Below, one piece after another: positions 1-64,000 of a stretch of DNA of 64,000 nt; positions within the stretch are counted from its first letter, which is position 1, and every line of letters begins with the position of its first letter. Made by a program: the position numbers and the translations under genes. The stretch is from assembly GCA_038214755.1 (NCBI GenBank), contig JBBQRQ010000008.1, positions 19,013 through 83,012 of the forward strand. Direction: 5' to 3'. This DNA is from Verrucomicrobiota bacterium (GTDB lineage: Bacteria; Verrucomicrobiota; Verrucomicrobiia; Limisphaerales; CANJXF01). The notes under the pieces were generated by a model that was not told where the DNA came from, ran no database searches, and worked only from the letters and a program-made list of their open reading frames with translations.

Positions 1-2004
1 CTTCTGGTTGTGCAACGCACCGGTTGGGGCAAGAGCAACGTCTATTTTATCGCTGCAAAACTCCTGCGCGAACAACAAGCCGGGCCAACACTGATCATTT
101 CTCCATTGCTGGCGTTGATGCGAAATCAAATCACTGCCGCTGAACGCGCGGGTGTCCGCGCTGTTCGAGTCACGTCGGAGGAAAAGAACCGCGACGATTG
201 GGGACGCATCCGTGATGAACTGCTCGCCGACCGCGTGGACGTTTTGCTCATTTCACCGGAGCGGTTGGGCAACGAGGAATTTGTGCAGACGATGTTGCAG
301 CCGGTTGCGGCGCGCATTGGCTTGCTCGTGGTGGACGAGGCGCATTGCATTTCGGATTGGGGACACGACTTCCGCCCGGACTACCGCCGCATCACGCGCA
401 TCCTGAAATCGTTGCCGCCAAATGTTCGCGTGCTCGCGACGACAGCGACGGCGAATGATCGCGTCGTGGCTGATTTGAAATCGCAACTTGGCGCGGCGCT
501 CACGGTTCAGCGCGGTAAACTGGCGCGGGCAAGTTTGCAACTGCAAAATATTTCTCTTCCCAGTGAAATCGCCCGACTGGCCTGGCTCGCGCACACGTTG
601 CCCAAACTTCCCGGCAGCGGTGTGATTTACACGCTGACCATCCGCGACGCGCGCACGGTGGCTGCGTGGTTGCGCGAAAATGGTATTGATGCTGAACCAT
701 ATTGGGGCGGGCTGGATGAAGAACTCGGACAACCCGGCTTGCGCGAGCGGCTTGAAGCGCGTCTGCTCCGCAACGAACTTAAAGCGCTCGTCGCCACCAC
801 CGCGCTCGGCATGGGCTTTGATAAACCCGATCTCGCATTTGTCATTCACTATCAACTTCCCGGTTCTGTGGTGCATTACTATCAACAAGTGGGTCGTGCC
901 GGCCGCGCGTTGCCTGATGCCTTTGCGGTGTTGCTCGGCGGTGGCGGCGACAGCGACATCACAGACCACTTCATCGAGACCGCATTTCCGCCGCGTGAGT
1001 TGGTTGAAAAAATTCTCTCGCAACTCGACGCTGCGCCCGACGGACTGACGCTCGGTGAGTTGCAAATCAAACTGAACGCTCCGCGCGGGCGTTTGGATCA
1101 CGCGCTGAAATTGCTTTCACTCGAATCACCTGCGCCGCTCTTGAAACTCGATAGCCATTGGAAACGCACCTCCGCGCTCCTCGCTCCATCGTTTTGGGAA
1201 CGCGTCGAGCGGCTCACGGAACTTCGCAAGCGCGAACAAACCCGGATGTGCGAATACCTTCACGCGCGTTCTTGTCTCATGCAATTTCTCGCCCGCGAAC
1301 TGGATGAAGACGACGCGCCGCGATGCGGACGTTGCTCGGTTTGTCGCGGTGAACCATTGCTGGCCGAACAATTTACTCCGACGTTTGCCGAACGCGCCGC
1401 GCAATTTCTCCAACGCACCCATCATCCGATAAAGCCCCGCAAATTGTGGCCGAAGGACGCCTTCAGCACTTACCAGTTCACGGGAAAAATTTCAGAATCG
1501 CTCCGTGCCGAAACGGGTCGCGTGCTGGCGATTTGGGGCGACGCGGGGTGGGGCGATTTGGTGCGCGCGGGAAAATATTCCACCACCAACCGCTTCGATG
1601 ACCGTCTGGTTGCCGCTGTCATAGAGATGATCCACGAATGGAATCCGCAGCCGCAGCCAGCATGGGTGACGTATGTACCGTCGTTGAATCGCACAACCCT
1701 TGTTGCCGAATTTGCCGAACGGCTGGCGAACCATTTGAAACTGCCCTTTCATTCCGTGTTGCAAAAAACTCGACCCTCGCCGCCACAGAAAGAAATGCAA
1801 AACAGTTTTCAACAGGCGCACAATCTCGACGGCGCGTTCACGGTCAAGCCGGGCGTTGGTTTTACAAAGCCGGTAATGTTGGTGGACGACATGGTGGATA
1901 GCGGCTGGACGTTTACGGTTTGCGCCGCGCTGCTTCGGCAGGCGGGCAGCGGGCCGGTGTTCCCCATCGCGCTTGCGCAAACCAGCAAATCTGACGAAAC
2001 TTGA
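1..2004 (+). CDS. RecQ-family helicase with C-terminal phosphoribosyltransferase (ComF-like) domain, RqlH-like; 5' end lies outside the window
   Basis: Walker A QRTGWGKS, VVDEAHCISDWGHDFRPDY, ATTATA, QQVGRAGR, Zn-binding CGRCSVC, and PRT motif VMLVDDMVDSGWTF. The frame is open from base 1. Confidence 0.93.
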   Translation, partial: LLVVQRTGWGKSNVYFIAAKLLREQQAGPTLIISPLLALMRNQITAAERAGVRAVRVTSEEKNRDDWGRIRDELLADRVDVLLISPERLGNEEFVQTMLQPVAARIGLLVVDEAHCISDWGHDFRPDYRRITRILKSLPPNVRVLATTATANDRVVADLKSQLGAALTVQRGKLARASLQLQNISLPSEIARLAWLAHTLPKLPGSGVIYTLTIRDARTVAAWLRENGIDAEPYWGGLDEELGQPGLRERLEARLLRNELKALVATTALGMGFDKPDLAFVIHYQLPGSVVHYYQQVGRAGRALPDAFAVLLGGGGDSDITDHFIETAFPPRELVEKILSQLDAAPDGLTLGELQIKLNAPRGRLDHALKLLSLESPAPLLKLDSHWKRTSALLAPSFWERVERLTELRKREQTRMCEYLHARSCLMQFLARELDEDDAPRCGRCSVCRGEPLLAEQFTPTFAERAAQFLQRTHHPIKPRKLWPKDAFSTYQFTGKISESLRAETGRVLAIWGDAGWGDLVRAGKYSTTNRFDDRLVAAVIEMIHEWNPQPQPAWVTYVPSLNRTTLVAEFAERLANHLKLPFHSVLQKTRPSPPQKEMQNSFQQAHNLDGAFTVKPGVGFTKPVMLVDDMVDSGWTFTVCAALLRQAGSGPVFPIALAQTSKSDET

Positions 2005-2009
2005 AACCC

Positions 2010-3068
2010 ATGAACGCCAACCCGCTTTCACCCGCAACACAGGTTACGCTGCTATTGTGTTCGCCGTTGCGCGCCGGGCGGAACAAGGACGTTCGGACGT
2101 TGAATATCGGCGAGTTCAATGAACTGGAAAAGCAGCTGCTACGTCTCGGTGCGCCGCTGGAACAGTTGCTCGAAACGGACGCTGCGACGCTGCTTAAAAA
2201 GATTTCTCCGGCGATGGATGGGGCAAAAATCGAAACTCTGTTGGGACGCGGCTTCATGTTGAGTATGGCCGTTGAAATGTGGCAAAGCGCGGGCGTATGG
2301 GTCACCAGTCGCAATGAAACTGATTACCCGGAACGCCTGCATCGCCTGAAACAAAATACTCCACCATTGCTTTACGGTTGCGGCGAAAAAAAACTTTTGT
2401 CGCGCGGCGGACTCGCGATTGTTGGATCACGTGATGTGGACGAGGCGGGCGAAGAATTTGCCAAACGCGCGGCGGCATCTGCGGCGCGCGAAGACGTGCA
2501 GGTTGTATCGGGAGGCGCGCGCGGTGTGGACCAATTCGCGATGTTGGCCGCGCTCGAAGTCGGTGGGACAGTTGTAGGCGTACTCGCAGATAGTCTTTTG
2601 CGGTCAGCTACATCTGGCCATGCGCGTGAAGCAATTCAAGACGGACGGCTCACGCTTGTCTCGGCATTCGATCCTGAAGCTGGATTCAATGTCGGCAATG
2701 CGATGCAACGCAACAAACACATTTATGCGCTGGCCGATTTTGGGCTGGTCGTAAGTTCCGGCTACAATGAAGGCGGCACATGGTCGGGCGCGATTGAGCA
2801 ATTGGAAAAACTTCGTCTCACCCCAATCTTTGTTCGCGGCGGCGACGATGTGCCGGAAGGGAATCGCCAGTTGCTTCGACGTGACGCGTTGCCATTTTTG
2901 CCAGAACCGTGGCCAGCTTCGTTGCGCGAATTTTTTGGAGCGTTGTCGCAAAAGAAAGTTCAGTCGATGGAGACAGCCGACTTGTTCGCTCTACATGAAA
3001 CACCGCTCAAATATCATAGCAGCCGACGTGAGGAGGCTCTGAATTCTTCGCGAAAACGAAAGCATTGA
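2010..3068 (+). CDS. DprA/Smf-family protein (RqlI-like partner of the helicase)
   Basis: YPERL..PPLLYG, LAIVGSR, VVSGGARGVD, NAMQRNKHIYALAD, GGTWSGA; starts 5 nt after the helicase stop. Confidence 0.9.
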   Translation: MNANPLSPATQVTLLLCSPLRAGRNKDVRTLNIGEFNELEKQLLRLGAPLEQLLETDAATLLKKISPAMDGAKIETLLGRGFMLSMAVEMWQSAGVWVTSRNETDYPERLHRLKQNTPPLLYGCGEKKLLSRGGLAIVGSRDVDEAGEEFAKRAAASAAREDVQVVSGGARGVDQFAMLAALEVGGTVVGVLADSLLRSATSGHAREAIQDGRLTLVSAFDPEAGFNVGNAMQRNKHIYALADFGLVVSSGYNEGGTWSGAIEQLEKLRLTPIFVRGGDDVPEGNRQLLRRDALPFLPEPWPASLREFFGALSQKKVQSMETADLFALHETPLKYHSSRREEALNSSRKRKH

Positions 3069-3069
3069 A

Positions 3070-4677
3070 ATGAAAACTAAACTCAAGCCCGTCACCCGCA
3101 AACTTTCCGCCAAGCGTGCGCTTGCCACCATTTCGTTACAGCCTGTCGTGCCAGTCAAAGATCGTCGTCTGAATTTTGGCGACAAATGGGATTACGCGCC
3201 CGCGCCGGAAACGGTGCCGGTGAAAATTCAGCCGCGCTACGAATTGTTCATCAACGGGAAATTCACCGCGCCGAGTTCTGGAAAATATTTTGAGTCGATC
3301 AATCCTGCGACCGAACAAAAACTTTCGGACATCGCAGCGGCGAATGGAGCGGATGTGGATGTGGCTGTGAAATCGGCGCGGCGCGCTTATGAAAAAGTTT
3401 GGAGCAAAATGTCGGGACGCGAGCGCGGCAAATATCTTTACCGCATCGCGCGCATCATTCAGGAAAAGTCGCGCGAACTCGCCATGATGGAAACGATGGA
3501 TGGCGGCAAAACCATCAAGGAAAGCCGCGACATCGATCTGCCGCTCGTGGCCGCGCACTTTTTTTACTACGCCGGTTGGGCGGATAAACTGAAATACGCG
3601 TTTCCCGGAAAAACTCCGCAACCGCTCGGCGTCGCGGGACAAATTATTCCGTGGAATTTTCCCTTGCTCATGGCCGCGTGGAAAATTGCTCCGGCCCTCG
3701 CGTGCGGAAATACCGTTGTTTTAAAGCCCGCCGAAACCACCAGCATCACCGCGATGCATCTCGCGCAAATTTTTCAGGAAGCCGAATTGCCTGAAGGCGT
3801 GGTGAACATCGTAACTGGCGCGGGCGAAACCGGCGCGGCCATCGTCAATCATCCTGAGATCAACAAAATCGCGTTCACTGGCAGCACGGAGGTGGGGAAG
3901 GCGATTGCGAAAAGCATTGCGAATAGGAGCGCGGACAGCCATGTCCGCGAGAACCAAAACGGCGGAAAACACGCGGACAAGGCTGTCTGCGCTCCTCGTC
4001 TCACGCTCGAACTCGGCGGCAAAGCGGCGAACATTATTTTCGAAGACGCCCCGATTGATCAAGCCGTCGAAGGAATTATTTCCGGAATTTATTTTAATCA
4101 AGGCCACGTCTGCTGCGCCGGTTCGCGTCTGCTCGTGCAGGAAGGAATTTTCCGGACCGTGATTCGCAAGTTGCGCGACCGCATCGCCACGTTGCGCGTT
4201 GGAAATCCGCTCGATAAAAACACCGACATCGGCGCGATCAATTCGCGGATGCAACTCGAAAAAATCCGCGAGCTGGTGCAAAGCGGCGTCGATGAAGGTG
4301 CTGAATTGGTGCAGCCGCGCTGCGCGTTGCCGGAAAAAGGTTATTGGTATCCGCCAAGTTTTCTAACGGGTGTCACCGCGTCGCATCGCATCGCGCAGGA
4401 AGAAATTTTCGGCCCGGTGTTGAGCGTGATGACCTTTCGCACACCGGAAGAAGCGTTCGAGCGCGCGAACAATACGCCCTACGGATTGAGCGCCGGCGTC
4501 TGGACCGACAAAGGCAGCAAGATTTTCAAGATGGTCAACAAACTCCGCGCCGGCGTCGTCTGGGCAAACACGTTTAACAAGTTCGATCCGACAAGTCCGT
4601 TCGGCGGGTACAAAGAAAGTGGATTTGGCCGTGAAGGTGGTTTGCAAGGACTCGCCGCTTACTGCCGACTCGACTAA
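3070..4677 (+). CDS. NAD-dependent aldehyde dehydrogenase carrying an in-frame repeat insertion
   Basis: IIPWNFP, KPAE, FTGSTEVG, LELGGK, NQGHVCCAGSR, EEIFGPV, PFGGYKESGFGREGG. Confidence 0.96.
   Translation: MKTKLKPVTRKLSAKRALATISLQPVVPVKDRRLNFGDKWDYAPAPETVPVKIQPRYELFINGKFTAPSSGKYFESINPATEQKLSDIAAANGADVDVAVKSARRAYEKVWSKMSGRERGKYLYRIARIIQEKSRELAMMETMDGGKTIKESRDIDLPLVAAHFFYYAGWADKLKYAFPGKTPQPLGVAGQIIPWNFPLLMAAWKIAPALACGNTVVLKPAETTSITAMHLAQIFQEAELPEGVVNIVTGAGETGAAIVNHPEINKIAFTGSTEVGKAIAKSIANRSADSHVRENQNGGKHADKAVCAPRLTLELGGKAANIIFEDAPIDQAVEGIISGIYFNQGHVCCAGSRLLVQEGIFRTVIRKLRDRIATLRVGNPLDKNTDIGAINSRMQLEKIRELVQSGVDEGAELVQPRCALPEKGYWYPPSFLTGVTASHRIAQEEIFGPVLSVMTFRTPEEAFERANNTPYGLSAGVWTDKGSKIFKMVNKLRAGVVWANTFNKFDPTSPFGGYKESGFGREGGLQGLAAYCRLD
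3925..3996. repeat. REP-doublet element (GGAGCGCGGAC family) inserted in frame in ALDH
   Basis: aggagcgcggacagccatgtccgcg...cgcggacaaggctgtctgcgctcct; the same family is intergenic at 21956, 29790, 37277 and 57897. Confidence 0.9.
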
Positions 4678-4689
4678 ATCGCAAAATTC

Positions 4690-5356
4690 TTGTTGTCATC
4701 TGTGAACGAAGCCGTGTGCGAATTCCCATTCCAAATCAAGGCGGAAGGCGCAGCGCAAATGGCGACGCTGCACTTTGCGACCCAAGTCGAACTACGTCGT
4801 TATCATCGCAGCCTGTCGCCATTCGCGCGCGAGGCTTCCACAGTCGTTCGGGAAGCCGTCGAATTCACCCGGCTTGCCGCCAAACGGTGGCGTTATTATT
4901 TCCACACTGATGAAGCCGCCGAGAGTTTTGCCGCTGCAACGCGAAATTCACCGCCACCCAAAATGCGAAGTCGCCTTCATTATGGTTGCCACGATTCGGC
5001 AGGCGAACCGCGACTTGCCGGTTGACCTCGCCTATTGCCGACGAACCTGGTGTCATCACCTTGCGCTTGATTTCCTCGCGTTGCATCCGGGCGCGCTGGC
5101 GCGAAACTGGCGGGTGAGCGGCGTAGGCAGCGGCATCGTATTCGGACTGGTTCAATTGGCGAACGCGTTGAACATTTCGCGCATCTGGGGCGAGGCCACG
5201 GTGAATTCTGCTCCGTTCTACGAAAAGCTGCTGGCCGTTTCTCCCGTTCAAGATTTGTTCCTCATCGAAGCGCCGGAGATGGCGGCCATTACCAAACGGC
5301 AGGAAAAAATCAGCCATCCAACTCTTGTCACCAAAACCACAACTGAACTACATTGA
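4690..5356 (+). pseudogene. GNAT-like acetyltransferase split by a frameshift near 4932
   Basis: ORFs 4690-5025 and 4775-5356 join as ESFAA/LQREIHRHPK; the C-terminal half has LDFLALHP..VSGVGSGIV..EATVNSAPFYEKL. Confidence 0.55.
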
Positions 5357-5367
5357 CGCCGTGACAG

Positions 5368-5558
5368 TGAAACGCACAAAGCCAGTGAGCCTTGAAGAAC
5401 TCTGGGATTACGAAGCAAGGCATCCCGTGGTCTTCGCCTCGCCTCGTGCCTTGGCCGATGCACGGTTGATTGCCAAACTGGAGCGCACGACACGGAATCA
5501 CCGTCGCAGCACACACCGCAATGGTGTTGCCCATCGCCGTAAAGCCGTGTCCGCCTGA
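5368..5558 (+). CDS. Small basic hypothetical protein, possible partner of the GNAT; start uncertain
   Basis: ORF directly after the GNAT stop, ending just before the ALDH remnant. Confidence 0.35.
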
Positions 5559-5565
5559 AAAAGTA

Positions 5566-5663
5566 GCGCTGGCGTCGTCTGAGCGAACACGTTCAACAAA
5601 TTCGATCCGACAAGTCCGTTTGGTGGATACAAAGAAAGCGTCTTCGGTTGCGAGGGTGGACTG
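5566..5663 (+). pseudogene. Orphan diverged copy of the ALDH 3' end (matches 4547-4644)
   Basis: Colinear 98 bp, AGVV*ANTFNKFDPTSPFGGYKESVFGCEGGL, mostly third-position differences. Confidence 0.92.
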
Positions 5664-5682
5664 AATTTGAATTGGATTTTCC

Positions 5683-6252
5683 ATGCCGACTTATATTGCA
5701 ATGCTGCGCGGCATCAATGTCAGCGGGCACAAGACGATCAAAATGGCGCGTCTTCGTGCGTCATTCGAGGAGTTGGGATTCAGCGATGTCGAAACTTATA
5801 TTCAGAGCGGCAACGTCATCTTCAGAGCGGGGCAGGAATCCGCAGCCAGCTTGTCCAAACAAATTGGAGGAAAAATTTTAAGTGATTTTAGTTTCTCAGT
5901 TCCTGTGCTGGTCAAAACAGCGAATGAGATGGGTGAGGTCGTGAAAAAGAATCCGTTTTTGAAGGATGGGGGAATTGACCCGTCCAAATTGCACGTCACT
6001 TTCCTCTCGAAAACCGCGCCGCAAATGGCTGAAAAAATTCTGGAGACATTGGCCGCGAAGTCCGAACGATTCTGCGTTTGCGACCGGGAAATTTATCTCT
6101 ATTGCCCAGATGGATACGGCAACACCAAACTTTCGAACAGCGCCATTGAAAAAAAGTTTTCAGTCCAGGCCACCACTAGAAATTGGAAAACGGTGAATGT
6201 CCTTTTGGCGAGATGTTCGTTTGCAAAACAGAAACTGGTTGGAGAAAAATAG
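5683..6252 (+). CDS. DUF1697 family protein
   Basis: YIAMLRGINVSG, VETYIQSGNVIF, TTRNWKTV. Confidence 0.92.
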   Translation: MPTYIAMLRGINVSGHKTIKMARLRASFEELGFSDVETYIQSGNVIFRAGQESAASLSKQIGGKILSDFSFSVPVLVKTANEMGEVVKKNPFLKDGGIDPSKLHVTFLSKTAPQMAEKILETLAAKSERFCVCDREIYLYCPDGYGNTKLSNSAIEKKFSVQATTRNWKTVNVLLARCSFAKQKLVGEK

Positions 6253-6363
6253 AACACTCAATTCCAATTGGCGGTGTCCTAATTAATCCAAATTAGGACA
6301 CCGCCCGGCTTCCCACTGGTTTGACGATTTTCGTAAATGGTGGATAGATTGTGTCGAATCTTC

Positions 6364-7914
6364 ATGAGCCCTCCTCTCTCATTGAATGCACGCTGTGCCC
6401 TTTCGCGATGGAGCGCGGGTATATTCTTCCTCACCGCGCTCGCCGTCGCGGGCGCAGACTGGCCGCAGTATCGCGGTCCCAATCACAACGGCGTTTCAAC
6501 CGATCATCTCAATACACAATGGACCGGCTCTGTAACCAATCCGTTGTGGCTGGTTTCATTCACCAACGGTCTTGGCAGTTTTTCAGTCAGCGGAGCAAGG
6601 GCTTTCACCCAGGTTCGCCGCACCACCAATGATCTCGAAAAGGAATTCTGTGTGGCCTTAAGCAGCGCTAGCGGAACTGAACTCTGGGCGACGATGGTGG
6701 ACGACGGCGATTATCCTGACTTCGGCGTGGGCTTTACCGACGACGGACCGCGCACGACACCAGCCGTCGATGGTGACTCGGTTTATGTGTTGTCGTCCTA
6801 CATCAAATTGTATCGGCTCAATGCCGCCAGCGGCGCGGTGATCTGGCAAAAGGATTTACGGGCAATCTATGGAGGGGAGGTCATCGCGTGGCAAAATGCA
6901 GCGTCACCCTTGATTGAGGATGGGTTGATCTTCGTCAACGCCAACTGTGGGACTTCAACCTTGATGGCATTGCGCACGAGTGACGGAGAACCAGCGTGGC
7001 GCTCGCAGAACGAAGCGATGACCCACGCCACGCCGGTGCTCGCCACCATTCATGGAGTGCGGCAAGTGATCTTTGCCACCCAAAGCGGCCTGGTCTCTTT
7101 GAATCCCCAAACGGGAAATTTGGTGTGGAGATTCGATTACCCGTTTTCCTACACCACTTCACTCGCAGCCTCACCCGCAGTAGATGGAGACATGGTTTTC
7201 GTTACCGGCTTTTACGGGATGGGTTCGGTCGTCGTAAAAATCCTCAACCCGAACGGGACATTCGTGCCGACGCAACTTTGGTACAATGCGTCGCTGCAAA
7301 GCCATTGGTCCACGCCCGTCTGCTATCAGGGATGTCTCTTCGGGCAATTCACGCCGGACGGCGCGAACGCCCAACTGAGATGCATCGACATGGCGAGCGG
7401 CAGTTTGAAATGGGCGGTGAACGGTTTCGGGCGTGGCAGCGTGTCGCTGGTGGGCAATCATCTTCTGGCCATCACGGAACGCGGTCAATTGGTGGCAGCC
7501 CAACCGAACACAAATACCTACACCGAGGTCGCACGTTTTCTGGCAATTCCAGGTTACAACGATGGCGGAAATAAATGTTGGAACTCTTTGGCGGTAGCTG
7601 ACGGAAAAGTTTTTGTTCGTAGCACGGCCTACGCCGCCGCATTTGATCTTTCGCTGCCAGCTCTCAAATTGGATTCGCCCCAACTCGAACCGGCCAACAA
7701 GGTTCAACTCACCATTCGCACTGTCAACGGAACTCCCGTGAACTCCAACCGGCTGGCGGGCTTGTCGGTGCGATCCACCACCAATCTGGCGCTCTCGCCT
7801 TCACTGTGGCCGGCGCTCACCAACAATCTGGTGCTCAGCAACGATGTGCTGCGGGTGGGCGGCGTCGATGCAAAACCGCCCATACAGTTTTTTATCCTGG
7901 ACGAACTACAGTAG
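6364..7914 (+). CDS. Secreted PQQ-binding-like beta-propeller protein with C-terminal extension
   Basis: Signal peptide followed by ADWPQYRGP, GPRTTP and repeated G..xW blades. Confidence 0.88.
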   Translation: MSPPLSLNARCALSRWSAGIFFLTALAVAGADWPQYRGPNHNGVSTDHLNTQWTGSVTNPLWLVSFTNGLGSFSVSGARAFTQVRRTTNDLEKEFCVALSSASGTELWATMVDDGDYPDFGVGFTDDGPRTTPAVDGDSVYVLSSYIKLYRLNAASGAVIWQKDLRAIYGGEVIAWQNAASPLIEDGLIFVNANCGTSTLMALRTSDGEPAWRSQNEAMTHATPVLATIHGVRQVIFATQSGLVSLNPQTGNLVWRFDYPFSYTTSLAASPAVDGDMVFVTGFYGMGSVVVKILNPNGTFVPTQLWYNASLQSHWSTPVCYQGCLFGQFTPDGANAQLRCIDMASGSLKWAVNGFGRGSVSLVGNHLLAITERGQLVAAQPNTNTYTEVARFLAIPGYNDGGNKCWNSLAVADGKVFVRSTAYAAAFDLSLPALKLDSPQLEPANKVQLTIRTVNGTPVNSNRLAGLSVRSTTNLALSPSLWPALTNNLVLSNDVLRVGGVDAKPPIQFFILDELQ

Positions 7915-7924
7915 GAGGTAATTG

Positions 7925-8695
7925 ATGAAGACGAAATTATTTGCGCGCTCATCGAAGAACGTCGCCTTTACGCTCATCGAGCTTTTAGTGGTGATTGCGA
8001 TCATCGCCATTCTGGCGGCGCTGCTTCTGCCATCGCTCGCCGGCAGCAAAGAAAAAGCGCGACGCACCAGTTGTAAGAGTTCCGAGCGCCAACTTCTTTT
8101 GGCCGCGCATCTTTATGGCGACGACAATTTGCAGCGTCTGCCCAGTGGCGCGCCCAACAAACCGATGCCCGAGGATGACGATCATCTGCCCGTAATTAGT
8201 GGCGCGACCAGCAACGCGTTTGTGCAATACCTGGGCCATGAGCGTATGGTTCATTGTCCAAGCTTCGCGGATTATTTCGTGAAGAAACAAACCGAGCGTC
8301 CGTTTGAAGAGCGCCAATACGGCTACGTCATTGGTTACAACTATCACGGCGGTCACTCGAAAACACCGTGGAAACCGATGCCCGGTTTCGACGCCACATG
8401 GGTTTCGCCACAACGCCTGACTGATTCGGGTACGCTGGTTTTGGTGACCGACATGAATGACTGGTCGCCACTCTATGGAAAGAGTTTTACCGCGCATGCC
8501 AAGAGCGGCCCGGTGCTCCAGGAAGTGGACGACGCCAGCCCAAGCGGCCCTGCTCCGTCTGCCGCCGCTATCGGTTCGACGGGTGGGAACATTGGGCTGC
8601 TCGACGGCTCGGTTTCCTGGAAGAACATTCAAAAGATGCAAACCTATCGTGGTTCACAAAAGTGGGACAACGATGGCTGCTGGGCGATGTGGTGA
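7925..8695 (+). CDS. Prepilin-type N-terminal cleavage/methylation protein (PVC DUF1559/H-X9-DG-like)
   Basis: [38 protein letters not shown]. Confidence 0.9.
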
Positions 8696-8703
8696 AACTT
8701 GTT

Positions 8704-8964
8704 TCAGCGATAAATCTCCCGGCGATGCCCGACCGCAACCACCAGAACAACCAATTGTTCGTCCCGGATTTGGTAAATAATGCGGTAGTCACCGACGCGA
8801 ACTCGATAAACATTTTCCTCGCCAGATAGTTTCACGCAGCCGGAGGGTCGCGGATTTTCCCCCAAGCTGCGAAACGCCTGCGTCAAACGTTGTCGCAAAG
8901 ATTGATCCCGCAATTTCTCCAGAAATTTCGTGGGTGTAGCGGCGATGCGAACCGTGTAATTCAC
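8704..8964 (-). CDS. RelE/ParE-family toxin
   Basis: NPRPSGCVKLSG, YRVRVGDYRIIY, VGHRREIYR. Confidence 0.93.
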   Translation of the reverse strand: MNYTVRIAATPTKFLEKLRDQSLRQRLTQAFRSLGENPRPSGCVKLSGEENVYRVRVGDYRIIYQIRDEQLVVLVVAVGHRREIYR

Positions 8965-9161
8965 ATTCCGAGACGTTGTTCCAGTTCGTCAACGGTGATG
9001 CATTCACCGGGATGGGCGAGGGTGGCGCGCGCGGCTTTGAGATCCGCGTCGTTTTCGAGCGTCTCCAATTCCGCTAGATCATCGATTAAAGAAACGACCT
9101 TGTTGGCTCTTTCCACGGAAAGATTTTCCAATTTCGCCACAGCTTCCAGAACAGTGCTCAT
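8961..9161 (-). CDS. Putative antitoxin cognate to the RelE
   Basis: Acidic 66 aa, LENDADLKAARA..ITVDELEQRLGM, 4-nt overlap with the toxin. Confidence 0.82.
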   Translation of the reverse strand: MSTVLEAVAKLENLSVERANKVVSLIDDLAELETLENDADLKAARATLAHPGECITVDELEQRLGM

Positions 9162-9241
9162 GAGTTTATTCTGCCTGGATTAAAACCTTTCTTCAAGCGC
9201 GGCGCATTATTGATTCTCTCACCGTTTCCAAAACATCCTTT

Positions 9242-9361
9242 TCAAAACTTTACAATCTTTCCGCATTTCATCGCCTCCTCACCCGCAATCGCCAGTAAAG
9301 TTGCGTCCACACAATTTTTTACGGACGTGAGCGACTCTCGTTTTGCCAAAATGCATTTCAC
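9242..9361 (-). pseudogene. Orphan diverged copy of the Gfo/Idh/MocA 3' end (matches 10109-10228)
   Basis: VKCILAKRESLTSVKNCVDATLLAIAGEEAMKCGKIVKF* versus VKCILEKSEPLTSVKNCVDATLLAIAGEEAIRKGEIVKL*; 31/39 aa identical. Confidence 0.93.
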
Positions 9362-9436
9362 AGTTTCGGGTGGGTTTCGTCATAGTCGAGATGGTGGCAC
9401 CCACGAAGTTCATTGTTCAGATGAAGGGATAAGTTT

Positions 9437-9787
9437 TCAGATATAGATCAATTGGTTTTTCATTTCCTCGCGAGACGTGGTGTTGAGAATCCCCAGCACA
9501 CGCCGCGCGATCTGTGCCGGCGGACGGCGCACAGCAATAACGATCCCAAAATGCGTTTTGCCGAGTTCAAAATATTCTCGGGCCAAGGCCTCAAAATCTC
9601 GGCGGTTATGCGTCAAAATTGTTTTCCCAGCCTCGGCTGCATAGCTTAACTGTTGGGCATCTTCCGCTTCATTCATCCCCGCCATCTGTGTCGTTGTGAA
9701 AGAGTAGAAGCCGCGAGCTTGAACAAGTTTTCCAATCAACGGATCAACGTCTTCATCCAAATGCAACTCAATAGCAGGTCCCGTCAC
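9437..9787 (-). CDS. DUF5615 PIN-like toxin
   Basis: LHLDEDV, DAQQLSYA, ILTHNRRDF, HFGIV. Confidence 0.88.
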   Translation of the reverse strand: MTGPAIELHLDEDVDPLIGKLVQARGFYSFTTTQMAGMNEAEDAQQLSYAAEAGKTILTHNRRDFEALAREYFELGKTHFGIVIAVRRPPAQIARRVLGILNTTSREEMKNQLIYI

Positions 9788-10065
9788 AGGTGTTTGACTC
9801 GGGGGTCAATCCATTCATCCGGAATGCGATTGCGTTCAATGTAATTATGGATTTCTTCCTGATGATCGCTGTAATAACTGAGGGCATCAAAAATTTGTGC
9901 CATGGAAAGGTGTGGCACCGACTGTAGAATTTCTTCCGGGCTTTTTCCCATACGCCAAATTTCTACAATCGCGCGCACTGTCACCCGCGTGCCTTTGATG
10001 ATTGGTTCCCCGCCCGCGATTTTTTCGTTCCTGCCGATGTAACAATGTTCTGTGGCCGTTGTCAT
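9784..10065 (-). CDS. DUF433 antitoxin
   Basis: IAGGEPIIKGTRVTV, PHLSMAQIFDALSYY. Confidence 0.92.
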   Translation of the reverse strand: MTTATEHCYIGRNEKIAGGEPIIKGTRVTVRAIVEIWRMGKSPEEILQSVPHLSMAQIFDALSYYSDHQEEIHNYIERNRIPDEWIDPRVKHL

Positions 10066-10108
10066 AAATCCATTGTGCCTTTGCGGACACCTGTCTTCAA
10101 GCGCCGCA

Positions 10109-11146
10109 TCATAACTTAACTATTTCTCCTTTTCTAATGGCTTCCTCACCCGCAATCGCCAGTAAGGTTGCATCCACACAATTTTTCACGCTGGTTAGCG
10201 GCTCAGATTTTTCCAAAATGCATTTCACAAATTCGAGGTGGATTTCATCGAAGCCCAGATGATTTCCCCAGCCTTCGCCGAAATTCGCGGCGACTTTGCG
10301 GATGATCGGTTCTTTCTGATTTGTTCCGCGTTTCCATTGCAGAATTTCGATTTGCGAAATGCGCGTTTGCAAGATGCCGCCGTCGCCGATGATTCCCATC
10401 TCCAAATCTTCGTGGGGAAAATCAAGCGCGAACATGCAGAGTTGATGCGTTCCGAGAACGCCATTTTCGTATTCAAAACTCATCGTGACGTGATCGTGGA
10501 CTTGATGCGGCCCTTCGATCACGCGATTGACCGCGTTCCCGCCGAACGCCGCGACACGTTTTGGTTTTGAGCTGACCCACCAGTTCATCAAATCGAAGTG
10601 ATGACAATTTTTATCGACGAGCGCGCCGCCGGAGCGGCGTTCATCCTGAATCCAATCCCGAGATTTTTTTTGAAACGGCCCGCGAAATTCTTTGCACCAA
10701 ACCATGCGGGGCGCACCGATTTCTCCCGCATCGACGAGCGATTTTATTTTCTGGAAAAACGGCGAGTAACGCAGTTCGTGGCCGATCATTATAACGCGAT
10801 CCGATTTTTCCGAAGCGGTCAGAAGTTTCTGACATTCCTCCCGCGTGATGCCACACGGCTTTTCGAGAAACAGATGCTTTCCTTCGCGTAAAATTTCGAG
10901 CGCGAGCGGGACGTGCGTAAAATTAGGAGTGGAAACGATGACGGCATCGAGCGGTGAAGCGATGAGTTCAGATTCGTTTTTGAAAACTTTTACTTTTGAT
11001 GAAAGTTCGAGAGCTTTTTTGATGTTCGCGTCGTTGGAAGAACAGATGGCGGCAATCTCGATTTGTTCGCCGCAAAGTTTTGCGAACGAATTCACGTGGC
11101 TGAACCCCATCGCGCCCAAGCCCAGAAAACCGAATCGCAGTTTCAC
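10109..11146 (-). CDS. Gfo/Idh/MocA-family oxidoreductase
   Basis: GFLGLGAMG, VSTPNFTH, LEKP, GGALVDKNCHHFD; GTG start chosen. Confidence 0.93.
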   Translation of the reverse strand: MKLRFGFLGLGAMGFSHVNSFAKLCGEQIEIAAICSSNDANIKKALELSSKVKVFKNESELIASPLDAVIVSTPNFTHVPLALEILREGKHLFLEKPCGITREECQKLLTASEKSDRVIMIGHELRYSPFFQKIKSLVDAGEIGAPRMVWCKEFRGPFQKKSRDWIQDERRSGGALVDKNCHHFDLMNWWVSSKPKRVAAFGGNAVNRVIEGPHQVHDHVTMSFEYENGVLGTHQLCMFALDFPHEDLEMGIIGDGGILQTRISQIEILQWKRGTNQKEPIIRKVAANFGEGWGNHLGFDEIHLEFVKCILEKSEPLTSVKNCVDATLLAIAGEEAIRKGEIVKL

Positions 11147-11211
11147 TTGAGAAGTAAATCCCACAACGTTTGCCGTTTGCAATTTCCATCCTGGCGCGAA
11201 ACACTTTCTCG

Positions 11212-12501
11212 GTGGAGACCAAACACATCGTGGTTCTCGGAGCGGGTTTCGGCGGTTTGACTTTTTGCCAGGATTTTCACCATGCCTCGGCTCGCGTGAC
11301 TTTGATTGACCGCCAAAATCATCATTTGTTTCAACCATTGCTCTATCAGGTCGCCTCCGCTGGTTTGTCCGCGCCAGACATCGCGCAACCGATTCGTTCG
11401 ATCCTCGCGGAGAAAGATAACCTCGTCGTGTTGATGGAAAACGTGGTCGATCTCGACTTGAAAGAAAGGCGCGTCACTCTCGAAAAGAAAAATCTTCATT
11501 ATGATTATCTAGTTTTAGCGCTCGGCAGCATGACCGGATATTTTGGTCATCCAGAATGGGAACCATTTGCTCCGGGATTAAAGACACTCGACGACGCCTT
11601 GCGGATTCGCCGCGAAATTTTATTCGCATTTGAAAAAGCCGAAACGGAAACGGATCCTGCGAAACGCGAACAACTTTTGACCATGGTCATCGTGGGCGGC
11701 GGGCCGACCGGCGTGGAGTTGGCGGGCGCTTTTGCGGAATTGCGCCGTTACGTTTTGGCGCGAGACTTCGATCACATTGATCCAACCAAAGCGCGCGTGA
11801 TTTTGATCGAGGCCAGCCCGCGCGTGTTGTCGCATTTGTCAGAGCACCTTTCCGAAAGCACGCAGGAACAGCTTGAGAAACTTGGCGTGGAAGTTCGCCT
11901 GAACACGCGCGTCAAAAACATCACGAGCAAATGTGTCGAGTTTGTCAGCGGCGAAATGATCCATGCCGAAAATATTATTTGGGCGGCGGGCGTGGCGGCC
12001 TCGCCCTTGACTAAAAAACTGGGCGCGGAACTCGACAAAGCGGGCCGCGTGAAAGTGAATTCCGATTTAAGTTTGCCGGATCATCCCGAAGTTTTTGCGA
12101 TTGGCGACATGGCGCTGGTGCTCGACGAAGACGGCAAACAAGTTCCCGGCGTTTCTCCCGCTGCGATGCAAATGGCGCGGCACGTTTCGCAAATCATTCA
12201 CGAGGAACTGACTTATCCCGGTCGCGCGGAACGTCCGCGATTCAAATATTGGGACAAAGGAACGATGGCGACGATTGGCCGTTCCGCGGCCGTCGCGAAA
12301 ATTAAAAATTTTGAATTCACGGGATACTTTGCGTGGCTGGCCTGGCTGTTTATTCACCTGCTTTTTCTGGTGGGACTTCGCAACAAAATTTCCGTTTTGT
12401 TTTCGTGGGCCTATTCCTACTTCACCTACAAACGCGGGTCGCGAATCATCACGGGTCTGCAAAACGACGACGCGGTTCAGAACCTGGGCGATACGGTTTA
12501 A
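11212..12501 (+). CDS. ndh: Type II NADH dehydrogenase (NDH-2)
   Basis: VVLGAGFGG, HLFQPLLYQVA, VGGGPTGVELAG, IWAAG, FAIGD. Confidence 0.92.
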   Translation: METKHIVVLGAGFGGLTFCQDFHHASARVTLIDRQNHHLFQPLLYQVASAGLSAPDIAQPIRSILAEKDNLVVLMENVVDLDLKERRVTLEKKNLHYDYLVLALGSMTGYFGHPEWEPFAPGLKTLDDALRIRREILFAFEKAETETDPAKREQLLTMVIVGGGPTGVELAGAFAELRRYVLARDFDHIDPTKARVILIEASPRVLSHLSEHLSESTQEQLEKLGVEVRLNTRVKNITSKCVEFVSGEMIHAENIIWAAGVAASPLTKKLGAELDKAGRVKVNSDLSLPDHPEVFAIGDMALVLDEDGKQVPGVSPAAMQMARHVSQIIHEELTYPGRAERPRFKYWDKGTMATIGRSAAVAKIKNFEFTGYFAWLAWLFIHLLFLVGLRNKISVLFSWAYSYFTYKRGSRIITGLQNDDAVQNLGDTV

Positions 12502-12608
12502 AATTAAAAGGGTTCTCGCGATCACCTTCACGGACAAATCCTTTTTATCGCTTTGGATGCGAGACGCGGAATTGACCCTCTGCACGGGAAGTGCTACCTA
12601 CCTCGCTA

Positions 12609-12863
12609 ATGAAATCCACCTTCACCATCGCGGAAGCTCAGGCCAATTTTTCCAGGATCGCTCGAAGCAATTCGGTGGTCGGCATTTCCAAGAACAGCAA
12701 AGTGATCGGCTTTTACATTCCGCGAGAACGGTTTGAGGGCTTGCTCGAAACGATGGAAATTCTCGCCAACCCCGAAGCCATTAAATGGATCAACGCGGAT
12801 AAGGCAGGCAAGCTTAAATATAAACCATTGGCCGAGTGCGAAAAAGAATGGGGGATCGATTGA
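12609..12863 (+). CDS. Phd/YefM-family antitoxin
   Basis: FTIAEAQANFSRI, LLETMEILANPEA. Confidence 0.85.
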   Translation: MKSTFTIAEAQANFSRIARSNSVVGISKNSKVIGFYIPRERFEGLLETMEILANPEAIKWINADKAGKLKYKPLAECEKEWGID

Positions 12864-13147
12864 TCCGTTTGTCTCCGCAAGTTAACGCCTACATTAAAAC
12901 GCTTCCACCGGAGACCCGCCGAAAAGTTCGGGACGCCTTGCGCGGGTTGGAGCAAGGTCAAGGAGAGATTGCCCCGCTCCAGAGGCAACTCGAAGGTTAT
13001 CACCGCCTCAAACTTCCGCCCCGCCGGGTAATCTTACGCTATCAGGAAAGCTCTCGCGGCCCGGAATGCTATTGCGCCTTCATCGAAATGCGCGACGTGG
13101 TTTACGAAGCTTTTGCCGCCATTGTCTCCGGGCAAGAACATATCTAA
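12860..13147 (+). CDS. RelE-like toxin
   Basis: LEGYHRLKL..RVILRY, RDVVYE; 4-nt overlap with the antitoxin. Confidence 0.8.
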   Translation: MIRLSPQVNAYIKTLPPETRRKVRDALRGLEQGQGEIAPLQRQLEGYHRLKLPPRRVILRYQESSRGPECYCAFIEMRDVVYEAFAAIVSGQEHI

Positions 13148-13231
13148 TCGAACACGGTCCAAGTTTGTCGCCTTATTCCCAGTGCCGGACTCAGCGCTTG
13201 TGTTTGGTTAGCGCGACTTTAAACTGTCTTT

Positions 13232-13495
13232 ATGAAAACGCTGACCGCCACCGAAGCTCGCCAGAATATTGGCAACTGGCTTTCTCGTGCCATCAAAGGC
13301 GAAGACATCGGGATTGTTTATGAAGGGAAAGTTGTCGCGCTTCGTCCCGTGGAAGTTTACAGCGAGGATTACGCCATGATGGAATACGGCGTGACCGAAC
13401 AAGAATTAAAGCGTTTCGATAAAAAAATGTTGAAACAACTCCAGAATGAAAAATCCAACCTCTGGGACGGAACCGCCAATGGCCTTCGCGGTTGA
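13232..13495 (+). CDS. Phd/YefM-like antitoxin
   Basis: MKTLTATEARQNIGNWLSRAIKGEDIGI. Confidence 0.82.
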   Translation: MKTLTATEARQNIGNWLSRAIKGEDIGIVYEGKVVALRPVEVYSEDYAMMEYGVTEQELKRFDKKMLKQLQNEKSNLWDGTANGLRG

Positions 13496-13766
13496 ACCGG
13501 GCACTACTTGGAAACGCTGGGCGAAACACCGCACGAACGCCGAACTTCAAGCCATCTCCGAACGGCTGGAGCAACTCAAAGAAGATTTCGGCAAACCGCA
13601 CCAACATGCCGGCCTTGGGGTCCGGCGTTTGTCTCAACATTTTTTTGAGTTTAGAATCTCCCGCGACGTGCGCGTCGTTTTCGCATTGATCAAACCAAAC
13701 ATCATTCGTCTGGCTATGTGCGGCAATCACAATGAAGTCAGAAACTGGATCAAAGAAAATTCTTAA
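13479..13766 (+). CDS. RelE/YafQ-like toxin
   Basis: PHQHAGLGVRRL, FEFRISRDVRVVF, GNHNEV; overlaps the antitoxin. Confidence 0.78.
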   Translation: MAFAVEPGTTWKRWAKHRTNAELQAISERLEQLKEDFGKPHQHAGLGVRRLSQHFFEFRISRDVRVVFALIKPNIIRLAMCGNHNEVRNWIKENS

Positions 13767-13801
13767 TCATTGGGATTGTCGCGATGGATTGGACATTCAA
13801 A

Positions 13802-14030
13802 TCATGCCTTCAACTTCGCGATCAAATCCTTGCTCTCCACCGTATCCCCGACTTGCGCGAAGATTTTATCCACTGTTCCGTCCGCCGACGTTGCCGAAAT
13901 CGCGGTTGAATTTTGTAAACTCAGCAAAAACTTCGGGATACATCAAATGGCTGTAAAGATCATCCTCGGTCGCCTCGCGTTTCAATTTGCCGGAAATTTC
14001 TTCGCGAACTTTTTTCAAGTTGGCGGGTCT
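13802..14030 (-). pseudogene. Orphan diverged pyc 3' end with a ~365-bp internal deletion
   Basis: NLKKVREEISGKLKREATEDDLYSHLMYPEVFAEFTKFNRDF joined out of frame to SADGTVDKIFAQVGDTVESKDLIAKLKA*. Confidence 0.95.
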
Positions 14031-14053
14031 GCAATGCGCGCTCGGACGGTCAA

Positions 14054-15042
14054 TCAACGTTCCTTTATCCCAGTAAAAAATACGATTGTTTCGACTTTTT
14101 CCTGCCACTTCAAATTACCTTGCCACCGCAGCAGTGGCGGGATGACTTTTTGAAATTTTTCGGGGGCGTCCTCGAAATAAATCACTTCAACATTTTCCAA
14201 TTCAAGAATAGCGGACTTGTCGGCCTTGACGATTTCCCAAAAATCAGACTCCCTGAGAGCAAATATCTCTTTGCAATCAGCGAACATTTTTATTTGCTCT
14301 GCCAGCGATGCGACTCGGATGTTTGAAAGTGGTTTGGTTGCACGAGCCGTCAACTCAACCTGATGGAGTTTCCCGTTGATTCCAAACCCGACTCGCAAGC
14401 CGCCGTAGTAATGCCCAGTCACAACTCGATACCCATCAATCGCGCGCCGGAAAAATACATGCCGGGAAACGACGCGCGTCGGTTTGTTGTATGAGTCGCG
14501 TTCTGTTTTTTCAAAGACGTAATCCAACCTCTCCGCGGTAGGATGTTTCATCAAATCCACATCTTTATTCAGTCCAAGAAGCTGCGCCATTTCCAATCCG
14601 CGTCGCACGGTTTCTTCTTCTCCCGGTGCTGCTCCGGTAACATTAGTGATTGCGCCAAGACACCGTATCGAATCCATCCTTGGGCGGGGATAATCGTCAG
14701 CGTGTGTGTCTGTTCCAAACTTCCATAGTATTTAACTCCCGGAGTTCCGAACACTCCTCGGTTATTTCCTTTGAAAGTCTTTTGTGAATCAAGCCCTCCC
14801 ATTCTCAAAAGAGTAGCGATGGTTGCTGGCGATAACTGACGCGGGACGACGCTCTGCACTGCGATCTGGTCAGGAATTTTGCATCTCAGCAGTTCTTTCG
14901 TGGAAACGACTTTGGGGCAAAACCGCACCGGCTCGCCTAAACTTCTTAATGCTTTGCGAGAGGCCTGCTCGTAATCCGAAGCCAACGCTTGCCCAACCGA
15001 CAGCCATACCACCAAAAGGCTGCAACTCCATCGCGTCATCAT
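14054..15042 (-). pseudogene. Secreted hypothetical protein (FTP/PepSY/YcdB-like features) split by a frameshift near 14660
   Basis: Signal-peptide ORF 15042-14569 overlaps ORF 14677-14054; RHVFFRRAIDGYRV..GLRVGFGINGKL. Confidence 0.5.
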
Positions 15043-17318
15043 TGCGGCGTGTAAACGGTTGTCTTGTCGAAGTGAAGATTTTCAACTGAGCGACCGGCCA
15101 AACTGAAATTGGCTGAGAAGGGCTGGAATCTGTCGGTTAAGGTGTAAGCTCCGCTTTCTTGGCGAGCGTCCCAATATAGATAGCTCATTATGACCGTATG
15201 ATCGATCAGAGGTTTTCCCCTTTTTCGGCGGCTCTCATTTTCAGCCGCGTGCGCGCGTCGCCCGGCTTCCACCCAGGCGTTGATGACGGTCATAGGTGTG
15301 CCGTTTAATTCTCCTTGTAGACCTTGCGCCCAAAGCCTGCCCATTGTTGGGTAAATGTAGATGGTCGATCCAGTGGCAAGATACACATTCAAGGAAGCGC
15401 TCATCGGCCAAAAGCCCCGTTCCTTCACACCCCCCGCCCAACGGGTTTGCGTCAAAGCATTGCACCCGTAGTAGCCCATCCACTTAAGAAATTGGCTTCC
15501 GAATCTCATTTCCGCATCGGGAACCCATGTGTAACCATTGGTGTTCTGGCTGCTGTTGTACAAAGGATAGCTTGCCAGCGAACCAAACGTCCCTGAGGGC
15601 CAGCCGGGTGGATTATATTCAACGGTGTGTCCGGCTAAAATGCCGATGTTACAGCCCGAATTAAATTTGCTGTTAAGCGAATTAATTCCCTGAGGAGTCT
15701 TGCCCGCGCCCACAAGATTGGTTTTGGTGAGTGCATCATCAATCAGATGAAAATTATTCCTCCAAGAAGGAAATTTCGTGGATTTCGCCCCCTGCGCCAT
15801 TTTATCTATGAACCCTTTTGCAACGGCCGTTGCGTTCTGTAGCGGCCCATACGCCCACGCCGTTTTAGGATGATGCCCCTGCGAACCTGCGCCAGTCACG
15901 CCGACAAACGACATTTGGGTGCGGCCGGGCTCTCGGTGAGGATCTCGGGTGGTTTGATTAGTTTGGCTTCCTGCAACCGCAGGTTGAAACGCATCGAGAT
16001 TTTCTGATGATAACGTGGTGGGTTCGATTGAACTTTTCGCAACGGCTGGAGTTTTCTGAAAAGAAGGATTAGCGCTTAGTTGAGCGATCATGCCCGGCGG
16101 CAGCGGTGGCAACTCCGGCTCCATTAGTTGGCTACCCCGTGCAGCTTCATTAGCTTTTAATGCGGCCTTGCGTGCCACAAACCACGGAACCCGCTTCGCA
16201 CGATGAGCAAGAGCCGAAGAAGCAGCAGAATCTATTGGCAATGGAATCGAGAAATAGCCATTTTTAATTGGTTTTTCTACAAATGATTTTGCTCCTTCGA
16301 TGGCGGAACCTGACTCAGTGCTCTGCAATGACCCCGGAGCCGGTGGCGGGTCACTCGGCGGTGAATTCGTGTCTTCGCCTTCGCTGGATTGGCCCCCTCC
16401 AATAACCGCTGCGGTCAAAATGTAATCATAATATCCCGGCGGATAAAAATTGTTAAAGCCGTCGGAGCCGTCCCATTCCCCATAGATTTCCGTTCCCGTG
16501 CCCGTTATCATTTTTACCGTATTCTCATTCTCGTCCACGATTTCAACGCTCCAATCGCAATTAAGAACAAGGTTTGCGTAAACGATTTGCTCTTCTGGAA
16601 AAGAAGGATCAAAAGGATCAAAGAATGGATTCACAATAGTGAAGTCTTGAATCAAATTATCGAAATGAAGCGTGATTGGCGCAGAACATCCGACATCGAG
16701 ATTGCCGCTGGTGTCGTCACCTGCGCCGCCCGTCGTTTCCCCGGACGTAGCAAGTTCAACGGTGGCATGGATTACATGATCTCCATTAATCCATTCGCAT
16801 GTATTTATGGAGAACTGGAAAGAATCAACGTCCGTTTCTTCATCGACTCGTTGTCCGTCAACATAGAGGCGAATCCAACCTACCTGATTGGTTGTGTTAA
16901 CGGTTACTTCGACGATCAAATTGCTGCTGACTGTCGCATTGTTCGTTGGCGCAACGATGGAAATCGAAACAGGCGCGTTCGTGGATTGCGCGACTTGCCG
17001 CACTCGATAAAAACGATGAGGCCTGTCAGCGGGGTGAAGGATTCGGTTTAACGCAGTCGGGTCACCATAATCGAGCCACGTCGTATTTGTGCCTTGCGAA
17101 ACAATGCGTTGTTCCCTCGGGATAAACGCCAAATTGCCATCCTGATCTACTGCCGAAAGATTTCCCACAGACTGAACCTCATACACCGCGCCGGTTTCAC
17201 TCTGCCAATGCAGTTGAATGGATAAATCGTCGAAGACGCGAGGCTGTTTGAGCACGGGTTGCGCGAGAAGCGGCGAGGCGGCGATTGAGAAGAGAAGAAT
17301 GAGTTGGTTACGTTTCAT
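15039..17318 (-). CDS. Secreted multidomain protein: Ig-like, FlgD-like and C-terminal DUF6345-like domains
   Basis: Signal peptide MKRNQLILLFSIAASPLLA; IRLYVDG; WDGSD..YPPGYYDY; GILAGH...FGSQFLKWMGYYGCNAL. Confidence 0.75.
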   Translation of the reverse strand: MKRNQLILLFSIAASPLLAQPVLKQPRVFDDLSIQLHWQSETGAVYEVQSVGNLSAVDQDGNLAFIPREQRIVSQGTNTTWLDYGDPTALNRILHPADRPHRFYRVRQVAQSTNAPVSISIVAPTNNATVSSNLIVEVTVNTTNQVGWIRLYVDGQRVDEETDVDSFQFSINTCEWINGDHVIHATVELATSGETTGGAGDDTSGNLDVGCSAPITLHFDNLIQDFTIVNPFFDPFDPSFPEEQIVYANLVLNCDWSVEIVDENENTVKMITGTGTEIYGEWDGSDGFNNFYPPGYYDYILTAAVIGGGQSSEGEDTNSPPSDPPPAPGSLQSTESGSAIEGAKSFVEKPIKNGYFSIPLPIDSAASSALAHRAKRVPWFVARKAALKANEAARGSQLMEPELPPLPPGMIAQLSANPSFQKTPAVAKSSIEPTTLSSENLDAFQPAVAGSQTNQTTRDPHREPGRTQMSFVGVTGAGSQGHHPKTAWAYGPLQNATAVAKGFIDKMAQGAKSTKFPSWRNNFHLIDDALTKTNLVGAGKTPQGINSLNSKFNSGCNIGILAGHTVEYNPPGWPSGTFGSLASYPLYNSSQNTNGYTWVPDAEMRFGSQFLKWMGYYGCNALTQTRWAGGVKERGFWPMSASLNVYLATGSTIYIYPTMGRLWAQGLQGELNGTPMTVINAWVEAGRRAHAAENESRRKRGKPLIDHTVIMSYLYWDARQESGAYTLTDRFQPFSANFSLAGRSVENLHFDKTTVYTPQ

Positions 17319-17471
17319 ATTTAAGTTTTTTTTGGAAATCCATACGAATCCTCGCTCGGCAATTTTCACGGTTGCGCGGCCACTCTCCGCGGTCTGCGTA
17401 AGTGAAGCAAGCACAAAACTTAGCCTGCGGGTTATGGCCGGTTTTTTTGCTGCTTGTTTCTGTAATCGCCC

Positions 17472-17714
17472 GTGTCAGAAATTCCACAACATCGACTTGC
17501 CGTCGCCAAAACGATTCGCAAGTATCGGCTCAAAGCGGATTGGAGTCAGGAAAAACTCGCAGAAATGGCGGACCTTCATCCCGTTCATATTAGCAATCTG
17601 GAACACGGGAAAAAAAATATTTCTTTGGACACGCTCGTGAAAGTCGCCGACGCGTTGGGAGTTCAATTGTCCCAGTTGGTTCGCAATGTTCAGCCAAAAG
17701 AGAAGAACGACTAG
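17472..17714 (+). CDS. XRE-family HTH regulator
   Basis: IRKYR..WSQEKLAE..ISNLEHGKKNISLDTLVKVADALGV. Confidence 0.92.
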   Translation: MSEIPQHRLAVAKTIRKYRLKADWSQEKLAEMADLHPVHISNLEHGKKNISLDTLVKVADALGVQLSQLVRNVQPKEKND

Positions 17715-17805
17715 AGGCGTGGGATTGTATCTCCGGTAAACGACTTGCGATTTTAAGTGGGTGTAACTGGTATATGACACACGTTCGGAATCGGCGCTTT
17801 GATTC

Positions 17806-20800
17806 TTATCCCTTCAACTTCACGATCAAATCCTTGCTCTCCACCGTGTCGCCGACTTGCGCGAAAATTTTGTCCACCGTCCCGTCCGCTGACGCGTAAA
17901 TTGTCGTCTGCATTTTCATCGCTTCCATCGTGAGCAGCTTGTCGCCTTTCGCCACTTTCGCTCCAACGGTGGCGTTGACTGTTGTAATCAAACCGGGAAT
18001 CGGCGCGCCGATTTGCAATGGGTCGGCGGGATCGGCTTTGAGACGCGGCTTGGTTTTTGGCTGGACAGAACGATCTTGAATTGCCGTTTCGCGCGACATG
18101 CCGTTTAATTCAAAGGTGACAATTCTGCGCCCGTCCTTGTCCACTTGTCCGATGTTGATGAGACGAATAAAAAGCGTTTTGCCTTCTTCGATGTCCACGG
18201 AAACTTCCTCGCCCGGTTTCAGTCCATAAAAAAAGGCGGGAGTCGGCAACACGCCCACATCGCTGAAATCGCGATTGAATTTTGTGAACTCAGCAAAAAC
18301 GTCGGGATACATCAAATGGCTGTAAAGATCGTCTGCGGTCGCTTCGCGTTTCAATTTCCCGGAAATTTCTTCGCGAACTTTTTTCAAATTCAGCGGTTTC
18401 AAATTCGCGCCTGGCCTGGTCGTCATCGGCTTTTGATTTCCCAAAACGACTTGCTGCAATTTTTTCGGCCAGCCGCCAAGAGGTTGTCCGAGATTGCCCA
18501 TGAGCATGTCGATGACGGACTCGGGAAATGGCGTGGCGCCCGGTTCCAAATTCAAAACATCCGCCGGCTTGATGCCGCGCGTGATCAAAAACATCGCCAT
18601 GTCTCCGACGACTTTGCTGCTCGGCGTGACTTTGACAATGTCGCCGAAAAGTTGGTTTACCTCGGCGTAAGTGCGCGCTATTTCCGGCCAGCGATTTCCC
18701 AGACCCATGCTCGCCGCTTGCTCCTTGAGATTCGTGTATTGGCCGCCCGGCATTTCGTGCAGATAAACTTCCGCGCTGCCACTGCGCGGGGCGGTGTCGA
18801 ACGGTTTGTAAAATTGCTGAACGTGCTCCCAGTAATCGGAAAATTCATCGAGCGTTTCCAAATTCAATTCGGTGTCGCGCGGAGTATTTTTCAGCGCGGC
18901 CACGAGCGAATTCAAATTCGGCTGGCTCGTTGAACCACTCATTGACGCAATCGCCAAATCCACCACATCCACATTCGCGTCGCTGGCGCGCAAAATTGCG
19001 GAGGCGTTGATCCCGCTTGAATCGTGCGTGTGAAAGTGAATGGGAATTCCGATTTCTTCTTTCAACGCTTTGACCAATTGAAAGGCGGCGTACGGCCGGC
19101 ACAATCCGGCCATGTCTTTGATCGCGAGAAAATGCGCGCCCATCCGTTCGAGTTCCTTCGCGAGGTTCACATAATATTTCAGAGAATATTTTGTGCGCTT
19201 CGGGTCGAGAATATCGCCGGTGTAACAAATGGCCGGTTCGCAAATCGCCCGCGTTTTCTGCACCGCCTCCATCGCGACTTTCAAATTCGGCGTGTAATTG
19301 AGCGAATCGAAAATCCGAAAAATATCGATGCCCGCTTCCGCGGAATGCTTTACAAAACCGGCGACGACATTGTCGGGATAATTGGAATAGCCCACCGCAT
19401 TCGAGCCACGAAAAAGCATTTGGAAACAGATGTTGGGAATGCGTTCGCGAAGTTGGCGGAGCCTTTTCCACGGGTCTTCGTGGAGAAAACGCATCGCGGT
19501 ATCGAAGGTCGCGCCGCCCCACATTTCCAAACTGAAAAGTTCCGGCGTGCGGCGAGCCACTGCGCCTGCAATCGCGAGCATGTCGTAGGAACGAACGCGC
19601 GTGGCGAGGAGCGATTGGTGCGCGTCACGAAACGTAGTGTCGGTGATGAGCAAACGTTTTTGTTTCAGCGTCCATTCGGCAAATTTTTTCGGGCCAAGTT
19701 CAATAAGGAGTTGGCGCGTGCCCTTCGTTGGAATTTGTTTGTGGTCGTAAGTAGGAGGAGTCGCTGGCGTCAGCGCCTTTTGCGGGAGGTAACCTTTGGC
19801 TTGCGGATTGCCGTTGATGATGACGTCGCCTAAAAAATTCAGAAGCTTGGTCGCGCGGTCGCGGCGCGGCTTGAACTTGAACAACTCCGGCGTGGTGTCG
19901 ATGAGTGTAGTGGTCGCAAATCCATCGCGAAAAACTTTGTTGTGAATGACATTCTCAAGAAAGGGGATGTTCGTCTTGACTCCGCGAATTCTGAATTCCC
20001 GCAAGACGCGATCCATGCGTTGCAGCGCCATGTGAAAATCCTGGCCGCTCGCCGTAATTTTCACGAGCAATGAATCGTAAAACGGCGTGATGACAGAACC
20101 GGCGTAACCCATGCCGCCGTCCAAACGAACACCAAAGCCGCCCGCTGATCGATAGGTCAAAATTTTTCCGTAATCGGGCGTGAATTTATTTTCCGGATCT
20201 TCCGTGGTGACGCGGCATTGCACGGCGCAACCGTTGCGTGGAATTTTTTCCTGAGGCGGCAAATTAATTTCCGGCCCGTGCAAAGCGAATCCTTGCGCGA
20301 TCAAGATTTGCGCCCGCACCAAATCGATTCCCGTGATGACTTCGGTCACGGTGTGCTCGACCTGGATGCGTGGATTCATCTCGATGAAAAACCATTCCTT
20401 CGAGTCGAGGTTGTAGAGAAATTCAATCGTGCCCGCGTTGTCGTAACGAACTTCCTTCGCCATGCGCACCGCCGCGTCGCAAAGTTCACCGCGCACTTTT
20501 TCGTCGAGAGCAATGGACGGAGCGATCTCGATCACTTTTTGGTGGCGGCGCTGCACGGAGCAATCGCGTTCGTGCAGATGCAAAACATTTCCGTGTTTGT
20601 CGCCGAGGATTTGCACTTCGATGTGTTTGGCGCGCGGAATATATTTTTCCAAAAACACGGCGGAATTTCCGAAAGCGCGTTCGGCTTCACTGCGCGCTTC
20701 GTCGAGGAGATTTTGCAAATCGCCCGCTTTGTGAACGACGCGCATCCCGCGTCCGCCGCCACCGAAAGCGGCTTTGATGATGAGTGGGAAACCAATTTCC

Positions 20801-21318
20801 TTCCCGATTTTCAGGGCGGTGTCGCGATTTTCAATCGGCTCTTCCGTCCCCGACAAAGTCGGCACGCCGATTTTTTTCGCGAGACCGCGCGCGGCCGTTT
20901 TGTCGCCCATCAATTCGAGCAGTTCAGGACGCGGGCCGACGAAAACGATTCCTGCCTTTTCGCAAGCACGAGCGAACTGCGCATTTTCCGCGAGAAAACC
21001 GTAGCCGGGATGAATGAGGTCGATTTCTTTTTCTTTGGCGAGCGAGACAATTCCGTCGATGTCGAGATACGCGCCGACCGGCCCTTTGCCCTGGCCAACG
21101 AGATAGGCTTCATCGGCTTTGAAACGGTGAATGGAGAGTCGATCTTCCTGCGCGTAAATGGCGACGGTGCGCAGACCGAGTTCGGTGGCCGCGCGAAAAA
21201 TGCGGATGGAAATTTCACTGCGATTGGCGGCGAGCAGTTTTTTAAAAGGGCGGTTTGCTGAAGCTGGTTTTTGCTCTGGGGAAGTTTTGGTTTTGCTCAC
21301 AGCTTTTTGCGCGGACAT
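17806..21318 (-). CDS. pyc: Pyruvate carboxylase
   Basis: Biotin carboxylase (ANRSEI, HPGYGFLAEN, RDCSVQRRHQK), carboxyltransferase (RDAHQSL, IKDMAG, HFHTHD) and biotinyl domain (EAMKM). Confidence 0.98.
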   Translation of the reverse strand: MSAQKAVSKTKTSPEQKPASANRPFKKLLAANRSEISIRIFRAATELGLRTVAIYAQEDRLSIHRFKADEAYLVGQGKGPVGAYLDIDGIVSLAKEKEIDLIHPGYGFLAENAQFARACEKAGIVFVGPRPELLELMGDKTAARGLAKKIGVPTLSGTEEPIENRDTALKIGKEIGFPLIIKAAFGGGGRGMRVVHKAGDLQNLLDEARSEAERAFGNSAVFLEKYIPRAKHIEVQILGDKHGNVLHLHERDCSVQRRHQKVIEIAPSIALDEKVRGELCDAAVRMAKEVRYDNAGTIEFLYNLDSKEWFFIEMNPRIQVEHTVTEVITGIDLVRAQILIAQGFALHGPEINLPPQEKIPRNGCAVQCRVTTEDPENKFTPDYGKILTYRSAGGFGVRLDGGMGYAGSVITPFYDSLLVKITASGQDFHMALQRMDRVLREFRIRGVKTNIPFLENVIHNKVFRDGFATTTLIDTTPELFKFKPRRDRATKLLNFLGDVIINGNPQAKGYLPQKALTPATPPTYDHKQIPTKGTRQLLIELGPKKFAEWTLKQKRLLITDTTFRDAHQSLLATRVRSYDMLAIAGAVARRTPELFSLEMWGGATFDTAMRFLHEDPWKRLRQLRERIPNICFQMLFRGSNAVGYSNYPDNVVAGFVKHSAEAGIDIFRIFDSLNYTPNLKVAMEAVQKTRAICEPAICYTGDILDPKRTKYSLKYYVNLAKELERMGAHFLAIKDMAGLCRPYAAFQLVKALKEEIGIPIHFHTHDSSGINASAILRASDANVDVVDLAIASMSGSTSQPNLNSLVAALKNTPRDTELNLETLDEFSDYWEHVQQFYKPFDTAPRSGSAEVYLHEMPGGQYTNLKEQAASMGLGNRWPEIARTYAEVNQLFGDIVKVTPSSKVVGDMAMFLITRGIKPADVLNLEPGATPFPESVIDMLMGNLGQPLGGWPKKLQQVVLGNQKPMTTRPGANLKPLNLKKVREEISGKLKREATADDLYSHLMYPDVFAEFTKFNRDFSDVGVLPTPAFFYGLKPGEEVSVDIEEGKTLFIRLINIGQVDKDGRRIVTFELNGMSRETAIQDRSVQPKTKPRLKADPADPLQIGAPIPGLITTVNATVGAKVAKGDKLLTMEAMKMQTTIYASADGTVDKIFAQVGDTVESKDLIVKLKG

Positions 21319-21384
21319 AAAGTTCGCGTGTTTATACGGGCGAAAGCCGGGTTTGGCAAAATTTTTCCGGGAAAACTGCCGGTC

Positions 21385-21741
21385 AAGACTGCGAGTCCGT
21401 TGAGTCTTCTGACACAGAGAAAAAGCGTCTCCAATCCTGAGCGGCGTGAAGAATCCGCACCACCATGATTGTCGCTTGAAACGGCTGATAAAAAATCAAG
21501 CAATTGCGAAATTGCGGCACGACGATCCAACGGATTTTCGCATGACGAGGAGCAGCGTTGCGAATGCGATTCCCAATTCAGGATGTTGAGCGAGCAAATC
21601 GGCGCTATCGAGGATCACTTGACGGACGCGTTGGGCAGCTTCGAGGTTATCCGCGCGAATCTGGTTGGAGATATTTTCCAAGTCGTTCTGCGCTTTCGGG
21701 CTAAGTTTAGCACGACTCGAATCTCTGTTAACGCGACGCAT
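21385..21741 (-). pseudogene. Orphan ParE-family toxin, frameshifted near 21572
   Basis: LSPKAQNDLENI..LLAQHPELG continues in another frame as RIRNAAPRHAKIRWIVVPQFRNCLIFY..IMVVRILHAAQDW. Confidence 0.8.
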
Positions 21742-21749
21742 CCAATTTC

Positions 21750-21803
21750 AGAATGGAAATTTCACTGCGATTGGGCGCTAAAAAAATTTCCAACGCGCGC
21801 GCC
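21750..21803 (-). pseudogene. Orphan remnant of the pyc 5' end
   Basis: 22-bp exact match of 21753-21774 to 21206-21227; FLAPNRSEISI versus LLAANRSEISI. Confidence 0.75.
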
Positions 21804-21812
21804 CACCAAGGA

Positions 21813-22088
21813 GTGGGGCACACATCCTGTCTGCCATCTGGGCTTCCAGCCGCAGGATTCGCGGGCAAGATGCCCGCTCAGACAGGCTGGCAGCCTGCCC
21901 CACGGCCTCTTGATCGGATTGGTGGTGGTGTCAAGGGCGTGTTGCCCAAATCAGTAGGAGCGCGGACGTTCTTCGTCCGCGTGAATCGTGAGAGACGAAA
22001 GCACAAGGGTTTTGTCCGTTTTGAAGCTCGCGGACGAGAACGTCCGCGCTCCTTTTCATTTGGGCAACACGCCCTCAAGATGCGCCCG
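21813..22088. repeat. Composite REP/MITE cluster (GTGGGGCA-family REP element with a nested MITE)
   Basis: Inverted copy of the element at 46906-47064, with its end interrupted by the MITE at 21935-22074. Confidence 0.8.
21935..22074. mobile_element. MITE-like element with terminal inverted repeats and an apparent TCAA target duplication
   Basis: tcaa|gggcgtgttgcccaaat...atttgggcaacacgccc|tcaa; related element at 29770-29902. Confidence 0.72.
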
Positions 22089-22160
22089 GTCGATGATTAG
22101 CTCTCTGAAAATTTAGTGCGCCCGGCGTTGCTCAATCGTATAGGCGGATCGCGCGATAAT

Positions 22161-22436
22161 TTGTTCCGCTTCCAAATTTTTACAGGCGACCGCGACTCTG
22201 CTGTTGGGCGTCTTTTTTTATCGATGCCCGTGGCGAGGCACGGTTCTCCACAAAAAAATTTGGTCGATTTTCGTTCGCAGATTCTTCCCATCATTTCCAC
22301 AAAATGTTTTCACTGCCACGGGCCGGATGAGGCCGCGCGAAAAGCAAAACTGCGATTGGATATCCGCGACGAGGCGATCAAGGAACGCGAAGGCAAAATG
22401 TTCGCCATCAAACCAACGTCTGATTGGTCCTACTAA
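22161..22436 (+). pseudogene. Truncated N-terminus of a PSD1/planctomycete cytochrome c protein
   Basis: VDFRSQILPIISTKCFHCHGPD..RKAKLRLD then stops; paralogous to the N-terminus of 50352-53531. Confidence 0.82.
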
Positions 22437-22616
22437 CGAAGCGCGGGTGGTAAGGGAGATACTGGGTTAGGAAATTGTCTGGGTTCATTAGCTTTCTTAC
22501 ATTGCCAGCCATTGAAACAGCCTCGCCGATCTGACTCTCCTTCTTCGACGAAGCTGGAAGCTTCGTAACCTGCAGGCTGAAAGCCCGCGCGACGGTCAGA
22601 ATTCTTTCTTCGTGGG

Positions 22617-22660
22617 GAAAAAAACAACCGAGGGATGGAGCAACTCCACTATCCCTCGGT
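22617..22660 (-). terminator. Intrinsic terminator downstream of the large repeat protein
   Basis: Hairpin accgagggat...atccctcggt followed by a T-tract on the minus strand. Confidence 0.7.
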
Positions 22661-22690
22661 CGGTAGTTCGTTTCCGGTGCGGCCGGCCAA

Positions 22691-25600
22691 TTATTGCTCT
22701 CCGCCTCCAGGGAAGGTAGCCGGTTCAAGGACGACCCGTCCGCTTTGGTTGGTGCCCAGGAAGTAACCGGAAGCATCGTTGGCTTTTTGCAGGACTGCGC
22801 CTTTGAAGGTGCTTGTTTTGAGTGTGCCCTTTTCCTTGAACGTTCCGGTGAACAGTCCAGAGGAGAGCGTAAAGCTCATGGTCACTGTGTTCGTGCTGTT
22901 ATTCGTGATGTGACTGCTCGGACCCATTGTCACGGGGTTCGCAAATGCGTGAGGCAGATTTCCCCCGGTCACAGTAACTACACCGTTGGTAATACGGAGC
23001 ACCTTGTTCGTGCCGACCGGCGCTACGTAGCGCGAGCCTATCGAGTCACTACCTACGTTGAAGCCGGCAGGGTAGAGTAACGTTGCCATACGCGGGCGAA
23101 TCCAATTGAGCATACCCGCGACGTCGCTGTTAGTGTGAGTCGTGTCGAAGGACATCCAACCGAGCAATGATCCCCGACCACTGTAGAGCGACGAGTAGAG
23201 CGGCCAATCGCCATTCTTCGAGATACTCGTGGTCTGCGGAGCGGCCGTCCCATCAGCCAGTGTTCCGCTGAAGGTGACCACGCCGCTTGAATTAACCACC
23301 ACCGTGCCATATCCGTCCCCTTCCGGAGAGGTAGTGGCACCGGGTATACCCGGGATAATCAACGTATAACGTCCGGCTTGAGGCGCGGGGTTGGTCGCGT
23401 TAAAGACAGCGCGGTCACCGAGTAATGGCGCGGTCCAGGTAGCATTACTTACTACTCCGGTAATGCGGTCTGAGTCAGTCGGGTCAAGCATCCAGAATAC
23501 GGTGACGGCATTGGTGCCAGTTCGAGGCACGGTATTAGTTGCTTTGCCTTCGGAGGAAAGCTTGCCGCTGGTGGGATAGTTCTTGCCGGTTGATTTCAAA
23601 GTTGCGGTATAGCCGCCGTTCGTGGCGAGAATCAAGCTGAAGAAACCAGAGCGGTCGTTTTGCACGTCGTCCGTGACTGCGAACAAGCCATTATAGGTTC
23701 CTTTGGCGAAGCGAACTGCATTCGTCGTCGGCGGCGGCGGATTGATCGTGCCGGAGCAACTGGCCGATGCGGCTACGCTGACGGAGTGGCATACACTTAA
23801 ACCGCGAGCCGTGACGGTGCCTGCTGCGGGATTGACTCCCGCAGTGACGATATAGCTTCCGGTGAATTGCTGTGACTCACCGGGCGCGAGTTCAATTGGT
23901 CCGAGCACCGGCGTATTGGCAGCGGGCAGACTGCTGACGACAAACACATTGGTGAGAACCCCATCGCCAGAGTTGCTGACGGTGCCGCTGTAATTAAATG
24001 CCTGGCCCACGGCGATAGTGCCAGTCGGACAATTCTTGGTAACGGTGATGCGGGGATTGGTCTTCAACGGGCAAACGTCGGACACTTCGTCCGTGACCGT
24101 GACGCCGGAGCAACGGTCATCGCCCCGCGCAGCCACTGTACTCGGCACGTCGCAACAATCCGACGGAGCCGTAAAGGTAGCGGTAAAGTTGCTGGAGGCT
24201 CCTGGAGCCAGAGTGATGGGACCGAGGATAGGTGTGTTGGGGTTAGGAACACTGCTCACGACAAACACATTTACCAGAGTGCCATTTCCCGTATTTTTAA
24301 CTGTGCCGGTGTAGGTGAAGACGCCGCCGAGCGGAGGTGGCGTCGCCGGGCAATTCTTGGTGACCTTAATCGACGGAGTATAAGTGATTGGGCAAGTCGT
24401 CGTGGTACTGTTGGTTACCGCGACATCGCAGATGCTCACGCCGCGGGCGGTGACAGTGTCGGTTCCGCAGAAATCAACCGGCACGGTATTGGAGCCGGTG
24501 TAACTGACCGTTTGACCCGGCGCCAAAGTGATGGGACCGAGCACGCGAGTGTTGTTGGTCGGTGTGCTATGGACGACGGTCACATTAGTTAGCGAGATGT
24601 CGCCGGTGTTTCTAACCGTGCCGCTAAATTGCAACACTTGTCCGGGACCGGTCGTATTCGTGGAGCACACTCTGGTTACGACTATGCCGGGCGAACTAAG
24701 TATCGGGCAAGTGCGGGTCGCGGCGGCGGCAACGACGACTCCGTTGCATGGATTGGCGCCAGTCGCTTTAACCGTGCTTGTATCGGTGCAACAATTGGTA
24801 TGTGCCGTGTAACTGCCAGTAAAGTTCGCCGAAGCGCCTGGAGCCAGTGAAGCCACGCTGAAGACCACGGTATTGGTGTTGGGCCGATCACTCACCACAA
24901 CGACGTTGGTCAAAACCACGTTACCGGAATTACTAACAGTACCACTGTAAGTCAGGGTTCCACCAGGGGCCGTCGCTCCCGGCGGACAAGTCTGGCTCAC
25001 GGTGATGCCGGGAGTACCAGCCACCGGGCAGGTTGACGAAGTCGAGTCGGCGACAGTGATTCCGCTGCAAGCGTCCCGTCCCGTAGCCGTGGTCGTGGAG
25101 GTGACCGAACATACTCCAGCGGGGGCGGTATAACTCCCGGTGAAGTTGGCGATGGCGTGCGGCGCAAGAGACGCCACGGTGAAGACGGGGGTAGCCCCTG
25201 TCCGATCATTGGTCACAACGATATTGGTCAAGGAAATGTTACCGGAGTTACTGACACTGCCGCTGTAGGAGAGAACGCCGCCGGGACTAGTCACGCTCGC
25301 CGGACAGTTCTGCCGGACAACGATGCCTGGAGCGGTTCCGAGCGGGCAGGTGGCGGAGGCGGTGTTTGAAACCACCAGCGAGGTGCAGGCCGAGGTGCCT
25401 CTTGCAACAACTGCGGCGCTGACGGAACAACCACTTAACGGCGCAGTGAAAGTGGCGGTGAAGTTAGTCGATGCCCCAGGCGCAAGACTGGCCAGGGTAA
25501 GAACCGTTGTGGGAGAAGGCTGGCTGCTCGCAACGGTTACGTTATTCAAGGTAACATCGCCCGGATTGCTTACGGTGCCCGTGTAGGTGACCGGACCTCC

Positions 25601-28441
25601 CGGCGAAGCTGGCGCAACCGGACAAGCCAGGCTGACCGCAATGACCGGAGTCGTCGCAATCGGGCAGGTGGTTGAATTAACATTGGTGACCGCGTTGCCA
25701 TTGCACGTGTTGTTGGCAGTGGCAGTAAGCGTTGCCGTGACCGAGCAGCCGCTACTCGGCGCGATATAACTACCCGTGAAATTAGTGGTGGCGCCCGGCG
25801 CCAGCGTAGCGACGGTGAAGACCGGGCTGGGTCCACTGCGATCATTGACTACGACGACGTTGGTCAAAGTGATGTTACCCGAGTTGTTGACGCTGCCGCT
25901 GTAAGTCAGGAGGCCACCGGCGCTCGGCGCGATGGTCGGACAACTTTGGCGAACGATGAGGCTCGGACTGGTGGTGAGCTGGCACGTGGCCGAAGCGGTG
26001 TCGCTGACACTACCGGCGGCGCAACTGTTCGTCGCGCTGGCCGTAACGGTGCTCGTGACGGAACAGGTATTGGTCGGGGTAACGAAAGTTGCGCTGAAAT
26101 TTGCGGTGGCTCCGGGAGCGAGACTAGCCAGTGTGAAAACCGTGCTCGGTGAAGCCTGATTATTCACAACAACGATATTGTTCAAAGTGACATTGCCCGG
26201 ATTTTTGACCGTTCCCGTATAAGTAATCGACGCGCCCGTAGCGACGGGGGTCGTGGGACAGTTCAAGGTCACAGCAATAATGGGAGAGCCGGAGATGGGG
26301 CAGGTGGAAGAGAACGAACTGGTAGCCACGGCGCCATTGCAAGCGTTCACGCCTGTGGCAGTAGCAACAGATGTAACAGAGCAACCGCTGTTCGTGGGCA
26401 CGACGTAACTTCCCGTAAAATTAACCGTTGCTCCGGCAGCCAATGTGGGGGCCGTGAAGACCGGGGTGGTTCCAGTGCGGCTGTTGGTTACCAGGACGTT
26501 GGTCAACGTAACGCTGCCCGCGTTACTGACGGTGCCGCTGTAAGTCAGCGTGCCTCCGGGAGCGGTGGGGATACTGGGACAATTCTGGGTAACGACAATG
26601 GTTCCGGTAGTGGTGTAAGGACAAGTCGCCGAAGCACTATTGGTAACTACCACGGAAGTGCAGGCATCACTGCCGCTCGCGCTTACAGTGCTGCTGACTG
26701 AGCAGGCAGCAACCGGCGTGGTGAAACTCGCGGTGAAATTGGAGGAGACTCCCGGAGCGAGGGTGGCAATGGTTAACACCACCGGACTGGGCACCGCATC
26801 GTCATCCCGGACAACCACGTTGTTCAAAGTTACATTACCGGAGTTTCGGACGGAACCGGTATAGGTCACATTGGACCCGCCATTGACCGGCGTTGTGGGG
26901 CAATTCAAGGTAACCGCGATGCCGGGGGCCGTGGTAACCGCACAGGTTGCGGAAGTGGAATTAGTGACTCCAGTGCCGTTGCAGGCATTCTTGCCGCCGG
27001 CAGTGAGGTTTGCCGTAACCGAACAGGAAATCCCCCCCGGAACGGTATAACTGCCGGTGAAGTTAGCGGACGCTCCGACCGCAAGCGTCGCCAATGAGAA
27101 GACGGTTGTATTCGACGAAGGACGATCACTGATGACGGTGACGTTCGTGAGGGTCACGTTTCCGGCATTGCTGACGGTGCCGCTATAAGTAGCGGTCCCG
27201 CCGGGCGAGAGCGGAATGGACGAACAAACTGCGGTTACTAAAATAACCGGAGTCGTCGCAATCGGACAGGTCGTCGTAACGCTGTTCGCCACTGGCACGT
27301 TACAACGGCTGCCGGCACTGGCGGTTAACGTATCCGTCACCGAACAATTGGTTGGGGCGATATAACTTCCCGTAAAATTGGCCGAAGCGCCGGGAGCCAG
27401 TGAAGCCAGGGTGAAAACCGGGGTGGACCCTGTCTGGCTATCGGTGACGAGAACGTTGGTCAAGGTAATGTTCCCTGTGTTGCTGACCGTTCCCGAGTAG
27501 GTGAGCGTCTGGCCAGGGAAGGGAGCGACCACGGGACAAACCTTGGTGACGACAATTCCGGGAGACGTCGTAACTGAGCAGGTTATGGGAACGACGCTCG
27601 TGACAAGCTGGGGACTGGCCGTAGCCGCATCCCGGCCCGAGGCGGTCAACGTGGCGGTGGTTGGTCCGCATGAATTCGTCGGCACATAGCTTCCGCTAAA
27701 AGAAACAGTTTGATTGCTGGTGAGGTTCACAGGGCCGAAAACAAGCACTGCCGTGCCATCCACCACATTACTGACGGTCACCCCGCTCAATGGGTTGTTG
27801 CCGCAATTGAATACCATGCCGGTAAAACTAATAGAACCATTTTCTCCGGTGCTACCGACGCATTGCGCGGTGAGACGAATACAAGGCTTACTCACTTCAG
27901 TGTTCACTCCCTGGTCGGCGCCGCCGTTGCTGTCGGTGTCGTTTTGATGAATGGTTGCACGATCCTGGGCAGTGGCGCGGAGTGTATCGTCAGGCCTCAC
28001 ATCCTGAGCGCGGGCCACATAACTGACAACGTTGCTGTAGAAGTCCGATTGTCCGTTGGAGAGATTCGTGCGGACGAGAGTAATAGGGTGAAGCACGCCG
28101 TCTGGTGTCGTAAGAGATGCAGTGATACCCGTGGCATCGCAGACTACTGGACCCACGCCGGTTCCATTGAAGACGAGAATACTGTAATTCAGTGTATCCC
28201 CAATATGAATGTCCGGCGCATCGGTAAAAAGTGTTATCCCCAACCCGCTGCCGGTGCATCCAGGCGGCCTTGAGTCGGCCCGCCCCTGGGTTGTTCCAAA
28301 GAGCAGGATGATCAAAGCAGACAGACAGGTCAAAGTCGTTGCCATAACGCTGCTATTGAACCAGCGTTTTTCTTTTCTTGTTCGATTGCCCGGCAACGGC
28401 GCAAGGCAATTTGAGGCTGGGTAGTGGATTGAGGTATTCAT
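22691..28441 (-). CDS. Large secreted surface protein with ~14 Cys-rich DUF11/DUF7507-like Ig repeats and a C-terminal beta domain
   Basis: Signal peptide; ~105-aa repeats P.I.V...C...TY(S/T)G(T/S)V.N.G(N/D)..L.N; C-terminal GTYNGLF domain. Confidence 0.88.
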   Translation of the reverse strand: MNTSIHYPASNCLAPLPGNRTRKEKRWFNSSVMATTLTCLSALIILLFGTTQGRADSRPPGCTGSGLGITLFTDAPDIHIGDTLNYSILVFNGTGVGPVVCDATGITASLTTPDGVLHPITLVRTNLSNGQSDFYSNVVSYVARAQDVRPDDTLRATAQDRATIHQNDTDSNGGADQGVNTEVSKPCIRLTAQCVGSTGENGSISFTGMVFNCGNNPLSGVTVSNVVDGTAVLVFGPVNLTSNQTVSFSGSYVPTNSCGPTTATLTASGRDAATASPQLVTSVVPITCSVTTSPGIVVTKVCPVVAPFPGQTLTYSGTVSNTGNITLTNVLVTDSQTGSTPVFTLASLAPGASANFTGSYIAPTNCSVTDTLTASAGSRCNVPVANSVTTTCPIATTPVILVTAVCSSIPLSPGGTATYSGTVSNAGNVTLTNVTVISDRPSSNTTVFSLATLAVGASANFTGSYTVPGGISCSVTANLTAGGKNACNGTGVTNSTSATCAVTTAPGIAVTLNCPTTPVNGGSNVTYTGSVRNSGNVTLNNVVVRDDDAVPSPVVLTIATLAPGVSSNFTASFTTPVAACSVSSTVSASGSDACTSVVVTNSASATCPYTTTGTIVVTQNCPSIPTAPGGTLTYSGTVSNAGSVTLTNVLVTNSRTGTTPVFTAPTLAAGATVNFTGSYVVPTNSGCSVTSVATATGVNACNGAVATSSFSSTCPISGSPIIAVTLNCPTTPVATGASITYTGTVKNPGNVTLNNIVVVNNQASPSTVFTLASLAPGATANFSATFVTPTNTCSVTSTVTASATNSCAAGSVSDTASATCQLTTSPSLIVRQSCPTIAPSAGGLLTYSGSVNNSGNITLTNVVVVNDRSGPSPVFTVATLAPGATTNFTGSYIAPSSGCSVTATLTATANNTCNGNAVTNVNSTTCPIATTPVIAVSLACPVAPASPGGPVTYTGTVSNPGDVTLNNVTVASSQPSPTTVLTLASLAPGASTNFTATFTAPLSGCSVSAAVVARGTSACTSLVVSNTASATCPLGTAPGIVVRQNCPASVTSPGGVLSYSGSVSNSGNISLTNIVVTNDRTGATPVFTVASLAPHAIANFTGSYTAPAGVCSVTSTTTATGRDACSGITVADSTSSTCPVAGTPGITVSQTCPPGATAPGGTLTYSGTVSNSGNVVLTNVVVVSDRPNTNTVVFSVASLAPGASANFTGSYTAHTNCCTDTSTVKATGANPCNGVVVAAAATRTCPILSSPGIVVTRVCSTNTTGPGQVLQFSGTVRNTGDISLTNVTVVHSTPTNNTRVLGPITLAPGQTVSYTGSNTVPVDFCGTDTVTARGVSICDVAVTNSTTTTCPITYTPSIKVTKNCPATPPPLGGVFTYTGTVKNTGNGTLVNVFVVSSVPNPNTPILGPITLAPGASSNFTATFTAPSDCCDVPSTVAARGDDRCSGVTVTDEVSDVCPLKTNPRITVTKNCPTGTIAVGQAFNYSGTVSNSGDGVLTNVFVVSSLPAANTPVLGPIELAPGESQQFTGSYIVTAGVNPAAGTVTARGLSVCHSVSVAASASCSGTINPPPPTTNAVRFAKGTYNGLFAVTDDVQNDRSGFFSLILATNGGYTATLKSTGKNYPTSGKLSSEGKATNTVPRTGTNAVTVFWMLDPTDSDRITGVVSNATWTAPLLGDRAVFNATNPAPQAGRYTLIIPGIPGATTSPEGDGYGTVVVNSSGVVTFSGTLADGTAAPQTTSISKNGDWPLYSSLYSGRGSLLGWMSFDTTHTNSDVAGMLNWIRPRMATLLYPAGFNVGSDSIGSRYVAPVGTNKVLRITNGVVTVTGGNLPHAFANPVTMGPSSHITNNSTNTVTMSFTLSSGLFTGTFKEKGTLKTSTFKGAVLQKANDASGYFLGTNQSGRVVLEPATFPGGGEQ

Positions 28442-28983
28442 AGGTTTTGTTTTTGGAGGGTGCAGGTCTGGATTTGCGGCCCCAACGGCCTTGAGTAAAT
28501 TTCTAATTGTCTGTGCTTACAACGCGACTCCGAACTTTTTTTTGTTGCGCGATAATGAACGCAACCTTTCCACGGTCAAGCCCAATTTAGTTTTTTTTTC
28601 AGCGCGGGTTTGATTAACAATTATCGGTTGGCCATACGGAAAAAGTAAAAAACGGAATTGATTGCGGTGAACTTTGATCCTCCATCCGGCAGGTAGCAGA
28701 GGGAAAATCGATGCACGAGATGAAATAGTTATTTCCTGGACCTGGCCGCAAAGGGTCCGCTGTTCAGTGGTTACTTGAAGGATTGCCTTAACGCAAAATC
28801 GGGGACTTGGCCGTCGTAGCATTAGTCCCTATCCCCGATCTTCCGGTTCGCCCGCGGGAGGAAGGTTCAATTCTCTCCCGAAATTTTTTCAAAAATTTCG
28901 TTGCAAACCTTTTAAGTTTTATCAAGCTCTCCCCGCGGCCCATCGTGAACGATGGGTCGCTTTGAAACCAAAAAATAAGACCT

Positions 28984-29745
28984 ATGAACGTATCCAAAAA
29001 AATAAACGCCTGGTACGGCTGGGTGCCCGACCGGCCGGACTACCGCGATAAACTTTACTCCGCCATCGCCTCGCCGCCCAGGAAGCTGCCGCCTGCGGTG
29101 GACCTTAGTCCGCAATGTTCGGCCGTCGAGGACCAGGGCCAACTCGGCAGTTGCACGGCCAACGCGCTCGTGGGCAATCTGGAGTTTTTAGAAAAGAAAA
29201 ATGGAAAGCCCGTCACTAATCTCAGCCGCCTCTTCGTCTATTACAACGAGCGCGTCATGGAAGGCACGGTCAAGGAAGATGCGGGCGCGATGATCCGTGA
29301 TGGGGTGAAGAGTCTGGTTAACCAAGGCGTATGTTCGGAGAAGCAATGGCCCTATACCACCTCGAAGTTCGCGCAACAACCCTCCGCTGCCTGCGTCAAG
29401 GCCGCGCTTAAGCGAAAGGTTATTTCCTACCATCGCCTCCTTTCTCTACAGGATATGAAGAAATGTTTGGCGGAAGGTTATCCTTTCGTATTCGGCTTTT
29501 CCGTTTATGAAGGCTTCGAGACGCCCAATGTTGCGAAGACAGGGATGCTTGAGCTACCTCAACCCGGCGAACGTCAACTCGGCGGTCACGCCATCATGGC
29601 CGTCGGTTACACCGACTCTACCCAGCGCCTTCTGATTCGTAATTCATGGGGGAACGACTGGGGATTGAAAGGCTACTTCACTATGCCCTATTCCTATGCC
29701 TCGAACAGCAATCTGTCGGATGACTTTTGGACCATTCGCGCTTGA
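28984..29745 (+). CDS. Papain-like (C1A) cysteine protease
   Basis: DQGQLGSCTANA, GGHA..VGY, RNSWG..WG..GYF. Confidence 0.95.
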   Translation: MNVSKKINAWYGWVPDRPDYRDKLYSAIASPPRKLPPAVDLSPQCSAVEDQGQLGSCTANALVGNLEFLEKKNGKPVTNLSRLFVYYNERVMEGTVKEDAGAMIRDGVKSLVNQGVCSEKQWPYTTSKFAQQPSAACVKAALKRKVISYHRLLSLQDMKKCLAEGYPFVFGFSVYEGFETPNVAKTGMLELPQPGERQLGGHAIMAVGYTDSTQRLLIRNSWGNDWGLKGYFTMPYSYASNSNLSDDFWTIRA

Positions 29746-29769
29746 AATCGGGTCAAGCAATTCTCTCAT

Positions 29770-29902
29770 GAGCCTGTTGCCCAAAGGACGGAGCGCGGAC
29801 AGCCTTGTCCGCGCGTTTCAAAACCGACAACAACTGTTTTCATCATTTTGAGTTCGCGCGAACAAGGCTGTCTGCGCTCCTGTTGATTTGGCCAACACCC
29901 TC
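29770..29902. repeat. MITE-like element containing a GGAGCGCGGAC REP doublet
   Basis: Degenerate terminal inverted repeats gagcctgttgcccaaa/tttggccaacaccctc. Confidence 0.7.
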
Positions 29903-30017
29903 TCAGCTATCGGTGCTATCAAGGGCGAAGGCCAATTTAGCTGCGCCCCATCCGGTTATTATTTGTGAATGACTTTCGACACGGCCAATAGATGCATCTT
30001 GGAATTTCAACATCCTT

Positions 30018-31505
30018 ATGAAAACAAAGAGAACGAAACCGGTGAGCAGGACAAAGGCTAAATCGAAATCTCCCCTCAAAACTACATCGGCGGCGATGAC
30101 GGGAGATCCTATCCAACACGTCATCGTGCTCATGTTGGAGAACCGTTCCTTCGACCATCTTCTTGGCTGCATGAAGTCGCTCCATCCGAAGTTAGTCGGA
30201 TTTGATCCAGCCAAACCCGGGCTGAACAAGGAGGGGCTGACATGGTATCCGCAGACTCCCGATGCGAAGTTTCTATTGCCTTATGGCGTGGACCCCAAGC
30301 ATGAACTGAGTGACGTGCAGGAACAGGTTGCCTTCAACGGCGCGGCTGGTGGGTATGTCCATAACTTCATCCGCAATTATCCCGACAAAAAGTCCAGCGC
30401 GCCGCAAGTCATGTCTTACTTCGACCGCAAAGGTAAGACCAGGTTGCCTGTGTTGCATACGCTGGCGGAGTCATTCACGATTTGCGACCGTTGGTTCTCG
30501 AGTGTGCCGGGGCCGACTTGGCCGAACCGTTTCTTCGTGCATAGCGGGACCTCCAATGGTTGGATTTATATGCCAGCCGGTTTGTTCAGTCATTGGCATA
30601 ACTATAATCAACCCACCCTTTACCGTCGATTGAAGGAGAAGAACGTCACCTGGCGCATCTACCATGATGGCATTCCGCAATCTCTGATGCTAACGGAATT
30701 GCGACAACCAAGTTACGCGACCAACTTCAGCGACATAAAATATTTCTGGGAGGATACAAAGCAGTCCGAAACGAAATTTCCCCAATACGTGTTCATCGAA
30801 CCCAATTACTTCGGCGGTTATGAGAACGATCAGCATCCACCCGCCAACATGATGGAAGGAGAGGTGTTGATGGCGAAGATTTATAACGCGCTTCGGGCTA
30901 ACGATGCGCTTTGGCAAAAGACCTTACTGGTTATTCTCTATGACGAACATGGCGGCTTCTATGACCAGGTAGTCCCGCCTGCTGCTACTCCTCCAGATCC
31001 GCTCGCCGGAGATGGATTCAAGTTTGATCGATACGGTCCGCGCGTCCCTGCTTTATTGGTGTCGCCTTACGCGCCGCAAAATATCCTTTCAACTTCGTTC
31101 GATCACACTTCGCTTCTCCGCTACCTCTCGGACAAGTGGGGTTTAGGCCCGCTCGGCTCACGAACAGCTGCAGCCAAATCTTTCGCCAGCGTACTGCTCT
31201 CCACTCCGCGCGCGGATACTCCCGCAAACATCCCGCAACCTTCCACGCAACTCAGTGCCACGCTCAAGCTGGCGGCGCGCCAACCTGCGCGCACCCAGGC
31301 ACCGCCACCGATTAATGATCTGCAAGCAACCCTCCTTGCCTTTACTCAGGTGCTCGACGCGGAGATCGATGAACCCGCCGCCCACAAAGCGCGGCGACTC
31401 CGCCTCTCGGTGCAAAGCCCGGAGGATCACATCGCTGTCGCGGAAGAACGGGTGAAGAAATTTCTCGCGCAACAAAAGCGTCGGGCGAAAACGCAGAGGC
31501 GGTGA
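30018..31505 (+). CDS. Phosphoesterase / phospholipase C (PlcH/AcpA-like) family protein
   Basis: IQHVIVLMLENRSFDH, PGPTWPNR, DQHP, YDEHGGFYD, GPRVP, FDHTS. Confidence 0.93.
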   Translation: MKTKRTKPVSRTKAKSKSPLKTTSAAMTGDPIQHVIVLMLENRSFDHLLGCMKSLHPKLVGFDPAKPGLNKEGLTWYPQTPDAKFLLPYGVDPKHELSDVQEQVAFNGAAGGYVHNFIRNYPDKKSSAPQVMSYFDRKGKTRLPVLHTLAESFTICDRWFSSVPGPTWPNRFFVHSGTSNGWIYMPAGLFSHWHNYNQPTLYRRLKEKNVTWRIYHDGIPQSLMLTELRQPSYATNFSDIKYFWEDTKQSETKFPQYVFIEPNYFGGYENDQHPPANMMEGEVLMAKIYNALRANDALWQKTLLVILYDEHGGFYDQVVPPAATPPDPLAGDGFKFDRYGPRVPALLVSPYAPQNILSTSFDHTSLLRYLSDKWGLGPLGSRTAAAKSFASVLLSTPRADTPANIPQPSTQLSATLKLAARQPARTQAPPPINDLQATLLAFTQVLDAEIDEPAAHKARRLRLSVQSPEDHIAVAEERVKKFLAQQKRRAKTQRR

Positions 31506-31517
31506 GATATTTTCGTT

Positions 31518-31725
31518 AAATCCGAATTCCGAAATCCGAGGACCGAAAGAAATCCGAAGACCGAAGGGCGAAAGAGGTGCGGGACGGCGCACATGGCAAA
31601 GCGTCTCCGGGTGTCGGTGAAAGTCGTTTTCGGCATTCGGATTTCGGGCTTCTTTCGGGATTTCGGGATTTCGGGATTTCGGGATTTCTGGAATTCGGAT
31701 TTCTGGAATTCGGAATTCGGAGTTC
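31518..31725. repeat. Inverted heptamer-repeat element (CCGAAAT / ATTTCGG arrays)
   Basis: Same architecture at 38064-38232, 48178-48405 and 49872-50281. Confidence 0.8.
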
Positions 31726-31748
31726 GAGCCAACACCTGAATCCTAATA

Positions 31749-31786
31749 AGAAAAAGCCAGCGCACTTGTTATAGCGCGCTGGCCAT
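31749..31786 (-). terminator. Intrinsic terminator after the DUF892 gene
   Basis: Stem gccagcgc...gcgctggc followed by tttttctt on the minus strand. Confidence 0.7.
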
Positions 31787-31822
31787 TGTTATCGAAAACA
31801 GAACCAGATTAAATACGACAAG

Positions 31823-32341
31823 TTATTTCTGTCGACCGGCAGAGGGGGTTTCTTCTTCGTCTTCTTCTTCCTCAGCCTCCTCCACGTTAATCGCCGTTTC
31901 CGCGATCTCCGTCAGCTTCTCGTCGGTTTCCTTTTCTTCGTTGAGCGTTTCTTCGAGCAACTCAACAGCTTCATCTTCTTCGAGCAGTTCCGCCCAGGCG
32001 ACGAGCGAGCCATAGGAAGCAATCTCATAATGTTCCACTTTTTGCGCCCCGCAAATCAACGCAGCGTCACCCGCCTCCTCTTCAATGAGTTCTTTACCCT
32101 CTTCCAATAGTCCCTGCATGGCCTTGCATTTCTTGCCTCGCGCTGTTTCGCCAAAAATTTCAAAAACTTTTTCCAATCTTTCGATGTGCGTTTCAGTTTG
32201 CGAAAGATGTTCCTCAAACGCCGCCTTCAACTCTTCGTGTTTCGCGGCCTTCGCCATTTTTGGCAAACCTTTGGTCAATTGTTTTTCAGCATCGTAAAGG
32301 TCCTTCAATTCATCGATAAATGTTTCCCTTAAGTTCGGCAT
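31823..32341 (-). CDS. Ferritin-like DUF892 (YciE/YciF family) stress protein
   Basis: LKDLYDAEKQL, HL.QT..HIERL, AQKVEHYEIASYG; AGGAG RBS. Confidence 0.93.
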   Translation of the reverse strand: MPNLRETFIDELKDLYDAEKQLTKGLPKMAKAAKHEELKAAFEEHLSQTETHIERLEKVFEIFGETARGKKCKAMQGLLEEGKELIEEEAGDAALICGAQKVEHYEIASYGSLVAWAELLEEDEAVELLEETLNEEKETDEKLTEIAETAINVEEAEEEEDEEETPSAGRQK

Positions 32342-32726
32342 AATTTCTCCTTGGTTTCTCCAAAGAAGGAGCCTGCACAGCGCAAACCCCGGTTGGAGCG
32401 CAAGGAAAATAAATTTCTTCCCTATTGTTTCAATACCGGCAAAGCCTGAAAATATCCCATTCCTTTTTGCTGACTTCAGAGCGAAAGAAGAAAGAATCCC
32501 ACAGAGAACTCGACTGCAAGTTTTCCCATTTCAACAGCATCTCCGAAAGAACGTGTTCAGTCCCCGCCCTGTTTTTCTCAGGTTCGCAATACGAGAAGCT
32601 CCTGAGCGTCCGATGGGTAAAAATTTCTCAATTGTCCGTTGACACTCCAATAATCGCGCGGATAAATTGCGCGCCTTAAAATTTCGGTTGGAACAGAAGT
32701 TTTTCAGCGGCAAAAAAATAATAGCC

Positions 32727-34565
32727 ATGGAGCCTACAACTCACGAAACACATCACGACGACGCGCACGCCCATCACGAGCCAGGATTCTGGGGAAAATA
32801 TGTTTTCTCCACCGACCATAAAATTATTGGGATCCAATACGGCATCACCGCCCTCGTCTTTTTATTCTTCGGCTTTTCCTTGATGATGATAATGCGCTGG
32901 CAACTCGCCTATCCGAATCAGCCCATCCCGGTCGTCGGAAAACTTCTGGAAAAAGCGCTCGGCGACGTCGCCGCTGGTGGGAAAATGTCCCCGGATTTGT
33001 ATAACGCTTTTGGCGCGATGCACGGGACGATCATGGTCTTTCTCGGAATCGTGCCGCTGGCTTTCGCCGCCTTTGGAAATTACGTCGTGCCACTCCAAAT
33101 CGGTGCCGTGGACATGGCGTTTCCGCGCATCAACATGGCGAGCTACCAATCGTTTGTCATCGGAGGCGTCATCATGTTGGTCAGCTTTTTTATTCCGGGT
33201 GGCGCGGCGCAAGCGGGTTGGACTTCTTACTCACCTCTTGCAACAGTTATTCCGTCGCATGGACAAACTTTTTGGATCATCGGAATGGTGTTTTTAATTA
33301 CCTCGTCGCTTCTCGGCGCCGTGAATTTTATTGCCACGATTATTCAAATGCGCGCCCCGGGAATGAATTGGATGCGCCTGCCGTTTTTTGTTTGGGCGCA
33401 ATTTGTCACCGCCTTTCTTTTGCTGCTGGCATTTCCTCCACTCGAAGCCGCGGCCATCATGCAGTTGATGGATAAAGTCGCGCATACCAGTTTCTTTCTT
33501 CCCACCGGTTTAATTGTCTCCGGCCAAATCGCCAACATCAGCGGCGGCGGCAGTCCATTGCTCTGGCAACATCTGTTTTGGTTCCTTGCTCATCCCGAAG
33601 TTTATGTTTTGATTCTTCCCGCGATGGGCATCGTTTGCGAAATCATCGCGAACAATACGCGCAAGCCGATTTGGGGTTACAAATCGTTGGTCTATTCGGT
33701 GCTGGCCATCGGATTTTTGTCATTCATCGTTTGGGCGCATCACATGTATCTCACCGGAATGGGAACGAAGATCAGCACGTTTTTTCAGACGACCACGATG
33801 ATCATTTCAATTCCATCCGTCATCATTTTGACCTGTTTCTTTATTTCACTTTGGGGCGGCTCAATTCGTTTCAACACGCCGATGCTTTTCTGTCTTTCGT
33901 TCCTCCCAATGTTTGGCATTGGCGGACTGACCGGCCTTCCGCTCGGTTTCAATTACAGCGATTTATTTTTGCACGACACTTATTACGTCATCGCGCATTT
34001 CCATTACATCGTCGCGCCGGGAACCATCTTCGGACTCTTTGCCGGAATTTATTATTGGTATCCCAAAGCGACGGGAAGATTGATGAGCGAATTCTGGGGC
34101 AAAGTGCATTTCTGGCTTTCGTTTCTGTTCATGAATTTGATTTTCCAACCGATGTTCGTGCAAGGAATGGCGGGACTCAATCGCCGTCTTTACGATGGCG
34201 GCGCAACTTACGTCGGCGCGACCAATCCGTCCGGCGGCATTGTCGGCATCCCGCAATTTTTTCTCGATTTAAACAAAATGATTTCGTTCGCGGCCTGGGC
34301 ATTGGCGTTGGCGCAAATTCCGTTCATCATCAATTTTTTCTGGAGCATGAAACACGGAAAGAAAATCACGTCGGACAATCCGTGGGAAGCGACGACGCTC
34401 GAATGGCAAACTCCCACACCGCCGCCGCATGGAAATTTTTTGGTCACGCCGAATGTTTATCGCGGGCCGTATGAGTACAGCGTTCCGGGTCATGCCATTG
34501 ATTTTACGCCGCAAAACGAACCCGATCATCCCGTGGCTAAACCCGTCCAACCTTCTCACGTTTAA
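32727..34565 (+). CDS. ctaD: Cytochrome c oxidase subunit I (A1-type)
   Basis: STDHKIIG, MHGTIM, HPEVY, VWAHHM, LHDTYYVIAHFHY. Confidence 0.96.
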   Translation: MEPTTHETHHDDAHAHHEPGFWGKYVFSTDHKIIGIQYGITALVFLFFGFSLMMIMRWQLAYPNQPIPVVGKLLEKALGDVAAGGKMSPDLYNAFGAMHGTIMVFLGIVPLAFAAFGNYVVPLQIGAVDMAFPRINMASYQSFVIGGVIMLVSFFIPGGAAQAGWTSYSPLATVIPSHGQTFWIIGMVFLITSSLLGAVNFIATIIQMRAPGMNWMRLPFFVWAQFVTAFLLLLAFPPLEAAAIMQLMDKVAHTSFFLPTGLIVSGQIANISGGGSPLLWQHLFWFLAHPEVYVLILPAMGIVCEIIANNTRKPIWGYKSLVYSVLAIGFLSFIVWAHHMYLTGMGTKISTFFQTTTMIISIPSVIILTCFFISLWGGSIRFNTPMLFCLSFLPMFGIGGLTGLPLGFNYSDLFLHDTYYVIAHFHYIVAPGTIFGLFAGIYYWYPKATGRLMSEFWGKVHFWLSFLFMNLIFQPMFVQGMAGLNRRLYDGGATYVGATNPSGGIVGIPQFFLDLNKMISFAAWALALAQIPFIINFFWSMKHGKKITSDNPWEATTLEWQTPTPPPHGNFLVTPNVYRGPYEYSVPGHAIDFTPQNEPDHPVAKPVQPSHV

Positions 34566-34567
34566 AC

Positions 34568-35422
34568 ATGGAAATTCCCTTCACAGTCAAACCGCGTCCG
34601 GACACGGGACTTTACAACGCGAAGGTGGGCATCTGGCTTTTTCTCGCGTCGGAAGTCATGCTCTTCGGCGCGCTTTTTTCCTCCTACATTTTGTTGCGCG
34701 TTGGCGCGGCGGCGGGAACCTGGCCGCACGGTTTGCTCAACGTGACTCTCGGCACGATCAACACCGTTGTTCTCATTACGTCGAGTATCACCGTCGTGAT
34801 GGCATGGGTTTCATTGAAGCTCAAACAATTTGGAAAATTTAGATTGTACCAGTCGATCACGCTGCTGTGCGCTCTGGCATTTTTGGGAATCAAATCTTTT
34901 GAATACCGCGACAAATTTAGCCATTACCAAATTTTGAAAAAGGACGGCGCCTACGTCGATGGCCACATGCACGGCGCAACCTATCTCGACAAGGAAGGCA
35001 AGCCGCGCGAAGAACATAAATTTCGCGGTCTGACTTTTAAAGAAGGCACTGCGGAATATTCGTTGAAGGAAGTAACGCTCAACGGATTTGAGGCGAAAGA
35101 ATTGGCAGAAATCAACGAAGCCCATTCCGGTCCCAAACATGAACACACCAACATCTCCGTCGAGGCCACTGAAATAAAAAAAATCGATAACTACGGCCCT
35201 TGGCACAACACCTACATGGCGATTTATTTCACGCTGACCGGATTGCACGCCTTGCACGTGATCGGCGGCGCACTGGTCATTTTCGTTCTATGGGCAGGCG
35301 GCGGCAAAATGTGGCGGACTGATCCGGAACGTTTCACCAATCGCATCGAAGTCTCGGGACTGTTCTGGCACTTCGTTGATTTGGTTTGGATATTCCTTTT
35401 TCCAGTGCTTTATCTTCTCTAA
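34568..35422 (+). CDS. ctaE: Cytochrome c oxidase subunit III with a soluble insert
   Basis: WLFLASEVMLF, LTGLHALHV, WHFVDLVWIFLF. Confidence 0.93.
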   Translation: MEIPFTVKPRPDTGLYNAKVGIWLFLASEVMLFGALFSSYILLRVGAAAGTWPHGLLNVTLGTINTVVLITSSITVVMAWVSLKLKQFGKFRLYQSITLLCALAFLGIKSFEYRDKFSHYQILKKDGAYVDGHMHGATYLDKEGKPREEHKFRGLTFKEGTAEYSLKEVTLNGFEAKELAEINEAHSGPKHEHTNISVEATEIKKIDNYGPWHNTYMAIYFTLTGLHALHVIGGALVIFVLWAGGGKMWRTDPERFTNRIEVSGLFWHFVDLVWIFLFPVLYLL

Positions 35423-35454
35423 AAAATATGAGCGAAAATCATCCGCGAGAAATC

Positions 35455-35651
35455 GTAGCCGCCGACGTAAGGAGGCGGTTCGATTCTACTGCGAAAGACC
35501 GCCTATCCGCGACGCCGGAACGCCGATCTCCTGATCGGCCCGGTGCTAGCAGCATTTCCTCCGAGCCGATCAGGAGATCGGCGCTCCTACTGCGTCGTGG
35601 CCGCGGTGCCCGGTTGCAGGCCGAGGCGTTTCTCCTCACGTCGGCGGCTAC
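35455..35651. repeat. Nested REP doublets between duplicated ctaF start regions
   Basis: Outer gtagccgccgacgt...acgtcggcggctac; inner ggaacgccgatctcc...ggagatcggcgctcc (35517-35587). Confidence 0.85.
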
Positions 35652-35669
35652 GTCACAAATTAAAAACTT

Positions 35670-36008
35670 ATGAGCGAAAACCATGCGCACCCACATGCGG
35701 AGCACGACGCCAGCAAACATGTTCGCGGCTACCTGATCGTCTTCGGCGCGCTGCTGATCGGAACCTTGCTGACCGTTTGGGCGTCCTACATTCATTTCGG
35801 CAGCAAAGACAGCAACGTGGGAAACATCGTCGTGGCGCTGGTCATCGCGCTGACCAAAGCATTCCTCGTCGCCGGCTATTTCATGCATTTGATTTCAGAA
35901 AAGAAAATGATCTATTCCATCCTCGCGTTCACCGGTTTCTTTTTCGTCGGCTTGATGTTTCTGACAATCTGGTCGATGGATCCTCGGAGCATAATTCATT
36001 TCAAATAG
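35670..36008 (+). CDS. Cytochrome c oxidase subunit IV family protein
   Basis: YLIVFGALL, IA..KA.LV..YFMHL. Confidence 0.9.
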   Translation: MSENHAHPHAEHDASKHVRGYLIVFGALLIGTLLTVWASYIHFGSKDSNVGNIVVALVIALTKAFLVAGYFMHLISEKKMIYSILAFTGFFFVGLMFLTIWSMDPRSIIHFK

Positions 36009-36010
36009 AT

Positions 36011-36217
36011 ATGTCCCTGAAAGCTTTTCACATTGTTTTTGTCGCCGCGTCCACGCTGCTGGCGTTTGGTTTTGGCGCGTGGGAGCTTAAAAATTATTTT
36101 GCCACTGAAGAAAAACAATCGTTGCTGCTTGGAATTTTTTCGCTCGTGGCCGGCGTCGCTTTGATCTGGTACGGCAAGGTCGTTTTAAAAAAATTAAAAC
36201 ACATCAGCTATCTATGA
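36011..36217 (+). CDS. Small two-TM membrane protein in the oxidase operon
   Basis: MSLKAFHIVF...KKLKHISYL, tightly packed between its neighbours. Confidence 0.75.
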   Translation: MSLKAFHIVFVAASTLLAFGFGAWELKNYFATEEKQSLLLGIFSLVAGVALIWYGKVVLKKLKHISYL

Positions 36218-36468
36218 AACGCGCCAAAATCATCGCATCAATTTTCCTGCTGCTGGCGCTGGCTCCGGCGGCGATGGCTTGCGCGGTCTGCGGCGGCGCT
36301 TCCGATTCGGCCATGGCGAAGGGCATGAACTGGGGCATTTTCAGTTTGATGGCGGTGATCGGCTCGATGCTCGCGGGCATCGCCAGTTTTTTTGTTTTCC
36401 TCGCGAAAAAATCCGTGCGACTCAATGCCACTCCCGTTTCGGAATCCTCCGATAAAAAAGAATTTTAA
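36214..36468 (+). CDS. Small membrane protein with a CxxC motif
   Basis: Signal peptide, then ACAVCGG and one TM helix; ATGA overlap. Confidence 0.78.
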   Translation: MKRAKIIASIFLLLALAPAAMACAVCGGASDSAMAKGMNWGIFSLMAVIGSMLAGIASFFVFLAKKSVRLNATPVSESSDKKEF

Positions 36469-36472
36469 ATCA

Positions 36473-37252
36473 ATGAAGTACCTGGATATTTCGCGCTTCC
36501 TCCAATTGCCCATTCTCGCTTCCGAGCACGGCCGGAAAGTGGATGCCCTCATCATTTACGTCCATTGGCTGATGATCGTTTTGTTCGTCGGCTGGATCGC
36601 TTACTTTTTTTACGCCATTTATCGATTCCGCCAATCGAAAAATCCCAAGGCGGATTATGTCGGAGTGAAAACTCACGCCTCAACTTATATCGAAGTCGCC
36701 GTCGCGGTGGTGGAAGGAGTTTTGTTGCTGGGCATGGCAATTCCGCTCTGGGCAAAATCGGCGGACAAATATCCGCTGGAAAAAGACGCGACCGTTCTTC
36801 GCGTCACGGCTGAACAGTTCTCCTGGAATTCCCGCTATCCGGGCGCGGATGGAATTTTTGGCAAACAGGATTTTCGCTCCATCAGTTCCAGCAATTTACT
36901 CGGCTACGTGGCCGATGACCCAAATGCAAAAGATGACATCGAACCGCCTGCCAAAGAAATTCACGTCCCGGTCAACAAACCCGTTATTATTTTTTTGACC
37001 TCAAAAGATGTCATTCATTCTTTTCAACTTGATCCGATGCGCGTCACGCAAGATGCGATTCCCGGAATGAGGATCCCCGCGCAGTTCACTCCAAACCGAG
37101 TCGGCCAATATAAAGTTCAATGCGCGCAACTTTGCGGCAGCGGACATTCCACCATGGACGCAATTTTTACGGTGGAGACGGCGGAAGATTATCAAAAATG
37201 GTCGGAAGCAAAACTCAAGGCGAAGGCCACCAGCGCCACGGTTTTTGAATAG
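36473..37252 (+). CDS. ctaC: Cytochrome c oxidase subunit II
   Basis: Two TM helices, SKDVIHSF, DAIPG, CAQLCGSGHSTM (CuA site). Confidence 0.95.
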   Translation: MKYLDISRFLQLPILASEHGRKVDALIIYVHWLMIVLFVGWIAYFFYAIYRFRQSKNPKADYVGVKTHASTYIEVAVAVVEGVLLLGMAIPLWAKSADKYPLEKDATVLRVTAEQFSWNSRYPGADGIFGKQDFRSISSSNLLGYVADDPNAKDDIEPPAKEIHVPVNKPVIIFLTSKDVIHSFQLDPMRVTQDAIPGMRIPAQFTPNRVGQYKVQCAQLCGSGHSTMDAIFTVETAEDYQKWSEAKLKAKATSATVFE

Positions 37253-37276
37253 GAGCAAATCCGCGCATCAAAACTC

Positions 37277-37373
37277 GGAGCGCGGACGTTCTCGTCCGCG
37301 AGTCTTGGACGCCGCATCCTTCCAATGAAGTTGAATCACGCTCTCTTCGCGCGGACAAGGCTGTCCGCGCTCC
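37277..37373. repeat. REP doublet (GGAGCGCGGAC family)
   Basis: Terminal inverted repeat ggagcgcggac/gtccgcgctcc. Confidence 0.85.
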
Positions 37374-37428
37374 TATGGGTTTCGGCGCCACGCTTTTTTC
37401 CACGCCAGCTGCTCCTAATAATTTCCGA

Positions 37429-38064
37429 ATGAAATCAAAACTGCAACGCGTCCAATTTTTCGTGTGGGGATTTTTATTTTTAGTGAGCGCCGTGATCGTT
37501 GGCGCGTTCATTTGGACGAAGTTGCAGGCGCGCGGAAAACCTCTGCTGATTTACAGCCAGATCGATCATTTTTCTTTGACCAATCAGCACAACGAAATTG
37601 TTTCCAGCGAGAAGCTCCATGGAAAAATCTGGATCGCCGATGTGATTTTTACGCGTTGTCCGTTGCAATGTGCTCGCATGACCAAACGGTTCGAGCAATT
37701 GCAAGAGGCGTTGCCCAAAGACAATTCCGTTCAACTGATTTCCATCACCGCCGATCCGCAATTCGATACGCCGGAAGTTTTGAAAAATTATGCGCAACAA
37801 TACGGCGCGGACCAAAGTCGCTGGTGGTTTTTGACCGGGCCAAAATCCGAGATCAATCGTGTGGTGGTCTCTGGACTCAAACTGGTTATTTACGAAAAAA
37901 AACCGGAGGAACGCGAGGTGCCCGCGGATTTATTTTTGCACAGCACGAAATTTGTTCTGGTGGATGGACAAGGAAGAGTTCGAGGCTGGTTCAATGGCGA
38001 AAGCGAGGAAAGCAAAGGGGAAATTCTTCGCGCGGTAAAAACATTGAAGAAGGAGAAAAGATGA
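37429..38064 (+). CDS. SCO family copper chaperone
   Basis: FTRCPLQC, DP..DTP, HSTKFVLVD. Confidence 0.93.
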   Translation: MKSKLQRVQFFVWGFLFLVSAVIVGAFIWTKLQARGKPLLIYSQIDHFSLTNQHNEIVSSEKLHGKIWIADVIFTRCPLQCARMTKRFEQLQEALPKDNSVQLISITADPQFDTPEVLKNYAQQYGADQSRWWFLTGPKSEINRVVVSGLKLVIYEKKPEEREVPADLFLHSTKFVLVDGQGRVRGWFNGESEESKGEILRAVKTLKKEKR

Positions 38065-38232
38065 ATTCGAAATCCGAAATCCGAGGTCCGAAAGAAAGCC
38101 GAAGCCCGAAGGCCGAAAGCGGCGGGGAACCGCGGAGTTTGGCAAAATTCTTTTCTGGACACAGGCGCAATCGTTTTCGGTATTCGGAGTTCGGACTTCT
38201 TTCGGATTTCGGGGATTCGGATTTCGGATTTT
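38064..38232. repeat. Inverted heptamer-repeat element
   Basis: (ccgaaat)-type array facing a (ttcggat)-type array. Confidence 0.78.
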
Positions 38233-38272
38233 GGGCTCACCCGTTCTCTTAAAAACAAATCACGACGAAATC

Positions 38273-38698
38273 ATGACGCTTTCCGATCTTCCCGCCCTCA
38301 ACGCGACTCTCAATGCCATCAGCGCCATCTTTCTGGCGTGCGGATATTTTTTTATTCGCCGGAAAAATATTCTCGCGCATCGCAACTGCATGATCAGCGC
38401 CTTCTGCACTTCGACCGTGTTCCTGGTTTGTTATCTGGTCTATCACTTCAACGTCGGGCGCACCAACTTCGTCAAGCCGCCCTGGTTCCGGCCAATCTAT
38501 CTTACTCTCTTGCTAACCCACACCGTTCTTGCCGTCGTGATTGTGCCGATGATTTTCATAACACTGTCGCGCGCCTTGCGAGCGAAATTTGATTTGCACA
38601 AAAAAATTGCGCGGTGGACGTGGCCGCTCTGGATGTATGTGTCGGTGACGGGCGTGATAATTTATTTTCTGCTCTACCAAATTTTTCCACAGCGTTGA
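38273..38698 (+). CDS. DUF420 family membrane protein (CtaM-like)
   Basis: LPALNATLN, HRNCM, HKKIARWTWPLWMYVSVTG. Confidence 0.92.
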   Translation: MTLSDLPALNATLNAISAIFLACGYFFIRRKNILAHRNCMISAFCTSTVFLVCYLVYHFNVGRTNFVKPPWFRPIYLTLLLTHTVLAVVIVPMIFITLSRALRAKFDLHKKIARWTWPLWMYVSVTGVIIYFLLYQIFPQR

Positions 38699-38849
38699 AC
38701 CGCGTTTAGAGCAGCGCGGAATTTATTCCGCTTCAAGGTGAATTCCAAAGTGATGCGGACCGAACTCTCCGCCATTGCCTACAATTCGTCGCCCGCTTTT
38801 CCTTCCCGAAGGGATTGCATTTAGCCCTGGGTTGCGAGGCGCCAGCCGA

Positions 38850-40016
38850 CTAGGAAATTCCTTTGTTGGCGCGCCAGAGTAAAAATCCGCCGATGATTTG
38901 GAAAATAAAATTGGGAATCCAAACGATGAGATGGGGCGCAAATTCGGCGCGGGTGTCCCACGCTTGCGCGAGAATGACGAAGGCATAATAAACGAGAACC
39001 AGGATGAGGGACATGGCGACACCGAGGCTCGTTTCGCGACGGTGCGCGCGAATGCCGAGCGGGATTCCAATGAGCGTGAACCCAAAACACGCGAAGGAGA
39101 ACGCCACTTGCCGGTGCATATGCACACGGACGGGCAAGGTGATGTCGCTCTGAATTTTTGCGAGTTGGCGCAACTCGGTGCGCAAGTCTTGCGGGGAATT
39201 CGTTCCCGCCATTTGCGCTCGAGAGAAAGACCGTTCGAGTTTTTTTAGCTGCGCGTGCAATTGCGAAAAAGTCATTTCGCTCAGGGTTGGCCGGGCCATC
39301 GCGCCGCTGCCTCCAAAAGCAATCGTAGAGTCAACCGAATCAAAATGGACGCTCGGAAAAACATTGGCGCCTTGAACCTGAGTGTCGGTCGCGTCGAACA
39401 AAGTCAAAACGAGTTCGTTACTGCGCACGAGGAATTTTCCGGTGGGGGCGGTGATCAACCCGATTGAATTACCGCTCTCGCCGACTTGATAAACTTTTAC
39501 GTCGCGCAAATCATTGTTCTTTATTTTTCGGACATAGACCGACAAGCCGCCCGGAAATTCGTTGTATTGATTCTCGCGCAACATCCCGGCTGGATTGGAT
39601 GTGGCCACTTCATAGAGCAAATGTTTATAGGCGACGCGGCATTCCGGCGCGACTTGCAGATTGATCCACCCGCAAAGCCCGCTGAAAAGAATCCCCAAAA
39701 ACAAAACCGGCGTAACCAGCGCGACCAGACTGATTCCGCTGGCGCGCGCCGCCGTCAATTCCTGATCGGCGCTGAATCGTCCAAAAACCAGCAGCGTCGC
39801 GGTCAACATTCCCATCGGCAACGCGAAGAGCAAAATCCACGGGATGAGCAAACTGATGCCTTGAATGACGGCGAGGAATGTCACTTGCCGATTGATCAAG
39901 AGCGGCAGGATTTCTTTGAGGCCATTGCCCAGGAGCAGCACGAACGTAAACACCGCGACCGTCATCATGACCGAGGCCAGCACCTGGCGTGCTAAATAAA
40001 AATGCAGCGTTTTCAT
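38850..40016 (-). CDS. LptF/LptG-family LPS export permease (LptF-like)
   Basis: RFSADQELTAARASGISL, 3+3 TM layout, WIPN. Confidence 0.9.
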   Translation of the reverse strand: MKTLHFYLARQVLASVMMTVAVFTFVLLLGNGLKEILPLLINRQVTFLAVIQGISLLIPWILLFALPMGMLTATLLVFGRFSADQELTAARASGISLVALVTPVLFLGILFSGLCGWINLQVAPECRVAYKHLLYEVATSNPAGMLRENQYNEFPGGLSVYVRKIKNNDLRDVKVYQVGESGNSIGLITAPTGKFLVRSNELVLTLFDATDTQVQGANVFPSVHFDSVDSTIAFGGSGAMARPTLSEMTFSQLHAQLKKLERSFSRAQMAGTNSPQDLRTELRQLAKIQSDITLPVRVHMHRQVAFSFACFGFTLIGIPLGIRAHRRETSLGVAMSLILVLVYYAFVILAQAWDTRAEFAPHLIVWIPNFIFQIIGGFLLWRANKGIS

Positions 40017-40020
40017 TTCG

Positions 40021-41133
40021 TCATCGCGCGCGCATGATCATCGCGACCGCCGCGCCGACGAATAAAATATTCGGAAGCCACGCGCCCAGCCAGCCGGGCA
40101 GCCAGCCTCCTGTTCCCAGCGCCAGACCCAGCCGCAACAAAATAAAATAACTAAAACAAATAAAAATACTCCCGGCTACGCCCACAAAAATATTGCGGCG
40201 TCCCGTAATTCCGCCAAACGGCAGCGCGATCAACACGACGACCAGACACGTGACGGGCGCGGCGATGCGGCCATGCAGTTGCGTGCTGATCAACCAACGC
40301 GACGCGGTGTCGAGCCGTGGATGAAGTTGCAGATAATTCAAAATGTCCGCGATGGAGAGTTGCGGCTTTTTCGTCGCTTGCCGGCTATTAAGGCCGCTGA
40401 TTTTAATTTCGCTTTTGATCAGCGCCGGACTTTCGGACCAATCACTAAATTCAATTTCATTCGTGTGAACCGTGGCGGCGGCGATGTCCTGTGGATTGAC
40501 TTGTCCAACGTCGGTGAATTTCCAAACGCCCTGCGAGAAGATTCCGGTTCGCGCGGAAATCACTTTTCGTTTTCCGTCAGGCAAACGCCAGTCGATGATC
40601 ACTCCATTCATCTGGGAAGTTTTCAAATTGTAGGCTTTGATCCACCACGCGCGATTGTCGCGAGAGTTTAAAAATTTCAAATCGCGCCGCCAGTTGGCCT
40701 CTTGCGGATTGGCCTGCGCGGGATCGTGGCGATGCAAAATTTCCTCCGCTTTCTCCAAGCTGGGCGGCACCCAAAATTCGTTGACGACCAGATAAGCCAG
40801 ACTAAAAAAAAGTCCCACCGCGAAATAGGGCGCGGACAATCGCCAGATGCTGATTCCTGCGGCGCGCATGGCGGTGAGTTCGTTGTAACGAGAGTGAGTC
40901 GTCAACGAATAAAGCAGCGCGAGCAGAAGCGCGACCGGCATGACGACCAGCAATGTCTCCGGACTGGTGACCAAATAAAATTCGACGACCTCCGCGACAC
41001 CCAGATGATAGTTTTGAAAGCGGTTAAGCTGGCTGATCAAGTCGAACGAAATCCAAAAAACTAAAAATCCGCCGAGGCAATAGCTGAGCGGAAGGAGCAA
41101 TTCGCGCAACAAGTAGCGATCCAAAAGGCGCAT
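40021..41133 (-). CDS. LptF/LptG-family LPS export permease (LptG-like)
   Basis: MRLLDRYLLRE, NELTAMRAAGISI, AWLPN. Confidence 0.9.
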   Translation of the reverse strand: MRLLDRYLLRELLLPLSYCLGGFLVFWISFDLISQLNRFQNYHLGVAEVVEFYLVTSPETLLVVMPVALLLALLYSLTTHSRYNELTAMRAAGISIWRLSAPYFAVGLFFSLAYLVVNEFWVPPSLEKAEEILHRHDPAQANPQEANWRRDLKFLNSRDNRAWWIKAYNLKTSQMNGVIIDWRLPDGKRKVISARTGIFSQGVWKFTDVGQVNPQDIAAATVHTNEIEFSDWSESPALIKSEIKISGLNSRQATKKPQLSIADILNYLQLHPRLDTASRWLISTQLHGRIAAPVTCLVVVLIALPFGGITGRRNIFVGVAGSIFICFSYFILLRLGLALGTGGWLPGWLGAWLPNILFVGAAVAMIMRAR

Positions 41134-41213
41134 GGCGCGGGAGCTTAGCGGGCGAATTTTGGCAAAGCAAGTGGGTCGGCAAATTCGGGAGTGATTCCAC
41201 CCGTGATCAAAAC

Positions 41214-41342
41214 GTAGCGCAGGATTCCATCCTGCTGTATCGCCGATTTCCAATCGGCAGGGCGTCACCACACCAACTTCCCCGGCCTTGGATTCGGCGG
41301 GCTGGAAGCGCTGCGATACAGCAGATTGAAAATCTGCGCTAC
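41214..41342. repeat. GTAG-type REPIN (gtagcgcagg family)
   Basis: gtagcgcag...ctgcgctac with internal hairpins; second copy at 43027-43177. Confidence 0.85.
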
Positions 41343-41357
41343 GACCCGGGGAACTTT

Positions 41358-42596
41358 TTAATCGGATTTTTTGTGAAGTGCAGCGAGACCAAAAAGAAAA
41401 TCATTCATCACGTTGATGGCCACTTGAACGTCCTCCTTTTTGACCGACTCATCGGGATGATGGCTTATTCCATTTTTGCACCGGACAAACAGCATGGCGA
41501 CCGGCGCAATCGAGGCCATCACGGCGGCGTCGTGTCCCGCGCCGCTGGGCAATTTTGGAACCTGCCTTTGATGTCGGCGCGCGGCGGTGGCAAGCAGATG
41601 GGAAAGCTCGACCGACGACGGGACCGCGGCAGTTTCCTGGACGATTTGCCATTTGACGCTCACACCACGGGAACGCCCAATTTTTTGCGCGCAATTTTTC
41701 AAGGCGTTGCTCGAGATGTTTCTTTCCGAATCGCTTTGATGGCGAAGATCGAGGCTCAAAATGGTTCGCGCTGGAATCACATTACTGGCGCCAGGACTGG
41801 CCTCAATTTGGCCGACGGTGGCGACCAACCCGCGATTTGTTTTGGCAAAATTTTCCACCGCCAAAATAAATTGTGCGGCGGCGCACAAGGCGTCCCGCCG
41901 TAAATTCATCGGAGTCGTTCCGGCGTGAGCGGCGCGGCCTTCAAAAATAATTTTCGCGCGGGTTTGTCCGGCAATGGCGGAAACAATTGCGATGGGGAGA
42001 TTTTTTTTCTCCAAAACGGGGCCTTGTTCGATATGAACTTCCGCGTAACCGAGAGTTTTTTTTAGGTTGAGCCGCGAAGATTTGAGCGCGTCGGGATTCC
42101 CACCAAACTGACGGATGGCGTCGGCCATGGAAATTCCGTCCGCGTCCCGCCGCTGCAAATCTTTTTCGTCAAAGACACCGGCGAGAACTTTGCTGCCCAG
42201 GTAGGCGGTTTGATAACGAACGCCTTCTTCGTCGGCAAACCCAATCACGTCTATGGCAAAGGGCGGTTGAATTTTCTTCCGACGAAGATGTTCGACACAG
42301 GCGATGGCAACGAAGACGCCAAGGGGTCCGTCGAATTTTCCAGCATCGCGCACGCTATCGAGATGCGAGCCGAGCAGAAAAATTTTTGCGTCAGGATGTT
42401 GGGCGGGCCATCGCCCGATGAGATTTCCAATGGCATCTTCTCGCGTGATCATTCCAGCCTGACGCATCCATTTTGCGACCAGCTCATTGGCGGCTCGCAT
42501 CGCTGGAGAACAAAAGGTGCGAGTGAGGCGGCCGGGTTCTTCGCTGATCTTCCCAAGCGCGTCGATGCGCTGCATCACGATTTCGGCGGCGCTCAT
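41358..42596 (-). CDS. allC: Allantoate amidohydrolase (M20 family)
   Basis: GSHLDSV, FDGPLG, DEEG, EVHIEQG, HAGTTPM, SGAGHD; adjacent to uraH. Confidence 0.85.
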   Translation of the reverse strand: MSAAEIVMQRIDALGKISEEPGRLTRTFCSPAMRAANELVAKWMRQAGMITREDAIGNLIGRWPAQHPDAKIFLLGSHLDSVRDAGKFDGPLGVFVAIACVEHLRRKKIQPPFAIDVIGFADEEGVRYQTAYLGSKVLAGVFDEKDLQRRDADGISMADAIRQFGGNPDALKSSRLNLKKTLGYAEVHIEQGPVLEKKNLPIAIVSAIAGQTRAKIIFEGRAAHAGTTPMNLRRDALCAAAQFILAVENFAKTNRGLVATVGQIEASPGASNVIPARTILSLDLRHQSDSERNISSNALKNCAQKIGRSRGVSVKWQIVQETAAVPSSVELSHLLATAARRHQRQVPKLPSGAGHDAAVMASIAPVAMLFVRCKNGISHHPDESVKKEDVQVAINVMNDFLFGLAALHKKSD

Positions 42597-42947
42597 TTAA
42601 CTTCCGCGATAAGTGCTGTAAGCCCACGGAGAAACCAACAGCGGGACGTGATAGGAACTGTTCTCCTCTGAAATTCCAAAGCGCACGGGGACCTGGTCTA
42701 AAAAAGAAATGGGCGAACCGGCCCTTTCTGCAAAATATTTTCCAACGTGGAAAACGATTTCGTATGGGCCGGTTTGAAATTCGGTTTTGCTCAATAACGG
42801 CTCGTCCGTGCGTCCATCCGAATTACTGCGCAAAGTTTTGAGCAGAGAGCGCTCTCCTTTTTTTAATGACCAAAGTTCGATTTGCATTCCGCTGGCGGGG
42901 CGGCCATTGGCGGTGTCGAGAACGTGTGTGCTGAGTTGGCCGGGCAT
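42597..42947 (-). CDS. uraH: 5-hydroxyisourate hydrolase
   Basis: [18 protein letters not shown]-terminal YRGS. Confidence 0.95.
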
Positions 42948-43026
42948 GGCGAAAACATTAGCGAAGTTCGAGCCCGTCAGGCAAACGAACAATTCAAGAA
43001 GGGTAGGAATTTCAAGTGGTGGTCAC

Positions 43027-43177
43027 GTAGCGCAGGATTGCATCCTGCTGTATCGCCGGTTTGAAACCGGCTGAACGTCGCAAATGGAGAGAGTCTTTAG
43101 GTTTCGAAAGTCACCTGTTCTGGCGGCCTCTCGCAGGTTGAAAACCTGCGATACGGCAGGATGCAATCCTGCGCTAC
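43027..43177. repeat. GTAG-type REPIN (gtagcgcagg family)
   Basis: Long terminal inverted repeat gtagcgcaggattgcatcctgc. Confidence 0.87.
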
Positions 43178-43214
43178 AACTGACCAACTGACCGCCAGGT
43201 TAAATCACCCCCAT

Positions 43215-43811
43215 TCAAGAACGCGGGGAGGTTTTTCCGGAAACGGGACTGGGCTTGACCAAGGTTCGAAACTCGATGGCGAAGGAAAGTTTTTCATCGG
43301 ACACCGAAGACAGCCCGGCCGGTTCCATTTCCAAATGTTGAATGCGAATGTAAGGATACGAGTTTTCGAAACGCGCCAAAAATGTTCCCAGATCGTGGAA
43401 GGTGGCCGCGCCCGCGACATTAAAGGAAATGGTTTTGTAGGAAATATTTATCGGCAAATTCAATTCGACGGACTGGGGCCGATCGATTTTCGAAAACTCA
43501 ATCTTTTGTGGCACTTCAAACTCTTTCAGCATTTTGTAAATCCACAAATAAGGATCGCCACTGACCATTTGCGCCTCGATCGCGCTCAACTCGCGCGAGC
43601 TGGCCGCAAATTCCGTTTTGACTTCCTCGGCGTTTCTGATCACTTGTTTTTTTGCGGCAATTTTCTGGGACAAAGAATTTTCCGCTTGAGAACTTTCTTT
43701 CAATCGGTCCCTTGCCGGAGCGATCAGGAGAAACCAAAGGGCTAGCAGCAAGGCGACGGTGACGACGCTGAGGATCAGGAAGTTTCTTCGTTGTTGCGGT
43801 GAAAAGTTCAT
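43215..43811 (-). CDS. PilO-like type IV pilus inner-membrane protein
   Basis: TM helix, coiled coil, ATFHDLGTFLARFEN; downstream of pilM. Confidence 0.75.
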   Translation of the reverse strand: MNFSPQQRRNFLILSVVTVALLLALWFLLIAPARDRLKESSQAENSLSQKIAAKKQVIRNAEEVKTEFAASSRELSAIEAQMVSGDPYLWIYKMLKEFEVPQKIEFSKIDRPQSVELNLPINISYKTISFNVAGAATFHDLGTFLARFENSYPYIRIQHLEMEPAGLSSVSDEKLSFAIEFRTLVKPSPVSGKTSPRS

Positions 43812-45655
43812 TTAAATTTTTGCTCCGCGTAACATTCCACCGTGAAAAGAATGCTGATTTTATTTAGATCACTCGGATCGGTCTGGGGCGGCTGGCTTTC
43901 TTTCAGACGAATGGCTTCGTCGCTGCGCAGCGCGGTTTTAAACCAGGGAGACAGCGCGATTGCATTCATGAAACTTTCGGCCGCGGACGGTTTGGCCGAG
44001 GACTTGGCCTGGATGGTGAAGACGGTGTGTTCGATTGTTTCAGGCGGTTGTGCGGGCACGATAATCTTGTCAAGCTTCTTGACCGCCGGTGTTCCCGTGG
44101 TCTGGCTGATGTCTTGATTTATCTGGAGGCGGACGATTTCGAAATTATTGACGACGGTTTCTTGCAAGGCGTTTAAAGCGGAGGCCCAAAGGAAACGGGT
44201 TTGTGAAAGCTGATTCAGTTCGTGAAGCGTGGCGCGAATCGAGTCGGCCTTTTTTATATTCAGTTCGGTCTGAATAAACCCAGGCTGCAATGAAGCAAGG
44301 TCGGAGGTCAGCCCTTTCACTCCGACGCTGACCTGTTTATTAAAAAATAACGTCAGCAAATACCATCCCAACATCGCCAGCACCAAAATTCCGGCGACGA
44401 CATATCCGCGTTTCATGGGATCGCGGCTTCTTCTTTCGGCCGCTTCTTTTTGTTCGGCCAGCAGGTCGATGGCGGCCAGAGCCGTTTTGAAAAAGGTCAA
44501 GGCCGCGCCGATGGCGACAGTGAGTTGCGGGGATTCTTCTTGCAGCACGATGGTTTGGGCGCTGGTAAAATTTGATTTCAACGAGGCCGCCGGGTTCCAA
44601 CTTTTGCAAGGCAGGTTCAACTCGGTTTGAAGAGTTTCGACGATAAATTTCGAACGGGCTGAGCCGCCAGAGACAAAAACTTCGGAAACTTTTTTGTCTT
44701 CTTTTTGCTCGAAGAAATGAATGGAGTTAATTAATTCATGGCTTAAGGGCGAGACCAGTGGAATGAGGTGCGCCCGAACCTTCTCCGGCATGATTTGCTT
44801 TAATCCGTCCGCAACCGAATAGGTGATATTCATGCCCTCAGCCAGTCCCGTCGTAAATTTGTCCGCGCCGATATTGACGACGCGAGTCAGGGTTATTTCA
44901 CCGTTGACCAGAAGACTGATGGTGGAGTGGCCGAAACCAATATCGACCAATGCGATAACCTTGTTATGCCAAATCTCGGGTGACATCAAAAAGCAATTCG
45001 CAGCTCCGGTTTGAGATGCAGTGACCTGTTGTATGTCCAGACCTGCCGTGCCGGCCGCCTCTTGCAGATCGTTTAAAACTTGATTCTTAACGGCGACGAT
45101 GAGTGTCTTGGCCTTGCGCGATTGTTTGCTGCCCGCTTTTACATCAGTCCCTTGATGAAGAACAAAACAGTCAAAAGAATGGTTGGGCAGATCTTCCTGA
45201 AAATAAAACTTTGGGTTTAGCTTCACCATCTTTCGCATCTCGGAAGTCTCGATCACCGGCAGTTCGGCGTGGCAAATGAGAGAGTCAGTGGCGCCCACGA
45301 TGAGGATGACCTTTTTGGTCCTGGCGTTTAATGATTCCGTTACCGCCAGAAGATGTCGAGCTAGCGCCTCGCGGGAAAGAACTTTGCCACAATCAGGCCG
45401 GTCCTGGGCGGTGTAGCTGACCAGACGCAAGGCGTCCCCCTGCTCCTCCATGCAAACGGCTTTCGTGCTCCGCGTTCCCAAATCGATGGCGATGATCTGA
45501 TTGGTCGGTTTCGAGTTATTGAAAATCCGAGAGCGCACGGGCTTTTGTCCACTGTCCATTGTCAGGTGCAAGTTGGAGCCTGCGGGTTTTTGTATATTGT
45601 CCGTTGTCATGTGCAAGCTGGAACCTGCGGGTTTTTGTATATTGTCAGTTGTCAT
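43808..45655 (-). CDS. PilM-PilN-like fusion protein; start uncertain
   Basis: Actin-like IAIDLG, LVDIG, VFVSGGSA, then a TM helix, coiled coil and PilN-like domain. Confidence 0.82.
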   Translation of the reverse strand: MTTDNIQKPAGSSLHMTTDNIQKPAGSNLHLTMDSGQKPVRSRIFNNSKPTNQIIAIDLGTRSTKAVCMEEQGDALRLVSYTAQDRPDCGKVLSREALARHLLAVTESLNARTKKVILIVGATDSLICHAELPVIETSEMRKMVKLNPKFYFQEDLPNHSFDCFVLHQGTDVKAGSKQSRKAKTLIVAVKNQVLNDLQEAAGTAGLDIQQVTASQTGAANCFLMSPEIWHNKVIALVDIGFGHSTISLLVNGEITLTRVVNIGADKFTTGLAEGMNITYSVADGLKQIMPEKVRAHLIPLVSPLSHELINSIHFFEQKEDKKVSEVFVSGGSARSKFIVETLQTELNLPCKSWNPAASLKSNFTSAQTIVLQEESPQLTVAIGAALTFFKTALAAIDLLAEQKEAAERRSRDPMKRGYVVAGILVLAMLGWYLLTLFFNKQVSVGVKGLTSDLASLQPGFIQTELNIKKADSIRATLHELNQLSQTRFLWASALNALQETVVNNFEIVRLQINQDISQTTGTPAVKKLDKIIVPAQPPETIEHTVFTIQAKSSAKPSAAESFMNAIALSPWFKTALRSDEAIRLKESQPPQTDPSDLNKISILFTVECYAEQKFK

Positions 45656-45662
45656 GTGCAAG
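45528..45662. repeat. 45-bp tandem repeat (two near-identical units plus one diverged)
   Basis: gtgcaag recurs at 45566, 45611 and 45656; encodes LHMTTDNIQKPAGS(S/N). Confidence 0.88.
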
Positions 45663-45962
45663 GCGGATGGTTCTAGAGCAGGTGCTCCCGGTGAATGGGC
45701 TGTTGGGCGGATTATAAGTAGCACCGCGGATTGCCTCAATTCTCGCTTTGACGAAAGACGTCGCCGCCACGTATTCCGAAAGTCTCGAAGAGGAGCGATG
45801 GAGGAATAAAATCGCCGAAATAGAACTGATGATAAGGACAAGAAGGAGCGCCACCGAGATCACGGTTTCGATGAGCGTGAAGGCAGCCGTACGCCGCGCC
45901 CCAACAAATCGCCGATGCTGTAGTCCCTTATTTTCAGGTTTTTTTAAGTGCTTCGCTTTCAT
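45645..45962 (-). CDS. Prepilin/pseudopilin, probably 3'-truncated
   Basis: AAFTLIETVISVALL after a basic leader; the C-terminus runs into the pilM repeat. Confidence 0.7.
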   Translation of the reverse strand: MKAKHLKKPENKGLQHRRFVGARRTAAFTLIETVISVALLLVLIISSISAILFLHRSSSRLSEYVAATSFVKARIEAIRGATYNPPNSPFTGSTCSRTIRLAHDN

Positions 45963-46411
45963 CTTTCGCCAATCCCCATTCCGACAAGAAATCAATTCTG
46001 CGGAATCAAAGCACCTATCATGCCTCAGTTTTGCGAAAGTGAGTCATGCTTCTCCGACAAACTCCTCTGTCGAGGCGGCACTTTTACTGCTACGTAGAAA
46101 AAGGCCTTTTAAAGGCAATATTTCACATGGACTACCCCATTTTCTTTCAAAAGTTACAGCATCGTTGGAGTGGAATCTGGACCGTTGGTAAGCCTTCGTA
46201 AGCGGCGCGCGGAGTCTTACTGTCTTGGATTTTTTTCGCCCTCTCCACTTTTGGTGTGTGGGCAGATTCCACGACAAACAACGAGTTGGCCGCTCGTAAG
46301 CGAACTGTTCTGACCAACTACGCCGAAATCTTAAGCTGCGATTATCAAGACTCCGCCAATGCCGCGCGACTCTGGATGGATACTCCCGCTTCAGTTTTGA
46401 AAGATGAGAAA

Positions 46412-46487
<76 letters not shown>

Positions 46488-46733
46488 CGCCATGACGGGA
46501 AGCGCGAAAGAAATTTCGCATCTCCAAAAAACAGGACAAGAAAATTCGAGAATCCTACCGGGTAGCATCTGCCTTCGGCGGGTGCATGATTTTTTTGGGG
46601 AATCAACCCGTGGATTTTTCAAAAGGGAAAAACCTCCGCGCAACTCAGCGGGCGCGGAGTTGATTCCGGGTCAACGGCCCAAATTATTCGGGCGGATATT
46701 TTTCCTCTCGCTGAACCACCTCCACCGGCTGAC

Positions 46734-46811
46734 CTAATACACTCCAAGAAAGTGTAAGACCACCACGATTACAACAATCACGCCGATGATGTAAAAAATA
46801 GATTTATTCAT
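46734..46811 (-). CDS. 25-aa single-TM small protein
   Basis: MNKSIFYIIGVIVVIVVVLHFLGVY*. Confidence 0.6.
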   Translation of the reverse strand: MNKSIFYIIGVIVVIVVVLHFLGVY

Positions 46812-46905
46812 TGCTTCCACACTTGGCGGCGCGGAAACGAAAGAAAATAGGAGCATAACTGAATCCTGCCACCGTGGAATATCTCAGCGCTGGCTCAGCG
46901 ATGAC

Positions 46906-47064
46906 GGGCGCATCTTGACCCCGCCAACAATCCAATCAGATGGAGTGGGGCAGGCTTCCAGCCTGTCCGAGCGGGCATCTTGCCCGCGAATCCTCGGGCT
47001 GGAAGCCCCGCTGGCAGACAAGATGTCTGCCCCACTACTTTGGTGGTGGTATCAGGATGCGCCC
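46906..47064. repeat. MITE/REP composite (gggcgcatc terminal repeats, GTGGGGCA core)
   Basis: Core also present at 21813-21903 (inverted) and 58002-58104. Confidence 0.85.
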
Positions 47065-47150
47065 AAATGCCACCACCGGCCGCTTTCATTTCTGAATTTC
47101 AACCGGCAGCCAATCTCGACGAGCGCGCGGGCGTAGGTTATTTTTGCGAC

Positions 47151-48086
47151 GTGACTAAAATTTTGATCGCCTTTCTCGCCGCGTTGCTCTCCCTCAACTC
47201 GCACGCGGCGGAGAGCAATCTCGTCGAAAAATCCGCAGGCGTTTCTGGACGGGTTCCAAATCCAACCGATCCCACGGAAAAAGAATATTTAAAACTATTG
47301 GCCGAAGACGATCAGGCCCAGTCCGACGCTGACCAATGGATTCAGGAAAGCCAAAACGCCACAGGCATTTCCTCGGCGGCGCTCCCGTTGCGCATTCGTC
47401 AGCGACTTGATCCGGTCAAAAAACATTACGACGATTTTCTCCAACGGCATCCCAAACATGTTCGCGCCCATTTGGCTTACGGAAGTTTTCTCAATGAAAT
47501 CGGCAAAGAGGAGGAAGGCGTCAAGCAGTGGGAAAAAGCGCGTGGCCTTGACCCGAAGAATCCGGCCGCCTGGAACAATCTCGCCAACTATTACGGCCAT
47601 CGCGGCCCCGTGAAAAAAGCGTTTGAATTTTATGCGAAGGCGATTGAACTCAATCCCAACGAGCCGGTTTATTATCAGAATTTCGCCAGCAGGGTTTATT
47701 TGCTACGCCAGGACGCGATGGAATTTTTCGGCATGACCGAGACGCAGGTCTTCGACAAAGCGCTGGAACTTTATCGCAAAGCCATGAAACTTGCGCCGAG
47801 CGATTTCATCCTGGCTTCGGATTACGCGCAAAGTTTTTACGGAACCAACCCGCCGCGTTTGCAGGATGGACTGGCGGCGTGGACGGACGTTTTGAAAATT
47901 GCCCGCGACGAAATCGAGCGCGAAGGAGTGCGAGTTCATCTGGCGCGATTGAATTGGAAGCTCGGCCATTTCGAGGAAGCGCATTCGCAACTCAACGCCG
48001 TGACCAACGAGATGTATGCCCCGATAAAACGGAGTCTGCTGCGAAACCTGGATGACTCAGAAAAAGTTGGCTCGCCCACGAAATAA
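47151..48086 (+). CDS. Secreted TPR-repeat protein
   Basis: Signal peptide; LDPKNPAAWNNLA, KAIELNPNEP. Confidence 0.88.
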   Translation: MTKILIAFLAALLSLNSHAAESNLVEKSAGVSGRVPNPTDPTEKEYLKLLAEDDQAQSDADQWIQESQNATGISSAALPLRIRQRLDPVKKHYDDFLQRHPKHVRAHLAYGSFLNEIGKEEEGVKQWEKARGLDPKNPAAWNNLANYYGHRGPVKKAFEFYAKAIELNPNEPVYYQNFASRVYLLRQDAMEFFGMTETQVFDKALELYRKAMKLAPSDFILASDYAQSFYGTNPPRLQDGLAAWTDVLKIARDEIEREGVRVHLARLNWKLGHFEEAHSQLNAVTNEMYAPIKRSLLRNLDDSEKVGSPTK

Positions 48087-48113
48087 AAATTCGTGAGGCC
48101 AGGAAGAACGGCT

Positions 48114-48449
48114 GGGTAGCATCTGCCGCCGGCGGGTGCGGATGGGCGTGGCGAAAACCATTCGCTCGATGTTCACCCCAAATCCGAATTTCAAAATCCG
48201 AAAGCCGAAAGAAATCCGAAGCCGAAGGCCGAACAGTTCCTAACGTCAGGGAGGCGCGCAGGAAAAGCGGCGTCATGCCGCCGCAGTCCAAAGGCAAGTG
48301 TCGCGGAACAGTGCGCATCGTGAAGCACTTTTCTGATGAGCAGCAAATTTTTTGGATTTCGGTTTTCGGATTTCTTTCGGCTTTCGGAATTCGGAATTCG
48401 GATTTGAGGTGGAGAGTGAATTCGCACCCGCCGGAGGCAGATGCTACCC
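48114..48449. repeat. Nested REPIN: gtagcatctgcc arms enclosing a heptamer element
   Basis: gggtagcatctgcc.ccggcgggtgcg ... cgcacccgccggaggcagatgctaccc. Confidence 0.87.
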
Positions 48450-48531
48450 ATTCACCCCACTAGACGCAGACGCCACTTGAGGAAACAAAAACGCTTGAAG
48501 TTTTTCGGCACAATCCTCTAATCCTATCCTC

Positions 48532-49485
48532 ATGAAAACCACCACGGAGCGCAGACCGAATTCCACCTCGTCAACCGCTCCGCGAAAATCCAGCGCGGTC
48601 TCTACCGCCAAAATTCATCCGGTCATCATCTACCCATTCCGGCAGCCCAATGATTATTCGGATCTGGAACAGCTTTATCAATTGATCGCGCGGCTCAAGA
48701 GCGAGAGAAAAAAATACGCGCAACCCATCACGGTGATGGATTGCAAAACTCATTCCGCCAATCAAGCGAACAAACGGTTCATGGATTTCAGAAAAAATAC
48801 CGTCGCCCGTCACTCGAAAATTCTCGATGCCTGGTGCGTCGATACCTGCCAGATGTGGTACTCGGGCCTCGGCCTGGCTTTCGAGAAAGGCAGCGACAAT
48901 GATGTCTATTGGTTAATCCCTGGCGATTTCAATTACGGCACGATTGACGGCCAGGAAGTGCTTAGCCGGTTGCACGACCTTCCCGAAATTTGTTTGGAAC
49001 TTCAGCAGGATTTGTGCATTGGCGAGATCGCGACCGATCACAACAACTCCAAACAATTGATCGATACCTACGGAACTTTTGCTCTGCTCTACAACTGGTT
49101 TCCCACCGAGGCGCAGGAGATTCGCCAATACACCGAGCGGCCTCGCTCCGAATTTTTCGCAGTGCGCCACAGTTTTTTGCGCGATGCGCTCAACCGCCGC
49201 TGGTACGCCTATGAGCAGACGGTGGTGATGTTGTTGCAGGCCATGTTCGGCGAGAAACGCATCAGCCGATTCAACGTCGGCGCGATTTCCGATTTGCCGG
49301 AAGGACGCGAGTCACTCGCTTCGGCGATGCAACAGGTGGAACGAACGGAGCGTGTTCTCAAAACAATTTGGCGCGAACGGAACAATAACAAATCAGATTG
49401 GCTCGAACTGTATCGCGTCCTGGAAAATCAGTCGGAAGAAATTCGGCGAACGGCGCTGCTCATTTTGAAAAATCTTTTGGGATGA
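48532..49485 (+). CDS. Hypothetical protein, possibly a divergent GT-A glycosyltransferase
   Basis: Long ORF with consistent codon usage; weak motifs DVYWLIPGDF and RPRSEFFAVRHSFL. Confidence 0.7.
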   Translation: MKTTTERRPNSTSSTAPRKSSAVSTAKIHPVIIYPFRQPNDYSDLEQLYQLIARLKSERKKYAQPITVMDCKTHSANQANKRFMDFRKNTVARHSKILDAWCVDTCQMWYSGLGLAFEKGSDNDVYWLIPGDFNYGTIDGQEVLSRLHDLPEICLELQQDLCIGEIATDHNNSKQLIDTYGTFALLYNWFPTEAQEIRQYTERPRSEFFAVRHSFLRDALNRRWYAYEQTVVMLLQAMFGEKRISRFNVGAISDLPEGRESLASAMQQVERTERVLKTIWRERNNNKSDWLELYRVLENQSEEIRRTALLILKNLLG

Positions 49486-49507
49486 AAAATTATCGGGCAA
49501 TTTATCT

Positions 49508-49798
49508 ATGAACCGGAATCCTTATGGCGCGCACACCACGTTGCGGCCAACAAACTTTATCTGCAACGCGCCGCAAGCCCAGGCGGTGACGCTGGTCGGC
49601 GACTTCAATCAGTGGAACCCTTCGGCGCATCCCATGAAAAAAATGCCGGATGGCGCATGGCTGGCGACTCTGGACCTCAAGCACGGACATCATCGCTACG
49701 CGTTTCTGGTTGACGGCCATTTGACGCTGGATCCCCGCGCGCAAGGAATCACGCGCAACGACCGAAATGAGCGGGTCTCGCTTGTGCCGGTGAGCTAA
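49508..49798 (+). CDS. Stand-alone CBM48 / isoamylase early-set glycogen-binding domain protein
   Basis: AQAVTLVGDFNQWN, G.W...L, YAFLVDG..DP. Confidence 0.92.
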   Translation: MNRNPYGAHTTLRPTNFICNAPQAQAVTLVGDFNQWNPSAHPMKKMPDGAWLATLDLKHGHHRYAFLVDGHLTLDPRAQGITRNDRNERVSLVPVS

Positions 49799-49808
49799 CA
49801 AAACGCTG

Positions 49809-50341
49809 GGGTAGCATCTGCCTCCGGCGGGTGCGAATTCACTTTCAGAATTAAAGATTCTTTCATTCAACGCGAAATCCGAATTCCGAAAACCGAAAAC
49901 CGAAAGAAATCCGAAAACCCAAGGCCGAAAGATTTGCGGAACTTCTTCTGGGAGTGCGGCGGCATGATGCCGCTTTTCCTACACGCCTCTCAGACAATAC
50001 GACTTTGCTTTTGAACTGACTCACGTCTCCGCCATTCCCAGGATGCAGCCAAAGCGGGGGACATGTCCCCGCAGTCCAAAATACGGAACGCCGATCTCCC
50101 GATCGGCAGCGGGCCGAAAACGGGCTTTAGCCGATCAGGAGATCGGCGTTCCAATCGTTGAACTAAGGCGGGTAACTGTGCGGGTCGCAAAATACTCTTT
50201 TGGCCGCGCTGGGGTGCAACTCATTTCAGTTTTCAATATTGGGATTTCTTTCGGATTTCGGGGATTCGGATTTCGGATTTTAATTAAACCTCAAGCTGTT
50301 TGCCGCCTCGCACCCGCACCCGCCGGAGGCAGATGCTACCC
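49809..50341. repeat. Multiply nested REPIN composite
   Basis: gtagcatctgcc arms enclose heptamer arms, which enclose two further REP doublets. Confidence 0.87.
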
Positions 50342-50351
50342 ACTCGCATTT

Positions 50352-53300
50352 TTATTTGTTCAACACCTCGTCCATGTTCAGCAATTCGTTGGCGACCATG
50401 GTGTAGGCTGCCAAGGTGGGACGGTCCAAAGTAGCGTCGGGCTTCGAATCTCCCACCGTAATCAAAGTCTCCGCCTCTTTTGGCGCGGATTGATAATGGG
50501 TGAGAAGTTGTGCCAAAACTTTTCCGGTGATTTTATTTTCTTCCGGCCTCAACGGGCGCGCTAACAAATGTCGCGCCATAAAATCCAGCCGAGCATCTTC
50601 GTTATCAGCAGATTTTTTCAGGGCGCGCTCGGCGAGATTTCGCGCGGCTTCGACAAATTGCGGATCGTTCAGCGTGGCCAGCGCTTGCAATGGAGTGTCC
50701 GTGCGTTCGCGGCGGACCGTGCAGGTTTCTCGACTCGGCGCGTTAAAAATATCCATCAACGCCGGTGGCGCGGCGCGTTTCCAAAAAGTATAGAGGCTGC
50801 GACGATACAATTTCTCGCCACTGTCGCGTTTGTAATCGCGCGTGTTGCTGCCAATCATCGCGACCGCTTCCCAAACGCCCTCGGGTTGGTAAGGCTTCAC
50901 GCTCGGCCCGCCGATTTTTTCGACAAGCAATCCGCTGGCGGACAACGCGTAGTCGCGCACCATTTCCGCGTCCATCCGAAAACGCGGACCGCGCGAGAGG
51001 AGGCGATTCGACGGGTCTTTCAATAATTTGTCAGAGGTGACCGCAGGGGCCTGACGATAGGTCGCTGACATCACCACCATTTTGAAAAACTTTTTCACGT
51101 CCCAACCTGATTCGCGAAATTCCACCGCCATCCAGTCGAGCAGTTCCGGGTGCGACGGCATTTCGCCACTGACACCCAGGTCGCCCGTCGTGCGCACAAG
51201 ACCGGCCCCGAAGACTTCCTGCCAGAAACGATTGACCGTGACGCGCGCGGTCAAAGGGTTCTCCGGGAGGAGCAACCACTTCGCCAGGCCGAGCCGATTT
51301 CGCGGGAACTCTTTTGGCATCGCCGGGAGGGCGGCGGGAGTGTTCGGCTCCACTTTATCTTTACGTTTGTCGTATTCGCCGCGGGCGAGAACGTAGGCTT
51401 CAGGCGGGGCATCTTTTTCGTGCATCACGTGGGCAATAGTGCCGCGCGCTTTGATGGCAGCTTCTTCTTTCTCGAGCGCGGCGGCGACCTTTTTCATTTC
51501 TTGAAACTGCGGATCAAAGTTTTCCAGCCAATTTTTATACAACTCGTCGCGTTCCTTTTTTTCACGTTTTTCCGCGGGCTGGGATAGCAGGTAAGCCGTG
51601 CGGGAGTCGTGCGCCAACGACTTGATTTCCGGGGGCTGAAGCACACGGTCGTAAATCCGCACGTCTTGAATTCCCGCGGTGTCCACCGGCGCAGTGGTGT
51701 TGCGTTGTCCAATCTTAAAAGGAACAGTGGTGCGCGTACTGTTTGTTAATTTGTCGGTCTGAATGCTGGTTTCCTGGGCTTCGCCATCGAGATAAATTTT
51801 CACTCCTGCGCCCTTCAACAATCCGTCGTAGGTGACAAAAACATGCGTCCAACGATTGGCTTCAATCGCTTTGTTGGCCACAACTTTTAAACCATCTTCC
51901 GGCCATTTGCTGACGATGTGCGTTCCAGGTTTTCCACCTTCAATCCAAAGATCCCAGCCGCGAAAATTATTCGTGTCATCCATCCTCGAAAAAATTGCGC
52001 CGTCCCGGCCCTTCGCCAAATAAACCCACGTGCCGTAGGAAAACTTCTGATCCTTGTCGAAGTCGGCCACGTCGGAAATCTCCGGAGCGTTTGTCCCGCT
52101 CGTCGTGTAGGCTTTCGTCGCCACGATGCCCGCTTGCGAGAGAGCGTTGGTCGCTAAAATTACTTCGCGCATCTCATCTCGAACTTTTACTTTCAGCGTT
52201 GGTTTTTGGTCTTCATCCAGGACTGCGTGAAATACGGGCGCGTTGGTCGGCAGTTTATCGGAAAAGGTTTTCGCGGAAACCGTCGGGAGCCATGTCTCGA
52301 AATCATTTGTGCCCGACTGGCGGCGCGTGGTTATTTTTTTCTCCGCTTCCTGAACCTGCGGTAAGAGCGTCGCCCATTTGGCACGGTCTTCCTCCGTAGG
52401 CACGATGGTGACGGGCGGCGTGTTATGCACGTTGCCGTCCATTGCTTTTTGGGTCGTGTTGTTGAAGAACGATGAAAGCGAGTAAAATTCTTTTTGCGAA
52501 ATTTTGTCGAACTTGTGGTCGTGACAAACCGCGCAACCGGTTGTTAGACCAAGCCACACTGCCGAAGTCGCTTCCGTTCGATCGCGCGCGTAGAGAACAA
52601 AATATTCCTCGTCAATGGCGCCGCCTTCGCTGGTGGTAATGTTGCAACGATTGAAACCTGTGGCGATTTCCTGATCCAGGGAGTGATTTGGCAAAAGGTC
52701 GCCCGCCAGTTGCTCGATCGTAAATTGATCGAAGGGCTGGTTGCGATTGAAAGCGTTGATGACCCAATCGCGATAGCTCCACATCTCGCGATAATTATCG
52801 ATGTGAATTCCGTTGGAATCGCCGTAGCGGGCGGCGTCCAGCCAGTAGCGACCGCGATGTTCCCCCCAATGCGGCGAGGCCAGCAAATGGTCCACAAATT
52901 TTTCGTAGGCATTCGGCGATTTGTCTTTCACAAAAGCGTCCACCTCCTCCGGCGTCGGCGGCAGGCCCGTCAAGTCCAGGCTGACGCGACGAGCCAACGT
53001 GCGACGATCCGCTTCGGCGGCGGGCTTCAATTTTTCCTGCTCCAGCCGCGCCAGAATAAAATTATCAATTGGATTTTTGACCAAGCGGCGATCGCGGACT
53101 TTCGGCGGCGCGGGGCGAGTCGGCGCAATCAACGCCCAATGCTCCTGATACTTCGCACCCTCCGCGATCCAGCGTTTGAGAATTTCTTTTTGCGCGGCGG
53201 TCAAAACTTTGTGCGAGTCGGGCGGCGGCATCTGGTCGTCTGGATCGCTGGTGAAAACGCGGCGAACCAATTCGCTTTTGTCGGGCTTGCCCGGGGCAAT

Positions 53301-53531
53301 CGGCGGCAAGCTGTCTTTGCGCGGAGCGGTCGCGTCGGCAAAACGGTCCAATCTCAAATCGGCTTTGCGCGCGGCTGAATCCATTCCATGACAGGCAAAG
53401 CAATTTTGCGAAAGGATGGGCCGCACGTCACGATTGAATTGGATTTTGCTCGAGGCAGCGTTCGCGGAAAAATTTGCCGCTACGAGTGCGGCCAGGGATA
53501 GCCTCAGAAATTTTAAATCAATTTTGTTCAA
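50352..53531 (-). CDS. PSD1 / planctomycete cytochrome c protein (DUF1549-LamG-DUF1553)
   Basis: FNRDVRPILSQNCFACHG, RRVSLDLTGLPP, WLDAARYGD, CAVCHDHKFD, PSHPELLDW, YRRSLY; TTG start chosen. Confidence 0.93.
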   Translation of the reverse strand: MNKIDLKFLRLSLAALVAANFSANAASSKIQFNRDVRPILSQNCFACHGMDSAARKADLRLDRFADATAPRKDSLPPIAPGKPDKSELVRRVFTSDPDDQMPPPDSHKVLTAAQKEILKRWIAEGAKYQEHWALIAPTRPAPPKVRDRRLVKNPIDNFILARLEQEKLKPAAEADRRTLARRVSLDLTGLPPTPEEVDAFVKDKSPNAYEKFVDHLLASPHWGEHRGRYWLDAARYGDSNGIHIDNYREMWSYRDWVINAFNRNQPFDQFTIEQLAGDLLPNHSLDQEIATGFNRCNITTSEGGAIDEEYFVLYARDRTEATSAVWLGLTTGCAVCHDHKFDKISQKEFYSLSSFFNNTTQKAMDGNVHNTPPVTIVPTEEDRAKWATLLPQVQEAEKKITTRRQSGTNDFETWLPTVSAKTFSDKLPTNAPVFHAVLDEDQKPTLKVKVRDEMREVILATNALSQAGIVATKAYTTSGTNAPEISDVADFDKDQKFSYGTWVYLAKGRDGAIFSRMDDTNNFRGWDLWIEGGKPGTHIVSKWPEDGLKVVANKAIEANRWTHVFVTYDGLLKGAGVKIYLDGEAQETSIQTDKLTNSTRTTVPFKIGQRNTTAPVDTAGIQDVRIYDRVLQPPEIKSLAHDSRTAYLLSQPAEKREKKERDELYKNWLENFDPQFQEMKKVAAALEKEEAAIKARGTIAHVMHEKDAPPEAYVLARGEYDKRKDKVEPNTPAALPAMPKEFPRNRLGLAKWLLLPENPLTARVTVNRFWQEVFGAGLVRTTGDLGVSGEMPSHPELLDWMAVEFRESGWDVKKFFKMVVMSATYRQAPAVTSDKLLKDPSNRLLSRGPRFRMDAEMVRDYALSASGLLVEKIGGPSVKPYQPEGVWEAVAMIGSNTRDYKRDSGEKLYRRSLYTFWKRAAPPALMDIFNAPSRETCTVRRERTDTPLQALATLNDPQFVEAARNLAERALKKSADNEDARLDFMARHLLARPLRPEENKITGKVLAQLLTHYQSAPKEAETLITVGDSKPDATLDRPTLAAYTMVANELLNMDEVLNK

Positions 53532-53603
53532 GGGCGAAACTATACTCAATTCACGGAGAAAATCCCGAAATTTTTGTCGAACATGCTCTTGATCCAAATT
53601 GCG

Positions 53604-53961
53604 GAACTGTTCTCGCCGGGTAGCATCTGCCTCCGGCGGGTGCGAAAAGATTTTTCCCAACATCGGTTCTCTACCGAGGAAAGGAGGAGGTCGTCACGCA
53701 CCCGCCAGAGGCAGATGCTACCCCCGGTGGCGAAACCATTCCGCAATGCCGACGAATCGAAAATGCCTCAGCGTGCAAAGCTCTTTGGGAATGAGAAGAA
53801 CTGTTGTCGCCAGGTAGCATCTGCCTCCGGCGGGTGCGAAAAGATTTTCCCCAACATCGGTTCTCTACCGAGGAAAGGAGGAGGTCGTCACGCACCCGCC
53901 AGAGGCAGATGCTACCCCGGTGGCCAAACCATTCCGCCATGCCGACGAATCGACAATGCCG
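53604..53961. repeat. Tandem duplication (194-bp period) of a gtagcatctgcc REPIN plus flanks
   Basis: GTAG at 53620 and 53814 with near-identical spacers. Confidence 0.9.
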
Positions 53962-54041
53962 AGTCGTTGCGTGACCGGATGGGAGCAACTTTAATTATTT
54001 GTTGGTTGAACAACTCCCCCTCGCGGATTAAAAATTGAAGT

Positions 54042-54170
54042 ATGAAAACCTATTTGCTGGCGCATCTCTCCGGCCAACCGCATCTCCACCGAGCGGATGT
54101 CGCCGTGATCATTACGCTCCTGACGATTGCGGCCATCGCTTATTTTCTAACCAGACGCCTCGAGAGATAA
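54042..54170 (+). CDS. 42-aa His-containing small membrane protein
   Basis: MKTYLLAHLSGQPHLHRADVAVIITLLTIAAIAYFLTRRLER*. Confidence 0.55.
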   Translation: MKTYLLAHLSGQPHLHRADVAVIITLLTIAAIAYFLTRRLER

Positions 54171-54179
54171 TCCAAAATT

Positions 54180-54252
54180 GTAGCGGCGCGTCTGTGACCG
54201 CCGTTTATTTTTTTAAAAATTGAAACAGCGGCGGTCACAGACACGCCGCTAC
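54180..54252. repeat. GTAG-type REP doublet
   Basis: gtagcggcgcgtctgtgaccgccg...cggcggtcacagacacgccgctac. Confidence 0.85.
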
Positions 54253-54269
54253 AAGAGGAGCGAAAATTT

Positions 54270-54833
54270 ATGCACGAAATAACTTCCGTGGAACTCAAGC
54301 GCGATTGCGAAGCCGTGCAAATTCCGGTCGGCACCACCGTGACTCTGCCAGTGGGAACGCCGGTGGACATCACCCAAACTCTCGGGGGCGTTTACACCAT
54401 TCACGCGCAAGGCGGATTGTTTCGCATCGCGTCCAAAGACGCAGACGCCCTCGGAATCAACGAGTCTTCCTCGACACTCGGCGAAGCGGTGCTGGAAAAA
54501 CCCGCCGGGCCAGCCGGACCAGTCGATGAAAAGGAAGTTTGGGAAACGCTGCGCACCTGTTACGACCCCGAAATTCCGGTGAACATCGTGGATCTCGGGC
54601 TGGTTTACGACATGGTGATCGAGCCGTTGCCGAGCGGAAACAGCCAGGTGCTCGTGAAGATGACGTTGACCGCGCCCGGTTGCGGAATGGGCGGAGTCAT
54701 CGCGGGCGACGCGCAAACGAAATTACTTTCATTGCCCGGCGTGGATGAAGCGACGGTGGAAATTGTTTGGGACCCGCCGTGGCACCAGTCGATGATTACT
54801 CCGGCGGGCCGAGGAATTCTTGGTCTGGAATAA
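54270..54833 (+). CDS. sufT: Fe-S cluster assembly protein SufT
   Basis: ITQTLGG N-terminal domain; YDPEIPVNIVDLGLVY, MTLTAPGCGMG, VWDPPW. Confidence 0.93.
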   Translation: MHEITSVELKRDCEAVQIPVGTTVTLPVGTPVDITQTLGGVYTIHAQGGLFRIASKDADALGINESSSTLGEAVLEKPAGPAGPVDEKEVWETLRTCYDPEIPVNIVDLGLVYDMVIEPLPSGNSQVLVKMTLTAPGCGMGGVIAGDAQTKLLSLPGVDEATVEIVWDPPWHQSMITPAGRGILGLE

Positions 54834-54861
54834 AAGAGTCGCGCGGCCACTTTCCGATCCC

Positions 54862-55152
54862 CTACAAATGTTGCTGCCAACGTTTCGGATCGCGCCGCAA
54901 ATCCATGACTGAAACGATCAAAATTTCGTCGCGGCGAATTTGGTAAAACAAGCCAAACGGAAAACGGTGTGTCCGACAGCGGCGCGTTCGGCGAGAGAGA
55001 GCCGTCCAAGCCTCTGGGTGGGTTTCGATCAAACGAGTTGCGGCCTCAATTTCAAGGAGAAATTCCGCACCCAACCCAATTCGTGCTGCCTCGTAGAATT
55101 CGATTGCCTCTTTGAGTTCCCGTTGCGCCGGCGAAGTGAGACGAGCTTTCAC
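54862..55152 (-). CDS. RelE/ParE-family toxin
   Basis: AQRELKEAIEFYE, GLGAEF, RRC...RFPFGLFY, RRDP..W. Confidence 0.9.
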   Translation of the reverse strand: MKARLTSPAQRELKEAIEFYEAARIGLGAEFLLEIEAATRLIETHPEAWTALSRRTRRCRTHRFPFGLFYQIRRDEILIVSVMDLRRDPKRWQQHL

Positions 55153-55376
55153 TTCTCAAGATTTTTTCTGAGATCCGCAAAAACTTCCGTGGCACCACGC
55201 GCGGTCAATTTTCCCTCCTCGTAAGCGTCAATCCGCCGTTCAGATTCGGCCGCCCACGCCGCTTCACGTGTTTTCATATCCGGCTCCGCCAAAGAATCCC
55301 AGATCAAGTCCAACAATCGCGCACGATCCTCAGCGGTGAGATTCAACACTTCGGATTGGATGGTGGTCATGCTCAT
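55149..55376 (-). CDS. Addiction-module antitoxin (TIGR02574-like)
   Basis: LNLTAEDRARL...IWDSL, AWAAESERRI; 4-nt overlap with the toxin. Confidence 0.88.
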   Translation of the reverse strand: MSMTTIQSEVLNLTAEDRARLLDLIWDSLAEPDMKTREAAWAAESERRIDAYEEGKLTARGATEVFADLRKNLEK

Positions 55377-55458
55377 GAGACAAGTATTCGCGATCGGCGG
55401 TTTTGTGGCAAGCGCATGGATTAGATAGAGAGTGCAGAGGTCCGGATTGGTCCTGGAC

Positions 55459-56322
55459 TTAGAAATATTTTTCCAACACGGGTTTCAACTCTGCCTTAAT
55501 TTTCGCCGGCCAAAGTTTTTTGTCCGTCATGATCGCGTTGCGCAAGGCGTCATGACATGGCCAGTTTGGTTCGGGCGGAATTTCAGGAATAACACTTGCA
55601 ATGATTGTTTTCGCCGTCTCCGCGTTCTTCAGCAAATTCGCAATCACCATTTCCACCGTGACGTGCGCTTCATCCTCTTTCCAACAATCGTAGTCAGTGA
55701 TCATCGCCATTGTGGCGTAGGCGATTTCCGCCTCGCGCGAACACTTGGCTTCACCGAGATTGGTCATGCCGATCACATCGTAACCTTGTTTGTGATTCGT
55801 GATCGATTCGGCGCGAGTGCTGAAGGCCGGGCCTTCCATGTTCACGTAAGTTCCGCCGTCGTGAACGCGCGCTTTGGCTCTTCGCGCATGTTTCAACAAA
55901 AGCCCGCGCAACTCTTGGCAAATCGGATCCGCAAACGCAATGTGCGCCACGATGCCGCGCCCAAAAAAACTGTGCTCGAACGAACGCTTGGTGCGATCGA
56001 GAAATTGATCCGCCAAAACGATGTCGCACGGTTGGTATTTCGTTTGCAACGAACCGACGGCGCCCACGCTGATAATCCAACTCACGCCCAGTTTTTTCAT
56101 CCCAAAAATATTGGCGCGATGATTCAGTTCGCTCGGCGTGAGGCGATGGCCCCGTCCGTGGCGCGGCAGAAAAATCACTTCGCGCCCGGCCAGTTCGCCT
56201 GTGAGAAAATCATCGGACGGCGCGCCAAAAGGAGTTTTGACCTTCACCCATTTTTGTTTGGTGAAACCTTCGATGTGATAAAGCCCGCTGCCGCCGATGA
56301 TTCCGATTCGATGATTTTGCAT
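55459..56322 (-). CDS. mtnP: S-methyl-5'-thioadenosine phosphorylase
   Basis: IGIIGGSG, TPFG.PSD, RHGRGH, EGPAFSTRAES, IGMT, TDYDCW. Confidence 0.94.
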   Translation of the reverse strand: MQNHRIGIIGGSGLYHIEGFTKQKWVKVKTPFGAPSDDFLTGELAGREVIFLPRHGRGHRLTPSELNHRANIFGMKKLGVSWIISVGAVGSLQTKYQPCDIVLADQFLDRTKRSFEHSFFGRGIVAHIAFADPICQELRGLLLKHARRAKARVHDGGTYVNMEGPAFSTRAESITNHKQGYDVIGMTNLGEAKCSREAEIAYATMAMITDYDCWKEDEAHVTVEMVIANLLKNAETAKTIIASVIPEIPPEPNWPCHDALRNAIMTDKKLWPAKIKAELKPVLEKYF

Positions 56323-56474
56323 TGGCGGATATGGCGGCAAAAAAGTTTGCGCGGCACAAGAAGTTTCTTGCTCGATTGCGAAAAGATTAAATGCGTGGCA
56401 AAAAAAAACGTTGAAAACCGAAAAAAAATAAAATTTCTTGAGCCGACGATGGAAGTCGAATCTACTGTGACGAC

Positions 56475-56777
56475 ATGTCAAAAGTTAAACACATTGGATT
56501 GATCAAATTTAAAAACGAAACGAGTGAAGAGCAAACAACCGATCTCTTCAACCAGATGCTGGACCTCACGGAAAACGTCGATGGGATTGTAGATTACGTC
56601 TCCGGCCCGAACACCAGTCCGGAAGGATTAAACCAAGGGTTTACTCACGGCTTCATTATGACTTTCACCGACGCCGGGGCCCGCGACGCTTACCTCACGC
56701 ATCCCGAACATCAGCAGTTTAAAGACAAGGCTTTGCCGTTAATCGAGTCAATCGCCGTCTTTGATTTCGAAGTGTAG
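56475..56777 (+). CDS. Dabb stress-responsive A/B barrel protein
   Basis: VKHIGLIKFK, G.N.SPE..NQGFTHGF, YLTHPEH. Confidence 0.92.
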   Translation: MSKVKHIGLIKFKNETSEEQTTDLFNQMLDLTENVDGIVDYVSGPNTSPEGLNQGFTHGFIMTFTDAGARDAYLTHPEHQQFKDKALPLIESIAVFDFEV

Positions 56778-56789
56778 TCGGACCTTGGC

Positions 56790-56946
56790 GGGTAGCATCT
56801 GCCTCCGGCGGGTGCGAAAACATTTTTTGTTTTGATGTGCAATGTTCAGCCTGAGACCTCAATTGATTTTCTACGAACGAAGCTCGGAAGTTGAGCATCG
56901 AATATCCAATGAGTTTTTTCGCACCCGCCGGAGGCAGATGCTACCC
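56790..56946. repeat. gtagcatctgcc REPIN
   Basis: Long near-perfect terminal inverted repeat. Confidence 0.88.
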
Positions 56947-56994
56947 AGCGTTGAAAAAAATTGAACCGCTCGCATCCGCGAATAGACTTCGCCG

Positions 56995-57888
56995 ATGAAC
57001 GCCCTCTTGCCCCCGGAACTCCTCCGGCGTTTGGAGCAATTCCAATTGCTCGCGGCGCGCCGCGCTAAAAGTTCCGCGCGCGGCGAAAGACGCAGCAAAG
57101 CTCGTGGGCAATCCGTCGAGTTTGCCGATTATCGCAACTACACGGCAGGCGATGATTTTCGTTATCTGGATTGGAATCTTTACGGACGCCTCGAAAAACT
57201 TTTCCTGAAACTTTACGAAGAAGAGCGCGAATTGCCCGTTCGCATTTTCCTGGATTGCAGCGAGTCAATGACGTTTGGTTCGCCGCGAAAGTTTGATTTC
57301 GCCCGGCAAATCGCCGCGGCCATTGGTTACGTTGCCCTTTGCGGTTTCGATCGAGTAACGGTCGTCGGATTTCCTGATAATCCTGACGACGCGGCTTATC
57401 GCGGCGCGCTGAGAGCGGTCCGTGGGAGAAAATCTTCACTCACTTATTTTCAAAATCTCTCGAAGCTGGAAGCGAAAGGCGTGGCGAATTTAAACGCGTC
57501 CCTTCGTCGTGGCGCAATCGAAGCGCGCCAGGCGGGCATGGCCATTGTGTTGAGTGATTTTCTGGACCCGGCTGGCTACGAATCCGGTTTGACCGCGCTC
57601 ATTTCTCGCGGCTTTCAAGTGAACGCGATTCAGATTCTTGCGCCGGACGAATTGGCCCCCTCCACCTTCGGAGATCTGCGCCTCGTCGATTCTGAAACCG
57701 GTGCTCAGCAGGAAGTGACTTTTGGTAAATATCGGTTGAAAAATTATCAGCAAACCGTGGAAAATTTCTGTCAGCGTCTGCGCGAATTTTGTCGGGGCAG
57801 AGGAGTGAATTTTTTCCGAGTTGGTTCAGACACGTCACTGGAAAAGCTTTTGCTCAACCAACTCCGCACCGCTGAAGTTTGGGGTTGA
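56995..57888 (+). CDS. DUF58 family (vWA-like) protein
   Basis: GQSVEFADYRNY..GDD.R..DW, LDCSESM, SDFLD. Confidence 0.93.
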   Translation: MNALLPPELLRRLEQFQLLAARRAKSSARGERRSKARGQSVEFADYRNYTAGDDFRYLDWNLYGRLEKLFLKLYEEERELPVRIFLDCSESMTFGSPRKFDFARQIAAAIGYVALCGFDRVTVVGFPDNPDDAAYRGALRAVRGRKSSLTYFQNLSKLEAKGVANLNASLRRGAIEARQAGMAIVLSDFLDPAGYESGLTALISRGFQVNAIQILAPDELAPSTFGDLRLVDSETGAQQEVTFGKYRLKNYQQTVENFCQRLREFCRGRGVNFFRVGSDTSLEKLLLNQLRTAEVWG

Positions 57889-57896
57889 TCTGTAGA

Positions 57897-58104
57897 TAGG
57901 AGCGCGGACGTTCTCCGTCCGCGTTTCTTTCGAGAGCAATCCCGTCACGATAAATGCGCGGACGAAGAACGTCCGCGCTCCTACACTTTTACGCGAGTCG
58001 AGTAGTGGGGCAGGCTTCCAGCCTGTCACAGCGGGCATCTTGCCCGCGAATCCTGGTTCTGGGGCTGGAAGCCCCATTGGCAGACAGGATGTCTGCCCCA
58101 CTAC
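57897..58104. repeat. Two adjacent REP elements (GGAGCGCGGAC and GTGGGGCA families)
   Basis: 57897-57983 and 58002-58104. Confidence 0.85.
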
Positions 58105-58171
58105 TTTGGCATCGTGTGAAGATGCGCACTCCGAGCGACGCCGCCACATTTTTGCGCTATCTTCTTTCCGT

Positions 58172-61100
58172 TTGAAAAAACACCGACCGCCAAAATCAAC
58201 CGCGCCATTGGACGCCTTCGCCCCCGCCGTCCGCGAATGGTTTTCCGGTTCTTTTCCCGAACCGACCGAAGCCCAAACCAAGGGTTGGCCGCCCATCATC
58301 GCCGGTAAATCAACTTTGCTTCTCGCCCCGACTGGTTCTGGCAAAACGCTGGCCGCGTTTCTTGCTGCGATTAACAAGTTGATGTTTTCGCCCGAGCCGC
58401 CAAAAAAAGAGCGGTGCCGGATACTTTACATTTCCCCGCTCAAAGCGCTCGCCGTCGATGTCGAGAGAAACTTACGCGCCCCCATTGCCGGAATCGCGGC
58501 GGTGGCGGGTCGGCGTGGCGATAAATTTCGACTGCCGACACTCGCGATTCGCTCCGGCGACACTTCACAAAAAGAACGGGCACAAATTTCCCGCACACCG
58601 CCAGATATTTTAATCACCACGCCGGAATCGCTTTACCTTTTGCTCACTTCGGCGGCGCGAGAAATGTTGCGCTCCATCGAAACGGTTATCGTGGATGAAA
58701 TTCATTCGCTCGTGGCGACCAAGCGAGGTTCACATCTGTTCCTTTCGCTTGAACGTCTCGAAGAAATTCGTCACGGACAAAAATCCTCTTTGCAACGCAT
58801 CGGTCTCTCCGCCACGCAACGGCCATTGGAGGAAGTCGCCCGTCTCCTCGGCGGCGGCGAAATTAAAAAGGAAAAATGGACTTCTCGTCCCGTGGAAATT
58901 ATCGACGCCGGGCGAAAAAAGTTTCTGGAAATATCCGTCGAAGTTCCGGTCGAAGACCTGGCCAGGCTCGGCGAGATGGAAGAGATTCCCTCCGGCCCCG
59001 CGTCCGCCGGGCCAAAACGAAAATCCATCTGGCCATCGATTTACCCGCGTCTCGTCGAACACGTCCGCGCGCACAAATCGACCATGATTTTTGTAAACAG
59101 CCGCCGACTCGCCGAACGATTGGCCAATGCGCTCAACGAACTTGCCGCCGAAGAAATCGCGCTCGCTCATCACGGTTCCGTCGCGCGCGAAAAACGTGCG
59201 GAAATCGAAGACCGCCTCAAACGCGGCACACTCCCGGCCATCGTCGCCACGTCGTCACTCGAACTCGGCATCGATATGGGTGCGGTCGATCTCGTCATTC
59301 AAATCGAAGCGCCGCCGAGCATCGCCTCTGGTCTGCAACGAATCGGTCGCGCCAATCACAATGTGGGCGGAACCTCCGCCGGAATTATTTTTCCCAAATA
59401 TCGCGGCGACCTTCTCGCCGCCGCCGCCGCCGTCGGCCACATGCTCGATGGAAAAATTGAAGCGACTTTTTATCCGCGCAATCCGCTCGACGTTCTCGCG
59501 CAACAAATCGTCGCTATCGCCGCGATGGACACGGTGAACGTGGAGGCGCTTTATCATTTGGTATGCCGCGCCGCGCCGTTCGCCGAACTGCCCCGAACGT
59601 CGTTTGAAGGTGTGCTCGATATGTTGAGCGGTCGTTATCCGTCGGATGAATTCGCCGAATTGCGTCCGCGAATTATTTGGGACCGCGTCGGGGAAACCGT
59701 TCGCGCGCGACAAGGCGCCAAACAAATGGCCGTCGTCAACGCGGGCACAATTCCTGATCGCGGGCTTTACGGAGTTTTTCTCGTCAACGGCGACGCGAAA
59801 CACAGCCGGCGCGTCGGCGAACTCGACGAGGAAATGGTTTTTGAATCCAAGCCGGGCGACATTTTTCTCCTCGGCGCTTCGTCGTGGCGCATCGAAGACA
59901 TCACGCACGACCGCGTTCTCGTTTCGCCTGCTCCCGGTCAACCGGGCAAAATGCCGTTCTGGCACGGCGACCGTCCGGGGCGTCCTCTGGATTTTGGAAA
60001 AGTCATCGGCGAACTTTCTCGCACGTTGCTCAATCGTTCCCGCAAAGAAGCGCTCAAGAGTTTGGCTGAAACAAATCACCTCGACGAAAAAGCCGCGCGC
60101 AACCTCCTCGAATATCTGCGTGAGCAAGCCGAAGCCACCGGCGAACTTCCAAGCGATCGCACCATCGTGGTCGAACGTTTTCTCGATGAACTTGGCGATT
60201 GGCGCATTTGTATTCTGTCGCCGTTCGGCGCGCGCGTTCATGCGCCGTGGGCCACTGCCGTCGTCGCGAAATGGCGAGCGCAGAGCGACAGCGAAATCGA
60301 CATGATCTGGTCCGACGACGGAATGGTTTTTCGTTTGCCGGAAACAGAAAATCCGCCGGACGTTTCGATTTTCATTCCGACCGCCGAGGAGATTGAAAGT
60401 CTTGTCGTCGGCAATCTCGGACAAACTTCTTTGTTCGCCGCAAAATTTCGCGAGAACGCCGCGCGCGCTTTGCTCCTGCCGCGCCGCCGCGCCGGTCAAC
60501 GTTCTCCGCTTTGGGCGCAACGCAAGCGCGCCTCCGATTTGTTGAGCGTCGCCGCGAAATACGGTTCGTTCCCAATTTTGCTCGAAACGTATCGCGAATG
60601 TTTGCGCGACGTTTTCGATTTGCCGGGCTTGACCGATTTATTGAAACGCATCGCCACCCGCCAGATTCGCATCGTCACCGTGGACTCGCGCACGCCGTCG
60701 CCTTTCGCGTCGTCGCTGCTTTTTTCTTACGTCGCGAATTTTATTTATGGCGACGATGCGCCTCTCGCGGAACGCCGCGCGCAGGCTCTTTCCATCGATC
60801 AATCGCAATTGAAAGAACTTTTGGGCGAAGCTGAACTGCGCGAGTTGCTCGACGCCGCCGCCATCGAGGAACACGAAAAACATTTGCAACGTCTCGATGA
60901 CGCACCGCCGATTCGCCACGCCGATGCGTTGCATGGATTGCTTTTGCTGCTTGGCGATTTGAGCGAGAAAGAAATTTTGCGCCGCGCTGGAAAAGAAAAA
61001 TCGGAAAAGGAAATTTCAATTTTTCTCAAACAGCTTTCGACCGAGAAACGAATCATTCCACTCACCGTCGCTGGTGAAAAACGTTTTGGCGCCGCCGAAG

Positions 61101-62851
61101 ATGCCGCTCGGTTTCGCGACGCGCTTGGCATCGTCACTCCGCTCGGTTTGCCCGAAGCCTTTTTGCAAACAGTGAAAGATCCGCTCGGCGATTTGGTTTC
61201 CCGCTACGCGCGTAAGCATGGGCCTTTTCCAATCGAAAATCTCGCCGCGCGATTTGGACTCGGTGTTGCGCCGGTTCGCGCCGCGCTGGATCGACTCGCT
61301 GCCGCCGACCGCGTGCTCGAAGGAGAATTTCTTCCCGGCGGCCGTGGACGCGAATGGTGCGACGCGGAAGTTTTGCGCGCGATCAAGCGCCGTTCGCTCG
61401 CCCGGCTGCGCAAGCAAATCGAACCAGTCGAACCCGCCGCGCTCGGAAGATTTCTCATCGATTGGCAAGGCATCGCGCACCCGCGACTCGGCCTGGACAA
61501 TTTGCTTTCCGTCATCGAACAACTGCAAGGCGCGCCGCTTCCCGCCTCTGTTTTGGAAAACGAAATTCTGCCCGCGCGCATCAAAAATTTTTCTCGCGCC
61601 GATTTGGATTTGCTCTGCGCGGCGGGCGAAGTGATCTGGCGCGGAGTCGAGCCGCTGGGCGCGCACGATGGACGCATCGCGCTTTATTTGACTGACCGTT
61701 ATCAACTGCTCGCTCCATTGACCACGCAAACCGAAGGCGAACTGGAAGTGAAAATCCGCGAACTTCTTTCCCAACGCGGCGCGCTTTTCTTTTCTGATTT
61801 GCTCACGGAAACCGGCGCGTTTTCCGGCGATTTGCTCGCGGCCCTTTGGAACCTGGTTTGGGCTGGCGAAGTTTCCAACGACACGCTTGCGCCAATGCGC
61901 GCCACGCTCGGCGGAAAAACTGAAAAACGAAAAACATTTCGCGGACGTTCCTTTCGTTCGCGGAGAGTTGGCCCGCCCGGCAGCGAAGGCCGCTGGACAT
62001 TGTTGCCAAGAATCGCATCAACGACAGGGGGAGCGCAGGCGTCTCGCCTGCAGTTTTCGGCGCCCTCGCCGAAAATCCCTAATCTGCGCGGCGAGACGCC
62101 GCGCAATGCAGCCGGGACGGCCGCGCTCCCGACCGAGACCGAGCGTCGCACTGCGCTTGCTCATCAACTTCTCGAACGTTACGGCATCGTGACCCGCGAA
62201 GCCGTTCAGGCCGAAGGCATCGCCGGCGGATTCTCCTCTGTTTACGAGGTGCTCAAAGCGATGGAGGAAAGCGGCCGGGTGCGTCGCGGATATTTTATCG
62301 CTGGACTCGGCGCGACCCAGTTCGCTTTGCCTGGCGCGGATGAGCGCTTGCGCGCTTTGCGAGAAGAGCCAGAAGAATCGCGCACCGTCATTCTCGCCGC
62401 CACTGATCCGGCGAATCCCTACGGCGCATCCGTTTCCTGGCCGCAGAAAAATGAGAAGCCCACTTCAGACGGCGAGGTAAAAGACAACGGCGAAATTGTT
62501 TCACGTCCGCAGCGTGCAACGGGCGCGCGCGTGATTTTGAAAAATGGTTTGCTCATCGCGTGGCTTGCGAAGAACGAAAACAATTTGCTCACATTTTTGC
62601 CGGAAGCCGAGCCGGCGAAAAGTTATGCGGCAGAAGCAATCGTGCTGACCCTGACAGAATTGATTGAAAGGGAAACACGTCGCGCCGTCTTAGTTTCAGC
62701 GGTGGACGGACAGCCGCCGCACCAATCGTTTCTCGCTTCCTATTTCTCAGCGGCAGGTTTTGTTCAAACCAGTCGTGGCTTTTTCAAACGCCGCGCGTCG
62801 GTGGAAGGAAAGATGATTTATGAGACGACAATAGGAACGCCGATCTCCTGA
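58172..62851 (+). CDS. lhr: Lhr DEAD/DEAH-box helicase, full-length with C-terminal glycosylase-like domain
   Basis: APTGSGKT, ITTPESL, VDEIH, GLSAT, AHHGS, LQRIGRA, GELDEE, RRGYF..LGA.QFA; TTG start chosen. Confidence 0.93.
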   Translation: MKKHRPPKSTAPLDAFAPAVREWFSGSFPEPTEAQTKGWPPIIAGKSTLLLAPTGSGKTLAAFLAAINKLMFSPEPPKKERCRILYISPLKALAVDVERNLRAPIAGIAAVAGRRGDKFRLPTLAIRSGDTSQKERAQISRTPPDILITTPESLYLLLTSAAREMLRSIETVIVDEIHSLVATKRGSHLFLSLERLEEIRHGQKSSLQRIGLSATQRPLEEVARLLGGGEIKKEKWTSRPVEIIDAGRKKFLEISVEVPVEDLARLGEMEEIPSGPASAGPKRKSIWPSIYPRLVEHVRAHKSTMIFVNSRRLAERLANALNELAAEEIALAHHGSVAREKRAEIEDRLKRGTLPAIVATSSLELGIDMGAVDLVIQIEAPPSIASGLQRIGRANHNVGGTSAGIIFPKYRGDLLAAAAAVGHMLDGKIEATFYPRNPLDVLAQQIVAIAAMDTVNVEALYHLVCRAAPFAELPRTSFEGVLDMLSGRYPSDEFAELRPRIIWDRVGETVRARQGAKQMAVVNAGTIPDRGLYGVFLVNGDAKHSRRVGELDEEMVFESKPGDIFLLGASSWRIEDITHDRVLVSPAPGQPGKMPFWHGDRPGRPLDFGKVIGELSRTLLNRSRKEALKSLAETNHLDEKAARNLLEYLREQAEATGELPSDRTIVVERFLDELGDWRICILSPFGARVHAPWATAVVAKWRAQSDSEIDMIWSDDGMVFRLPETENPPDVSIFIPTAEEIESLVVGNLGQTSLFAAKFRENAARALLLPRRRAGQRSPLWAQRKRASDLLSVAAKYGSFPILLETYRECLRDVFDLPGLTDLLKRIATRQIRIVTVDSRTPSPFASSLLFSYVANFIYGDDAPLAERRAQALSIDQSQLKELLGEAELRELLDAAAIEEHEKHLQRLDDAPPIRHADALHGLLLLLGDLSEKEILRRAGKEKSEKEISIFLKQLSTEKRIIPLTVAGEKRFGAAEDAARFRDALGIVTPLGLPEAFLQTVKDPLGDLVSRYARKHGPFPIENLAARFGLGVAPVRAALDRLAAADRVLEGEFLPGGRGREWCDAEVLRAIKRRSLARLRKQIEPVEPAALGRFLIDWQGIAHPRLGLDNLLSVIEQLQGAPLPASVLENEILPARIKNFSRADLDLLCAAGEVIWRGVEPLGAHDGRIALYLTDRYQLLAPLTTQTEGELEVKIRELLSQRGALFFSDLLTETGAFSGDLLAALWNLVWAGEVSNDTLAPMRATLGGKTEKRKTFRGRSFRSRRVGPPGSEGRWTLLPRIASTTGGAQASRLQFSAPSPKIPNLRGETPRNAAGTAALPTETERRTALAHQLLERYGIVTREAVQAEGIAGGFSSVYEVLKAMEESGRVRRGYFIAGLGATQFALPGADERLRALREEPEESRTVILAATDPANPYGASVSWPQKNEKPTSDGEVKDNGEIVSRPQRATGARVILKNGLLIAWLAKNENNLLTFLPEAEPAKSYAAEAIVLTLTELIERETRRAVLVSAVDGQPPHQSFLASYFSAAGFVQTSRGFFKRRASVEGKMIYETTIGTPIS
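62029..62130. repeat. 102-bp palindromic element inserted in frame in lhr
   Basis: gggagcgcaggcgtctcgcctgca...tgcagccgggacggccgcgctccc with two internal hairpins. Confidence 0.8.
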
Positions 62852-62915
62852 TCGGCCAGAGCGAACATGAAACAAAAATCTTTTTTCGAGCCGATCGGGA
62901 GATCGGCGTTCCTAT
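62831..62915. repeat. REP doublet (ggaacgccgatctcc family) overlapping the lhr stop
   Basis: ataggaacgccgatctcctga...ggagatcggcgttcctat. Confidence 0.85.
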
Positions 62916-62953
62916 GTATGGCGCTAAAGCCACGGTGTTAATGAGAAAGCCGC

Positions 62954-63751
62954 ATGCCTGAGGGCGATACCATTTTTCGCGCGGCCCAAACTTTGCAAAA
63001 AGTTCTGGGCGGCCAAACCCTCACCGGCTTCCGAGCGTCATGGCCGAAACTTCGCGACGTCGAGCTTGTCGGCAGGCGTGTGGAAAAAGTCGAGCCGCGC
63101 GGGAAAAATCTCCTGATGCACTTCGACGATGGCCGCGTCTTGCACACCCACATGATGATGACAGGTTCCTGGCACATTTATCGTCACGGCGAAAGCTGGC
63201 AAAAGCCTGAACGCATGGCGCTCGTCGTTTTGGAAACAGAAAAATTTGTCGCAGTTTGTTTCAACGCGCCCGTCGTTGAACTTCTTTCGCCCCTGCAACT
63301 GCGCCGAAATAAAAATCTTTCTTCTCTCGGCCCCGATCTTCTCGCCAAAGATTTTGATTTGGAAGAAGCGCTCCGCCGATTGCGTGAGCGCCGCGGAATG
63401 GAAATTGGCGAAGCTTTGCTCGCGCAACGGGTAGTCGCAGGAATAGGAAACATCTACAAATGCGAAGCGCTTTTTCTTTGCCGCGTGAATCCGTTTGCCA
63501 AAGTCGCCGAGCTTTCCGATGAAGATTTGAAACGCCTCATTCTCGAGGCGCAAAAATGGATGTCCGCCAATCTCCGTGGAGGAATGCGAATGACCCGTCC
63601 GGCGCTGATGGGAAAGCGCCTCTGGGTCTATGGCCGCAGCGGTGAACCTTGTTTTAAATGCGGCGCACAAATCAAAATGAAACGCCAGGGCCAAGCGATG
63701 CGTTCCACTTATTTCTGTCCGCAGTGTCAGAACTTGAAGCCGCAACCCTAA
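62954..63751 (+). CDS. nei: Fpg/Nei-family DNA glycosylase (endonuclease VIII-like)
   Basis: N-terminal PEG, RGKNLL, H2TH AGIGNIYKCE, zinc finger CFKC...CPQC. Confidence 0.92.
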   Translation: MPEGDTIFRAAQTLQKVLGGQTLTGFRASWPKLRDVELVGRRVEKVEPRGKNLLMHFDDGRVLHTHMMMTGSWHIYRHGESWQKPERMALVVLETEKFVAVCFNAPVVELLSPLQLRRNKNLSSLGPDLLAKDFDLEEALRRLRERRGMEIGEALLAQRVVAGIGNIYKCEALFLCRVNPFAKVAELSDEDLKRLILEAQKWMSANLRGGMRMTRPALMGKRLWVYGRSGEPCFKCGAQIKMKRQGQAMRSTYFCPQCQNLKPQP

Positions 63752-63764
63752 AGAGAAACGCTCG

Positions 63765-63800
63765 CCCTCACCCCCGGCCCTCTCCCCCGAGGAGAGGGAG
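63765..63800. repeat. REP-like hairpin (CCCTCACCC..CCCTCTCC..GGAGAGGG type)
   Basis: Stem ccctctcc/ggagaggg just after the nei stop. Confidence 0.6.
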
Positions 63801-64000
63801 AATCGTTTGGTGCGTTTTGGCGTTGCAGAGTAGTTCGGGTATTGTGCGCTTCTTTCGCGAATAGCCAGAAGGCTGGAATAATACAAAGGACTTTCGAACT
63901 TTGCACAAAGACGGCCATGGCTCCTCCCTCTTGTATGTTTGTTTTCATCTTTCTTGTTTGGCTTTCCGCCGAACGGGAAGATGGGGCCGCCGGCCCCCCC

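Follow-up and report, generated by a model that had tools for sequence, protein, structure and literature searches.

At icd (prophage e14, phage 21) and at prfC (SXT), the resident element supplies the gene with a replacement end, and the original end persists as a pseudogene fragment; these elements carry an integrase and use a fixed att site. In integron arrays, the newest unit lies nearest the anchor and older units are pushed outwards, the cargo being rich in toxin-antitoxin (TA) modules. These arrays have been likened to the displacement arrays of T6SS loci (PMC5361080, available text). In rhs C-terminal displacement and in T6SS effector-immunity displacement, an incoming end shunts the incumbent downstream, with variable fragment length, arrays and no integrase; a circle plus a single crossover, or homology-facilitated illegitimate recombination (HFIR), has been proposed (PMC2935791; PMC5361080). 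As far as the available text of these reports goes, these are specialised polymorphic-toxin loci whose new tip is the payload. Restriction-modification (RM) genes, regarded as selfish, have been found between direct repeats that are long and variable, in the absence of any mobility gene and mostly in naturally competent species; the repeats of this long target duplication often lie over a start or stop codon, with the target intact (PMC2853133, in part). In E. coli conjugation with one-sided homology to a gene end, the insert comes to lie next to a copy, variable in length, of that end: a trimmed circle had left a duplication of the lacZ end in 56 of 60 clones, measuring 109-950 bp in the 14 sequenced (PMC3240628, in part). 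Stand-alone chromosomal TA modules are described as mobile, their fixation not being understood in the available part of that account (PMC2654758). The class of mechanism discussed below is already known, and its anatomy is in print for RM genes, Rhs/T6SS loci and the laboratory lacZ case. The TA modules between direct repeats in Microcystis were set aside as an instance of the same pattern, the repeats described there being identical and intergenic rather than gene ends (PMC7935541, in part).

In an uncultured Verrucomicrobiota bacterium from sediment, dozens of ordinary genes (about 70-80 scars in one genome) show the layout intact gene, cargo block and leftover older copy of the same gene's end. 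Since the block sits between an intact gene and an old copy of its own end, the layout suggests that small foreign blocks, often TA pairs, arrive by recombination with relatives and not via a mobile-element enzyme. It is likely, at a probability of about 0.75, that recombinase-free gene acquisition from related species left these scars. The window, the whole 64,000-nt stretch of DNA analysed, contains the following features.

3070-4677, plus strand: intact aldehyde dehydrogenase (ALDH), host gene (PF00171, E 8e-157)
4678-5565, plus: cargo 1, overlapping ORFs 4690-5025 and 4775-5356 and a 77-aa ORF, 5325-5558
5566-5659, plus: ALDH 3' remnant, 83% over 94 nt against 4547-4640
8704-9161, minus: ParE-type toxin, 8704-8964 (PF05016, E 7e-16), and small partner ORF, 8961-9161
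9242-9393, minus: Gfo/Idh/MocA 3' remnant, 78% over 153 nt against 10109-10261, one frameshift
9437-10065, minus: cargo 2, DUF433 and DUF5615 pair (PF04255, PF18480)
10109-11338, minus: intact Gfo/Idh/MocA oxidoreductase (Gfo), host gene (PF01408, PF22725, PF02894)
12522-12543, minus: possible faint third pyc-end copy, 19/22 nt, E 0.004 in a local search
12591-13147, plus: small two-gene module without a Pfam match
13232-13766, plus: Phd/YefM-like antitoxin and partner (PF02604, below its cut-off)
13804-14021, minus: pyc 3' remnant, two pieces, about 90%
14054-17714, minus: cargo 3, a 791-aa protein (Big_7, DUF6345) and two downstream ORFs; an XRE-type HTH gene, 17472-17714, is on the plus strand
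17806-21318, minus: intact pyruvate carboxylase (pyc), host at both ends (profile match; 86-91% aa identity to full-length congener copies)
21496-21741, minus: cargo 4, lone ParE-like ORF (PF05016 positions 2-48 of 89, the profile's first half only)
21753-21800, minus: pyc 5' remnant, 22 nt exact in a 47-nt local alignment, weak alone
35421-35688, plus: start of ctaF (COX4_pro), 26-nt copies flanking nested palindromic repeat pairs

The first-pass annotation had described four cases in 19 kb plus a miniature at ctaF, and the long remnants at ALDH, Gfo and pyc 3' are confirmed, while the short matches at pyc 5' (22 nt) and ctaF (26 nt) carry little weight by themselves. The ALDH remnant, placed there at 5566-5663, was recovered at 5566-5659; it has an internal TGA stop and ends about 37 nt before the gene end. 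The host gene contains an in-frame palindromic repeat pair near 3920-4000, and one contig skips 3882-4000. The overlapping ORFs of cargo 1 look like one gene, presumably frameshifted and possibly GNAT-like. No ORF of this cargo has a Pfam match, and the earlier label "GNAT" is reduced to an Atlas lead (0.91 to a cluster whose members are 58% GNAT).

The Gfo remnant is present as described, although its range of 9242-9361 was too short. Its cargo pair is presumably of the toxin-antitoxin type. The ParE-type pair past the remnant, whose partner ORF has no Pfam match, would be older cargo. The real start of the host gene is probably further in. Among the matches listed, Gfo has no DNA match in eight congeners and is therefore probably not a core gene. 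Behind both the Gfo end and its remnant, a TTGAAG-17-nt motif picked out by eye was rejected as a cargo promoter; it is absent from the output of a consensus scan, whose counts equalled those of shuffles.

At pyc, the 3' remnant consists of two pieces, 13804-13890 (90% against 17808-17894) and 13883-14021 (91% against 18252-18390), which meet across a deletion of about 360 nt with 8 nt overlap at the joint; this copy is not the single colinear stretch described earlier. The faint copy at 12522-12543, unlisted in the earlier reading, may be a chance match. The adjacent two-gene module is TA-like, judged by size and overlap. The Phd/YefM-like module follows the pyc remnant here and in G003, and follows intact pyc in G004 and G005. 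Cargo 3 had no match beside pyc in any congener locus fetched. On the other side of the gene, 21206-21227 and 21753-21774 are exact copies (E 0.002, window self-search) with the ParE-like ORF between them, and the gene calls between this ORF and the remnant include no antitoxin ORF of at least 60 aa. The inner boundaries of pyc differ by species (about 590, 111, 84 and 116 nt). Grouping of the last 79 nt of pyc does not track the TA module behind them, and within a genome the resident and remnant copies are often mutually nearest; the identity matrix of pyc ends says nothing on direction. An apparent pyc remnant in G013 was discarded, because the matching DNA is located beyond the stop codon and does not belong to pyc. 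At ctaF, the copies match at 22/26 nt (35421-35446 against 35663-35688), which is under the self-BLAST threshold.

The pattern at the loci first read is real and genome-wide. Within 6 kb, a 3' copy lies downstream of 58 genes and a 5' copy upstream of 21 genes, while 9 genes have the wrong polarity, 7 have inverted copies and direct copies at 12-30 kb number zero; 79 polar against 9 anti-polar genes gives a binomial p of 4e-15. A short exact-match test (16 nt, 2274 genes) supported the 3' events (32 vs 8), the 5' events hardly (9 vs 6). The hosts include gatA, purB, deoC, accC, pheT, glyA, recF, ilvD, gltX, thrS, nuoE/F, lipA and apt, and the 70 of 84 hosts scanned include no polymorphic toxin whose toxic tip varies and which has an immunity gene. 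The duplicated parts measure 35-468 nt and are diverged, with a median identity of 85% between resident and remnant, and the distance from inner boundary to gene end runs from 62 nt (10th percentile) to 493 nt (90th percentile). No motif is shared by the junctions, the top 6-mer occurring in 8 of 100. The five remnants at thrS start at different positions, as do the pyc remnants of four species, so that no fixed att core per target is seen. TA cargo was found at 26 of 69 hosts, and the median cargo is 741 nt; a few reach several kb (Wadjet). A few contain lone nuclease domains (Uma2, HNH, GIY-YIG). The cargo families are mutually unrelated, and 77 of 78 cargoes occur once in the genome.

The two copies at a scar show a signature of purifying selection between them. 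Pooled dN/dS between resident and remnant is 0.16 (bootstrap 0.136-0.193; 100 segments at 84 hosts), not near 1, with differences of 358/271/963 by codon position. In the window, the ALDH and pyc pieces have pS of 0.33-0.67 and pN of 0.03-0.04, and the earlier statement that differences are mostly synonymous applies to them; it applies less to Gfo (pS 0.43, pN 0.16). Orthologous gene ends have a dN/dS of 0.073 (207 pairs), from which duplication of a gene end followed by decay, as a long target duplication, would give about 0.54 or more. That reading is therefore improbable, and to rescue it a later interspecies exchange of the resident end would be needed, which is close to the preferred explanation. 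In its favour, it is published for RM genes, with repeats often over the start or stop codon (PMC2853133, in part), the pyc copies within a genome are often nearest each other, and at pdhB one case shows a 41-nt repeat without differences. Divergence follows no gradient between the inner and outer halves of the remnants (p 0.36). The longest exact run is 29.1 against 24.4 permuted (81 segments, 14% at p<0.05), which is compatible with a crossover inside the duplicated segment, although later gene conversion would look alike; control orthologs gave 16.9 against 16.3 (4% at p<0.05).

Comparison with congeners tells which end is older. In 7 of 15 testable events, a congener has the DNA past the remnant directly beside its host gene, and in one clear and one doubtful event it has the cargo there; five of seven further host ends agree on the DNA past the remnant (apt, nadA, purB, ilvD, pdhB), phoH2 not being syntenic. 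Since the intact gene of a congener often borders on the DNA found past the remnant here, TA modules included, the remnant is the displaced older end, and the incumbent end has moved outward with its former neighbours into arrays. In 6 of the 15, including the ALDH event, neither flank was found adjoining the host gene. Empty or near-empty sites were found in relatives at apt, nadA and pdhB. The deoC cargo is 94-95% identical in three species (G000, the present genome, G005 and G007), as are the last 100 nt of deoC, against a median gene identity of 75-79%.

No integrase, recombinase or transposase match was found among 150 cargo proteins, nor any methyltransferase. The genome has 5 tyrosine and 1 serine recombinase hits, all outside cargoes, and the PF00589 hit nearest to any event is about 11 kb off, on C73. 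A profile search found no tyrosine or serine recombinase on the window's contig, in agreement with the earlier claim for the window, and hence no intI beside an array. Decayed site-specific integrative elements with a restored target end, their integrases since lost, would have the same anatomy including synonymous divergence between the ends, and the few cargoes of several kb would suit them; they are nevertheless largely refuted and hardly to be expected, because dozens of target specificities with every integrase lost would be needed, the cargoes are short and boundaries vary at the same gene. tRNA or RNA-family targets were likewise rejected: one tRNA, at 46412-46487, is unrelated, and an Rfam search of 1-40000 gave no match. 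A dedicated enzyme acting in trans, such as a REP-associated HUH transposase or a target-opening cargo nuclease, might draw on the 17 Y1 transposase matches of the genome, 3.4% of which consists of high-copy 15-mers, and cargo is rich in repeats at four short-gap events and at ctaF, besides the HNH, GIY-YIG or Uma2 nucleases of some cargoes. Repeats are depleted at junctions, however (5 and 14 of 100, against 33% of 2722 behind an average stop codon), which led us to reject a REP-transposase origin; with unrelated, single-copy cargoes and no junction motif, and with duplicated parts that are diverged and 35-468 nt long, unlike the short target duplications of transposons, IS or REP elements with their terminal repeats and multi-copy cargo, an enzyme in trans is improbable too. 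A strain-chimeric assembly of the metagenome bin is highly improbable. The genome is in 175 contigs, and the only run with the stretch may be the one from which it was assembled; unbroken contigs, at a depth of 21-24 and with 0 differences, span 4389-7396, 8591-13961, 13932-18145 and 20622-21882, the cargo-remnant joints are non-homologous, and independent congener assemblies have the same anatomy. The ALDH, Gfo and pyc 3' remnants are each bridged by one unbranched contig of the public run, which is probably the source sample, so that this is a re-assembly check.

Acquisition by swapping gene termini with relatives' DNA, as the first-pass annotation proposed, is thus supported, having withstood the three tests of dN/dS, genome-wide enrichment and junction bridging. 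A fragment of a relative's DNA would bring the end of a shared gene with adjoining DNA, often a TA module, by a homologous crossover within that gene together with a single illegitimate joint. The fragment might be trimmed, circularised and integrated via a single crossover, or the illegitimate joint might lie inside the same gene (HFIR), two routes not separable here. An HFIR event would show 3-10 bp of microhomology at the joint, dependence on RecA and entry of linear DNA. HFIR, named earlier, gives this anatomy, but the trimmed circle was commoner in the laboratory test (PMC3240628, in part). The host gene would gain a new end and stay intact, and the older end and its former neighbours would be pushed past the cargo and decay. 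Selection would keep only events that restore a whole gene, so that 3' copies would lie downstream and 5' copies upstream. Repeated rounds would stack cargoes, and cargo bracketed by two homology arms could spread to empty alleles by ordinary recombination. The DNA presumably enters by transformation and the exchange presumably depends on RecA. ComEC is present, as it is in 10 of 14 control genomes. An identity of about 85% is low for efficient RecA exchange.

These scars share with RM long target duplication variable direct repeats of >30 bp, inserts of <20 kb, no mobility gene and an empty site in a relative; no RM system was found among the 150 cargo proteins. The RM cases, as far as that report was available, are tens over many genomes with mostly near-identical repeats read as duplications, whereas here about 70-80 hosts in one genome hold mostly TA or small unknown cargo between diverged alleles under purifying selection (PMC2853133). 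Unlike the Rhs/T6SS tips of the available reports, the two ends here belong to ordinary genes, are equivalent as alleles and serve as homology anchors only, at 5' and 3' ends and genome-wide. The laboratory events arose at about 4e-9 with identical homology, whereas those seen here occurred in nature, are fixed and involve alleles of about 85% identity (PMC3240628, in part). Neither the integrase nor the fixed att site of e14, phage 21 and SXT was found here. The first-pass term "integron-like landing pads" holds for iteration (the five thrS remnants, TA modules past remnants); otherwise it is an analogy, as no integrase is nearby, no shared junction k-mer or Rfam match (1-40000) points to attC-like sites, and units are separated by remnants of coding genes, each pad being a different one. 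As to its remark that such density is undescribed, a literature search found no genome-scale case at housekeeping genes, although the anatomy itself is in print.

It is conceivable, though we hold it only tentatively, that TA modules here are enzyme-free mobile elements which, once bracketed by two alleles of a conserved gene end after one rare illegitimate event, could be excised, integrated and carried across species by host recombination alone. If so, the end of any conserved gene would serve as a landing pad, perhaps an overlooked general route of spread for TA and defence genes in bacteria and archaea. The 70-80 scars offer a countable signature for the question of how TA modules enter without a mobile element. 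Marker or essential genes (parE/gyrB type, thrS, pheT, gltX, recF) can have ends that are foreign alleles, a point relevant to phylogenies, and a remnant of this kind is readily mistaken for an att site or a pseudogene. Most TA loci have no detectable remnant: no polar remnant was seen at 21 of 27 DUF433 loci in G000, nor at 28 of 30 DUF433 loci of the genus (cut at 1.5 kb; 5 from G000). In other taxa (80 DUF433 loci, 540 kb), polarity was absent from an automatic tally made without repeat masking or trained gene calls, which counted 10 loci with a 3' copy downstream, 6 with a 5' copy upstream, 11 with a 5' copy downstream and 3 with a 3' copy upstream. Six of these other-taxa loci, picked by eye (L101, L113, L133, L150, L166 and L168), bracket the DUF433 gene and serve as a post-hoc lead only.

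The pattern of an intact host gene, a stretch of cargo and a displaced, diverged copy (remnant) of the gene's end is real in the genome under study, G000 (5.1 Mb in 175 contigs, 97% complete; 4189 genes called with a trained hexamer model; window at contig C8, 19013-83012). Its gene families and close DUF433 hits suggest a Verrucomicrobia-like bacterium. Every contig was compared with itself by BLAST with high-copy repeats masked; a pair counted if one copy lay inside a gene 450 nt long or longer and its partner lay in no gene of that size. Within 6 kb, the 3' third is copied downstream at 58 genes and the 5' third upstream at 21, against 9 genes with the wrong polarity; middle-third and inverted copies occur at 11 and 7 genes, respectively, and no direct copies were found at 12–30 kb on any contig. 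The excess of polar over anti-polar copies (p = 4e-15; 21 versus 5, p = 0.002, for 5' copies taken alone) extends to the whole genome what the first-pass annotation had proposed for the window. A somewhat wider rule gives 100 segments at 84 hosts, but several of the listed hosts are probably fragments of paralogs and at least two (ilvD and M3 peptidase) are long remnants themselves, so that a fair figure is ~70–80 hosts. The cargo has a median of 741 nt, and the remnant starts at a median of 132 nt from the gene end. Core genes are frequent among the 70 hosts scanned:

Core hosts, list 1: gatA, purB, deoC, galK, accC, a gyrB/parE-type gene, pheT, glyA, recF
Core hosts, list 2: ilvD, acs, nadA, ftsK, gltX, thrS, nuoE, nuoF, lipA, apt

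The three long copies reported from the window are all present. The ALDH remnant (83% over 94 nt) contains a stop and lacks the final ~37 nt of the gene. That of the Gfo/Idh/MocA oxidoreductase gene (78% over 153 nt) carries one frameshift, and that of the 3' end of pyc (pyruvate carboxylase) consists of two pieces, each ~90%, joined over a ~360-nt deletion, so that the description of the three as colinear needs qualification. The short matches at the pyc 5' end (22 nt, exact) and ctaF (22/26 nt) exist as well, but each is weak on its own. A mis-join, strain chimerism having been raised as a possible artefact, is excluded at the four cargo–remnant sets in the window, each of which is bridged by one contig of the public metagenome run X1 with 0 differences at a depth of 21–24. 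The sole run containing the window comes from a sediment metagenome; X1 may be the source run and hence no independent sample.

Of the 179 cargo entries, the scan covered 150 proteins (those from fetched loci and <2.5 kb), with no match to any integrase, recombinase or transposase; the recombinase hits of G000 all lie away from cargoes. By hand count, 26 of the 69 hosts whose cargo was scanned have a toxin–antitoxin (TA)-type family in it, DUF families that we take to be of TA type included. Other cargo comprises ORF6N, Uma2, HNH, TIR, Wadjet and secreted proteins. Cargo makes up 2.4% of the genome and holds 6 of 27 DUF433 loci (p = 4e-5, on a crude background), the other 21 lying outside any cargo. 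For 77 of 78 cargoes, no second copy is present in G000. The junctions share no motif, and REP-like repeats are scarce at them. High-copy 15-mers of several palindromic families make up 3.4% of G000, which also has 17 Y1 transposase matches, some within very long reading frames. At L067:1774-9074, a G000 event locus, a host gene is separated from its remnant, 7.9 kb away, by Wadjet genes (JetA and JetD among them) and an ORF6N gene.

Judged from their sequences, the two copies of a gene end are alleles, as first proposed, rather than a duplicate and its decayed partner. Pooled resident–remnant pairs give pS 0.363, pN 0.076 and dN/dS 0.16 (0.136–0.193), against a calculated ~0.54 for a local duplicate that merely decayed and 0.073 for orthologous gene ends of G000 and congeners; by our own arithmetic, ~1/10 of the divergence thus postdates displacement. 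Stops interrupt 7 of 100 segments, and apparent frameshifts, inflated by edge gaps, 43 of 100. The median resident–remnant identity (85%) exceeds that of whole genes with sampled congeners (75–79%), which points to mostly unsampled, closer species as donors.

In 15 events with the host end present in fetched congener DNA, the DNA beyond the remnant adjoins the host in a congener in seven, the cargo does so in one clear and one doubtful case, and neither does in six. Six further loci were looked up in five congeners. At apt, nadA, purB, ilvD and pdhB, one or more congeners have an intact gene that runs on into the DNA found beyond the G000 remnant, thrS arrays are common to G000, G003 and G007, and phoH2 has no synteny in the congeners examined. 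The last 79 nt of pyc do not cluster by downstream neighbour, which counts against the remnant being the older end. The TA-like module at window 13232-13766 comes after the pyc remnant in G000. It comes after intact pyc in both G004 and G005, with a pyc remnant after it in the latter, whereas in G003 the pyc remnant ahead of it is a different one. At L061:381-10700, thrS is followed by five remnants between TIR, Phd-PIN, Gp49-HI1420 and other cargo, and parts of this array are common to G003 and G007.

With a probability of roughly three in four, the cassettes arose by one homologous crossover in the gene end and one illegitimate joint. This would account for the variation in boundaries, the allelic nature of the copies, the displaced flanks and the stacking, and polarity would follow if only gene-restoring events survive. 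The DNA might enter as a trimmed circle by a single crossover, or by homology-facilitated illegitimate recombination. In an E. coli test, the former accounted for 56 of 60 clones (PMC3240628). Long exact runs inside the repeats are in modest excess, a hint, short of decisive, of a crossover within them. ComEC, whose presence is commonplace, is encoded in G000. A full-text literature search, covering main texts and few subscription papers, found no report of housekeeping genes across a genome displaced at both ends by TA cargo.

Behind deoC, ~280–300 nt of cargo are common to G000, G005 and G007 at 94–95% and absent in G001. The last 100 nt of deoC are likewise 94–95% identical among the three, dropping to ~80–90% deeper in the gene. 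G005 and G007 have the cargo–remnant joint in common but diverge directly past the remnant, and the remnant is longer in G000. This would fit a bracketed unit spreading into differing backgrounds; common ancestry followed by later change is the alternative. Range was counted in 20-kb tiles on contigs known from earlier hits, a non-random sample: 21 polar copies in 1.2 Mb of G000 (6 anti-polar, 6 inverted), 2 in 240 kb of G005, 4 in 111 kb of G007 (3 of them doubtful domain repeats), 0 in 40 kb of G003, 1 doubtful in 392 kb of G001 and 1 in 1.2 Mb of eight order-level genomes. DUF433 counts follow the same trend (G000 27, G007 17, G005 15, G001 2), and pyc remnants also occur in G003, G005 and a further genome, G024. 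G000 is therefore an outlier, the habit being patchy in the genus and rare in the order. In a Bathyarchaeia record picked by eye (L168:146-1035), the 3' end of the ORF next to a DUF433 gene recurs as a 122-nt, 94% copy that brackets this gene.

Elsewhere in the window, the interval between deoC and ALDH (10-3068) holds two genes whose motifs suggest a RecQ-like helicase and a DprA-like protein. Neither is matched in the congener DNA surrounding ALDH, and both were probably acquired. ALDH itself carries an in-frame insertion of a palindromic repeat pair (3920-4000); one contig of the run skips it, and G001 has a far shorter stretch at this place. In the pyc cargo (14054-15042), two ORFs with a 108-nt overlap may be a single frameshifted gene. 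The 5' part of a gene for a planctomycete cytochrome c protein stands alone at 22231-22440 and has its best other G000 copy on contig C28 (80% over 125 nt), and 22691-28441 encodes a 1916-aa protein with ~318-nt repeats and DUF7507, CARDB and DUF11 domains.

Follow-up and report, generated by a model that had tools for sequence, protein, structure and literature searches.

The window, by which we mean the whole 64,000-nt stretch of DNA analysed here, carries on its minus strand an intact Gfo/Idh/MocA oxidoreductase gene (10109..11146, stop codon 10111-10109; Pfam GFO_IDH_MocA 1.8e-21, C3 9.3e-23) followed by two small predicted toxin-antitoxin operons, with an orphan copy of the oxidoreductase gene's 3' end between them. 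The longest open reading frame of the oxidoreductase extends to 11338, and translation probably starts at the GTG at 11146, which would give 345 aa, the same length as in the orthologues. The last ~185 nt of this gene constitute repeat copy A. Behind its stop lies promoter-like module A (10072..10104; GCGC-TTGAAG, 17 nt, CACAAT), 6 nt from the ATG of a DUF433 gene (COG2442; 9784..10065, 93 aa, PF04255 1.1e-19), the predicted antitoxin of a VapBC-like pair whose predicted toxin is the adjoining PIN-like DUF5615 protein (9437..9787, 116 aa, PF18480 1.8e-12). The orphan copy B of the oxidoreductase 3' end comes next (9242..9420), with a 39-codon open frame (9361-9242) that ends in its own stop, and is followed by promoter-like module B (9168..9200; GCGC-TTGAAG, 17 nt, CAGAAT), again 6 nt from the ATG of an antitoxin gene. 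This second antitoxin, a predicted ParE partner of 66 aa (8961..9161) with 27 relatives and no curated (Pfam) family, precedes a RelE/ParE-family toxin (ParE_toxin; 8704..8964, 86 aa, PF05016 7.4e-16), the stop of which lies 8 nt from the stop of a convergent gene (7922-8695). An earlier note on this DNA had described such a stack of enzyme end, motif, toxin-antitoxin pair, second end, motif and second pair, and every element of it is in place on the minus strand. An Rfam scan of 7500-11500 returned no matches at E ≤ 1, and PADLOC matched none of eight small window proteins. The window also holds a DprA gene (2001-3068), a gene present in most bacteria.

Within each pair the antitoxin stop overlaps the toxin start by 4 nt. 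Family assignments and this overlap give DUF433/DUF5615 the layout of a VapBC-like type II system, with small coupled genes encoding a DNA-binding antitoxin and then a PIN-like toxin. The same order is known from VapBC10 of Synechocystis, a PIN-COG2442 (DUF433) pair in which the PIN protein arrests E. coli growth and is neutralised by its DUF433 partner (Ning et al., 2013; PMC3834315). VapBC10 likewise has the DUF433 gene upstream of, and coupled to, the PIN-like gene; the window toxin differs in fitting DUF5615/PIN_10-type models and not the classical PIN model. The second pair combines a RelE/ParE-fold toxin with a predicted cognate partner, as indicated by PF05016 and a fold model. NCBIfam scores for this pair were under the cut-offs of both RelE_StbE and RelB_antitoxin, the 66-aa protein matching RelB_antitoxin at E 0.007, below that model's cut-off. 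Modelled together, the 66-aa protein and the ParE toxin scored 0.80 (best control 0.01). This exceeds a mark that 51 of 78 solved complexes attain but 2 of 108 mismatched pairs attain too, a pass that may reflect likeness because RelE/ParE (RelBE/ParDE) complexes have already been solved. Runs agreed in at least 97% of contacts, with pLDDT of at least 88 for the 66-aa partner, and the model supports binding between the two predicted partners. The closest paralogues in the same genome are 47% identical for DUF433 and 36% for ParE, with none for DUF5615 or the 66-aa antitoxin. Both pairs are presumably active.

The orphan gene end diverges as an orthologous allele would

Copies A and B align over an ungapped 136-nt run with 78% identity at a spacing of 867 nt. 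When the repeat was searched by BLAST against its own genome, A and B matched at E 1e-28 and the 13 other matches all had E ≥ 0.15; the two copies are unique, with no third copy anywhere in the genome. The alternative C-terminus reported earlier, 39 codons with its own stop, was confirmed, sharing 31 of its 39 residues and 93 of its 117 nt with the live end. The repeat length of 120 bp given with it proved too short, the homology reaching ~185 nt upstream of the stop with gaps of 1 and 7 nt. In copy B, 1 nt is deleted near 9370 and a gap of 7 nt lies near 9412, and because of these gaps the remnant is frameshifted above its 39 codons. On the other side of the stop, a 37-nt stretch ahead of module B is missing from copy A; past this insertion the homology restarts, spans the promoter-like motif and ends ~12 nt before both start codons.

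The longest exact run common to A and B is 23 nt. This bears on whether two co-existing strains with different pairs were fused into one chimeric contig, a concern for a metagenome-assembled draft of 175 contigs, all the more as the only sequencing run found to contain the stretch is probably the genome's own source. With nothing longer in common, the copies offered a word-graph assembler no repeat to join wrongly. A second, independently built assembly of that run yielded one 5371-nt contig that spans 8591-11600, crosses every junction, shows 0 differences and has an even depth of 21, and the architecture recurs in unrelated assemblies, so that we regard an artefact as extremely improbable.

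Differences between A and B are concentrated at synonymous sites (11 per 27 sites, against 13 per 90 non-synonymous sites; dN/dS 0.27, binomial p=0.012). With six outgroups for polarity, 8 derived changes fall in A and 8 in B, and 8 are without resolution. Considered jointly, the synonymous bias and the 8-to-8 split indicate that A and B are two diverged functional alleles put together, and not an on-the-spot duplication. A local duplication would arise if the DUF433 pair had inserted near the gene end and copied a target of ~230 nt (end plus promoter), the distal copy having decayed since. Such an origin would account for the inclusion of the non-coding promoter module in the repeat and for the frameshifts in the upstream part of the remnant, and its architecture is that described for restriction-modification genes by Furuta et al. 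(2010; PMC2853133). It predicts neither the preference for synonymous sites nor an equal share of derived changes in live end and remnant, and the codon for one serine is AGC in one copy but TCC in the other. Differences at 26 such gene-end loci of this genome fall on codon positions 1, 2 and 3 in the numbers 78, 70 and 248, a position-3 share of 0.63 that lies at the level of true orthologues (0.63-0.67) and not at the ~0.42 expected if one copy had drifted freely. On these grounds we judge insertion with target duplication very unlikely.

Each pair stands alone behind the same gene in a relative

From 413 relatives of the enzyme we retained 80 metagenome loci, one of which (L026, oxidoreductase 83% identical in amino acids) has DUF433 (72%) and DUF5615 (69%) alone directly behind the gene, with no remnant; its homology past DUF5615 ends ~3 nt beyond the stop. 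In another single locus of the 80 (L027, oxidoreductase 77%), the gene is followed by the antitoxin (79%) and ParE (72%, truncated where the contig ends) alone. The proposal that one anchor had received two different cassettes is borne out by these one-pair states. The earlier note had named a DUF433 pair without the remnant as an observation that would speak against stacking; L026 is exactly such a case, and stacking still stands because a one-cassette allele should look this way. In L027 and L025 the gene end is present once and the DUF433 pair is missing, but these relatives are at 77-84% identity only, and an empty site at strain level was not found.

The same two loci could also descend from an old tandem, in which case the ancestor of the window genome, L026 and L027 would have had both pairs, L026 then losing the remnant and the ParE pair and L027 the DUF433 pair through gene-end recombination. 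Each pair does occupy the same place in a relative, and the divergence of the toxin-antitoxin proteins resembles that of the enzyme (72/69% beside 83% for L026; 79/72% beside 77% for L027). Against common descent of the tandem, L026 is without the remnant, and the stretch from stop to antitoxin in L027 has no homology to that behind B (both 80 nt; score reached by 205 of 500 shuffles). At 5 residue positions A and B have in common what L025, L026 and L027 lack, and A is as close to B (76% nt) as to its best orthologue (77% nt). Long drift of the remnant should also have loaded it with more derived changes than are seen in the live end, yet the split is even. Taken together, these observations make an old tandem with differential loss quite unlikely.

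The search for closer relatives returned no genome with an enzyme above 83-84% amino acid identity, and no strain in the presumed resident state or in a donor state with the same end. The enzyme was absent at E ≤ 1e-40 from 8 of 8 same-genus genomes, whose ndh genes (82-87%) have other neighbours and therefore provide no usable synteny. Neither pair was found near the enzyme at any of 15 loci in 13 further genomes of the order, including the unpublished genome G009.

Similar scars in the genome and arrays elsewhere

Local repeats of 60-400 nt at a spacing of 250-1500 nt are strongly biased in orientation in this genome, with 158 direct versus 20 inverted, compared to 81 direct versus 90 inverted for repeats spaced 5-20 kb apart. 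Sixty of the repeat pairs are unique two-copy pairs that bracket mini-cassettes, a density of about 12 per Mb; at 20 of these a long flanking gene has its stop no more than 25 nt from the end of one copy. Different genes serve as repeats at the other ~60 scars. Named toxin-antitoxin families occur in 12 of 58 repeat-bracketed regions. Only 4 of 17 DUF5615 loci and 1 of 25 ParE loci in the genome lie between such repeats, a point against the origin proposed below. Per 400 kb we counted 8 unique direct pairs here; the control, which is small, gave 1 in a genome of the same genus and 2 in one of the same order.

In other Verrucomicrobiota, relatives of the ParE pair belong to arrays in which as many as four copies of a gene end separate the units. 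At L223, the live end of a surface-protein gene is accompanied by three more copies of that end, with their stop codons aligned and different cassettes between them, one of which is a relative of the window's antitoxin/ParE pair. The idea of a cassette array thereby gains support, in that relatives of this pair sit in multi-cassette arrays split by copies of another gene's end.

Promoter-like modules and the integron analogy

The two modules read GCGCTTGAAG-N17-CACAAT at 10104-10072 and GCGCTTGAAG-N17-CAGAAT at 9200-9168. These two sites are the only matches to the motif in the window (0 in 100 shuffles) and in the whole 5.1-Mb genome. We considered the motif as a widespread adapter and rejected this, finding it in 0 of 400 other genomes of the order. 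Modules A and B and the module of L026 are homologous (score reached by 0 of 500 shuffles), and the module is common to the window and L026 and not to L027. Similarity to the region upstream of antitoxin homologues elsewhere is weak, the score being reached by 0-3 of 300 shuffles for L216 and by 11-45 of 300 for L215.

The suggestion that these motifs are promoters is backed in part by comparison. The layout of a -35 element, 17 nt, a -10-like element, ~6 nt and a start codon recurs upstream of 6 of 12 antitoxin relatives; a promoter scan tool called 3 sites (2.1 expected), none at either motif, each motif having 8 of 12 consensus positions, below the tool's threshold of 9. We infer that the TTGAAG-N17-CAnAAT modules may be promoters that give rise to leaderless mRNAs. 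Homology between A and B continues past the stop codon, whereas at most other scar loci it ends there. Two unrelated pairs begin 6 nt behind homologous modules, which a simple two-allele model leaves unexplained.

This arrangement recalls a site-specific platform, in which the gene end and the GCGCTTGAAG module would form an integron-like attachment site and promoter, and promoterless toxin-antitoxin cassettes would be placed by a recombinase encoded elsewhere. The exact 6-nt spacing behind homologous modules, the same module in L026 and the arrays in relatives are consistent with such a platform, and the genome carries a true integron integrase on contig C31 (TIGR02249, 446.9 bits versus a cut-off of 265), next to which lies an attC-like hairpin. 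At the locus itself the analogy to an integron fails: none of the 59 window ORFs scanned matched an integrase or transposase family at E ≤ 1e-5, and an attC would not fit, with only 17-32 nt from the DUF5615 stop to the remnant and 8 nt from the ParE stop to the next stop. A search for inverted repeats found none that fits. The module is moreover confined to two sites in this genome and was not seen in the 400 others, the remaining scars repeat different genes, and copying 185 nt of a gene is not something an integrase does. We consider a site-specific platform highly improbable.

Proposed origin of the stack

Rather probably, in our estimate, the stack arose from the cell's own recombination with a relative's DNA that carried the same gene and a different toxin-antitoxin pair. 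The incoming DNA would have had the same oxidoreductase gene with a different pair behind it, the gene serving as sole homologous handle, and the resident gene end and its pair would have been pushed downstream and not replaced. This could have happened through a homologous crossover in the gene combined with an illegitimate join ~20 nt behind the DUF5615 stop, or through a Campbell-type single crossover of a circular ~870-nt fragment. On which pair came second, for which the earlier note proposed the proximal one, the identities of A and B to L026 and L027 gave no signal, and sliding 120-nt windows compared with four relatives revealed no breakpoint in the live gene that would mark a homologous crossover. 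The earlier note also supposed that recombination between the two copies would excise the proximal pair and that addiction would oppose this loss; the contigs of the one run containing the stretch show no joint of this kind, although rare variants are dropped from contigs. Speaking against recombination with a relative's DNA, recombination between sequences that are 78% alike, with a longest identical run of 23 nt, would be inefficient. The addictive nature of the pairs presumably favours keeping the stack.

The spread of chromosomal toxin-antitoxin and defence genes without a mobile-element enzyme is poorly understood. To this question the locus adds both one-cassette states in relatives, the stack itself in one genome, evidence from sequence for the duplicated ends being orthologous alleles and not products of local duplication, and a genome with ~60 similar scars whose cassette family occurs in longer arrays elsewhere. 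If recombination with relatives is the true origin, conserved genes act as landing pads on which small addictive operons pile up and from which they move between species, and displaced gene ends could be a simple genomic marker for such events in metagenomes.

Comparison with known systems

In orphan arrays of rhs and cdiA, recombination within the conserved region of the gene brings in a new distal part and the old end is displaced downstream with a conserved stub, so that stacks arise. The variable cargo there is the protein's own C-terminal toxin domain with its immunity gene, whereas in the window the anchor is an oxidoreductase with a conserved end (31/39) and the cargo consists of separate operons. 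The likeness to a polymorphic C-terminal cassette that had been proposed for this locus accordingly extends to the architecture and not to a variable C-terminus.

Chromosomal integrons have arrays that include toxin-antitoxin cassettes, and both they and the window locus stack small cassettes that depend on a promoter, possibly one provided by the fixed platform in front of them. The window locus differs in being without integrase or attC and in having a 185-nt gene-end copy as its punctuation. It is conceivable, if fairly unlikely, that Verrucomicrobia possess an integrase-free counterpart of the integron, in which a gene end plus leaderless promoter would be a reusable handle that captures and expresses addictive cassettes from relatives; the cassettes would carry a copy of the handle, stack, and persist, as losing one by handle-to-handle recombination would set its toxin free.

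Homology-facilitated illegitimate recombination, or insertion at a homology border, has reportedly been described in laboratory transformation of transformable bacteria by de Vries and Wackernagel (2002), Prudhomme et al. (2002) and Meier and Wackernagel (2003). It combines one homologous anchor with one illegitimate join and needs no element-encoded enzyme, which is the mechanism proposed here. Natural cassette stacks with displaced gene ends are not known to have been the subject of those laboratory studies.

The closest published parallel is the insertion of restriction-modification genes with long target duplication, for which Nobusato et al. (2000) is said to be a further reference. Furuta, Abe and Kobayashi (2010) described such insertions with repeats of 46-423 bp that often span a start or stop codon, are unique in the genome and come without a mobility gene; the two repeats hardly differ from one another or from the empty site (e.g. 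417/423), which was read as duplication at insertion, and a cycle of insertion, amplification and release via the repeats was proposed (PMC2853133). In Microcystis aeruginosa, a ParE/ParD-like pair lies behind the orthocaspase gene MaOC1, flanked on either side by a 152-bp direct repeat (Klemencic et al., 2021; PMC7935541). Like the window's second pair, this is a ParE-type pair directly behind a host gene and between direct repeats; its repeats are identical, intergenic (from 14 bp after the stop) and accompanied by an inverted repeat, and the locus has no gene-end copy and no second cassette.

Set beside the restriction-modification insertions of Furuta et al. (2010; PMC2853133), the window locus likewise comprises a small addictive unit without a mobility gene, in an insert of less than 20 kb, bounded by genome-unique direct repeats of more than 30 bp that span the end of a flanking gene, which is left intact. 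It departs from them in the history of the repeats. Theirs are near-identical, whereas those of the window are 78% alike and diverged as orthologues are, with dN/dS of 0.27, an 8-to-8 split of derived changes and a position-3 share of 0.63 in place of near-identical copies followed by one-sided decay. The cargo differs as well, since the window holds toxin-antitoxin pairs, two of them stacked, and its repeat includes a promoter-like module.

Results

The window's minus strand carries the toxin-antitoxin (TA) stack reported in the earlier note, and that observation as a whole is confirmed. The Gfo/Idh/MocA oxidoreductase gene, with an NDH-2 gene diverging upstream (11170-12501), runs from a probable GTG start at 11146 to a stop at 10111-10109 and encodes 345 aa, the same length as its orthologues. 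Four bases past the stop lies promoter-like module A (GCGCTTGAAG-N17-CACAAT, 10104-10072), followed after 6 bases by a DUF433 gene (10065-9784, Pfam 1.1e-19) that overlaps by 4 nt a gene for a PIN-like DUF5615 protein (9787-9437, Pfam 1.8e-12). A second oxidoreductase end, the remnant, begins near 9420 and has a stop of its own at 9244-9242, and beyond a 37-nt stretch come module B (GCGCTTGAAG-N17-CAGAAT, 9200-9168), a 66-aa ORF for a predicted antitoxin starting 6 bases past it (9161-8961) and, with another 4-nt overlap, a ParE-family toxin gene (8964-8704, Pfam ParE_toxin 7.4e-16). The convergent gene of a prepilin-type DUF1559 protein (7922-8695) has its stop 8 bases beyond the ParE gene.

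In a repeat search, the 3' end of the intact gene (live end) and the remnant were 78% identical over an ungapped 136 nt at a spacing of 867; with gaps allowed, homology extends some 185 nt back from the stop, and past the stop it picks up again through the promoter-like module. The previously noted count of 31 identical residues in 39 and the spacing of 867 both hold on recount, and the remnant is present as claimed but is longer than stated; above the 39 codons it is frameshifted. Searched against the whole 5.1-Mb draft, 221 nt of the live end matched only itself and the remnant (E 1e-28), with 13 other matches at E >= 0.15. The module motif matched twice in the window versus never in 100 shuffles, and these two matches are also the genome total.

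We then compared relatives of the locus. Of 60 other genomes from the order, 13 have the enzyme at E <= 1e-40, none of the eight same-genus genomes does, and neither TA pair stood beside it at the 15 loci in those 13 genomes (one unpublished genome of the order, G009, supplies one of the 15 loci and one of the six outgroups used for polarising differences). Metagenome contigs of similar divergence have the enzyme adjoining ndh, unlike the same-genus genomes, and the oxidoreductase seems to be accessory in the genus. A metagenome scan for the enzyme gave 413 relatives, with 80 loci kept. One of these, L026 (enzyme 83%), has DUF433 (72%) and DUF5615 (69%) genes directly behind the enzyme gene and the same NDH-2 gene in front, without the remnant or the ParE pair, and another, L027 (enzyme 77%), has genes for the antitoxin (79%) and for ParE (72%, truncated where the contig stops) directly behind it; each is the sole such locus among the 80. 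A GxxExxY gene follows the enzyme in the close relative L025 (enzyme 84%), and an aldehyde dehydrogenase gene does so in more distant relatives. Because no close paralogue of the window's four TA proteins was found in its own genome, which has many TA genes of these families (17 DUF5615 and 25 ParE matches), L026 and L027 have the same cassettes at the same place. The region behind the oxidoreductase is thus a variable spot at which the window carries both alternatives in tandem, with one pair in L026, the other in L027 and both here. At 4880-4960, L026 also carries a near-perfect palindrome of about 25 nt (GGAGCGCCGGTTTGTAACCGG... / ...CCGGTTGCAAACCGGCGCTCC) between enzyme stop and promoter module, which looks like an inserted hairpin repeat.

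Over the 39 codons, the live end and the remnant differ at 24 of 117 bases, with 11 synonymous differences per 27 sites and 13 non-synonymous per 90 (dN/dS 0.27, p=0.012 versus neutrality), and one serine is AGC in one end and TCC in the other. When the differences are polarised against the six outgroups, the live end and the remnant each have 8 derived ones, and the other 8 have no assigned direction. Had the end been duplicated in place and the spare then decayed, the remnant should have gathered more changes than the live end, and synonymous bias should be slight; neither was seen. The two ends agree against L025, L026 and L027 at 5 residues, which places their origin in two lineages that are nearer to one another than to those loci. 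We conclude that the stack joins two alleles of the oxidoreductase locus.

A species-genome scan with the antitoxin-family alignment returned 12 loci, six of which share an upstream layout: a -10-like hexamer follows a -35 element (TTGACx/TTGAAG) after 17 nt, and the start codon comes about 6 nt later. Both window pairs and the pair of L026 are preceded in the same way, and this conserved geometry supports a putative promoter giving leaderless mRNAs. Modules A and B share homology with each other and with that of L026 (a score reached by 0 of 500 shuffles), and A and B precede two unrelated pairs; the ParE pair of L027 has an unrelated upstream stretch. Either the shared module is part of a handle and cassettes were attached directly after it, or cassettes have swapped promoters. 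Some antitoxin-family ORF calls (P0004, P0005, P0011, P0012, P0019) extend upstream through the translated promoter (LLEE..GTL..RV-M), and the name 'methionine synthase I' that one source gives them looks like a mis-annotation.

As for the proteins, VapBC10 of Synechocystis, a PIN-COG2442 (DUF433) pair, is described as a tested toxin-antitoxin system (PMC3834315). The 66-aa protein matched no curated family in family-model searches and has only 27 relatives in a large protein collection. Its fold model with the ParE toxin scored 0.80 (best control 0.01), passing a mark that 51 of 78 solved complexes also passed, as against 2 of 108 mismatched pairs, with at least 97% contact agreement among runs and a partner pLDDT of at least 88. 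The model supports binding of the toxin through the C-terminal half of the 66-aa protein, although the pass may show likeness only, because RelE/ParE complexes have already been solved. Close homologues of this antitoxin (79-84%) without any ParE gene lie at about 3001-3190 of L214, L215 and L216, flanked in all three genomes by the same two long genes on the minus strand, and may be an orphan or domesticated antitoxin. Within the window, two further small two-gene modules were seen, one directly behind the NDH-2 gene (12591-13147, plus strand) with no Pfam family at E <= 1e-5 and one ParE and Unstab_antitox pair (54862-55376, minus strand).

Comparing the genome with itself for repeats of 60-400 nt, we counted 158 direct versus 20 inverted pairs at 250-1500 nt spacing and 81 versus 90 at 5-20 kb, counts that include repeats inside long genes. 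Removal of pairs within one long frame and pairs in repeat clusters left 108 pairs with gaps of 300-1800 nt, 60 of them unique two-copy pairs; 20 of these 60 have a copy whose end is no more than 25 nt from the stop of a long gene alongside. At the 26 loci with a copy ending within 60 nt of such a stop, differences at codon positions 1, 2 and 3 number 78, 70 and 248, a third-position share of 0.63 that equals the 0.63-0.67 for true orthologues of the enzyme and greatly exceeds the 0.42 or so expected had one copy drifted freely. A Pfam search of 97 ORFs between repeat copies in 58 regions placed named TA families in 12 regions (three DUF433/DUF5615, four PIN, and one each of HicB, YafQ/RelB, ParE, AbiEii and TumE) and an IS200-type transposase in one; others hold ordinary enzymes. 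Four more regions have DUF families that we take to be toxin-antitoxin linked. Such repeats, with spans that make up 2.5% of the genome, bracket only 4 of the 17 DUF5615 and 1 of the 25 ParE loci. Unique direct pairs number 8 per 400 kb here, compared to 1 in a same-genus and 2 in a same-order genome; their density may be raised in this genome, although these numbers are small.

The same kind of scar was seen about 4 kb from the stack, where the end of an aldehyde dehydrogenase gene (3070-4677, plus strand; end at 4547-4640) is repeated 926 nt downstream at 5566-5659 with 83% identity, 14 of 16 differences falling at third codon positions and an unannotated 193-aa ORF (4775-5356) lying between the copies. 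Just left of the window (16935-17824 of its contig), a 311-aa gene has a second copy of its last 142 nt (90% identity), and the two copies bracket a DUF4258 gene and a 115-aa ORF.

Arrays punctuated by copies of surface-protein gene ends occur in draft genomes of other Verrucomicrobiota (L223, L224, L225). The large surface-protein gene of L223 ends at 1557, and copies of its last 150 nt or so end at 2244, 2960 and 3594, with stop codons aligned and homology stopping at the stop codon; a fifth, partial copy lies near 4446-4560. Different small cassettes separate the copies, one being a relative (55%/58%) of the window's antitoxin/ParE pair and another a 98-aa ORF with an HNH nuclease gene. The remnants of L223 (1371-4560) are 79-91% alike among themselves versus 65-77% to the live end. 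In L224 and L225, mixed arrays of a similar kind contain ParE, YafQ and Phd/MazF-like modules, among others. These arrays make the window a two-unit case of a wider architecture, in which gene ends would serve as punctuation and addictive cassettes as cargo.

Discussion

The earlier note likened the stack to an integron. Its interpretation is supported in part: the one anchor serves two different cassettes, and the integrase and attC parts of the analogy fall, as no integrase or transposase family matched among 59 window ORFs scanned and neither cassette end has space for an attC. A true integron integrase (TIGR02249, 446.9 bits versus a cut-off of 265) is encoded at the end of another contig (C31, 46598-47611, with 47742-48400), next to the ORF of a first cassette and a hairpin resembling an attC; its attI-side sequence has similar stretches on contigs C148 and C36.

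That about 60 loci use pieces of different genes as repeats points to general recombination and not to a specific site. Two routes are favoured, and both yield the observed product: a homologous crossover in the gene would be combined with an illegitimate join, as in homology-facilitated illegitimate recombination, or a circular fragment would enter by a Campbell-type single crossover. Recombination between the live end and the remnant would be rare because their longest common identical run is 23 bases, and it is plausible that a TA pair resists its own loss by this path.

The stack is one instance of a frequent, integrase-free accretion of addictive cassettes, and matters more as such than alone. 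In the literature searched, with subscription journals outside its scope, we found no description of TA cassettes stacked between orthologous gene-end copies. Nearest in print is what has been called 'insertion with long target duplication', described for restriction-modification genes (PMC2853133), where the repeats are near-identical copies of one target, unlike the gene ends of the window. In Microcystis, one toxin-antitoxin pair is reported to be fenced by identical 152-bp repeats (PMC7935541).
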